Shown piece after piece: positions 1 through 64,000 of a stretch of DNA of 64,000 bases (position 1 is its first letter; every line of letters begins with the position of its first letter). Under the pieces are notes generated by a model, which searched no databases, was not told the origin of the DNA, and saw nothing but the letters and a program-made list of their open reading frames with translations. Position numbers and translations under genes: made by a program. The stretch lies in contig JAPDFW010000007.1 of assembly GCA_028826165.1 (NCBI GenBank), forward strand, positions 34,668 through 98,667. The letters run 5' to 3'. The stretch comes from Anaeramoeba ignava BMAN. Lineage: Eukaryota > Protista > Anaeramoebae.

Positions 1-1
1 C

Positions 2-379
2 AAATGGATTAAAGAAAAAGAAGGAATAAGAGGAATATTAAAAGATTTTGGAAAATTATATGAACAAAATGAAACCAAAGATTTTACAATAATTGTTGAA
101 GAAAAAGAAATCAAAGTTCATAAATTAATATTACAAATAAGAAGTGAATTATTCAAAGGAATGTTTTTATTAAATACATCAGATTCAACTAATCAAGTTC
201 ATGATTATTCAGAAAAATCATTTGAAACAATTAATCAATTAATTTATTTTCTTTATAATGATAAAATTGATAAAACAAAAATAACCAAAGAAAATATTTC
301 AGAATATATTGATATTTCAGAATATTATCAATTAAATCAAAATTCAATTTTTAATCAATTTTTACTTAATTTTGTTTAA
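2..379 (+). CDS. BTB/POZ domain protein, 3' fragment (probably RCC1-BTB-BTB family)
   Basis: The frame is open from base 2: KWIKEKEGIRGILKDFGKLYEQNETKDFTIIVEEKEIKVHKLILQIRSELFKGMF...LIYFLYND. The DF..V....I.VHK.IL..RS.LF.GMF pattern is a BTB signature and matches the C-terminal BTB of the genes at 22155 and 39148. Confidence 0.85.
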   Translation, partial: KWIKEKEGIRGILKDFGKLYEQNETKDFTIIVEEKEIKVHKLILQIRSELFKGMFLLNTSDSTNQVHDYSEKSFETINQLIYFLYNDKIDKTKITKENISEYIDISEYYQLNQNSIFNQFLLNFV

Positions 380-495
380 AAAAAAAATTTATAAATAAAA
401 TTTGAAAAATAAAATTTGAAATCCATTTTTTTTTAAATCATTTTTTTCCGGTTTTTTAATTATTTTTTTTTCCTGTTTTATTTTTTTAAAAAAAA

Positions 496-3400
496 ATGTC
501 TTTCAAAAGTATTTCTGAAATAAATGAAAACAAATTAGTTTTAGAACTTGGACAAAAAGTGTATTTAGTTGATTCTAATTCTATTCAAAAAGCTCAAAAA
601 ATTGCAAAAGAAAATGAAATGATAAAAAAGAAAAATAAAAAAAATCAAAAAAAAGCAAAACAAATTAAACCAATTAAAACATTAAAAACAAAAGAAGAGA
701 TTGAAAAAGAAAACAAAAAAATTGAAGAACAAAACAAAAAAATTGCAAAACGAAACAAAAAAATTGAAAAACAAAACAAAAATAATGAAACAAAAAAAAA
801 TCTAAATTATAAAAAATTTCCTTTAATTCAAAATTGGAATTTAATTCAAAATAATGATGTAAATAAACTTAGAACTGATATTAAAGAACAAGACTATAAA
901 GTTCTTTCATCTCAATCTTGGAAAATTTTGAGAAAAATGTTTGTATAAAATATAAAATTCAAAATTAATTAAAATTAAAAATAAAATTAAAATCAAAATT
1001 AAATTTAAAATCAAAATTAAAATTAAAAATAAAATTAAAATCAAAATTAAAATTAAAATTAAAATTAAAATCAAAATTAAAATCAAAATTAAAATTAAAA
1101 TTAAAATTAAAATTAAAATTAAAATTAAAATTAAAATCAAAATTAAAATCAAAATCAAAATCAATATCAAAATCAAAATTAAAATTAAAATCAAAATTAA
1201 AATTAAAATTAAAATCAAAATTAAAATTAAAATTAAATTCAAAATTAAATTCAAAATCAAATTCAGAATCAGAATCAAAATCAAAATCAAAATCAAAATC
1301 AAAATCAAAATCAAATTCAAAATCAAAATCAAAATCAAAATCAAAATCAAAATTAAAATTAAAATCAAAATTAAAATCAAAATTAAAATTAAAATTAAAA
1401 TTAAAATTAAAATTAAAATTGAAATTAAAATTAAAATCAAATTCAAATTCAGAATCAAATTAAAATTAAAATCAAAATTAAAATTGAAATTAAAATCAAA
1501 ATCAAAATTAAAATCAAAATTAAAATCAAAATCAAAATTAATTAAAATCAAATTCAAATTCAAATTAAAATTAAATCAAAATCAAAACCAAAATCTAAAT
1601 CAAAATTAAAATCAAAATCAAAATCAAAATTAAAATTAAAATCAAAATCTAAATCAAAATCTAAATCAAAATTAAAATCAAAATCAAAATCAAAATTAAA
1701 ATTAAAATCAAAATCAAAATCAAAATCTAAATTAAAATTAAAATCAAAATCAAAATCAAAATTAAAATTAAAATCAAAATTAAAATCAAAATCAAAATTA
1801 AAATTAAAATCAAAATTAAATTCAAAATCAAAATCAAAACCAAAATCAAAATTAAAATCAAAATTAAAATTAAAATCAAAATCAAAATTAAAATCAAAAT
1901 TAAAATTAAAATCAAAATCAAAATTATTTAAAATCAAAATCAAAATTATTTAAAATCAAAATCAAAATCAAAATTAAAATTCAAAATTAAAATTAAAATT
2001 AAAATTAAAATCAAAATCAAAATCAAAATCAAAATGAAAAATCAAAATCAAAATCAAAATCAAAATCAAAATCAAAATCAAAATTAAAAATTAAAATTAA
2101 AATCAAAATTAAAACCAAAATTAAAATTAAAATTAAAATCAAAATCAAAATCAAAATCAAAATCAAAATCAAAATCAAAATCAAAATTAAATTAAAAACA
2201 AAATTAAAATCAAAATCAAAATTTAAAATTGAAATTAAAATCAAAATCAAAATCAAAATCAAAATTAAAATTCATTTTATTATTAAATTATAGATGCGGA
2301 GGAGGACCAGAAATAGCCAGAAACATTGTGAAAAATGATAAAGAAAATCTAGAAATCGAATTAAATCTACAATCTATTGAAATCAATTATAAAAATAAAA
2401 AAGAAAATATACTTTTTAGTAAATGTGATTATTTAGATAATATAAAGAACAAAATTCAACAAAAATTTAGAATCGAAAAAAATGGTAATTTAATAATTAA
2501 TTTCATCTTTTTTTTTCTCATCAAAATTATTTTTTAAAAAAAATCAAAAAAATTTGTTTTTCTTCTTCTTTTTTTTAGTTTCAATTTATTTTGGAAAGAA
2601 AACAAGAAAACAATTTAAAACAGGAAAACAAATTCAAGATTATAAATTACCAATTAAGAAATTATTTATAAAAAAATCTAATTCAAATTCAAAATCAAAA
2701 TCAAAATCAAAATCAAAATCAAAATCAAAATCAAAATCAAAATCAGAATCAAATTCAAAATCAAATTCAAATTCAGAATCAAAATCAAATTCAAAATCAA
2801 AATCAAAATCAGATTCAAAATCAGAATCAAATTCAAATTCAAATTCAAATTCAAAATCAAAATCAAATTCAAATTCAAAATCAAAATTAAAATCAGATTC
2901 AAAATCAAATTCAAAATTAAAATCAAAATCAGATTCAAAATCAGAATCAAAATCAGAATCAGATTCAAAATTAAAATCAAAATCAAAATTAAAATCAAAA
3001 TTAAAATCAAAATCAAAATCAAAATTAAAATCAAAATCAAAATCAAAATCAAAATTAAAACTAAAACCAAATTCAAAATCAAAAGCAGATTCAAAATCAA
3101 AATCAAAATCAAAATCAGAATCAAAAGCAAAAAAAAAATTGAATTCAAAATCAACAAAATTAAAATCAGAATTAAAATCAAAATCAAAATTGAATTCAAA
3201 ATCAACAAAATTAAAATCAGAATTAAAACCAAAATCAAAATTAAATTCAAAATCAAAATCAAAATTAAAATTAAAATCAAAATTAAAACCAAAATCAAAA
3301 CCAAATTCAAATTCAAAATCAAAATCAAAACCAAAATCAAAATCAAAATCAAAATCAGAATTAAAACAAAAACCAAAATCAAATTCAGAATCAAATTCAA

Positions 3401-6400
3401 ATTCAAAATCAACAAAATTAAAATCTAAATCAAAATCAGATTCAAAATCAAAATTAAAATCAAAATCAGATTCAAAATCAAAATCTAAATCAAAATCTAA
3501 ATCAAAATCAAAATCAAAATTAAAATCAAAATCAAAACCAAAATCAGAATCAAAATCAAAATCAGATTCAAAATCAAAATCAGATTCAAAATCAAAATCA
3601 AAATCAAAATCAAAACCAAAATCAAAATCAGATTCAAAATCAAAATTAAAATCAAAACCAAAATCAGATTCAAAATTAAAACCAAAAAAAAAATTAAATT
3701 CAGAATCAAAATTAAATTCAAAATCAAAATTAAATTCAAAATCAAAACCAAATTCAGAATCAAAAGCAAAAAAAAAATTAAATTCAAAATCAAATTCAAA
3801 ATCAAAATCAAATTCAAATTCAAATTCAAAATCAAAATCAAAATTAAAACCAAAATCAACAAAATTAAATTCAGAATCAAATTCAAAATCAAAAACAAAA
3901 TCAAAACCAAATTCAAAATCAAAACCAAATTCAAAATCAAATTCAAAATCAAATCCAAATTCAAATTCAAAATCAAATTCAAATTCAAAATCAAAATCAG
4001 AATCAGAATCAAAATCAAAATCAAAATCAGAATCAAAAACAGATTCAGAATCAAATTCAAATTCAAAATTAAAACCAAAATCAAAATTAAAATCAGAATC
4101 AAAATCAAATTCAAAATCAAAATCAAAATCAAATTCAAATTCAAATTCAAATTCAAATTCAAAATCAAAATCAAAATCAAAATCAAAATTCAAATTCAAA
4201 ATCAAAATCAAAATCAAATTCAATCGAATCAAATCAAAATCAAAATCAAATTCAAAATCAAAATCAGAATCAAATTCAAATTCAAATTCAAATTCAAATT
4301 CAAATTCAAAATCAAATTCAAAATCAAAATCAAAATCAAAATTAAAACCAAAATCAAATTCAAATTCAGAATCAGAATCAAAATCAAAATCAAATTCAGA
4401 ATCAAAATCAGAATCAAAATCAAATTCAGAATCAAAATCAGAATCAAAATCAAATTCAAATTCAAATTCAAAATCAAATTCAAATTCAAATTCAAAATCA
4501 AAATCAAATTCAAAATCAGAATCAAAATCAAAATCAAATTCAGAATCAAAATCAAAATCAAATTCAGAATCAAAATCAGAATCAAAATCAAAATCAAATT
4601 CAGAATTAAATTCAAAATTAAATTCAAAATCAAAATCAAATTCAAAATCAAAATCAAAATCAGAATCAAAATCAGAATCAGAATCAAAATCAGAATCAGA
4701 ATCAGAATCAGAATCAGAATCAAAATCAGAATCAAAATCAGAATCAAAATCAGAATCAGAATCAAAATCAAAATCAAAATCAAAATCAAAATCAAAACCA
4801 GAATCAGAATCAAAAAAAAAAATAATAATAATCCAAACAAAATCAACAACAGTATCAGAATCAGTATCAGAATCAGAATCAGAATCAAATTCAAAATCAA
4901 AACCAAAATCAGAATCAAATTCAGAATCAACTCAAAATCAAAATAGATCCATTTCGGATATTCGTAATTCATCCATCTTCTCAAGTAATACACCATTTGA
5001 TAAAGGCTCAAATCTAGATTCAGATACAGATTCAACAGATTCAGATTCAAAAACACATGAAGAAACACTTTCAGATTCAGATCCTGATTTTCAAAACTCA
5101 ATCTTTCAACTAAAATCAAATTCAGAACAAAAATTAAAGCAAAATTCAGAATCAGAATCAAAAAAAAAAATAATAATAATCCAAACAAAATCAACAACAG
5201 TATCAGAATCAGTATCAGAATCAGAACCAAAATCAAAATCAAAACCAAATTCAGAACCAAAACCAAAACCAAAACCAAAACCAAATTCAGAATCAAATTC
5301 AGAATCAAAATCAATAACAACAAAAAAATTGGATGATAATCTATTTAATATTTATAATGAAGAATTACCAGTAAATTATAAAAAATTATAAAAAATTAAA
5401 TTATAAAAAATTAAATTATAAAAAATTATAAAAAATTAAATAAATTTAAAGATACAAGAAGGACTTATTGGTCTTCTAAATATTTTAAACAGTTGTTATG
5501 CAAATTCTTCTCTTCAATGCTTATTTCATTCAACTGAACTTACTACCTTTTTTTCTGAAAATAATTTCCAAGATGTTTCAGAAAATTCAATTCTTGGTTC
5601 TTTTATAAAAGTTTTCAAAGATGTTTGTATTTAAAAAAAAACAAAGAAAAAGAAAGTAATTTAAAAATTAAAATTCCAAAAAAAAAATTTTTAGTATCAA
5701 GGATGTAAAAAAAAAGTAATTGATCCAAAATGTTTATTAAATGAAATATTTTCTAAATCCCACTTGCAAAAAGAGAAACAAGAAGATTGCCATGAATTCA
5801 CATCATTTTTATTAAATTCACTTCAAGAAGAACTCAAAAAAATCAACAAAGAAAATGATATCATTTCAGAAATTTTTGAAATTCAAACAGAATCTATAAT
5901 TGAAGGCAAGGATTGCAAACATTCGGCTAAAATTGGAGAGAAATCATTTGAATTCCAACTTCCACTGACAGAATCATTAAGAAAACCAGGAACAAAAGAC
6001 ATTGCTGTTTTAACATACTATAAAAAAGATAAACTGATTTCTATTGAAATTAATAAGGATATGTCTTTTGATGATCTTAAAACACAAATTGCAATGAAAT
6101 CACAAACAGACAAAGACTTTCTCTATCTTTTTGTGGTTAAGGAAGAAAGGATTGAAAAATCGATTTCAACTTCAACACAATTTTTTGATAATTTGAACGA
6201 GAATATTTATGCTTATGAAATTCCCGAACAAAAAATACAAGAATTTGATCAATTTAGAAATCTATCAGAAATCAAAGTTGTTTTTAAGGATCAAAATGTT
6301 TTACTTGAAAGTATCAAAGAAAAAAGCCATTATTCTGGATATGGTTTATTTATCCCATTTATTCAATCAAATGAAAGGCAAGACTTTAAAGAGGTCCAGC

Positions 6401-8064
6401 AAGAAAACTCAAAAGAAATACAAAATTCATTAAATTTCAATAATAGTAATAATGAGTTACTCAAACCAAGCGATTTGACAGAATTTTTCAGAAAAACAAG
6501 TAATCCAACAACAGATGAGACCAAAGAAATGTTTTACAAAATATATTTTGTGGAAAATCCAAATTTTAATCAAAATCAAAATCAAAATCAAAATAAAAAA
6601 GAAAATTCTTTGGGATTGTTTTATTTAAGAACACCAACTAAGCCTTATAGAATATCAACCTTTGAAATTATTAATCGGCAAAATCGAAAACAAATCCAGC
6701 ACAATATGCTTAATAGTATGGATATAGGATATCCTTTGAATATCAAATTTTTCCAAAGAAAACTTGTTTCAAACAATAAAAATGATAATTCAAAAATTCA
6801 ATTAACTGGATATCCCTTTATAATTCCATTAATTAAAGGAGAAAATTCATACGAAACTATTTATAACAAAATTTCACAACAACTCAAATCTTTAGCGAAA
6901 CAAGCAACTCAATCGCTTTCTCAATTTATTCCGATTGTGGAATTGTTTCAAAAGTTAGAGATAGGTCTGAATTCCCATGACGATGATAATAATAACCAGA
7001 ATATTTTTTACAAAATTCATTTCACTCGCAAAAAGAACAAGAAAAATAAATCAGGAAGTGAAGGATTTTTGATTCTAAGTTTCCCAGAAAGCCAAAACGA
7101 ACTTTTCATTTATGAAATCAAATTCACAAGTGAGAAGAACAACCAAGAAAATGAATCCAATAATATCACTATAAAAATAGATAAATCCAATATCAAAAAA
7201 AAAGAAATTGAATCATACAAGAAAAAGGCGGATTATTCAGGATATCCTTTATTGATTACTCGCGTTGTTTTAACTAAAAACAACAAAAAGGAGATTTACC
7301 AAAGAAATCTCGAAGAACTTAAACAAGCTTTGGAAAACAAAAAATATTTTGAATCAATCGACCTAACAAGTCTAGTTGAACAAGAAAAGCAAGATTCATT
7401 AAAAAGAACACAATCGCAAGTTCTTCTTAATAGTTATAAATTTGGAGATGAAGAAATATTTCAAATTTACAATGGCGAAAAACAGTTGAAACCTGAAAAG
7501 TCATTTAAAATTGATGATGAAAAAATTGAATTGAATATTTTATGGAATCCAATTGTTTCCAATTCTTTGTCATTTTTCAAGAAACCTTTTTTTAGAAATC
7601 TTCCAAGAGAAACATTTCATGAACAAATTCATTTATTAAGTTGCTTTGAATCATATTTTCAATGGGAAGACTTAGAATTTGATAATCAATGGTTTTGTGA
7701 GAAATGTGGGAAAAAAGTAAATGCAAAAAAGAGAATCCAAGTGAAAAAACTACCCAAAATAATAATAATTCAATTAAAGAGATTTTTTCCAACTGAAAAA
7801 ATATTAACTAAAGTTAGTTTTGATGAATTACTTTCAATCTCACAATTTATTCCTGATTTTGGAAATGATATTATTTATGAATTATTTGCATTTTCAAATC
7901 ATCATTCTTCATATGTTTACAGTGGACATTATACTTCTTCTATTAAAGTATCTGGAAAATGGTATTTGTTTAATGATACTGAAGTTACTTTTTTAAGTAA
8001 TTCTGAAATTCCTGATCAATCAGATGCTTATATTTTATTTTATCGAAAAGTTGAGATTAAATAA
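496..8064 (+). CDS. Ubiquitin-specific protease (peptidase C19) with N-terminal DUSP-like domain and long SK low-complexity insert, about 1988 aa
   Basis: Exons 496-938, 2294-2484, 2579-5370, 5452-5622, 5695-8064, all GT-AG with consistent phases. DUSP end WKILRKI/CGGGPEIAR; Cys box GLLNILNSCYANSSLQCL; QEDCHEF; WFCEKC...LPKIIIIQLKRF; His box GHYTS...WYLFNDTEV...AYILFYRK. Confidence 0.88.
939..2293 (+). repeat. Satellite-filled intron 1 of the USP gene (1355 nt), (AAAATC/AAAATT)n
   Basis: GTTTGT donor at 939 and TAG acceptor at 2293; the phase-2 join restores the DUSP motif. The interior is a hexamer tandem repeat. Confidence 0.8.
2680..4930 (+). repeat. Exonic hexamer repeat encoding a poly-(SK/SN/SE/SD) tract
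   Basis: TCA-AAA/AAT/GAA/GAT units keep one frame open for more than 2.2 kb within USP exon 3. Confidence 0.75.
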
Positions 8065-8150
8065 ATCAAAATCCAAAATTCAAAATAAATAAAAATTGAA
8101 TCAAAAATATTTTTATTATTTTTTTAAAAGTTTAAAAATCAAAAATGTTT

Positions 8151-11100
8151 TTATCCATAATCATCTTCATCTGTAACATCTCTTCCTAAAGGTATCATAG
8201 ATTTTTTCTCTGCATCTCTTGCCAAGGATTTTCTCATATCTAAACCATCTTCTTCACCTGAATAATAACCCAAAACTCTTCTAAAAACAATATATCCAAA
8301 ATTTTGATACATTCTAATAGCAACATTATTAGAACTTCTAACATATAAATCAACAAAATACGCATTAGCAATATTTTCAGAAACACCTTCTAATAATTGC
8401 ATTAATTGGCGAGCAAGACCTAAGCGTCTGTATTCAGGAGATACTGTGACAGCAGTGACATGACCATGCCACATTTTGCCTTCTCCTTCGCTTTTCCCAA
8501 ATATATATCCCATTATATCTTTATTTATAGATTCTCCTAATGCACACATATCTGGCCATATTGCTAAATATTGTAAATAAAATCCATTGTGATACTTTTT
8601 ATTTTCATACATAAAATAATAAATAAAATTATAAATTAAATTATAAATAAAATTATAAATTAAATTATAAATAAAATTATAAATTAAATTATAAATAAAA
8701 TTATAAATTAAATTATAAATAAAATTATAAATTAAATTATAAATTAAATTATAAATAAAATTATAAATAAAATTATAAATAAAATTATAAATTAAAATTA
8801 TAAATTAAATTATAAATAAAATTATAAATTAAATTACAAATAAAATTATAAATAAAATAATAAATAAAATTATAAATAAAATTATAAATTAAATTATAAA
8901 TAAAATTATAAATAAAATTATAAATAAAATTATAAATAAAATAAATTAAATTATAAATTAAATTATAAATAAAATTATAAATAAAATTATAAATAAAATT
9001 ATAAATAAAATTATAAATAAAATAAAATTATAAATAAAATTATAAATTAAAATTATAAATTAAAATTATAAATAAAATTATAAATAAAATTATAAATTAA
9101 AATTATAAATTAAATTATAAATAAATTATAAAATAAAATTATAAATAAAATTATAAATTAAATTATAAATTAAATTATAAATTAAATTATAAATTAAAAT
9201 AAATAAAATTATAAATAAATTATAAAATTAAATTATAAATAAAAAATATAAATAAAAATAATAAAAATTATAAATAAAATAATAAATAAATTATAAATTA
9301 AATTATAAATTAAATTATAAATTAAATTATAAAATTAAATTATAAATAAAATTATAAATTAAAATTATAAATTAAAATTATAAATTAAAATTATAAATAA
9401 AATTACAAATAAAATTATAAAATAAAATTAAATTATAAATAAAATTATAAATTAAAATTATAAATAAAATTATAAATAAAATTATAAATAAAATTATAAA
9501 TTAAAATTATAAATAAAATTATAAATAAAATTATAAATAAAATTATAAATAAAATTATAAATAAAAATTATAAATAAAATTATAAATTAAAATTATAAAT
9601 AAAATTATAAATAAAATTATAAATAAAATTAAATAAAATTATAAATAAAATTATAAATAAAATTATAAATAAAATTATAAATAAAATTATAAATTAAATT
9701 ATAAATAAAATTATAAATTAAATTATAAATTAAAATTATAAATTAAATTATAAATAAAATTATAAATAAAAATTATAAATTAAAATTATAAATAAAAATT
9801 ATAAATAAAAATTATAAATTAAAATTATAAATAAAATTATAAATAAAAATTATAAATAAAATTATAAATAAAATTATAAATAAAAATTATAAATTAAAAT
9901 TATAAATAAAATTATAAATTAAAATTATAAATAAAATAAATAAAAATTATAAATAAAATTATAAATTAAATTATAAAATAAAATTATAAATTAAAATATA
10001 AATAAAAATATAAATAAAATATAAATAAATAAATAAAAATTATAAAATAAAATTATAAATAAAATTATAAATAAAATTATAAATTAAAATTATAAATTAA
10101 AATTATAAATAAAATTATAAAATAAATTATAAATTAAATTATAAATTAAAATTAAATTAAAATTATAAATTAAATTATAAATTAAAATTATAAATTAAAA
10201 TTATAAATAAAATTATAAAAAATAAAATAAAATTATAAATAAAATTATAAATAAAATTATAAATAAAAATTATAAATTAAAATTATAAATAAACGAAATT
10301 ATAAATAAAATTATAAATAAAAATTATAAATAAAATTATAAATAAAATTATAAATAAAAATATAAAATAAAATATATAAATAAAATTATAAATAAAAATT
10401 TATAAATAAAATTATAAATAAAATTATAAATAAAATTATAAATAAAATTATAAATAAAATTATAAATAAAATTATAAATTAAAAAATTATAAATAAAATT
10501 ATAAATAAAATTATAAATAAAATTATAAATTAAATTATAAATAAAATTATAAATAAAATTATAAATTAAATTATAAATAAAATTATATAATAAAATTATA
10601 AATAAAAATATATAAATAAAATTATAAATAAAAATATAAATAAAAATTATAAATTAAAATTATAAATAAAATTATAAATAAAATTATAAAATAAAATATA
10701 AATAAAATTATAAATTAAATTATAAATTAAATTATAAATATAAAATTATAAATTAAATTATAAATAAAATTATAAATAAAATTAAAATTAAATTATAAAT
10801 AAAATTATAAATAAAATTATAAATAAAAATTATAAATAAAAATTATAAATAAAATTATAAAAATAAAATTATAAAATAAAATTATAAATAAAAATAAAAA
10901 TAAAATAAAAATTATAAATAAAAAATAAATAAATATAAATAAAATTATAAATAAAATTATAAATTAAAATTATAAATAAAATTATAAAATAAAATTAAAT
11001 AACAAAAAATAAAATAAAATTATAAATAAAATTATAAATAAAATTATAAATAAAATTATAAAATAAAAATTATAAATTAAATAAAATATAAATAAAATTA

Positions 11101-12628
11101 TAAATAAAATTATAAATAAAATTATAAATTAAATTATAAATTAAATATAAATAAAATATAAATAAAATTATAAATAAAATTATAAATAAAATTATAAATA
11201 AAAATTATAAATAAAAATTATAAATAAAATTATAAATAAAATTATAAATAAAATTATAAATAAAAATTATAAATTAAAATTATAAATTAAATTATAAATA
11301 AAATTATAAATTAAATTATAAATTAAATTATAAATTAAATTATAAAATTAAATTATAAATTAAATTATAAATAAAATTATAAATTAAAATTATAAATAAA
11401 ATTATAAATAAAAATTATAAATAAAATTATAAATAAAATTAAATTATAAATTAAATTATAAATAAAATAACAAATAAAATTATAAATAAAATAATAAATA
11501 AAAATTATAAATAAAATTATAAATTAAATTATAAAATAAATAAAATAATAAATAAAATTATAAATAAAATTATAAATAAAATTATAAATAAAATTATAAA
11601 TAAAATTATAAATAAAATTATAAATAAAAATTATAAATAAAATTATAAATAAAATTATAAATAAAAATTATAAATAAAATTATAAATAAAATTATAAATA
11701 AAATAATAAATTAAATTATAAATTAAAATTATAAATAAAATTATAAATTAAATTATAAATTAAATTATAAATTAAAATTATAAATAAAATTATAAATAAA
11801 ATTATAAATAAAATTATAAATTAAATTATAAATTAAATTATAAATTAAATTATAAATTAAATTATAAATTAAATTATAAATTAAATTATAAATTAAATTA
11901 TAAATTAAATTATAAATAAAATTATAAATTAAAATTATAAATAAAATTATAAATAAAATTATAAATTAAAATTATAAAATAAAATTATAAATTAAATTAT
12001 AAATTAAATTATAAATTAAATTATAAATAAAAATTATAAATTAAATTATAAATAAAATTATAAAATAAAATTATAAATTAAATTATAAAATAAAATTATA
12101 AATAAAATTATAAATAAAATTATAAATAAAATTATAAATAAAAATTATAAATTCAAATTATAAATTAAATTATAAAATAAAATTATAAATTAAATTATAA
12201 ATTAAATTATAAATAAAATTATAAATTAAATTATAAATAAAATTATAAATTAAATAATAAATTAAATAATAAATTAAATTATAAATAAAATTAAATAAAT
12301 AAAATTATAAATAAAATTATAAATAAAATTATAAATAAAATTATAAATAAAATTATAAATAAAATTATAAATAAAATTATAAATTAAATTATAAATTAAA
12401 TTATAAATTAAATTATAAATAAAAATATAAATAAAACTATAAATAAAATTATAAATTAAATTATAAATTAAATTATAAATTAAATTATAAATAAAATTAT
12501 AAATTAAATTATAAATAAAATTATTATTATTTTTCTATGATTTTTTGTACAGTTTCTGTTAAATGATCTAAATTAACATCTGTAAAATTAAATAAATCAT
12601 TTGCTTCAAATCTTCTTATTGTTGTCAT
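8151..12628 (-). CDS. NAA20: N-alpha-acetyltransferase 20 (NatB catalytic subunit), 173 aa, two exons
   Basis: Exon 1 (12628-12551) MTTIRRFEANDLFNFTDVNLDHLTET joins exon 2 (8594-8151) YHNGFYLQYLAIWPD...GYIFGKSEG...WHGHVTAVTVSPEYRRLGLA...FVDLYVRSSNNVAIRMY. These are NAA20/Nat3 motifs. Confidence 0.95.
8595..12550 (-). repeat. Giant satellite intron of NAA20 (3956 nt), 12-mer (ATAAATAAAATT/ATAAATTAAATT)n on the + strand
   Basis: GTACAA donor at 12550 and AAG acceptor at 8595; the phase-0 join gives the conserved LTET|Y. The interior is almost purely A/T. Confidence 0.92.
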
Positions 12629-12715
12629 TTTTAATAATAAATTTATATAAAAAAAAATTGAAAAATGAAAAAAATGAAAAAATAAAATTTCATTTTTTTT
12701 TGTTTTTTTTTTAAA
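12629..12715. promoter_or_regulatory. 87-bp bidirectional promoter region (NAA20 / CH-RasGAP) with TCATTTTT motifs on both strands
   Basis: Head-to-head ATGs. AAAATGAAAA copies face NAA20 and TTTTCATTTTTTT faces 12716. Confidence 0.6.
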
Positions 12716-15700
12716 ATGGATTTTCTTTTAAAAGAAGATATTAAATCAATTCTTGAATTAACTTATGAAATTGGATTTAAAAATTATTTAAATAAAGAAT
12801 TAATAAAAAAAGAAAAAAATAAAGCAAAATTAAGTATTGAAATTATAAAAAATTGGATAAATGAAATTTTAAAAAAATCAACACAAAAAAAAGTGGCCAA
12901 TAGTTTATTTGAAGATTTTAAAGTAAACTGTTTATTAAACTTATTTAAAAAAAATTTTATTAATTTATTTAAATTAAAATTAAAAAAGAAAATTGATTTT
13001 TTAATTGAATTCTTATTACAAATTTTTCCAGATTTAGATTTTAAAAAAATTGCTTTAATTTCAGATTTAAAAGAAAAATTAATTTACATTTTAAAAGAAA
13101 TTCAAAATAATTCTTATGATGGATTTTGTTGTTCTGTTGATGATATTTTTAATGTTTTTGATTTTTTTTAAATTTAATTTTTTAAATTAAAAAATTCCAA
13201 TTTATTTTTTTTTGTAGATGAAAAAAGAGCAATTTATCAAATTTTTAGCAAGTTTATTCTTATGGTTTCAAAATAACATCAAAAAACAATATCTTTCAAA
13301 AATCCAAAAAGAATTATCAATAAAAGAACAAAATCGAGATTTAAAATATAAAATTTTAACAATGAAACAAAAAATTCAAGAAAATAAAAGGAAAATTGAT
13401 GATTATCAAAAATTACAAGAATATAAACATTTCCAAGAGAAAGAATCACAACAAAAATTCATTTTATATCCAGAAAAATTCAATTCTTTAAATCAATTTA
13501 TTCAAACAAGTGAAAAAGTATCACAATCATTGAATCCATTAAAAGAAGATTTACAAGATTTTATGAACTCAATTACAAAATTGCCAAGTTATTCAACATC
13601 ATTATTCAAATTACTTGATGTGAAAATTGATGATGTTCCTGTTGGGAATATCCAAAAAATTCAATTCAAAACAATCACTTCATTTTCTAATTGTCTTCGT
13701 GGAGCTTTTGCTCATTTTAAAATCAATTTTTCAGAAGAAGAGTTTAAGAAATTAATCACAAAAATCAAACTTTTTGAGCAATTTGATCTTGATCCTTATG
13801 GAGTTTATTCTGAAATTGAAGATGTTTTTCCAAAAGAATATGAAAATATTATCCAGTTTAGAAAATCCTCAATTTTCATTCTTTCAATTTGTGATTTGTT
13901 TGTTTTCACTGTTTATTTTAAACAATTATTCACAGAAAAAATTGTGGAAATTCTTCAAGAAAACAAAAATATTTTACAAGGTTAATTTAAATTTAAATTT
14001 AAATTTAAATTTAAGAAGAAGAATTAATTTTGTTTATTAATTAGGAAGTGATGTTGATGATATAACAAGAATGATTTATGGAAATATTGATAATTTCATC
14101 TATTTTTTGAGTGATTTGAGTAAATTAAAGGATATTGTTCAGAATATTATGGAATTTTTAGAAATTCAAGATCATATTAATGTATTCAAATCAAAAAAAA
14201 AATTTGTTTCTTATTCTTATTCTTATTCTTAAAATAATATAAAGAAATCTGAAAAAGTTATTGAAGAATTATTTCGACAAAGTTTATCAAAAACATTATT
14301 TGCAATTTTCAAAAGATTATTTGAAGAAAATCAACAAGAAAAAATTAAGAATGAAGTTGAAAAAAACAAAAAAAAACCAACAAAAATTTTCAAAAAAGAT
14401 TTTGCAGCAGGAAATCAAACTTTACAAAAATATTTAACAGAAGAATCAATTAGATTACTATCAATTTTAACAGATGCAAAATTTTTGTGGAGATGATATT
14501 GAGTCAATAAGTCTTTCATTGTTTAATTTATTTGATTATTTAGGATTATCAATTCCGTTGCTCAAATTCACAATATCACAAACAATAACAAGAATATCTT
14601 CAGTTCAAAATTTATTTGCTTATTCAGATGTTTCATCAAGAATACTTTCAGAATTTTCATTCATTTATGGAGCGCAATATTTGCATTTAACACTTAAACC
14701 AATTATTATTGAAATGATTGAGTTTAATCAAAGTTTTGAAGTTGATCAAAATCTGAATACTGATTTTAAATCAACAAGAAATAATTTGTCATTCTTTTTA
14801 ATGAAAACAATTAAAACAATTCTTGATTCTGAAAAAGATATTCCACCTCAATTTAGGATTATTAATAATTATATTTCAACTGAAATTGAAAAGAAATTCT
14901 CAGGAAAAGGATTAATATCAATTGGAAGATTTATTTTTCATATATTTTTATGTCCTACACTTGTTTCACCTCAAAATTATTCAATTATTAAATGTATTTT
15001 ATTATAAAAAATCAAAATTCCTTTTTAAATCTTTTTGTTTCCATTTATTTAGTTCCACTTAATGAAGATATTTCAAGAGGTTTAGTTTTAATTTCATCAG
15101 CAATTACTCAATTATCAAGAAAGAAAAAATTTGATAAATCAAAAGGATATATGATTTTTTTAAATGAAGAAATTACTTCACATTTTAAGGAATTAGATGA
15201 ATTTTTTATGAAATTATCTGTAAAAATAAATTTATATTTGGAAAAAAGAATATTTATATTAAAATATTGCTTTTTTTGAATTTTTTAAAAGGATATAAAA
15301 ACAATCCAAGAAATTGATCTCCAAAAACAACCAAATATTGATTTTATTGAATTTAAACCAATCAAAATTTATCAACAAAGAAGACTTAATGATACATTAA
15401 TTGATACAAAAAAAGAATCTTTTGAATTTTTCTCAATAATTGAATTTTTCATTTCAAATCAAGATGATAAAAACAAAATTAGTGAAAGTAAATTGCATCA
15501 ATTTGATAAATCATTTAAAGAATTGAAAATATTAGTCGAAGATTTTGGAAACTCAAACAAAATTTTAAGAGAGTTAAATCACAAACTTGTTGAAATTAAA
15601 CAATTAGTTGAAAAAACAACAAATTTAACAAATAAAAATGAAAAAAATGATGAAAAAGAAGAAGAAAAAGAAGAAGAAAATTTAATTTGGAAAAATGTTT

Positions 15701-16041
15701 CAGTTAAAAATACAAAATTTGAAGGATTTGTTCACATTTCAAAAAATGATTCAAAAAGCAAGAAAAAAGGGAAAAAAAGATATTTAATTCTAAAAGAAAA
15801 TGTTCTCGCAATTTTTGAATCTAAACCTGAAGAAAAAAATATTTTCCCTTTAAATGCTATTGAAATTGATGATTCTTTAAAAGTTTCAAGAGCAAAATCT
15901 ACAAATTCCACTTTTTCACTTTCTTCTTCAAAATTAGGAAATGAAAAGGATTTCTTCATCATTTGCGAAACTAGACAAGATTTTTTGAATTGGTTTTCAT
16001 TAATTCGAGAATCAAAACAAATTGTTTTAGAAAATAATTAA
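12716..16041 (+). CDS. Calponin-homology + coiled coil + RasGAP-like + PH domain protein
   Basis: Exons 12716-12922, 12989-13153, 13218-13980, 14045-14181, 14245-14993 (one +1 indel near 14481), 15053-15219, 15292-16041. CH-like WINEILKK...SVDDIFN...FLASLFLWF; RasGAP-like YGAQYLHLTLKPII...IPPQFR...FIFHIFLCPTLVSP...RGLVLISSAITQLS...YMIFLNEEI; PH FEGFVH...KKRYLILKENVLAIF...DFLNWFSLI. Confidence 0.8.
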
Positions 16042-16088
16042 AAATTGGAAAAATTTTTTTTTCATTTTTCATTTTTTCTATTTTAAAA

Positions 16089-19000
16089 ATGAGTCTTTCT
16101 TTTAATGTTAAAATGTCTAATTTTTCAGGAAGTGGTTTAATTGCTTGTGATCGGTAATTTAAATATAAAATTTATATTTAGATTTGAAATTTAAGATTTT
16201 TTTTTTTTTTTTGAAATGATTTTTCATCAATTTTTTATCAATTTTTTATAAAAGATCTGGCACAAGTGATCCATTTCTTAAAATTACATTTGATAGTACA
16301 AAACATTTTCAAACTGAAGTTATAAAGAAAAGTAAATTGAATTTATGAAAAAAAAATATAAATGAAAAAATTAAATTTTAATTTTAAATTTTTTCAATTA
16401 AAATCAAGCGCTTGAACCTCAATGGAAATTTGAAAATGAATTCACTTATGATACTTATACCCCTGAAAGATTAAATTCCAAATATTTCAAAATTGAATGT
16501 TGGGATTGGAACAAAGTTGAAAAAGCTGAATTAATGGGATCTTTTTCAATGAATTTATGGAATATTGCAACTGGTCCAAAACATATTGATCATTTATTAA
16601 GATTAAGAGGAAAACCTGCAGGAAGAATTAGTTTAGATATTGAAATGATTCAAAAATCTGATGTTATTATGAATTTTGAGGAAGTGAATGTTTTTGATGT
16701 TTTAGGAAAAAATCAAAATGGTACTTCTGATATTTGTATTGAATATAACTTTTCTACCAAGTATATTTAAAATAAATCAAAATAAATTTAAAATATTTAA
16801 ATATTTAAATAAATATTCAAATAAATATCTAAATAATATTTAAAATAAATATTCAAATTAATATTTAAATAAATATTTAAATAAATATTCAAAATAAATA
16901 TTCAAATAAATATTTAAATAAATATCTAAAATATTTAAATAAATATTCAAATAAATATTTAAATAAATATTTAAAATATTTAAATAAATATTTAAAATAT
17001 TTAAATAAATATTTCAAATAAATATTCAAATAAATATTCAAAATAAATATTCAAATAAATATTCAAATAAATATTCAAATAAATATTCAAATAAATATTT
17101 AAATAAATATTTAAATAAATATCCAAATAAATATTCAAATAAATATTCAAATAATATTTAAATAAATATTCAAAATAAATATTCAAATTAATATTCAAAT
17201 AAATATTCAAATAAATATTCAAATAAATATTCAAATAAATATTCAAATAAATATCCAAATAAATATCCAAATAAATATTCAAATAAATATTTAAATAAAT
17301 ATTTAAATAAATATTCAAATAAATATTCAAATAAATATTCAAAATATTCAAAATAAATATCCAAAATATTTAAATAAATATCCAAATAAATATTCAAATA
17401 AATATTCAAATAAATATTTAAATAAATATTTAAAATAAATATTCAAATTAATATTCAAATAAATATTCAAATAAATATTCAAATAAATATTTAAATAAAT
17501 ATTCAAATTAATATTTAAAATAAATATTTAAAATAAATATCCAAATAAATATTCAAATAAATATCCAAATAAATATTTAAATAAATATTTAAATAAATAT
17601 TCAAATAAATATTCAAATAAATATTCAAATAAATATCTAAATAAATATCCAAAATAAATATTCAAATAAATATCCAAATAAATATTCAAATAAATATTCA
17701 AATAAATATTTAAATAAATATTTAAATAAATATTCAAATAATATTTAAAATATCTAAAATAAATATTTAAATAAATATTCAAAATAAATATTCAAATTAA
17801 TATTTAAATAAATATTTAAATAAATATTCAAAATAAATATTCAAAATAAATATTTAAAATAAATATTAAAATAAATATTCAAATAAATATTTAAATTAAT
17901 ATTTAAATAAATATTTAAATTAATATTTAAATAAATATTCAAATAAATATTTAAAATAAATATCCAAAAATATCCAAATTAATATTCAAAATATTCAAAA
18001 ATATCCAAAATAATATTTAAATAAATATTCAAATAAATATTTAAATAAATATTTAAATAAATATTTAAAATATTCAAATTAATATTTAAATAAAATATCT
18101 AAATTAATATTCAAAATAATATTTAAATAAATATTTAAATAAATATTCAAATAATATTCAAATAAATGTAAATTAATATTCAAATAAATATTTTAAATAA
18201 ATATTTAAAATAAATATCCAAATAAAAATAAATATCCAAATAAATATTTAAATAAATATTCAAATAAATATTTAAATAAATATCAAAATAAATATTTAAA
18301 TAAATATCAAAAATAAATATCCAAATAAATATATAAAAATATTCCAAATTAATATTTAAATAAATATCCAAATAAATATTTAAATAAATATTTAAATAAA
18401 TATTTAAATAAATATTCAAATAAATATTTAAATAAATATTTAAATAAATATTCAAATAAATATTTAAATAAATATTCAAATAAATATTTAAATAAATATT
18501 CAAATAAATATTTAAAATAAATATTTAAATAAATATTTAAATAAATATATTCAAATAAATATTTAAATAAATATTTAAATAAATATTTAAATATTCAAAT
18601 AAATATTTTAAATAAATATTCAAATAAATATTTAAATAAATATTCAAATTTAAATAAATATTCAAATAAATATTTAAATAAATATTCAAATAAATATTTA
18701 AATAAATATTCAAATAAATATTTAAATAAATATTTAAATAAATATCTAAATAAATATTCAAATAAATATTTAAATAAATATTCAAATTAAAAAATATCCA
18801 AAATATTTAAATAAATATTCAAATTAATATTCAAATAAATATTCAAAATATTTAAATAAATATTCAAATAAATATTTAAATAAAATTTTAAAAATATTCA
18901 AAATAAATATTCAAATAAATATTTAAATAAATATTTAAATAAATATTCAAATAAATATTTAAATAAATATTTAAATAAATATTCAAAATATTTAAATAAA

Positions 19001-21276
19001 TATTCAAAATATTTAAATAAATATTCAAATAAATATTTAAATAAATATTCAAATAAATATTTAAATAAATATTCAAATAAATATCCAAATAAATATTTAA
19101 ATAAATATTTAAAATATTTAAATAAATATTCAAATAAATATTTAAATTAATATTCAAATAAATATTTAAATTAATATTCAAATAAATATTTAAATTAATA
19201 TTCAAATAAATATTCAAAATAAATATCTAAAATTAAATATTCAAATAAATATTTAAATAAATATTCAAATAAATATTCAAATAAATATTTAAATAAATAT
19301 TTAAATAAATATTCAAATAAATATTTAAATAAATATCTAAATAAATATTCAAAATAAATATTCAAAATAATATTCAAAATTAATATTCAAATAAATATTC
19401 AAATAAATATCCAAATAAATATCTAAAATAATATTCAAATTAATATTCAAATTAATATTCAAATAAATATTTAAATAAATATCCAAAATAAATATTCAAA
19501 TAAATATTCAAATAAATATCTATTAGTCCTGACCAAAAACAAAAAACTGATACAATTCGAGGTGTTAATCAAGGAACTTGGCAAGATTCTCCTAAATTAT
19601 TTTTTTCTTCTTCTTTAAAAGAATTAATTGATGGAAATCTTTATATTCAACTTCTTCATGATTCTCACCAAAATCCTTCAGTTATAGGAGATTGTGAAGT
19701 AAAAAAAAAACAAAATAATTTTCTTTTTTTTTTAAAAATATTTTTTATTCCACTTTTTCTTTTTAGTATAACTTTAAAATTACTGAATTAAACGAAGAAA
19801 CTGAAGTTGAAATTGAAACAGATTTTTATATGTCAGGAAATATAACAGGAAAACTTAAAGGAAAATTGAAAGTATTAAACATTCCTGAATTTTATCAAAT
19901 GATTGGAGGAAAATCAACTGAATTTGGTGTTTCTGGAGGAGTTCCAATACTTGAATTTTCACATGTTCCTGAAAAGTAAAAAAAACCAAAAAATTTGCTA
20001 GTTCAAAATTATTCTAAAAAAAGGAATTTTGCTTTTTTTTTTTTCAGTTATCCAAAAAAAGGATTAGGAGGTCCACCTAAAGTTGCAAAAACTAGAACCA
20101 GAATGACAAGACCTTCTAATACACAAAATACACAAATAATTGAAAAAGAAATAAATGTTAGTACAATTACAAATGTGAATACAACAAAAATCAATCCAAC
20201 AGCAAATACAGGACAACCTTTCTCAAATTTAAGAACCAAATTTGGATTTTCACAATTTACAACTTCCAATTTTCCAAATCAAAGAATACAACCACAAACA
20301 AATGGACAAATTGGGAATAAAATGGGAAATCCATTATTTAATCCAATGGGATTTGGAGCATTTCCACCAAATCAACCAAATCAATTCAATCAACCAAATC
20401 AATTTAATCAACCAAATCAATTCAATCAACCAAAATCAATTTAATCAACCAAATGAATTTAATCAACAAAATGAATTAAATCAACAAAATGAATCAAATG
20501 ATGATTATGCAAATATTAATGATGATGAATTAGAAAGAGAGTTTCAAATGTATCAACAAGTTGAACAAGAAAATGAGAATGAAACAAATGAAGTAAATCA
20601 AGAAAATGCATTAGACAAAGAATTTGATATGTACCAACCAATTGACCAAGAAAATGTTAATGAATCAAACCAATTTAATTCAAATCCAAATCTAAATCAA
20701 TTTAATTCAAATCCAAATTTAAACCAATTTAATTCAAATCCAAATCTAAATCAATTTAATTCAAATCCAAATCTAAATCAATTTAATTCAAATCAAACTC
20801 AAATTAATTCAAATACAACTGCAAATCAATTTAATTCAAATCCAACTCAAATTAATTCAAATACAACCCAAAATCAATTCAATCCTTTAAACCAATTTAC
20901 TCCTTATAACCAATTTAATCAACAAAAACAAATTAATCCATTTAGTCCATTTAATAATCAAAATCAAACTCAAAATCAAACTCAAACTCAAACTCAAAAT
21001 CAAAATCAAAATCAGAACAAAAATCAAAATCAGAACCAAAATCAATCTGAATGGGGTCAAGTTTTCTTAAATCTAAATCCTAATTTTGGACAACCTAATA
21101 AATTTGATTCACCTCCTAATTTTACACAAACTAATTGGATTCCAGGATTTAATTCACCTTCTTATTCTCAAAACACTTCACAACAATGGATTCAACAACA
21201 AGATCCATTTGGAAGACCATTTTGGAAAAATTCTATAACAGGAGCAATTACTTTTATTAATCCAGGAAAATTTTAA
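16089..21276 (+). CDS. Tandem C2-domain protein with N/Q-rich tail and C-terminal WW-like domain
   Basis: Exons 16089-16153, 16255-16331, 16409-16760, 19527-19698, 19767-19975, 20048-21276 (one extra A near 20433). C2 motifs GLIACDRSGTSDPF...TEVIKKTLEPQW...IECWDWN, then NGTSDICIEY; C-terminus WIQQQDPFGRPFWKNSITGAITFINP. Confidence 0.8.
16761..19526 (+). repeat. Giant satellite intron of the C2 gene (2766 nt), 12-mer (AAATAAATATTY)n
   Basis: GTATAT donor and TAG acceptor; the phase-2 join keeps the frame (FSTN/PDQKQKTD). I saw only one interior G (near 18168). Confidence 0.88.
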
Positions 21277-21915
21277 TAATTTAATTTAAGGATATTTTAA
21301 TAATTTAAAGATATTTTAATAATCTAATTTAAAGATAAATTTAATAATTTTAATAATTTAATTTAAAGATAAATTTAATAATTTAATTTAAAAGATATTT
21401 TAATAATTTAATTTAAGGATATTTTAATAATTTAATAATTTAAGATAATTTTAATAATTTAATAATTTAATAATTTAATAATTTAATAATTTAATTTAAA
21501 GATATTTTTAATAATTTTAATAATTTAATTTAAAGATATTTTAATAATTTAAAAGATAAATTTAATAATTTAATTTAAAGATAAATTTAATAATTTAATT
21601 TAAAGATAAATTTAATAATTTAATTTAAAAGATATTTTAATAATCTAATTTAAGATAATTTTAATAATTTAATAATTTAATAATTTAATTTAAAAGATAA
21701 ATTTAATAATTTTAATAATTTAAAAGATATTTTAATAATTTAAAGATAATTTAATAATTTAAAAGATATTTTAATAATCTAATTTAAGATAATTTTAATA
21801 ATTTAATAATTTAATTTAAAGATAAATTTAATAATTTAATTTAAAAGATATTTTAATAATTTAATTTAAAAGATATTTTAATAATTTAATAATTTAAAGA
21901 TAATTGAATAATTTA
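21277..21915 (+). repeat. Intergenic AT-rich tandem repeat built of TTTAAAGATA(T/A)TTT and AATAATTT units
   Basis: Degenerate units repeat directly after the C2 gene stop codon. Confidence 0.8.
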
Positions 21916-22154
21916 AGGAAAAAAATTTTTTTTTTTTGAATTTTGTTCCACTTTTTTTTTTTAAAAAGAAAAATTAAAAAACATTTTATTTCCTATTTTC
22001 TTTATTTTCTTTTTATTTTTTTTCAAATGACGTCATTTAATTTTTTTAATTTTTTTTTTCATTTTCATTTTTTTCATTTTTTTTCTTTCTGTTCCACTTT
22101 TTGATTATTTTTATTTTTATTTTTATTTTTATTTTTATTTTTTATTTTTTATTA

Positions 22155-23878
22155 ATGAACTCACAATCAACAGTTCTTTTTTGTGGGTTTGAAAGTTCAT
22201 TAAATTTACTTAATTATGAAAAGGAAATACTCAAATCAATAACAACAATTGTACCAGACAACACAATACAAATCACAACAACAAATGAAACAACAAATTT
22301 TCTAACAAGCTCTGGAAAAGCAATAATTTATAAACCAGGAGAAAAAAGCAAAAAAATCAAATCTCAAAAAATTAAGAAAATTTCTTCTGGCAGAAATTCA
22401 TTCATTTTGTTAAATAAAAACGGAGAAGTTTATAGTTATGGAGAAAACAATTTCGGCGAATGCGCATGTGGAGAAGGTGCAGTAAAGACGCCAAGCTTGA
22501 TCAGCTATTTTGCAATGAGGAAAATAAAGATAGTTGAGGTTGTGTCTGGGGAATTTCAAACATACTTTTTGAGTGAAGATGACGAACTTTTTACTTGCGG
22601 TTTGAACAGGTTTGGACAGTTGGGATTGGGACATCAAATCAAGCAATCGTCTCCTCGTTTTTGTGCGAAAAATGTCACTCGAGTATTTAGTGGGAATTTT
22701 GCGGAACATTTTTATTTTATCAACGAAAAAAACGAGTTGTTTTCAAGCGGAAAAAATAATTGTGGACAATTAGGAATAGGAAGTAAAACCCATACGAGTA
22801 AGTATACCAAAGTGTGCGATATGAGCGGAAGAAACATTGTCAAGATATGCTGCGGGGGAACGCACACTTTGCTTTATTTGGAGGAAAATGGAGTCGATGA
22901 ACTTTATTCATGTGGAAACTCGAATTACAACGGACTGGGTCTTTCAGAAGACACAACCGAATTTCAGTTAGTCAAGTGGATTGCAAATAAGGGCATCTCA
23001 AATATTGCTGTTGGAGACTCGCACTCGGTGGTTCTCACAAAGACAAACGAGTTGTATTCTTTTGGATCTAATTTGCAAGGACAGTTGGGTCAAAACACTT
23101 GTATTTCTGTCAAAATTCCCTTTGCAATGGACACTCAACATTTTCCTGGAATCCATTTCTTGCAGTTCTGCAGAATTTATTGCGGAGAAACTTCTACTTT
23201 CATCTATTCAAGTTCATTTGACTGTCTTTTGGAAGATATGCATCTTCTTTGGAAACGTTCAGAATTTGTTGATATTAATTTCCTCTGTTTGGATGGTTCT
23301 GTTTCAATACACAAGCTTGTTTTGCGAGCAAGAATGAGTTTTCTGTCTAAAAATCAACTTGATTTATTTGTGATCAAAATTTCGAATTTTTTCAAAAAAC
23401 AAAGAAAACATCTTATGTTGAGAATTTTGCCCGATTTCTTTATACAGGTTTTTTATCCGATCCAAAAATTCTTTTGGAAATTATCCATTTATTTGATTCC
23501 TCTTTTGTCTGGCATTTCAAATATGGAAAGCAAGGTTTATTGCAGGATCTAATGCAGCTTTATTATGACGAAGATTCCAAGGATTTTATTATTCTCTCAA
23601 ATAACGAGTCTATCAGGGTTCATAAACTTATTTTGGTTGCAAGAAGTGATTTATATCGTGGAATGTTTTTGAATGTTAATGATCCTAATAATAGAGTTAC
23701 TGATACAAGTAATTCTTCTTCTTTATCGTTGAAGATGCTTATCAAATATTTTTATTTTGATTCTCTTGATAATGATATTTCTTCAGATTCTATTCAAGAG
23801 CTTCAAGAATTGAAAGAATTTTATCTTTTAAATCCAAGAACAAATTTTTTTGAACAAGAATCTTTTAATATTTTTTGA
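22155..23878 (+). CDS. RCC1-repeat + BTB + BTB protein, intronless, one frameshift near 23385-23410
   Basis: RCC1 repeats (YSYGENNFGECACG, FTCGLNRFGQLGLG, SGKNNCGQLGIG, SFGSNLQGQLG); BTB1 EFVDINF...IHKLVLRAR continues in the -1 frame as ENFARFLYTG; BTB2 KDFII...VHKLILVARSDLYRGMF. Confidence 0.85.
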
Positions 23879-24051
23879 TATTTTTTTAAAAAAAAAACAA
23901 TTTGCAAAAAGGAGAACAATTTAATTAATTTATTAATTAATTTAAGGATTTTAAAGAATTTTATCTTTTAAATCTAATAATAAAAATAAAAATTTTTTTC
24001 AATATTTTTTCAAAATCATTTTTTTCATTTTTTTTAATTTCTTTTTAAATT

Positions 24052-27000
24052 ATGGAATTAAATGAATTAATTCAAAATATTTCAAATAATAATTTTTCAG
24101 CAATTAAAACATTACTTGAAAATAATTCAAATCAATTTATAGAATTTATAGAAAATATTTTTTTAAATTATTCAGAAAGTAAAAAAGCAAGCAAAACAAA
24201 AATACAAATTAATAAATTTATATTAATTTATTTAAATAATTTTTATATTAATTTATTTAACAAACAATTTAAAAGGAATTGTTCAAATTCAACAATTTTT
24301 TATTGAGACAATTAATATTGAAAAAGAAGATAAAATAGAAATTGAAAATGAAAATGAAAATGAAATTAAAATCAAAATAGAAAATCAAATCATTTTACAT
24401 TTAAATAAATTAATGGAATTAACCTTAAAATTCATTTCAGAAAAAATGTAAAAATTTAAAAAAAATTGAAATGATTTAAATTAAAAATTAAAATAATTTA
24501 AATTTAATTTAGAAATTCAACTCAAATTTTTCAAATATGGGAAAATCACTTGAAAATACAAAAACTAATCCTCAAACGATTAAACAAATCAACAACAAAA
24601 GTTACAATACAAATAATCCGTGTTTTAATGAATCTTATTCTTTTATATTCACCTCCAAACACAAAATACTTAACTTATATACAAAACGACTTTCCTGAAA
24701 AACAAGCTAATATTCTCGATCAAAAAACAAATCACAAAAATTTTAACGTCAACAAAATATCACCTTCACATCCCTTTTTAAACAGAATCCTTTTGCTTGA
24801 ACAAGCAAACAATCTTTTAAAAGAATTATTTATTCGATTGAATTCAACCACAATGTAAATAAAAAAAGAAAGAAAAAAAAGAAAGAAAAAACAACCATTT
24901 GCACAAAAAAAAATATTCACTTCCTTTTTTACATAAACAAAAACTACGGCTTGATGGGGACAGATCACACACAGAAAGCATTGTGCTTGTCAACTCGTTA
25001 TTTTGCATTTTGGAAAAAAGAGACGTTTATTGTTCATCAATTATTCAGCAATTGATCAATTTCCAAGTGATGATTTCTGAACGAAATTTCCAGCATCTCC
25101 AAAGCACATTTTCAAGAAAGAATATCCTGAATTTGATCAAGAGCGTGTTTTTGAGGATTCTTGGTCACAAATCATCATATATTATTCCCTGGCGATCGAA
25201 GTTATTTGAAAAATTAATAAAATTAAAAGCGAAACAACAAGCGGAGACTATACTGTCAAATCTGGAGCAAGAAATCCCATCAATTTCGCATGACTTTTCT
25301 TCGCTTCATGATAATCTCAAGAAAAGAAAGGTGGAATTTGACTATAAATTCCGCGCAACAAGCACTCTTCAAGAACAAGCAAAACTTTTATCGCAAACTA
25401 AAGCAACAGTTATAATTGATCAACATAAGGAAATATTCACGTCGTTTGCCGAGCAAATTTTCGCGCAACTTTCACCGGAATTGATTGCGAATTTGGTGAT
25501 CCACAATCTGAATAATTTGCCTTCTCAAAACAAACTTGCGAATGATATTGAAAAATCAATGAAAAAATATTCGAAAAATTTTTTGGAAAAACAAAATAAT
25601 CAACCGCTGCAAAAAGCAGATACAATTTACTCAGAAAATCCCTTTGAAGCGTTGAACATCCATTTGTTCAAACGAATTTTGTCTGATCTGAACCGTTTGA
25701 AACAGTTTGGATATGGGGATCTTCACTCGACAATCCTATCCAAGCTTGTGTGCTCGATCCGACAGAACAGCTTCAAATGCTTTGGAGAAGACGAAGAGGA
25801 TGAAGACGACGAGAGCTTGAAGGAAAAGACCGAGAAAAACTCTGAACAGAAAACCGACGGGGAATTAGAAGCGCAAAAAAACGGAAATTTGGAGCAAAAA
25901 CAACCTGAGCAAAAATTGGATGAAAAATTGGATCAAAATTCAAAATCCAAAAAAAGAAACCAAATTTTTCAGTCGCAGTTCAAAAAACGCAACTATTACA
26001 CAACGCTTTTTCTGAACTACATTTTCGACAATTTCCACCAGAAATACAACCTTGCGATCCAGTGGCTTTTTGAGGAATTTGGGATGGAGCAATTTGATTG
26101 CGAAGAGCAAACAATCCTGACCGACATCAACTTTCTTCAAACAGAACAAGAGTGCAAAATTGCGGAAATCAGGAATCCAACATGGAAAATTGCGGAAATG
26201 TCGATATCCGTTTCGGAAATTGCAAACACAAGCCGGTACAACTTTGTTCTTCTGTCTATTCTCCAAGAAATGCTGATGAAACTCACACCTTTTGATCGGA
26301 TATTCACGCAATTTTTCCTGGATATCCCGTTTATCACCGACCAAGCCTTTGATTTTATAATGAAATATTTCCAGGAAAACAGCACCATTGATTTTGGATT
26401 GGACATCCTGAAAAATCTGCTGTTTTATCGGTATCCATACCAACAACGCTGCCTGGAAATTCTTCTCAAGCTCTCGACAAGCACGAGTTCTGACATCCGA
26501 TTTCGCGCCATCAATTTGATTGTGAACACATTGTATTCAAATAATAATTTCTCGGGGAAAATCAACGCATTTGCAACCGAGTCTGTGGGGACTCTACTCG
26601 ATATGGAGCCATCCAAAGCAACGCCCGAATATACAAAATCCAAGATGGATCTTTTCCTCGCAATCTGCGGGAAGGACTTCGGCTTGCTTTTCAAGCTTGT
26701 CGAGCTATTCACAACATCCCCGACATTCATACGAAGCATCATATACAAAAACGCGCAGAATTTGATACGAAGAATAATGAATTTCCACAAGCAACAGCAG
26801 CAAAAACAAACAGCAGAATCCCGGAACGATGATCCGGAGCAAACCCCCAACCAGGATGCAGTCCCGCAACCTCAGCAATCCCAACAGGATGGGCTGCAAA
26901 GTGTTTCCGACGACGAAGAACCCGCGCAAATTATCCAAATTATCCAGGATTGCTCCAAATCATCCTTCAAATTAATTTTCAAATTTTTATACGCGCTCTC

Positions 27001-27685
27001 CGAAAATCGGAAAATGAGCGCAAGACTCACAAAAGTGGTCCGAAATAACTATTCCAAATTCAAAGATCCGCATTTTTTGATTCCGATTTTAAATGATTTA
27101 ACAAAAGAAGAATTTCTTCGCGAACTAAACAACTTCATCTCGCTTGATCTCAACTCCCTGAAGCTTGGGATCCAGCGCTTGATCACCGTTCAACCCTCTC
27201 CGCTGAGTCCTGTGGAGCTTCTTATCGCGCTCCACAGTCTCGAGGTCAACCAAACAAGCGTGGAGAAAATCAAAGAGGTGATCCGCAAATGTCTTGAAAA
27301 CAAAATCATTTTCACCCAAAGCGTTTTTTCAAGAGCAATCCAACAGCTTGTCGACATCAATCCTGTTCCCCGTCTTTTCATGGTCACCCTTATTTTCGCA
27401 CAAAAGGCTTATCCTAAAATGGCAGAGTTTGTTTCAAAAGATATTCTCACTCGTCTCATTCTCAAAAATGTTTGGGAAGACTCGGAGTTGTGGAAGGGCT
27501 TTAGGATTTGTCTCAATATGATAGGTGGTCATCATGCTTCAAGTGTTTTACTTCAATTACCCAAATCCCAACTTTCTGATATTTTGAAAATTTATCCTGA
27601 TTTGAAGCAACCTTTACTTGATTTTATAACTTCCACTGATGCTTTTATTCCTCGTGAGATTCGCGAAGTTATAAAATTTATTTAA
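24052..27685 (+). CDS. SYMPK: Symplekin (3'-end processing scaffold), about 1120 aa
   Basis: Exons 24052-24178, 24276-24447, 24513-24854, 24964-27685 with consistent phases. Symplekin_C-type sequence PLSPVELLIALH...FTQSVFSRAIQQLVDINPVPRLFMVT...VWEDSELWKGF; HPFLN motif in the N-terminal part. Confidence 0.85.
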
Positions 27686-28920
27686 AGCAATTTTAAAGCA
27701 ATTTTAAAAGAAATTTAAATCAATTTTAAATCAATTTTAAAAAGAAATTTAAATCAATTTTAAAAAGAAATTTAAATCAATTTTAAATCAATTTTAAATC
27801 AATTTTAAATCAAATTTAAATCAATTTTAAATTAATTTTAAATCAATTTTAAATCAATTTTAAATCAAATTTAAATCAATTTTAAATCAAATTTAAATCA
27901 ATTTTAAATCAAATTTAAATCAATTTTAAATCAAATTTAAATCAATTTTAAATCAAATTTAAAACAATTTTATATCAATTTTATATCAATTTTAAATCAA
28001 TTTTATAACAATTTTAAATCAATTTTAAATCAATTTTAAATCAATTTTAAATCAATTTTAAATCAATTTTAAATCAATTTTATATTAATTTTATATTAAA
28101 TCAAATTTTTAAATCAATTTTAAATCAATTTTAAATCAAAATTTAAATTAATTTTTTATCAATTTTAATTTTAAATCAATTTTAAATCAATTTTTCAATT
28201 TTTAATTTTAAATCAATTTTTTAAATCAATTTTATATCAATTTTATATCAATTTTAAAATCAATTTTAAATCAATTTTAAATCAATTTTAAATCAATTTT
28301 ATATCAATTTTTATCATTTTAATTTTATATCAATTTTAAATCAATTTTTATATCAATTTTAAATTAATTTTAAATCAATTTTAAATCAATTTTAAATCAA
28401 TTTTAAATCAATTTTAAATCAATTTTAAATCAATTTTCAATTTTAAATCAATTTTATATCAATTTTAAATCAATTTTAAAATTTTAAATCAATTTTATAT
28501 CAAAATTTAAATCAATTTTAAATCAATTTTAAATCAATTTTTAAATTAATTTTAAATCAATTTTCAATTTTATATCAATTTTAAATAAATTTTTAAATAT
28601 CAATTTTTAATCAATTTTTATATTTTAAATCAATTTTAAATCAATTTTATAAATCAATTTTAAATCAATTTTTTTTTAAATCAATTTTAAATCAATTTTA
28701 TATTAATTTTAAATCAATTTTATATCAATTTTAAATCAATTTTAAATCAATTTTAAATCAATTTTAAATCAATTTTAAATCAATTTTAAATCAATTTTAA
28801 ATCAATTTTATATCAATTTTATATCAATTTTATATCAATTTTAAATCAATTTTAAATTAATTTTAAATCAATTTTATATCAATTTTATATCAATTTTAAA
28901 TCAATTTTTATATCAAATTT
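27686..28920 (+). repeat. 11-mer tandem repeat (AAATCAATTTT)n between convergent genes
   Basis: A period of 11 is directly visible over about 1.2 kb between the symplekin and CHD stop codons. Confidence 0.9.
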
Positions 28921-29006
28921 AAAAGAAATTAAATTTAAAAGCATTTTATTTAAAAGAAATTAAATTTCAATAAAGTTTTTCTTTTTATTTCTTTTTATTT
29001 TATTTT

Positions 29007-38891
<9,885 letters not shown>

Positions 38892-39147
38892 ATTTAAAAA
38901 AAAAAATGAAAAAATGAAAAAATGAAAAAAATTTTTTTTGTTTTTAAAACAAACACGTGGAATAAAGAAAAAAAATTTTTTTTGATAAAGAAAACAATAA
39001 AAAAAAGTAGAAAAAAAAATCTTTCTCCTTTCTTTTTTTCTTTTTTTCGGTTTATTTTTCTTTTCTTTGTTGATTTTTTTAACAAAAGATCATAATTTTC
39101 TCAAAGCAAAAAAAAAATTTTTTTTTGCTTTTGTTTCATCTTATTTT

Positions 39148-40826
39148 TTAACGGAAAAAAGAATTAATCTCATCTAAATATTTTAAATTCATTTGATAAT
39201 ATTGAACAATTTCTGTAAATTGTGATTGATCAAGTTCTTGATCAATTTTTTCAAGATATAAAAATTGGATCAAGCTTTGAAGAGCAAGTAACCCAGAAGA
39301 AAAATAGTCAGAAACTTGGTTTGATTTATCTTCAGTAACACTTAAAAACATTCCCCGAAATAAGTTACTCCGAAAAGCAAGAACAAATTTATGGACTTGA
39401 ATTTTTTCATCTTGGAAAACAATTGCAAAATCTTTTGAATTTTTATCTTCATACAATTTTTTCAAATCATCAATTAGACTTTCAACCTTTGATTTATAAG
39501 CGACCCAATCTTGATCAAAACCAATTTCAGAAGCCATTTTTGAAATCAAAATATTACTTGTATTCTCTGCAAAATAGAGAAATTTCAAAAATGTTTCAAC
39601 TTCTTGATTGTTGTAATTTTCAAACAATCCAGAAGCGATTCCAGTTTGTTGTCAATTCTTGTTTCAATCCAAATTTTATGCGCTTGAATAAATCCTTGAT
39701 TTGTTTTTAAAGAAATATCGGTGAATTCTTTTCTTTTCAAAAACTTCCTCAAATCCAATTGAATAATTGACATTTTTTGCTGAAAAATTATTGCTCTTTC
39801 ATCTCCACACTGAATTTTAAAAGAAGAGAGATTGGCTTTTAGATTGCTATTATTATCATTATCCTCAATTTCCATTTCCGGACTTTTTTTCGAGAAGTAA
39901 CTAATAATATACAGTTTAGGTTCATCAGTCAAAATTCCAGTTATTCGTGATCCAGTTGAAATTGATAATATTTTGGTTTTTGGAAGAAAATCAACAAGTT
40001 TGAATTTTGTGTTATAATTTACAGAGAAACCTAGATAATTCGAAAAGTCCCCGCTTGCATATACTAAATTAACCCCGTTTTCTTCTGTGACAATAATTGT
40101 TTGAGTGTATCCACATTGAATATCGATTATTTTTTTATTTTCAAATCCAAAAAGTTGCTGAACTTGGTTGATTTGGTTCTTATTTCCAATTCCTAATTGA
40201 CCAGAACCATTCCTTCCCGAACAGAAAATATCCCCATCCAAAGTTTGATAGAAGAAATGGAAAGCATAATCGCCTGAGTAGACATTGCTGATATTGTTTG
40301 TGATGTAGCGAGGAGTATCTATTCCTTTTGGCTCATTAAAGATTCCAATTTGGCCATCAGTATTGTATCCGCAGGCATACAAATCATTATCCGAAGTAAT
40401 GAAATATGACTGATAGCATCCAATCGCAAAATCTCGAATTTTGATATTTTTCTCAATAAAAAATTTAATAAGTTCAAATTTTCCCGAATTAACTTTTGTA
40501 TGTCCAAGTTGTTTATATGTATTTGTTCCCATACTGTAAGCTTTTCCTGTTTCACTTATGCATAAACAATGCTCAAAAGATGCTCCAACCTTGATTATTT
40601 TCTCGCCAACTTCCATTTTTTCAATTTTTTCAACTTCCATTTTTTCAATTTTTTGATGGTGTAAATAGTAAACATCATAATTACTTGTGAGAATTAATGT
40701 TCTACTTGAACCAATTGATATTTGTTTGATTCTGTCAGGTATTTTCAGTTCTATTTTTTGGAGCAGTCCATTGTTGTTATGTATAACTAAACCACCTCCA
40801 TAACCCCAAGAATAAACTTCAATCAT
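39148..40826 (-). CDS. RCC1-repeat + BTB + BTB protein, intronless, one frameshift near 39617-39645
   Basis: RCC1 repeats (YSMGTNTYKQLG, YACGYNTDGQIG, FCSGRNGSGQLGIG); BTB1 EFTDISL...QAHKIWIETR continues in the -1 frame as EVETFLKFLY; BTB2 KDFAIV...VHKFVLAFRSNLFRGMF. Confidence 0.85.
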
Positions 40827-40909
40827 AATTTATATTATTTTATTATTGAAAAAAATTGAAAAAAATGAAAAAAATAAAATCATTTTTTTCATTTCTTTCA
40901 AATTTAATT
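40827..40909. promoter_or_regulatory. 83-bp bidirectional promoter region with TCATTTT motifs on both strands
   Basis: Divergent ATGs at 40826 (-) and 40910 (+); AAAAATGAAAAA and TCATTTTTTTCATTT lie between them. Confidence 0.55.
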
Positions 40910-43210
40910 ATGGATTTTTCATCCCAAATCCTTAATTTAAATAAAAAAATTATGATTAAAATCTTCTCTTTTCTATCAATCAAAAAAATTATCATATCAG
41001 GTTTAACTTGTAAAAAATGGAAAAGATATTGTCGCTCAAGATCTTTATGGAGAACACTTGATTTAACAAGAAAAACACTAGAAATTGAAATTATTCCAAT
41101 TTTTCGACATTTTTATTTATTTCCATCACAATACAAATACACACCCCAAATCTTATTTTCCTTGAAAAAATGGATTCCATTCACAAAAAGTTTGAACATA
41201 ACTGGATGCAGAAATTTGAATGATTTCAGTGTTTTTAAATTTCTTGAAAAGCAAATGAACAAAATCCAAATATTAAATTTGTCAGGAATGCATGAATTAG
41301 TAACTCAGTGGGGATTTCTAAAATGTAGATTGTGTTCCAATTTGAGGGAATTATATTTGGAACGTTCTTCTTTTTTAACTGATGATATTATTGAAAAAAT
41401 TGTGAAGAATTGCTCTTATTTGCACACTTTAGTTTTGGATGCCTGTAATGAAATTACCGACAATTCTGTCAAGTTTATTGCTCAATATTGCAATTTAAAA
41501 TTGCGCAAACTTTCTCTTGAATCCTGTTTGATGATGTCCAAATTTGTTTTTTATTATCTTCAACAGTGTCCAAATTTAGAGTTTTTGAATTTATCAGCAA
41601 CTTATCCCTTTGAAGAAGGTGAATTAAAAGTAGATTACACATTAATTCCAAATGAATATGCATTGGTTTCACGAGGTGAGACCGAAACTAATTCCTTTTC
41701 ATCTCCATTAGAAGATGAATTAGAAAATCAAAATGAAAATCAAAATGAAAATCAAAATGAAAATCAAAATGAAAATCGAAATGAAAATCAAAATGAAAAT
41801 CAATTAGAAGATGAATTAGAAAATGAATTAGAAAATCAAAATGAAAATCAAAATGAAAATCAAAATCAAAATCAAAATGAAAATCAAAATGAAAATATAA
41901 ATCAAAATCAAAATCAAAATGAAAATCAAAATGAAAATCAAAATGAAAATCAAAATGAAAATCAAAATGAAAATCAAAATGAAAATCAAAATGAAAATCA
42001 AAATGAAAATATAAATGAAAATCAATTTGAAGATGAATTAAAAAATAAAAAACCGCCTTCTTGCTTTAAAGAACTCTTCTATTTCGAACAAAAATATGCT
42101 AAATCAAAACAAGAACAGCAAATCGCTTTAATTCCTTTAAACCAACTCTTCTTCAATTTTGCTAATAAATGTAATAAAATCAAATATCTCAACATCTCAA
42201 ATCATCATGAACTAAATGATTCAATGATTTCTCCTTTAATTGAAAACTTGCCAAATATCCAGCAACTAATCTTGGATTTTTGTTCAATTTCTAATCACTC
42301 CTTAAAAACAATTTCACAAAAACTCCCAAATATTCGCAAATTATCAATCAAATCAGCAATCGACATCGACAATTCGTCAATTCAATCAATCATCACAAAA
42401 TGTCCAAACTTGCAAATTTTGGATCTGAATTTGTGCGACTCATTTGATGATCAAGTCTTCAATTTCCTTTCCGATAGCCAACTCAAAGAATCATCATTTC
42501 TATCAAAAATCAAAGTATTGAGATTTGGATGGGCAAATGTCTCTGATTTCTCAATAAACCATCTATTCACGTATCTAAAATCAAATGGAGCTTTTTCAAA
42601 TATTTCTGAACTGGATTTCCGAGGATGTGAATATATTAGTGACTACACCTTATTCCTACTCTCGCAAAATACCACATCGTTAACCGCTGTATCCTTTTCA
42701 GAATGCCCCATCACTGATAATGGGCTCTCCTTTTTTGCAAAAAGCTCTCCGAATCTCGTTGCGATTAGTCTCGATGAATGTGAAAATATTTCATTTCAAG
42801 GAGTTCAAGCAATTTCTTTTTATTGCAGAAAAATAATTGGATTATCAATTAGTAAAACAAAGATTTGTGATGAAAATTTGAAGTTATTATCCATTTATTG
42901 CCAAAAGTTGAGATTTCTCAATATTTCATTTTGTAATTTAGTCACAAGTGTTGGATTAATAAATCTTTCTAAAGGATGTAAAAAATTGGAATTATTGGAT
43001 TTGACGGAATGCTCAGGAATAACAATTGAAGCAATTGAATATTTAACACAAAATTGTGTTAAATTACAACATTTGGATATTCACGGAATCAGAACTTTGG
43101 ATGCAAGAAGGTTGATTGAAATACAAGATAGATTTATGAAAAATGGAATAATTTTGACTTTATTAACTGATACTGATAATTCTGGAGATTCCACAACAGA
43201 TTCCAATTAA
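40910..43210 (+). CDS. F-box/leucine-rich-repeat protein (FBXL-like) with an internal NQ/NE insert
   Basis: F-box ILNLNKKIMIKIFSFLS...TCKKWKRYC...LWRTLDL; many cysteine-containing LRRs (LVLDACNEITD, LDFRGCEYISD, LNISFCNLVT, LDLTECSGIT). Confidence 0.9.
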   Translation: MDFSSQILNLNKKIMIKIFSFLSIKKIIISGLTCKKWKRYCRSRSLWRTLDLTRKTLEIEIIPIFRHFYLFPSQYKYTPQILFSLKKWIPFTKSLNITGCRNLNDFSVFKFLEKQMNKIQILNLSGMHELVTQWGFLKCRLCSNLRELYLERSSFLTDDIIEKIVKNCSYLHTLVLDACNEITDNSVKFIAQYCNLKLRKLSLESCLMMSKFVFYYLQQCPNLEFLNLSATYPFEEGELKVDYTLIPNEYALVSRGETETNSFSSPLEDELENQNENQNENQNENQNENRNENQNENQLEDELENELENQNENQNENQNQNQNENQNENINQNQNQNENQNENQNENQNENQNENQNENQNENQNENINENQFEDELKNKKPPSCFKELFYFEQKYAKSKQEQQIALIPLNQLFFNFANKCNKIKYLNISNHHELNDSMISPLIENLPNIQQLILDFCSISNHSLKTISQKLPNIRKLSIKSAIDIDNSSIQSIITKCPNLQILDLNLCDSFDDQVFNFLSDSQLKESSFLSKIKVLRFGWANVSDFSINHLFTYLKSNGAFSNISELDFRGCEYISDYTLFLLSQNTTSLTAVSFSECPITDNGLSFFAKSSPNLVAISLDECENISFQGVQAISFYCRKIIGLSISKTKICDENLKLLSIYCQKLRFLNISFCNLVTSVGLINLSKGCKKLELLDLTECSGITIEAIEYLTQNCVKLQHLDIHGIRTLDARRLIEIQDRFMKNGIILTLLTDTDNSGDSTTDSN

Positions 43211-43281
43211 ATATAGAAAATAAATTTTTTTTCATTTTTTATTTTTTCATTTTTTCATTTTTTCATTTTCCAAAAAAAAAA

Positions 43282-46200
43282 ATGTCAGATAAAAAAAGAA
43301 AAAAATCAATTGATGATAATGAAGATGCACTTGGAACACATGAACTTGATTTAAAAGAAAAATATAAAATTCTCCAAAGTAAAACACCTCAAAGAAAAGA
43401 AAAAAAACAGGAGCTTTCAATTCCCGAAATTAAAATTCTTAGAACAACTCCTCAATCAAATAAAAAAATAACTTTAAGTGCAAAAAAGTCACTTGATAAT
43501 ATTCAAAAAATTGAAAATGCAAAAAAAATACTTGCAAGGGAAGGTGTAAACAAATTTTAAAATTCAATATAAAATTCAATATAAAATTCATTTATAAAAT
43601 ATTAAAATTAAAAATAAAATTAAAAATTAAAATTGAAGATTTTAAACCAGAATCAAAAACCAAAAGTTATAAAAAGACCTAGTTTAAGATTTAGGAATTC
43701 AAATAAAAGAGCAAATTTAACAGAAACAAACCAAATTCAACAAAAATCAAAAGAGCAAAATAATTTTGGAGATTCTAACCAAAATAATAATTCAGAACAA
43801 AATAATGATAATAATAACAATAACAATAATAATAACAATAACCAAAGTAAAATATAATTATAAATTATAAATAAAATATAAATTAAAATATAAAATTAAA
43901 TTATAAAATTAAATTAAAAGTACAAAATGAAAACGAAAACGAAAATGAAAACGAAAATGAAAAAGAAAATCAAAATGAAAATCAAAATCAAAATCAAAAT
44001 CAAAATCAAAATCAAAATCAAAATCAAAATGAAGATCAAAATCAAAATCAAAATGAAGATCAAAACGAAAATGAAGATGATGAAGATTCACAATCTTCAT
44101 TAACAATTTGGATTGGAGATTTAAATGATTCAATTAATGAAAGTGTACTTTTGAAATTATTTAGAGGATATGGGGCTATTGAAGAAATTAGGAGATATCC
44201 TGGAAAAACGTACTATGGAAAAATATTTATTTAAATATTTATTTTAATATTTATTTTAATATTTCAATTAAATATTTATTTTAATATTTAAATGAATATT
44301 TATTTTAATATTTATTTTAATATTTATTTCAATATTTATTTTAATATTTATTTTAATATTTATTTCAATATTTATTTTAATATTTTAATATTTATTATAA
44401 TATTTATTTTAATATTTATTTTAATATTTATTTTAATATTTAATTTAATATTTAATCTAATATTTAATTTAATATTTATTATAATATTTAATTTAATATT
44501 TATTTTTAATATTTATTTTTAATATTTATTTTAATATTTATTTTAATATTTATTATAATATTTATTTAAATATTTAATTCAATATTTATTTTAATATTTA
44601 TTTTTAATATTTAATTTTAATATTTATTTTAATATTTATTTTAATATTTAATTAAATATTTATTTTAATATTTATTTTAATATTTAATTAAATATTTATT
44701 TTAATATTTATTTTAATATTTAATTAAATATTTATTTTAATATTTATTTTTAATATTTATTTAAATATTTAATTTTAATATTTATTTTAATATTTATTTC
44801 AATATTTATTTCAATATTTATTTTAAATATTTATTTTAATATTTATTTTAATATTTATTTTAATATTTATTTTAATATTTATTTTAATATTTATTTTAAT
44901 ATTTGTTTAAATATTTATTTTTTTAATATTTATTTTAATATTTATTTTAATATTTATTTAAATATTTATTTTAATATTTATTTTTAATATTTATTTTAAT
45001 ATTTATTTTTAATATTTATTTTAATATTTATTTTAATATTTATTTCAATATTTATTTTAATATTTATTTTAATATTTATTTTAATATTTATTTTAATATT
45101 TATTTTTATTTAAATATTTATTTTAATATTTATTTTAATATTTATTTTAATATTTATTTTAATATTTATTTTAAATTTTAATATTTATTTTAATATTTAT
45201 TTTAATATTTATTTTAATATTTATTTTAATATTTATTTTAAATATTTATTTTAATATTTATTTTTAATATTTATTTTTAATATTTATTTTAATATTTATT
45301 TTAATATTTATTTTAAATATTTATTTTAATATTTATTTTAATATTTATTTTAAATATTTATTTTTAATATTTATTTTAATATTTATTTTTAATATTTTAA
45401 TTTATTTTTAATATTTATTTTAATATTTATTTTTAATATTTATTTTAATATTTATTTTAATATTTATTTTAATATTTATTTTAATATTTATTTTAATATT
45501 TATTTTAATATTTATTTTAATATTTATTTTAATATTTATTTTAATATTTATTTAAATATTTATTTTAATATTTATTTTAATATTTATTTTAATATTTAAT
45601 TTAAAATTTATTTTAATATTTATTTAAATATTTATTTTAATATTTATTTTAATATTTATTTAAATATTTATTTTAATATTTATTTTAATATTTATTTTAA
45701 TATTTATTTTAATATTTATTATAATATTTAATTTAATATTTATTCCAATATTTTAATTTAATATTTATTATAATATTTATTTTAATATTTATTTCAATAT
45801 TTATTTTAATATTTAATTTAATATTTATTTTAATATTTAATTTAAAAAGATTCGCTTTTATTAAATTTTCGGAAGAAGAAGCAGCAAGTAATGCAATTAA
45901 ACATATGGATGGTTATACTTATAACGGATCTCGTATAAGAGTTGGAAAAGCAAAATTAAATAATATTGTTACAAATACACAAGATTATCATAGATTAAAT
46001 GAAAAAATAACAATTTCAACAATTGAACAAAGACATATTTTGGAAAATGAATTAAGTTAAATTATTACTTAATTTTTATTATCCCAAAAAAAAAATCAAT
46101 CATTTCCAATTAATTTAATATTTTTTTAATTAGGTTGGGCTTATCAACCAGCTCCTATTATTTCTTATAAATTGGAAGAAGATGAAAAAAATAATTCTCT

Positions 46201-46336
46201 TAATGTTAATAATGAACCTCAAAAAAATGAAAAAGAAGAAATTAAGAAAGAAGAAATTAAGAAAGAAGACAATCATTCTTCTTTACAAATTGGAATTGAA
46301 AAAGAAAGAGGAGTTCTTCGTTATGATGATATTTAA
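43282..46336 (+). CDS. Single-RRM protein, candidate NELF-E orthologue, 389 aa
   Basis: Exons 43282-43545, 43639-43846, 43921-44209, 45850-46055, 46134-46336 total 1170 nt with consistent phases. RRM: TIWIGDL (RNP2)...KTFAFIKF (RNP1)...AIKHMDG...IRVGKAK. It ends KERGVLRYDDI. Confidence 0.75.
44210..45849 (+). repeat. Giant satellite intron inside the RRM (1640 nt), 12-mer (ATATTTATTTTA)n
   Basis: GTACTA donor and AAG acceptor; the phase-2 join builds RNP1 (GKT|FAFIKF). Confidence 0.88.
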
Positions 46337-46379
46337 AAAGCAAATAAACAAAAACAAAACAAAAGAATAAAACAAAAAC

Positions 46380-46665
46380 TATTTTAATTTAATTTTGATT
46401 TTAATTTTAATTTTGATTTTAATTTTGATTTTGATTTTGATTTTGATTTTGATTTTGATTTTGATTTAAATTTTGATTTTGATTTTGATTTTAATTTTGA
46501 TTTAAATTTTGATTTTGATTTTAAATTTTGATTTTAATTTTGATTTTGATTTTGATTTTGATTTTGATTTAAATTTTGATTTTAAATTTTAAATTTTGAT
46601 TTTGATTTAAATTTTGATTTAAATTTTGATTTTTAATTTTTAATTTTGATTTTGATTTTGATTTT
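46380..46665 (+). repeat. (GATTTT)n-type intergenic microsatellite
   Basis: Hexamer repeat between the RRM and UBX genes. Confidence 0.85.
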
Positions 46666-46711
46666 CATTTTCATTTTTCAATTTTCATTTTTCATTTTTT
46701 TTTTGCTTAAA

Positions 46712-47964
46712 ATGTCAAAAAAAATACAAATTGCTCTTCAAATTGATCAACAAAGATATATAGACTCATTTAATTCAAATGAAACATTATGGGATATTAT
46801 TGAACATTTCGATAAAAAAACCAATTTATTAAATCGAGTTCATGAAGAGCAAAAACCAAAAAAAAAATCAATATTTAAAAAGAAATCCAAAACAAAAGAT
46901 CCAAATATTGGAAAATGGGAAAAGCCAAGTTTATTATACATTAATAAAAAATTTTCAGATCCAATTCAAATGATGAAAGCAACACTTCGTTCAATTGGAA
47001 TTAGTTCTGGTTCTGCTTCTTTTAAAGTATTTTTTGAAACAACTTCAATAAGTGTTGAAGAATCAAAAAAATTATATAAAAATGAAAAGCAAGAAAAGCA
47101 AGAAAAAAAAGAAATTGAAACAAATCAAACAAATCAAAAGAAAGAAATTGAAACAAATCAAAAAAAGAAATTGAATCAAATCAAACAAATCAAAAGAAAG
47201 AAATTGAAACAAATCAAACAAATCAAAAGAAAGAAATTGAAACAAATCAAAAAAAAGAAATTGAATCAAATCAAACAAATCAAAAAAAAGAAATTGAATC
47301 AAATCAAAAAAATCAATCAAATGAAAAAAATCAATATCATACTTCCAAAATTTCAATATTCTTCCCAAAAACTTCAAAAGAAAAATCAAAAACAGATTTT
47401 TCCCCAGATTTCTTTAAACCTTCAGCTCAAGAAATTAAAGAATTTATTGTGACTTCACAAAAAAAAAGAGAAGAATCAGAAATGTTGATGACTCAAGAAA
47501 TGAGAGAAAAAAGAAAGAAAAACACAATGATTTATTATCCAAAAACACTTATTCGATTTGTTTTTCCTGACCGAATTTTAGTTCAATCAATTTTCTCATC
47601 TCGACAAACTATTAATGATCTTTATCTTTTTCTCAAAGAAAATGTTCTAACAGAAAAATATAAAAATCAACCGTTTACAATTTACATTTCACCTCCAGTT
47701 AATAAATTCCAAAATCAAATGAATGAAAATCTTCATAATCTTAAACTTACTCCTGCAACTGTTTTTTATGTCTCATTTAGTTCTCAAAAAGATTTTTCTA
47801 GTTTTGATGCAATTCTTCCTGATTTAATCCAAAATATTGATGATTTTAAAGAAACTATACTTCCTCAATCTAATCAAAAATCAAAAGCAAAACAACAATC
47901 AAATCAAAATACAAATCAACCAAAAGTTTCTGATGAAACACTTAAAAAATTTATTCGACTTTAA
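46712..47964 (+). CDS. UBX-domain protein, TUG/ASPSCR1 (Ubx4)-like, one missing A near 47161
   Basis: N-terminal ubiquitin-like part ETLWDII...ATLRSIGISSG; C-terminal UBX YPKTLIRFVFPDRILVQSIFSSRQTINDLYLFL...YISPP...LKLTPATVFY. The repeat unit needs A8 at 47160-47166 but only A7 is present. Confidence 0.8.
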
Positions 47965-47997
47965 ATTTGAAAAAGACAAAAAAAAAACAATAAAATT

Positions 47998-49784
47998 CAT
48001 TTTGAATTTCAATTTTGATTTTGAATTTGAATTTTGATTTAAATTTAAATTTTGATTTAAATTTTAATTTTGATTTTAATTTTAATTTTGATTTAAATTT
48101 TGATTTTGATTTTGAATTTTGATTTAAATTTTAATTTTCATTTTAAATTTGATTTTAAATTTTGATTTTAATTTAAATTTTGATTTAAATTTTGATTTAA
48201 ATTTTAATTTTAATTTTGATTTAAATTTTAATTTTGATTTAAATTTTAATTTTGATTTAAATTTTGATTTAAATTTTAATTTTGAATTTTGATTTAAATT
48301 TTGATTTTGATTTTGATTTAAATTTTCATTTAAATTTTGATTTAAATTTTGATTTTGATTTAAATTTTGATTTAAATTTTAATTTGAATTTTCATTTAAA
48401 TTTTGATTTAAATTTTGATTTTGATTTAAATTTTGATTTTAATTTTGATTTTGATTTTAATTTTGATTTTGATTTTAAATTTTGATTTAAATTTTGATTT
48501 AAATTTTGATTTTGATTTTGATTTTGATTTTGATTTAAATTTTGATTTAAATTTTGATTTGAATTTTGATTTGAATTTTGATTTAAATTTTGATTTAAAT
48601 TTTGATTTAAATTTTGATTTAAATTTTGATTTAAATTTTGATTTTGATTTTGATTTTGATTTTGAATTTAATTTTGATTTTAATTTTGATTTTGATTTTG
48701 ATTTTGATTTTGATTTTGATTTTGATTTTGATTTTGATTTTCAATTTTGATTTAAATTTTCATTTTAATTTTAATTTAAATTTTGATTTAAATTTTGATT
48801 TAAATTTTGATTTAAATTTTGATTTTAATTTAAATTTTGATTTAAATTTTGATTTAAATTTTCATTTAAATTTTGATTTTGATTTTGATTTTGATTTTGA
48901 TTTAAATTTTGATTTTGATTTAGATTTTGATTTTCATTTTAATTTTAATTTTGATTTTGATTTAGATTTTGATTTTGATTTTAATTTAAATTTTGATTTA
49001 AATTTTGATTTAAATTTTAATTTGATTTTGATTTTAATTTTAATTTAAATTTTCATTTGAATTTTGATTTAAATTTTGATTTTGATTTTGATTTTGATTT
49101 GAATTTTAATTTTGATTTTGATTTTGATTTTGATTTTGATTTAAATTTTAATTTTGATTTTAATTTTGATTTAAATATTGATTTTGATTTTAATTTTGAT
49201 TTAAATATTGATTTTGATTTTGATTTTGATTTTAAATTTTGATTTAAATTTTGATTTTGATTTAAATTTTAATTTTGATTTTGATTTTAATTTTAATTTT
49301 AATTTTAATTTAATTTTGATTTGAATTTTGATTTTGATTTTGATTTTGATTTTGATTTAAATTTTGATTTAAATTTTAATATTGATTTTGATTTAAATTT
49401 TGATTTAAATTTTAATATTGATTTTGATTTTAATTTTAATTTTGATTTAAATTTTGATTTAAATTTTGATTTTGATTTTGATTTTGATTTTGATTTTGAT
49501 TTAAATTTTAATTTAAATTTTGATTTGAATTTTGATTTTGATTTTGATTTTGATTTTAATTTTCATTTAAATTTTGATTTAAATTTTGATTTAAATTTTG
49601 ATTTAAATTTTGATTTAAATTTTGATTTAAATTTTGATTTTGATTTTAATTTAAATTTTGATTTTAATTTTGATTTAAATTTTGATTTTAATTTTAATTT
49701 TGATTTTCATTTTAATTTTAATTTTGATTTTGATTTTCATTTTAATTTTAAATTTTGATTTTCATTTTGATTTTAATTTTGATT
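47998..49784 (+). repeat. About 1.8 kb mixed (GATTTT)/(GATTTAAATTTT) satellite between convergent genes
   Basis: 6- and 12-mer units, continuous with the NQ tail of the FYVE gene on the minus strand. Confidence 0.9.
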
Positions 49785-52269
49785 TTAATTTTGATTTAAA
49801 TTTTGATTTGAATTTTGATTTGAATTTTCATTTGAATTTTCATTTGAATTTTGATTTTCATTTTGATTTTGATTTTCATTTTCATTTTCATTTTGATTTT
49901 CATTTAAATCTTTTAAATTCTCTTTTGTTAAACGAGCCATTTGCCGAAGATCAGAATCATTTGAATAAATAAGTAATTCACACAAAGTCAAACATTGACC
50001 ATCAATTAAAGCTTGTTTCATATGTTCCATTTGAGAAAGATCCTTCAATTTTGTTAAAGTAAACAATTTAGCGGATCTGTCAATAGTAGTTCTAAAAATA
50101 GAAACAAGATCAGGAATAACTGTTTGGTCCTGTTTAAGACGATGCTCATTTTCAAAAGAGCTGATATTGAAAATGAACTCAACAACATTAACAATAACTG
50201 AAGAAACTGTGCATATTTTAAGAAGTTTAAGAGCAGATTTGATTCCACAGGCAAAAATAGAATCCAAATTGCTGTCATTTTTGGCAAGTTTGGCAAGCAG
50301 TTGAGTCACAAAATAACTCATTGCAATTGATCCTTTTTTGTTTGTTGGTGAGAGAAGTTTCATAAGAGTTGAAACTCCTCCTGTTTGTGAAATTGCTTTT
50401 TGAACTGCTTCAGTTTCCCCTAATCGTGCAAGCACTCCTGCTACAAGAACTAGCACAGATCGTGTAAGCGATGTTGATGATAATATTTGAAGAAGTTGTA
50501 ATGCATGAGAGATTTGGAATATTTCATTCTCAAAATTTTCCATTTCGTGAACTCCCATTATGTAGTTAAATAAAAATCGTGATGCACTGTTTTGAATTGA
50601 TGTTTCAGTGCTTCTTTTTAAAATGAATTTTGGAAGTGTTCTAATTAAAGGTATAAATTCTTCTTGATCCAGAACTTTAATATTTTGTGCTTTTTAATTT
50701 TAATTTTAATATTAATTTTAATTTTAATTTTAATTTTAATATTAATTTTGATTTTATAAATGAATTTTAATTTTAATATTAATTTTAATTTTAATTTTAA
50801 TTTTAATTTTAATTTTAATTTTATAAATGAATTTTAATTTTAATTTTGATTTTAATTTTAATTTTAATTTTAATTTTGATTTTAATTTTAATTTTAATTT
50901 TAATTTTGATTTTAATTTTATAATTTTAATTTTAATATTAATTTTAATTTTAATTTTAATTTTAATATTAATATTGATTTTAATTTAAATTTTAATTTTA
51001 TAATTTTAATTTTAATTTTAATTTTAATTTTAATTTTAATTTTAATTTTATAATTTTAATTTTTAATTTAAATTTTATAAATGAATTTTAATTTTAATTT
51101 TAATTTTAATTTTAATTTTAATTTTATAAATGAATTTTAATTTTAATTTTAATTTTAATTTTGATTTTAATTTTAATTTTAATTTTTAATTTTAATTTTA
51201 ATTTTGATTTGAATTTTGATTTAAATTTTTGATTTTAATTTTGATTTTAATTTTGATTTTAATTTTAATTTTGATTTTAATTTTAATTTTAATTTTGATT
51301 TTAATTTTAATTTTTAATTTTAATTTTGATATTAATTTTTAATTTTAATTTTTAATTTTTAATTTTAATTTTAATTTTAATTTTAATTTTAATTTTAATT
51401 TTAATTTTGATTTTAATTTTAATTTTAATTTTAATTTTGATTTTAATTTTAATTTTAATTTTAATTTTAATTTTATAAATGAATATTAATATTGATATTA
51501 ATTTTAATTTTAATTATTTTAATTTTAATTTTTAATTTTAATTTTGATTTTGATTTTAATTTTAATTTTAATTTTAATTTTAATTTTAATATTAATTTTA
51601 ATTTTAATTTTAATTTTAATTTTAATTTTAATTTTAATTTTAATTTGGATTTCTACGATTTTTATCAGATGTTAAATTCCCCATAAGTTCAAAAGAAAGA
51701 TGTCTCAAAGAATGTCTTTGAGAAATAGCAATAGAAAAAAGCAAACGAAAAATATCAGAATTAGCATGAACAGGGAAATTTTTTTTTGTAGTTTTAATAA
51801 GTAATTCAAAAGATAATTTTTGAACTTGAAGATAAGAAGATTTAAGAAGGTCGAAAAAATACAAAAGAGAATTCCACTGTTGACTAATCAAAGAGGGTTG
51901 AATATCACGACCTTCACGGGAAGCAACGGCCATAACACCATGTAAAGGTTGGTGGTTTTCTTGTGTGGAAATGAGAGTGTGACAAGGATCACACACACGA
52001 TAGTTTTGTGTTTGTCTTCCAACAAGAAATGAGTATGATTTAGTTGCACATGATGAGCACACTAATAATCCACAATATCGGCAATGATGTCTTCGCTTGG
52101 TTTTAGTGAATTTGCTCCAGCAGATCATGCAATTCGTGTATAAATCATCCCGAAGCCAATTTTCTTTAGGTACAATTGTCTCAATAAATGGTGTTAGAAT
52201 TGAATATGATCCTAATGTTTGATAATCATTCGGAATTTTATCATCTAAATATTTTTCTAATTCTGACAT
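49785..52269 (-). CDS. FYVE zinc finger + armadillo-like repeat protein, 505 aa
   Basis: Exons 52269-51657 and 50689-49785 with a phase-1 join. FYVE WLRDD...CMICWSKF...RRHHCRYCGLLVCSSC...RVCDPC; ARM-like AISQTGGVSTLMKLL. Confidence 0.85.
50690..51656 (-). repeat. Satellite-filled intron of the FYVE gene (967 nt), (AAAATT/AAAATC)n on the sense strand
   Basis: GTAGAA donor at 51656 and AAG acceptor at 50690. Confidence 0.82.
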
Positions 52270-52371
52270 TTTTTTAAAAAAAATGAAAAATGAAAAATGA
52301 AAAATGAAAAATGAAAAATGAAAAATGAAAAATGAAAAATGAAAATTGAAAATTGAAAATTTTTGGATTTT

Positions 52372-53580
52372 AATTTATTCCACTTTTTTTAATCAATTTC
52401 AATTTATTCCACTTTTTTTAATCAATTTCAATTTATTCCATTTTTTTTAATCAATTTAAATTTATTTCATTTTTTTTAATTAAATCAATTTATTCCACTT
52501 TTTTTAATCAATTTCAATTTATTCCATTTTTTTTAATTAATTTCAATTTATTTCATTTTTTTTATTCAATTTCAATTTATTTCACTTTTTTTAATCAATT
52601 TAAATTTATTCCACTTTTTTTAATCAATTTAAATTTATTCCACTTTTTTTAATCAATTTCAATTTATTCCATTTTTTTTAATCAATTTAAATTTATTTCA
52701 TTTTTTTTAATCAATTTAAATTTATTTCATTTTTTTTAATTAATTTCAATTTATTCCATTTTTTTAATCAATTTCAATTTATTCCATTTTTTTTAATTAA
52801 TTTCAATTTATTCCATTTTTTTAATCAATTCAATTTATTCCATTTTTTTTAATCAATTTCAATTTATTCCATTTTTTTAATCAATTTAAATTTATTTCAC
52901 TTTTTTTAATCAATTTTAATTTATTTCAATTTATTTAATCAATTTAAATTTATTCCATTTTTTTAATCAATTTTAATTTATTCCAATTTTTTTAATCAAT
53001 TTAAATTTATTCCATTTTTTTAATTAATTTCAATTTATTTCATTTTTTTAATCAATTTAAATTTATTTCATTTTTTTTAATTAATTTTAATTTATTTCAA
53101 TTTTTTTAATTAAATAAATTTATTTCATTTTTTTAATCAATTTTAATTTATTCCACTTTTTTTTAATCAATTTTAATTTATTCCATTTTTTTAATTAATT
53201 TTAATTTATTTCACTTTTTTTAATCAATTTCAATTTATTCCACTTTTTTTTAATCGATATCAATTTATTTCATTTTTTTAATTAATTTCAATTTATTTCA
53301 TTTTTTTTAATCAATTTAAATTTATTTCACTTTTTTTAATTAAATCAATTTATTTCATTTTTTTAATTAATTTTAATTTATTTCACTTTTTTTAATTAAA
53401 TAAATTTATTTCATTTTTTTTAATCAATTTCAATTTATTCCATTTTTTTTAATCAATTCAATTTATTTCATTTTTTTTAATCAATTTAAATTTATTTCAC
53501 TTTTTTTAATCAATTTCAATTTATTCCACTTTTTTTTAATCAATTTCAATTTATTCCATTTTTTTTATTCCATTTTTTTT
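52372..53580 (+). repeat. 28-29 bp minisatellite (AATTTATTCCAyTTTTTTTAATCAATTTC), roughly 40 copies, between divergent FYVE and MLH1 genes
   Basis: The period was read directly, e.g. AATCAATTTC at 52391 and 52420. Confidence 0.9.
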
Positions 53581-53623
53581 ATTTCATTTTTTTAATTTCA
53601 TTTTTTTTATTCATTCACATAAA

Positions 53624-56155
53624 ATGTCACAAAACAAAATTAAATCGATCAAAAAACTCGCAGAAGAAGACATCAAAAAAATAGCAGCTGGAGAACTAAT
53701 CCTCTCTCCAAGCAGTGTAATCAAAGAACTCATCGAAAACTCAATAGATGCAAAGTCATCAAAAATCCAAATAATAACAAAAGACAAAGGAATGAAAACA
53801 ATCAAAATAATCGACAACGGAATAGGAATCCCACAACAAAACTTGGAAACAATCTGCACAAGATTCACAACAAACAAAATCTCCAAAATAGAAGACCTTT
53901 CTCACCTCCAAAGTCTCGGCTTCCGTGGAGAAGCTCTCGCAAGCATAAGCTGCATCTCCCACATAGAAATCATCTCAAAAACCAAAAATCAAAATTGTGC
54001 TTACAAAGCTTCATTCAAAAACGGCAAAATCATCCAACCCCAAAAAGAAACCTCTCCTCCAAAACCAATCCCCTGCGCTGGAAACGATGGCACTCAAGTC
54101 AAAATGGAAGACCTCTTTTACAACTTCAAATCAAGAAAAAACCACGCAATAAAAAACTTAAATTTCAACTACAGAATCGTTCTCTCTTTGATCGCAAAAT
54201 TCTCCATATTTTACTCACATATCAGCTTTACGCTGAGAAAAGAAGGAAAGAAAATCCCAGAATTGAAAACAAACGGCAACTCTTCAACATTTTCAAATAT
54301 CACAAATCTCTACGGAAAAGATCTTTCCAACAACCTCATACACATCCACAAAAACTTCCAAATTGAATCCAAACCCGTCCAAATCAACGCGTACATTTCC
54401 AAAGGAGACACCCCAAAAGTCATCTCCAAAAATTCCAAAATCAAAATTTCCACATTCACCCTTTTTATTAATAATAGACTCATTCTCTCTTCTTCTTTAA
54501 AGCATTCAATTGAAAAAATTTATTCAAATCTTTTCCATTCAAACATCCATCCCTATTCTTTTCTATCCCTGGTTTTACCAACAGAATGGATCGATGTTAA
54601 TATTTGTCCTTCCAAAAGCGAAATCCATTTTTTGTATCAAAAAGAAATTCATTCCAAAATCCAAAACTTCATCCAAGAAATTCTCTTCCAAAACAATTCG
54701 GTAATTCCAAATCAATTTACTCACCAAAACTTAAATCTTCTTCCTTCAAATCAAATGAATGATTTTAAAATTTTTGAAGAAGAGATACATTTGGGAAATG
54801 TTTCAAAATCCAACATTCAAAACCAAAAAAAATTCGAAATTGAATTTTATAGTAAAGAAAATATAAATCAAGAAAATCTACAAAACTCAAATGAAGAAAA
54901 TTTAATTGAAGAAGAGAACTTAGAACAATTAGAACAGCAAAAATCCAATCAACAAAAATCAAATTTGCAAATACAATTTTATAGTCAAGAAAGTCAAAAG
55001 CAAAATCAAAATGAAATCAAAAATCCAAAAAAATTGAAAAAATCGAAAAAATCTTCAAAAAGAAAAATTCAAGAATCTGAACTAAATTTACAATCACACT
55101 CTCAAAACCTTTTTCAAAATTCATCAAATAGCTTCTCAAATAATTCATTATCATCTTTATCATCAAACTCCCTTTCTCAAGGAAATGAATTTATATTCAA
55201 CGATGAAAATGCAAAATTCATGATTGTTAACAAGAAAGAAGAAAATATCACTTTATCTCAACAAAAGAAAAGACATAGAAAATGGAGACCCATTTATTTA
55301 AGAAGTATCCATGAATTAATCGCAGAAATTTCAGAAACAAAACATGAAAATTTAACAAGAATTTTCAAAAATTGTAAATTGATTACAATCATTGATTCTA
55401 AAATGAAAGCTTTAATTCAATATCATACAAAATTATTTCTTATTGATGTTCAAATTCTTTCACAAGAATTCTTTTACCAACAATCAATCAAAAAATTCTC
55501 TAATTTTGGTGTAATTCATTTTCAAAAACCTTTATTTCTTGAAGAACTTCTAAATATTGCATTAACTTATAAATATGATGAAAATCAAAATGAAAATCAA
55601 AACAAAAATGAAATTCAAAATGAAAATGAAAACAAAAATGAAATTCAAAATGAAAATGAAATTAAAATTCAAAATATAAATCAAAATCAAAATATAAATC
55701 AAATCGAAATTCAAAAAATTATCGATTTTCTTTATTCAAAAAGATTAATTCTTTATGATTATTTCAATATCTTAATCACAAAAAACAAAGAAATTTCTTC
55801 AATTCCTTTAATTATCCCAAATTATATTCCTGATTTAACAGAACTCCCATTTTTTTTATTAAATTTATATAAAAACGTTGATTGGATTGAGGAAAAAAAA
55901 TGTTTTCGTTCACTTTCAATTCTAATTGCTCAATTTTATTCAATCAAAAATTTCAATCATAATCATTTTTATCAATTAAAATCTCAACAAATTCTTCTCC
56001 AAAAAAATTCTTCTCAAACAAAATATAAAATGGATTTCCTGAAAAATCGTTTCTTTTCCTTACTTAAATCAGATTTTGTTGCTCCTCATTTTTTTTCTTC
56101 AAATAATTGTTTAAATCAAGTTGCTTCTATTGAATCTTTTCATAATTTATTTTAA
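53624..56155 (+). CDS. MLH1: DNA mismatch repair protein MLH1-like (MutL family), intronless
   Basis: IAAGELI..PSSVIKELIENSIDA, DNGIGI, RFTTNK, GFRGEALASIS, GTQVKMEDLFYN, IDVNICPSKSEIHF; Mlh1_C-type LRSIHEL...ALIQYHTKLFL...QEFFYQ...FSNFG...YIPDLTELPFFLL...VDWIEEKKCF. Confidence 0.9.
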   Translation: MSQNKIKSIKKLAEEDIKKIAAGELILSPSSVIKELIENSIDAKSSKIQIITKDKGMKTIKIIDNGIGIPQQNLETICTRFTTNKISKIEDLSHLQSLGFRGEALASISCISHIEIISKTKNQNCAYKASFKNGKIIQPQKETSPPKPIPCAGNDGTQVKMEDLFYNFKSRKNHAIKNLNFNYRIVLSLIAKFSIFYSHISFTLRKEGKKIPELKTNGNSSTFSNITNLYGKDLSNNLIHIHKNFQIESKPVQINAYISKGDTPKVISKNSKIKISTFTLFINNRLILSSSLKHSIEKIYSNLFHSNIHPYSFLSLVLPTEWIDVNICPSKSEIHFLYQKEIHSKIQNFIQEILFQNNSVIPNQFTHQNLNLLPSNQMNDFKIFEEEIHLGNVSKSNIQNQKKFEIEFYSKENINQENLQNSNEENLIEEENLEQLEQQKSNQQKSNLQIQFYSQESQKQNQNEIKNPKKLKKSKKSSKRKIQESELNLQSHSQNLFQNSSNSFSNNSLSSLSSNSLSQGNEFIFNDENAKFMIVNKKEENITLSQQKKRHRKWRPIYLRSIHELIAEISETKHENLTRIFKNCKLITIIDSKMKALIQYHTKLFLIDVQILSQEFFYQQSIKKFSNFGVIHFQKPLFLEELLNIALTYKYDENQNENQNKNEIQNENENKNEIQNENEIKIQNINQNQNINQIEIQKIIDFLYSKRLILYDYFNILITKNKEISSIPLIIPNYIPDLTELPFFLLNLYKNVDWIEEKKCFRSLSILIAQFYSIKNFNHNHFYQLKSQQILLQKNSSQTKYKMDFLKNRFFSLLKSDFVAPHFFSSNNCLNQVASIESFHNLF

Positions 56156-56164
56156 ATTAAATAT

Positions 56165-58785
56165 CATTAAAAATTAAGAAATGATTTCAAAAAAGGATTT
56201 ATTATTAATATTAAATAAATATTATCAAAAATAAAGAAATAAATTTGAAACAAAAATTAGATAAATATTTAATTTAATTTTTAATTATAATTAATTTATT
56301 ATTTTGCATTAAAATTAATTAAGAAATGATTTTAAAAAGAATTTATTATTAATATTAAATTAATATTATTAAAAATAAAGAAATAAAATTAATTAAAATA
56401 TTTTATTTATTATTTTATTTAATTTTTAATAATAATTTATTTATTATTTTGTAATAAAATTAATTAAGAAATAATTTTAAAAAGAATTTATTATTAATAT
56501 TAAATTAACATTATTAAAAATAAAAGAAATAAATTTAAAACAAAAATTAGATAAATATTTAACTTAATTTTTAATAATAATTTATTTATTATTTTGCAAT
56601 AAAATTAATTAAGAAATGATTTTAAAAAGGATTTATTATTAATATTAAATAAAAATTATTAAAAATAAAGAAATAAATTTGAAACAAATTAGATAAAAAT
56701 TTTATTTAATTTTTAATTATAATTTATTTATTATTTTGTAATAAAATTAATTAAGAAATGACTTTAAAAAGAATTTATTAATAATAATAAATAAATATTA
56801 TTAAAAATAAAGAAATAAAATTGAAACAAAAATTAGATAAATATTTTATTTAATTTTTAATTATAATTTATTTATTATTTTGTAATAAAATTAATTAAGA
56901 AATGACTTTAAAAAGAATTTATTAATAATAATAAATAAATATTATTAAAAATAAAGAAATAAAATTGAAACAAAAATTAGATAAATATTTTATTTAATTT
57001 TTAATAATAATTAACTTATTATTTTGCAATAAAATTAATTAAGAAATGACTTTAAAAAGAATTTATTATTAATATTAAATAAATATTATCAATAATAAAA
57101 GAAATAAATTGAAACAAAAATTAGATAAAAATTTAATTTAATTTTTAATAATAATTTATTTATTATTTTGCAATAAAATTAATTAAGGAATGATTTTAAA
57201 AAGAATTTTATTATTAATATTAAATTAATATTATTAAAAATAAAGAAATAAATTTGATTAAAATATTTTATTTATTATTTTACTTAATTTTTAATTATAA
57301 TTAATTTACTATTTTGCAATAAAATTAATCAAGAAATGATTTCAAAAAGGATTTATTATTAATATTAAATAAATATTATTAAAAATAAAGAAATAAATTT
57401 GAAACAAAAATTAGATACAAATTTAATTTAATTTTTAATAATAATTAATTTATTATTTTGCAATAAAATTAATTAAGAAATGATTTTAAAAAGAATTTAT
57501 TATTAATATTAAATAATTATTATTAAAAATAAAGAAATAAATTTGAAACAAAAATTAGATACAAATTTAATTTAATTTTTAATAATAATTTATTTATTAT
57601 TTTGTAATAAAATTAATTAAGAAATAATTTTAAAAAAGAATTTATTATTAATATTAAATTAAAATTATTAAAAATAAAGAAATAAATTTGAAACAAAAAT
57701 TAGATAAAAATTTAATTTAATTTTTAATAATAATTTATTTATTATTTTGTAATAAAATTAATTAAGAAATGATTTTAAAAAGAATTTATTATTAATATTA
57801 AATTAATATTATTAATAATAAAGAAATAAATTTAAAACAAAAATTAGATAAAAATTTAACTTAATTTTTAATAATAATTTATTTATTATTTTGCAATATA
57901 ATTAATTAAGAAATAATTTTAAAAAGAATTTATTATTAATATTAAATAAATAATATTAAAAATAAAGAAATAAATTTGAAACAAAAATTAGATAAATATT
58001 TAATTTAATTTTTAATAATAATTTATTTATTATTTTGCAATATAATTAATCAAAAATAATTTAAAAAGAATTTATTATTAATATTAAATTAAAATTATTA
58101 ATAATAAAGAAATAAATTTGAAACAAAAATTAAATAAAAATTTAATTTAATTTTTAATAATAATTTATTTATTATTTTGCAATAAAATTAATTAAAAATG
58201 ATTTAAAAAGGATTTATTATTAATATTAAATTAAAATTATTAAAAATAAAGAAATAAAATTAATTAAAATATTTTATTTATTATTTTATTTAATTTTTAA
58301 TAATAATTAATTTATTATTTTGCAATAAAATTAATTAAGAAATGATTTTAAAAGAATTTATTATTAATATTAAATTAATATTATTAATAATAAAAATAAA
58401 TTTGAAACAAAAATTAGATAAAAATTTAATTTAATTTTTAATAATAATTTATTTAATATTTTGTAATAAAATTAATTAAGAAATGATTTTAAAAAGAATT
58501 TATTATTAATATTAAATAAATATTATTAAAAATAAAGAAATAAAATTAATTAAAATATTTCATTTATTATTTTACTTAATTTTTAATAATAATTAATTTA
58601 TTATTTTGCAATAAAATTAATTAAGAAATAATTTTAAAAAGAATTTATTATTAATATTAAATAAATATTATTAAAAATAAAGAAATAAAATTAATTAAAA
58701 TATTTTATTTATTATTTTACTTAATTTTTAATAATAATTTATTTACTATTTTGCAATAAAATTAATTAAGAAATGATTTTAAAAC
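56165..58785 (+). repeat. 144-bp AT-rich minisatellite, about 18 full copies plus a partial one
   Basis: The motif AAGAAATGA recurs at about 56175, 56321, 56465, 56611, 56754, 56898, 57041 and on to 58768. Confidence 0.92.
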
Positions 58786-59315
58786 TTTTATTCATTTTTT
58801 TTCATTTTTTTGTTTTTTTTTTCTAAATTAAAAAATAAAAGAAAAAAGAAAAATCAAATAAAAATTTTAAAAACAAAATTATAAAAAAATAAAGAGAAAA
58901 TGTTAATTAAAATGTAAAATAATTTATTTATATAATTTATAAAAAGAATTTATTATCTAAATTAATTCAAAATTGATTTAAAAATAAATATAAATTTAAA
59001 TCAAAAAAAATAAATTTAATTAATTTTATTTCCAAAAAAAATAAAATAATATTAAATAATTTTAAATAATAATATTTAATTAAATTTAAAGTATAAATTA
59101 TTTTGAAATAAATTAATAATATAAAATATAATTTTATTATTTATTTTCCTTATTAAATAATTAATAAAATAATTTAAACATTTTTAATATAAATTTAATC
59201 AAAAAATTAAATAATAAAAATTAAAATTAAAATGTAAAATAATTTATTTATATAATTTATAAAAAGGATTTATTATCTAAATTAATTCAAAAATGATTTA
59301 AAAATAAATATAAAT

Positions 59316-62300
59316 ATGTTAAAATTAATAATGAAGAAATTAAAATTGAAGAAATATTTAGATATTATTATTAAAGAAAATTTCAAATTTTTTTGCTTCA
59401 AAAAATGATTTGAAATTGATTTTATTCAAGAAATAATTATTAAAACAATTTAGAAAATTGAAGAAGATGATTATTATTCAATAGTAAATTATTTTATTTG
59501 ATTTAAAATTTTTTTAAATTCAAAATCCAAAATAATTTATTTATTTATTTAAAAAAAGGAATAAAATAGAATTTATCAAATAAAAACTCTCAAAATTTTA
59601 TAAAATATTTCCTTATATTCAAAAAAAAATAATTTTGAAAATGAAACTTATTATATTAATTGAATAAAATTATGAAACAAAATTCCCAAATCAAAAAATC
59701 AAAATTGATACATTTTCTACAAAAAGAAATCTAACAATAAATTTCAATTATCAAAACACAAATAATTTAAATTATCAAATTATTTACAAATTGAAATGAA
59801 ATTCAAACAAAATTATAATAAACAAAATAAATATATCCCTTCATAATATTTAAAAGAAATCAAATCAAATTTACATTAATTTTGGTTATGAAAATTTAAT
59901 TACAAAAACAAAAAATATATTAATAAAAGAAAAAGGAAATCAAATTGATAAATATTCAAGTTTTCACCTTTATATTAAATCAAAAAAAAATTTCACCAAT
60001 AACATTATATCTCTTTTCTCAATTCAAAAATAATACAATAAAAAAAATATATATTTCACTTGATAAAATTGATATTAAAACAGAATCTTTGAATAGAAAC
60101 ACAAAGAAAATAGATTGAATCTAATTGAAAAAAAATTTTGAAATCAATAAATCAAATATCAAGATAAAACTAAATATTATTATGGAATATTTTACAGAAG
60201 AAAAAGAAAAAGAAAAAGAACTTAAAATGGATATTTTAAAACAATTCTACATTTCAAAACCAAAAAAAGAATTTAACATAAAACAAACAATAACAAGCTT
60301 ACTGTATTTTCATAATCTATTTATTGATATTATAAAGAAAAACATTTATATTCTCTTTTTAATGTTATTTCTTATTCAAAAAAAAAGAAGAAGAAGAAAT
60401 TTGTGTAATTAAATTAATAACCAAAATATTTCCTTAAAAATCTATAATTAACACATCAAATATTTTATTAATTTTTATTTGTTTATCTTGTTTTTTTGAT
60501 AGATCCTATTACAGAATTCATTTTAATATTTGAACTAAATGAAAAGTATTGATATTTAACATTATTGGATATTTTAAAAAGAAATTTAAAAGAAGAAAGA
60601 AAGAATTTTATTTAATATAGATTTTTCTATTAAGAAAAAATAGAATAACAATTAAGAGATAATCCACAAATTGAAACATTTACAATAAAAAGAAAAGAAA
60701 ATATCTTCTTGATTTCCAAAATATTTCAACACTTATTTGATCTTTTAATATTGAATATACAACAATTTTCATTCATTTCCCTTTCAAAAAACAAACTTTC
60801 TAACTGTTTACATCATTACAGAAATATTTTCTTCCAATTTACTCAATATTTCTCAAATCTCACAATTTTTCAAGATTATTTTATTTGATTTATATTATGA
60901 AAAGAAAGAAGAATTTGAATTATTATTAACAACAAAAATATCTATCTTACATATATTCAACAATTTAATCCATAAACAGAAATACTTATTTCCATTTTTA
61001 TTATTTCAAGAATTTATGAAAATTATTTAAATATCTTCAATTTACTTTTGCATTGGAAACACTTGATACATATATTCAATAACTTAAAATAATAATTTGA
61101 ATATTTATTTATTTCTTGAATCAAAATATCACAAATAAACAATTAACCAAATATTGAAATTATGGAATTTTTTTCCATTTTCTTGAAACTGAAAAAAAAG
61201 ATAAAATCAAAACATATTTCTTGAATATTTTTGAATAAAAAATTACTGATATCAATGAATACTTATTTTCACAAATCTTCACAAAATATTTCTCCTTTTA
61301 TTTCTAAATATCAATTATTCAATACACACAAAAAGAATATTTTCCACAAATATTTTGAAATTGATGATTAATTACAACTTTTTATATTCTAAAACAAAAT
61401 TAACAAAATTCAACAACATTTTTGAATAATTTATATATCCTTTCTTTAGAAATATTTCCAGTTTCCAGAATATTATTTATTTCCATTTCAAAATTATTAT
61501 TCAATTATTTTCTTCAAGAAAAAGAATATTAAATTGAATTGAATTGAAAATACATTTCTTAATAATTTCAATAATATTCACAAATTCTTTATTTATTTCA
61601 AGGAAATATACTTCTATTTAATCTATTCAAAAAAATATAACAGATATAACTCAATTTTATCAATAAATTTAATTTAATTTAATTTAATTTAATTTAATTT
61701 AATTATTACAAAATTATTCTTCATTTCTCCAAAATAATTGATAAAATTACAAAATTCCTAATCATAAATATTTATTAATCATTCCATTTTGAAGAGATTT
61801 CCATTAATATCAAACAAGAAAATTTCTTTTTCAAAAATATTGAATTCAATTTCAAATCCAATTTAAATTCACAAAAAAATTCTAAACAATAACAAGTTAT
61901 TTCTGTTCATTAATCTTAATTATTTAACAACAAAAACAAAAATTATTTATAAATTCTAACTTCTTTTAAAATTGAGAAATTAAATCCTTATTGGAAAAAC
62001 AAAATGAAACATGAAAATAATCTTTCAAAATCCCAAAATCACTTTTAAATTTCAATTCTCTTTACTTAAATATTGGAAAATGATATAAATATCAAAAATT
62101 CTAACTCTTATTTAATTTATTATTTAAATCAATTTAATCAAGAAATATTCAAAATTCTTTTTAAAAACATGATATCTGTTCATTTTACTTAATCCAAAAT
62201 ATAATCCAAAACAAAATTTGATTTCAAAATATTTCCAAATTCACAAAAATATTATAGAGATAAATCAATTATTATATAAATACTCAACAAATCTTCTTTA

Positions 62301-62550
62301 AAATATTTATCTTCAAATTTTGGAAGATTTTATTTAATTCTACTTTTGAATAACTTTGAAAAAAACTATTTATTATTTATTCATTTATTTATTCATTTCT
62401 TTTTTATTCAACAAAATTTCCAAATTTATTTCCTTTATAAACCTCAAACTCAAATCAAAACATTTCCAAAAAAAGAAATATTTCTTGATTTTTTATTACA
62501 AAATATAAAATATTCAAAAATTTTCTTTTTTGTTAATAGAATTAATATTT
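59316..62550 (+). pseudogene. Degenerate coding-like tract with no long ORF; product unidentifiable
   Basis: Non-repetitive, codon-like GAA/AAA/ATT-rich sequence broken by many stops and indels, downstream of a TTCATTTTT pair at about 58791-58810. Confidence 0.4.
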
Positions 62551-62994
62551 AAATTCCAAAAAAAAAATAGATAGAATTGATATTTAAATTCTAAAAAAAA
62601 AATAGATAGAATTGAATTGTTTTGATTTAAAATTATTATTAAATTATTTCCAAAAATAGAAAGAAATTCAATATTTAAATAGATTTAATTTATTTATAAA
62701 TTCTTTTTAAAAATATTTTAATTGATTTTTATTTGGAAAAATAAATAAATTTAGTTAAAAAAATTCAAAATTATGATTAAGAACAATTTTATCAATTTTA
62801 TTTCATTTTTGAAAAAGAAATTAAATAAACAATTTGTTTTGAAATTTATTCAAAACTTAATAAATAAGAAATTTTCTTTTTTAATTTCTTTTTTCTTTTT
62901 TCTTTTTTAATTAAAAAATAAAAAACAAATTTTTCATTTTTTTTCATTTTTTTTTCATAAAAGTAAAACACAAAAGAAATAAAAAGTAATTTAT

Positions 62995-63710
62995 TTATAT
63001 TTATTATTTTTACACATAAATTATTTATCTAAATTATTTAAATAAACAAAATATTTATAAATTATTAATTAAAATTATTCAATTTCAATTTATTTTATTT
63101 ATTAAAAAGGAAAAAAAAACAAATTAAAAATTAAAAATAATTAAATTAAAAATATTAAATTATTATTTTACACATAAATTATTTATTTAAATTATTTAAA
63201 TAATCAAAATATTTATAAACTATTTATTAATATTAATTAATTTCAATTTATTTTATTTATTAAAAAGCAACAAAAACAAATTAAAAATAATTAAATTAAA
63301 AATATTAAATTATTATTTTACACATAAATTATTTATTTAAATTATTTAAATAAACAAAATATTTATAAATTATTTATTAATATTAATTAATTTCAATTTA
63401 TTTTATTTATTAAAAAGGAAAAACACAAATTAAAAATAAAAAATAATTAAATTAAAAATATTAAATTATTATTTTACACATAAATTATTTATCTAAATTA
63501 TTTAAATAATCAAAATATTTATAAATTATTTATTAAAATTATTTAATTTTAATTTATTTTTATTTATTAAAAAGGAAAAACAAATTAAAAATTAAAAATA
63601 ATTAAATTAAAAATATTAAATTATTATTTTAAACATAAATTATTTTATTTAAATTATTTAAATAATCAAAATATTTATAAACTATTAATTAATATTATTA
63701 ATTTTAATTA
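62995..63710 (+). repeat. 150-158 bp AT-rich minisatellite, about 5 copies
   Basis: ACATAAATTATT recurs at about 63014, 63171, 63321, 63478 and 63634. Confidence 0.88.
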
Positions 63711-63788
63711 TTCCAAAAACAAACAATACAAAAAATTCATTAATTTAAAAATATCAAAACAAAAACATAAAAATAAAAATAAAAATAG

Positions 63789-64000
63789 ATGGAAAATTTT
63801 ACTACAAAAAAAGAACAAGAATTAATGAAAGAAAAACAAGAATTAATTAACAAAGAACAAGAATTAATGAAAGAAAAGCAAGAATTAATTAACAAAGAAC
63901 AAGAATTAATGAAAGGAAAACAAGAATTTAATTAACAAAGAACAAAAGAATTAATGAAAGGGAAAACCATGAAACAACAAAAGAAAACAAAAGTGTGAAA
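63789..64000 (+). other. Short heptad-repeat coding-like segment (42-bp unit, KEQELMKEKQELIN) decaying toward the window end
   Basis: ATG at 63789 gives MENFTTKKEQELMKEKQELINKEQELMKEKQELINKEQELMKGKQE, followed by indels. Confidence 0.4.

What the first reader, a model, noticed from the sequence alone, without database searches (positions are those of the whole stretch)
939..51656. Satellite-inflated giant introns, most with their own tandem repeat and nearly G-free on the sense strand
Seen: most introns are 59-109 nt, but seven are 211-3956 nt and consist almost wholly of a tandem repeat. They are USP i1 (AAAATY, 1355 nt), NAA20 (12-mer, 3956 nt in a 522-nt CDS), C2 (AAATAAATATTY, 2766 nt), CHD (AAAATC, 672 nt; about 19-mer, 211 nt), RRM (ATATTTATTTTA, 1640 nt) and FYVE (AAAATT, 967 nt). 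Removing them rebuilds conserved motifs exactly (LTET|Y, GKT|FAF). In six of the seven, the minor GC base on the sense strand is predominantly C whichever way the gene faces; the NAA20 intron is nearly pure A/T. Inference: introns here grow by local slippage amplification rather than transposon insertion, and are tolerated only while they create no new splice signal.
Basis: partly seen in the sequence, partly recalled or inferred. Interest (0 to 1): 0.8.

Follow-up and report, generated by a model that had tools for sequence, protein, structure and literature searches.

The report
Introns swollen by AT-rich tandem repeats
In the anaerobic amoeba Anaeramoeba ignava, normal short introns have been inflated up to 50-fold by tandem repeats that fill about a third of the sampled DNA; the repeats almost never contain splice-site letters on the gene's strand, but their lack of G there is a tendency, not a rule, and is not special to introns.

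Summary
All seven introns lie at the stated coordinates (211-3956 nt). Each is 87-99% one tandem array and has only 2-12 G on the sense strand. Two junctions (NAA20, FYVE) match the public GenBank proteins of Anaeramoeba ignava exactly. The RRM and CHD-211 junctions rebuild Pfam domains. The NAA20 intron position is shared with Balamuthia and a chytrid, so it is an old intron that swelled.

In a 264-kb sample, 36% of the DNA is tandem arrays of 150 nt or more, in introns, spacers and coding low-complexity regions alike. Intron arrays with clear polarity carry C rather than G on the sense strand 17:4. Three G-type exceptions are proven by motif continuity (MORN, FTHFS, MeaB). Arrays between same-direction genes show a similar trend (5:2), and short introns show none.

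Intron arrays hold 26 sense-strand GT/AG against 246 on the antisense strand. This fits the idea of avoiding new splice signals. However, the TCA/TGA context behind it also dominates short-unit intergenic arrays. Repeat units are not private: the NAA20 24-mer occurs about 9000 times genome-wide.

Earlier scan notes on this window gave the same NAA20 reading.

The parts
939..2293 (+). USP gene intron 1, 1355 nt. AAAATY hexamer array at 967-2270.
   Evidence: Only the 939 donor (GTTTGT) and the 2293 acceptor keep the frame SQSWKILRK-I-CGGGPEI. Exon 2 has no start codon of its own. No domain hit for either half. This is the least certain junction.
8595..12550 (-). NAA20 intron, 3956 nt. 12-mer (24-mer higher order) A/T array at 8607-12524.
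   Evidence: The junction LTET|Y equals GenBank KAJ5080582.1. The intron position is shared with Balamuthia and a chytrid.
12551..12628 (-). NAA20 exon 1 (26 codons, MTTIRRFEANDLFNFTDVNLDHLTET).
8151..8594 (-). NAA20 exon 2 (147 codons plus stop), GNAT domain.
16761..19526 (+). Intron in the RasGAP-PH-C2 gene, 2766 nt. AAATAAATATTY array at 16798-19519.
   Evidence: Phase-2 junction NFST-N-PDQKQK. The downstream exon has no Met in its first 60 residues.
36421..37092 (-). CHD gene intron, 672 nt. AAAATC array.
   Evidence: GTAAAA...TTTTTAG boundaries. Zero AG inside. Flanked downstream by coding AAATCA/GAATCA (KS/ES) repeats.
34962..35172 (-). CHD gene intron, 211 nt. 19-mer array at 34966-35149.
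   Evidence: Phase 0, PEYVE|VDRIID, between chromodomain 1 (profile to position 51 of 53) and chromodomain 2 (from position 4).
44210..45849 (+). RRM gene intron, 1640 nt. AATATTTATTTT array at 44222-45845.
   Evidence: RRM_1 profile 1-30 upstream and 41-70 downstream. GKT|FAFIKF.
50690..51656 (-). FYVE gene intron, 967 nt. AAAATT array at 50692-51646.
   Evidence: The GenBank protein KAJ5080595.1 (505 aa) reads LTSDKN-P-QNIKVLDQ across it.
2680..4940 (+). Coding AAATCA-type (KS/NS/ES) low-complexity exon of the USP gene. It is the same hexamer family as intron 1.
   Evidence: Open frame 2554-5391.
21344..21916 (+). Intergenic 25-mer array between two + strand genes, with G on the sense strand and 20 AG.
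   Evidence: The upstream gene stops at 21274-21276. The RCC1 gene starts at about 22155.
46388..46677 (+). Intergenic TTTGAT array between two + strand genes (sense G, TGA context).
27681..28923 (.). Intergenic 11-mer array between convergent genes (symplekin +, CHD -).
47999..49909 (.). Array ATTTTGATTTTA between convergent UBX (+) and FYVE (-) genes. Its right end overlaps the NQ-rich tail of the FYVE gene.

Best explanation
These are ordinary U2-type GT-AG introns of Anaeramoeba ignava BMAN. At least one sits at an ancient intron position. Their interiors have been inflated in place by tandem amplification of AT-rich 5-36-nt units, through replication slippage and unequal exchange.

This is one face of a genome-wide proliferation of satellites. 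The same kind of array fills spacers between genes and, as AAAATC-type codon repeats, low-complexity exons.

The arrays can be spliced out because they hold almost no GT or AG on the transcribed sense strand. The true 3' AG is therefore the first AG after hundreds to thousands of bases. The array often runs to within 2-14 nt of that AG, so the branch site must lie in the last repeat units (inferred).

Having C rather than G on the sense strand is a real but partial polarity of about 80%. Arrays between same-direction genes share it. It is therefore not an intron-specific rule.

Shown: the anatomy, junction homology, two public gene models, the ancient intron position, a length difference between two gene copies, and the counts. 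Inferred: the slippage mechanism, the position of the branch site, and any selection.
For: Organism and public models.

Arrays make up 87-99% of each intron.

History of the NAA20 intron:
- The T26|Y27 position holds an 86-nt intron in Balamuthia and an intron in a chytrid.
- The A. flamelloides gene has no intron there.
- A second A. ignava copy on contig C100 spans 2293 nt against 4475 nt, so its intron is about 1774 nt against 3956 nt.

Genome-wide context:
- 35.7% of 264 kb lies in arrays of 150 nt or more.
- 32 satellite introns were found in that sample, which scales to about 5000 genome-wide.
- This fits the published mean intron length of 300 nt against a mode of 76 nt, and intron GC of 8.14%.

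Splice letters:
- Sense GT+AG is 26 against 246 antisense in 30.7 kb of intron arrays.
- G-type intron arrays carry 313 G with 1 GT and 0 AG.
- AG-free zones before the 3' splice site span 843-3844 nt or the whole intron.

Polarity is 17:4 in introns and 5:2 in tandem spacers.
Against:
- Array lengths come from a Nanopore assembly and were not checked in raw reads.
- Three junctions (USP i1, C2, CHD672) rest on frames and splice signals only.
- Intron calls in the 200 kb outside the window are my own. About 13 are backed by motif continuity. The rest rest on open frames.
- The same units recur at many loci, so dispersal of seeds cannot be excluded and 'purely local' origin is not proven.
- The sample is 0.6% of the genome, taken 20-30 kb from contig starts.
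Confidence: 0.75

Rival explanations
1. One reading: the sense-strand lack of G is caused by selection specific to introns. Any array that creates GT or AG is removed, and this alone explains the polarity.
For: - Sense GT+AG is 26 against 246 antisense in intron arrays.
- All three intron arrays whose C sits mainly in ACA/TCT context carry the C on the sense strand.
- G-type intron arrays use only TGA, TGG or GGA.
- Two intergenic arrays carry 20 and 64 sense AG, while no intron array has more than 3.
- Short introns also show GT+AG 11 against AC+CT 25 (p = 0.03).
Against: - TCA/TGA units are free of GT/AG in both orientations and make up 77% of C contexts in all non-coding arrays.
- Only 4 of 18 short-unit intergenic arrays are 'unsafe'. 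A pure filter therefore predicts about 56% C-type, against 81% observed (p = 0.016).
- G-sense intron arrays score 0/7 against 4/18 for intergenic short-unit arrays, which is not significant (p = 0.29).
- Tandem intergenic arrays show a similar polarity (5:2).
- Proven G-type introns exist.
Confidence: 0.3
2. The polarity is linked to transcription rather than splicing. Possible causes are a strand-asymmetric mutation or repair process, avoidance of G-rich or U-rich nascent RNA (R-loops, weak rU:dA hybrids, premature termination), or spread from coding AAAATC repeats, which must carry C on the sense strand.
For: - Polarity follows gene direction at a scale of 10 kb or less.
- It also holds for arrays in spacers between same-direction genes: 5 clear C-type against 2 G-type.
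- In the USP and CHD genes the intron hexamer is the same as the neighbouring coding KS/NQ repeat, in the same orientation.
Against: - Short introns show no G/C asymmetry: G 4.2% against C 4.4% (n = 43), and 43 against 45 in the best 28. A general mutational skew is therefore not visible.
- Three spacer arrays in the window carry G on the sense strand.
- Whether the spacer arrays are transcribed is unknown.
Confidence: 0.3
3. Artefact: the arrays are over-extended by the long-read assembler, or the flanking pieces are separate genes or pseudogenes rather than one spliced gene.
For: The assembly is from ABruijn with polishing of 2017-era Nanopore reads. No raw read or RNA read could be laid.
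Against: - Arrays carry structured unit variants at 75-96% match.
- Arrays lie on all 21 sampled contigs.
- Two public gene models use the junctions.
- The published longest intron is 4168 nt, with RNA-seq mapped using a 10-kb intron limit.
- NAA20 exon 1 alone is 26 codons and makes no protein by itself.
Confidence: 0.04
4. The arrays have a function, for instance delaying or gating expression, positioning nucleosomes through phased A-tracts, or binding a protein at the TCAA/TTGA core.
For: - Periods are multiples of 6 in 23 of 31 intron arrays.
- The TCA context is strongly enriched.
- 144-148-nt periods recur in spacers.
Against: - The arrays are absent from the A. flamelloides NAA20 locus.
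- Length differs more than twofold between two A. ignava NAA20 copies.
- The host genes are unrelated housekeeping genes.
Confidence: 0.05

Closest known systems
Satellite-DNA-containing gigantic introns of Drosophila Y-linked fertility genes (kl-3, kl-5; PMC6508621, found)
   Same: Spliceosomal introns whose interior is almost wholly simple tandem repeats. They are far longer than the genome's normal introns, are transcribed through and removed.
   Different: - Here the introns are kilobases, not megabases.
- They sit in euchromatic housekeeping genes across the genome (an estimated several thousand introns), not in a handful of Y-linked testis genes.
- No dedicated expression programme is known.
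- The organism is a free-living anaerobic protist.
Simple-sequence-repeat-rich AT genomes such as Dictyostelium discoideum and Plasmodium falciparum (own knowledge; P. falciparum AT values quoted in PMC11550330)
   Same: Extreme A+T content, abundant AT-rich micro- and minisatellites in non-coding DNA, and N/Q/K/S codon repeats in exons.
   Different: In this sample arrays of 150 nt or more make up about 36% of the DNA. They inflate single introns 10-50 fold. I know of no report of kilobase arrays as a major intron class in those genomes.
AG-dinucleotide exclusion zones and distant branch points in human introns (own knowledge: Gooding et al. 2006)
   Same: The first AG downstream of the branch point is used, and a long AG-free stretch precedes the 3' splice site.
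   Different: Here the AG-free zones are 0.8-3.8 kb or the whole intron. They are a by-product of G-poor repeats. Branch sites were not mapped.
Pathogenic intronic repeat expansions in humans (FXN GAA, CNBP CCTG, RFC1; own knowledge)
   Same: In-place expansion of a short unit inside an existing intron by slippage.
   Different: Here the expansions are fixed, common and apparently harmless, and they are AT-rich.
Introner-type mobile introns (own knowledge)
   Same: A lineage-specific rise in intron DNA.
   Different: No near-identical whole-intron copies, terminal repeats or target duplications were seen. The NAA20 position is ancient rather than new.

Membership tests
U2-type GT-AG spliceosomal intron | GT at the 5' end and AG at the 3' end, with removal restoring one open reading frame | tested here: met
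   All seven introns.
U2-type GT-AG spliceosomal intron | The joined exons reproduce a conserved protein or domain | tested here: met
   NAA20 and FYVE equal the public proteins. RRM_1 halves and the chromodomain boundary match. Not shown for USP i1, C2 or CHD672.
U2-type GT-AG spliceosomal intron | Spliced RNA molecules across the junction | not testable with these tools
No transcript-derived protein of these genes is in the protein collection.
U2-type GT-AG spliceosomal intron | Branch site at a usable distance from the 3' AG | not tested
   Arrays end 2-24 nt before the AG, so the branch site is inferred to lie inside the repeats.
Micro- or minisatellite array grown by slippage or unequal exchange | Head-to-tail copies of a short unit with variants | tested here: met
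   TRF gives periods of 5-36 nt and 75-96% match.
Micro- or minisatellite array grown by slippage or unequal exchange | Length differs between homologous loci | tested here: met
   The two A. ignava NAA20 copies have 3956 nt and about 1774 nt at the same intron position. The Balamuthia intron is 86 nt. The DNA of the second copy could not be read.
Satellite-containing gigantic introns (Drosophila Y type) | Intron interior made of satellite DNA and far longer than normal introns | tested here: met
   87-99% array content. Up to 52 times the 76-nt mode.
Satellite-containing gigantic introns (Drosophila Y type) | Megabase size, heterochromatic or sex-linked genes, special expression programme | tested here: not met
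   Sizes are 0.2-4 kb, in ordinary housekeeping genes packed among other genes.
Transposon-derived or introner intron | Whole-intron copies with terminal repeats or target duplications, or a transposon ORF | tested here: not met
   Only 6-60 nt of each intron is not array. No ORF is present. Only the repeat units recur elsewhere, not the introns. No formal search for terminal inverted repeats was run.

The most novel reading that the evidence does not exclude
A. ignava satellites follow a genome-wide, transcription-oriented grammar:
- Short units carry their single G/C almost only as TCA/TGA, so they create no splice dinucleotides.
- Their A/C-rich strand is laid on the sense strand of transcription units, in introns and spacers alike.
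- The spliceosome routinely uses branch sites inside the repeats and finds the 3' AG across kilobase-long AG-free zones.

This would make the organism a natural test bed for how splice sites are found when an intron carries no other information.
Probability: 0.25. Interest if true: 0.7.

Novelty: new variant of a known kind. Interest (0 to 1): 0.5.

Why it matters
The genome paper reports A. ignava introns as very short (mode 76 nt) yet 300 nt on average, and as the most AT-rich known. It does not say why.

This work explains those numbers. A large minority of introns, about one in six by extrapolation, are filled with kilobase satellites. These probably make up half or more of all intron DNA.

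The finding shows intron size evolving by repeat expansion instead of by transposons, in old introns of housekeeping genes, with more than twofold length change between two copies of one gene.

It also gives a clean natural data set for asking which sequences an intron may contain without disturbing splicing, and whether repeat polarity follows transcription.

Tried and rejected
- **RNA and raw-read check.** The look-up of sequencing runs listed a probable RNA run, X4. They were only counted locally as part of the C2 array.
- **More genome sample.** The polarity test therefore rests on 264 kb.
- **Official gene table around the window.** The look-up of encoding contigs leaves out this genome.
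- **DUSP domain across USP i1.** No Pfam or PDB hit for either exon half.
- **Second C2 domain across the C2 intron.** The halves were not detected.
- **First automatic short-intron finder.** It was too noisy and was replaced by a stricter one.
- **Idea that G-type arrays mark gene 3' ends.** This was suggested by three cases in the window. It was rejected after seven spacer arrays in other loci proved C-type.
- **Idea that array W 21344-21916 is an intron with many AG.** Rejected: it lies between a stop codon and the next gene's start.
Full report
**Organism and context.** The window is G000:C9:34668-98667 of a 42.8-Mb, 147-contig genome. NAA20 exon 2 retrieves a 173-aa protein named N-alpha-acetyltransferase 20 [Anaeramoeba ignava] on a 98,667-nt contig. 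Earlier scan notes named the same organism.

The genome paper (PMC11550330) reports these figures for strain BMAN:
- 80.65% A+T in the genome.
- 32,108 introns, mode 76 nt, mean 300 nt, longest 4168 nt.
- Intron GC of 8.14%.

RNA-seq was mapped there with a 10-kb intron limit. The assembly is Nanopore-based and polished. Neither the paper nor the held literature mentions satellites or tandem repeats in this genome.

**The observation.** Arrays take up 87-99% of each intron. Only 3-37 nt lie between the GT and the array, and 2-24 nt between the array and the AG.

Whole-intron sense counts of G/C are 10/123, 12/3, 3/155, 4/88, 2/12, 6/12 and 3/27, in the order USP, NAA20, C2, CHD672, CHD211, RRM, FYVE. 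Each count includes the two G of the splice sites.

**How well each junction is supported.**
- NAA20: MTT...LTET|YHNGFYLQYL equals GenBank KAJ5080582.1 and aligns with orthologues.
- FYVE: GenBank KAJ5080595.1 (505 aa) maps to 52269-51649 and 50690-49788 and reads LTSDKN-P-QNIKVLDQ.
- RRM: the upstream exon matches RRM_1 profile 1-30 and the downstream exon 41-70.
- CHD-211: phase 0, between chromodomain 1 and chromodomain 2.
- C2, CHD-672 and USP i1: supported by frame, splice signals and the lack of a start codon downstream only. USP i1 needs a weak GTTTGT donor and neither half gave a domain hit.

All searches were exon by exon, by reference.

**RNA.** A probable RNA run exists (X4). They entered only local base counts of the C2 array. 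Splicing itself is therefore not shown here. The two public gene models are indirect support.

**Age and dynamics of the NAA20 intron.**
- A. flamelloides NAA20 (174 aa) occupies 525 nt and so has no intron.
- Balamuthia mandrillaris has an 86-nt intron exactly between residues 26 and 27. A chytrid also has an intron there. A pedinophyte alga does not.
- The position is therefore old, and the A. ignava intron is an old intron that swelled.
- A. ignava has a second NAA20 copy, KAJ5070078.1. It aligns to the window copy at about 90% identity.
- On contig C100 its two exons span 2293 nt, against 4475 nt here. Its intron at the same place is therefore about 1774 nt against 3956 nt. That DNA could not be read.

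- In the 264 kb, 35.7% lies in arrays of 150 nt or more.
- Two 12.5-kb A. flamelloides loci have no array above about 110 nt.
- I found 32 satellite-filled introns in the sample.

Many of these are backed by motif continuity:
- ARF: NVW|DVGGQDKIRPLW.
- EXO1-like N-terminal domain.
- V-ATPase subunit d.
- RRP41: LQADGG|VESACINA.
- SH3: GILP|FSYIKILEP.
- ADP-ribosylglycohydrolase.
- MeaB.
- MORN.
- FTHFS.

Scaled up, this is about 5000 introns. That fits the published gap between the mode and the mean.

**Polarity.** Among intron arrays with a clear minor base (10 or more, and at least 3-fold), 17 carry C and 4 carry G on the sense strand (p = 0.007). Counting only motif-backed introns the ratio is 13:3 (p = 0.02).

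The G-type exceptions are solid:
- MORN intron: YEGEWLNNL|RHGNGKF, G 33 against C 1.
- FTHFS intron: VTEAGFGA-D-CGAEKFF, G 151 against C 3.
- MeaB intron: LCES|GAGYEIILVETVGVGQSE, G 27 against C 0.

Arrays between same-direction genes are 5 C-type to 2 G-type. This does not differ from introns (Fisher p = 0.62). Short introns show no G/C skew: 133 against 140, and 43 against 45 in the best 28.

**Splice letters.** In 30.7 kb of intron arrays the sense strand has 16 GT and 10 AG. The antisense strand has 246. The G-type intron arrays carry 313 G with one GT and no AG.

However, 77% of C in all non-coding arrays sits in TCA. Its complement TGA makes neither GT nor AG. Short-unit intergenic arrays are mostly of this type too, with only 4 of 18 'unsafe'. 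The absence of splice letters therefore cannot be ascribed to selection in introns with this sample (0/7 against 4/18, p = 0.29). A pure filter would give about 56% C-type arrays, not 81% (p = 0.016). Something else, common to introns and co-oriented spacers, adds to the polarity.

**Units.** 24 distinct units occur among 31 intron arrays. Some recur: AAAATT four times, AAAATC, and AATATTTATTTT in two unrelated genes. The NAA20 24-mer occurs 9073 times genome-wide at one mismatch or fewer, at many loci on both strands. Its letter-reversed control occurs 3020 times. The repeats are genome-wide families drawn from a narrow AT-rich sequence space. They are not private to each intron.

**Verdict.** These are real satellite-inflated introns. 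They are already present in the public annotation but are not described as such. They are part of a genome-wide satellite load. The sense-strand G-poverty is a partial polarity and not an intron rule.

Noticed in passing
window 2680-4940 (+) and 35173-36420 (-): The intron hexamer AAAATC is also used as coding repeat in the same genes and orientation. It is read as AAA-TCA (KS) or AAT-CAA (NQ). One array called by TRF (967-4944) spans an intron, short exons and a 2.3-kb coding repeat.
   Followed up: partly
window 37600-38220 (-): Between the NQ-rich first exon of the CHD gene and the next clear exon lies about 600 nt of degenerate AAAAAT/AAAATC repeat with stops in all frames. It is possibly an eighth satellite intron. 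Donor and acceptor could not be fixed without RNA.
   Followed up: partly
window 12640-12700 (-), 38895-38950 (-), 22050-22090 (+); L004, L013, L014, L023: A CATTTTTT(T)CATTTTTT-like motif lies 10-60 nt upstream of many start codons. It is a candidate core promoter or initiator element.
   Followed up: no
G000:C100:111601-113893 (-): A second annotated NAA20 copy (KAJ5070078.1) has an intron of about 1774 nt at the same position. Whether it is a paralogue or a diverged haplotype is not known.
   Followed up: partly
L002 and L003 (A. flamelloides NAA20 loci): NAA20 is intronless there. The 12.5-kb loci hold no tandem array above about 110 nt, against 36% arrays in the A. ignava sample.
   Followed up: partly
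window 56172-58784; L009 7990-8572; L014 1559-2049 and 5024-5434; L016 7705-7996: Intergenic arrays with periods of 144-154 nt (nucleosome-sized) recur on several contigs. An earlier scan note made the same point.
   Followed up: no
31 intron arrays in window and L004-L023: Periods are multiples of six in 23 of 31 intron arrays (6 and 12 nt most often).
   Followed up: no
L004 2371-3300, L013 7961-8718, L014 7243-7509: Three paralogous gene pairs on different contigs have an AAAATT/AAAATC array in the same spacer position. The first gene ends ...NQTNPNLF(N/D)LLINKF and the second starts MNE/MND...FKFENENE. The arrays have different lengths.
   Followed up: no
window 44222-45845 versus 8607-12524: The sense unit of the RRM intron is the letter-reversed (not complemented) form of the sense unit of the NAA20 intron. 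Both forms are abundant genome-wide.
   Followed up: no
   Followed up: no
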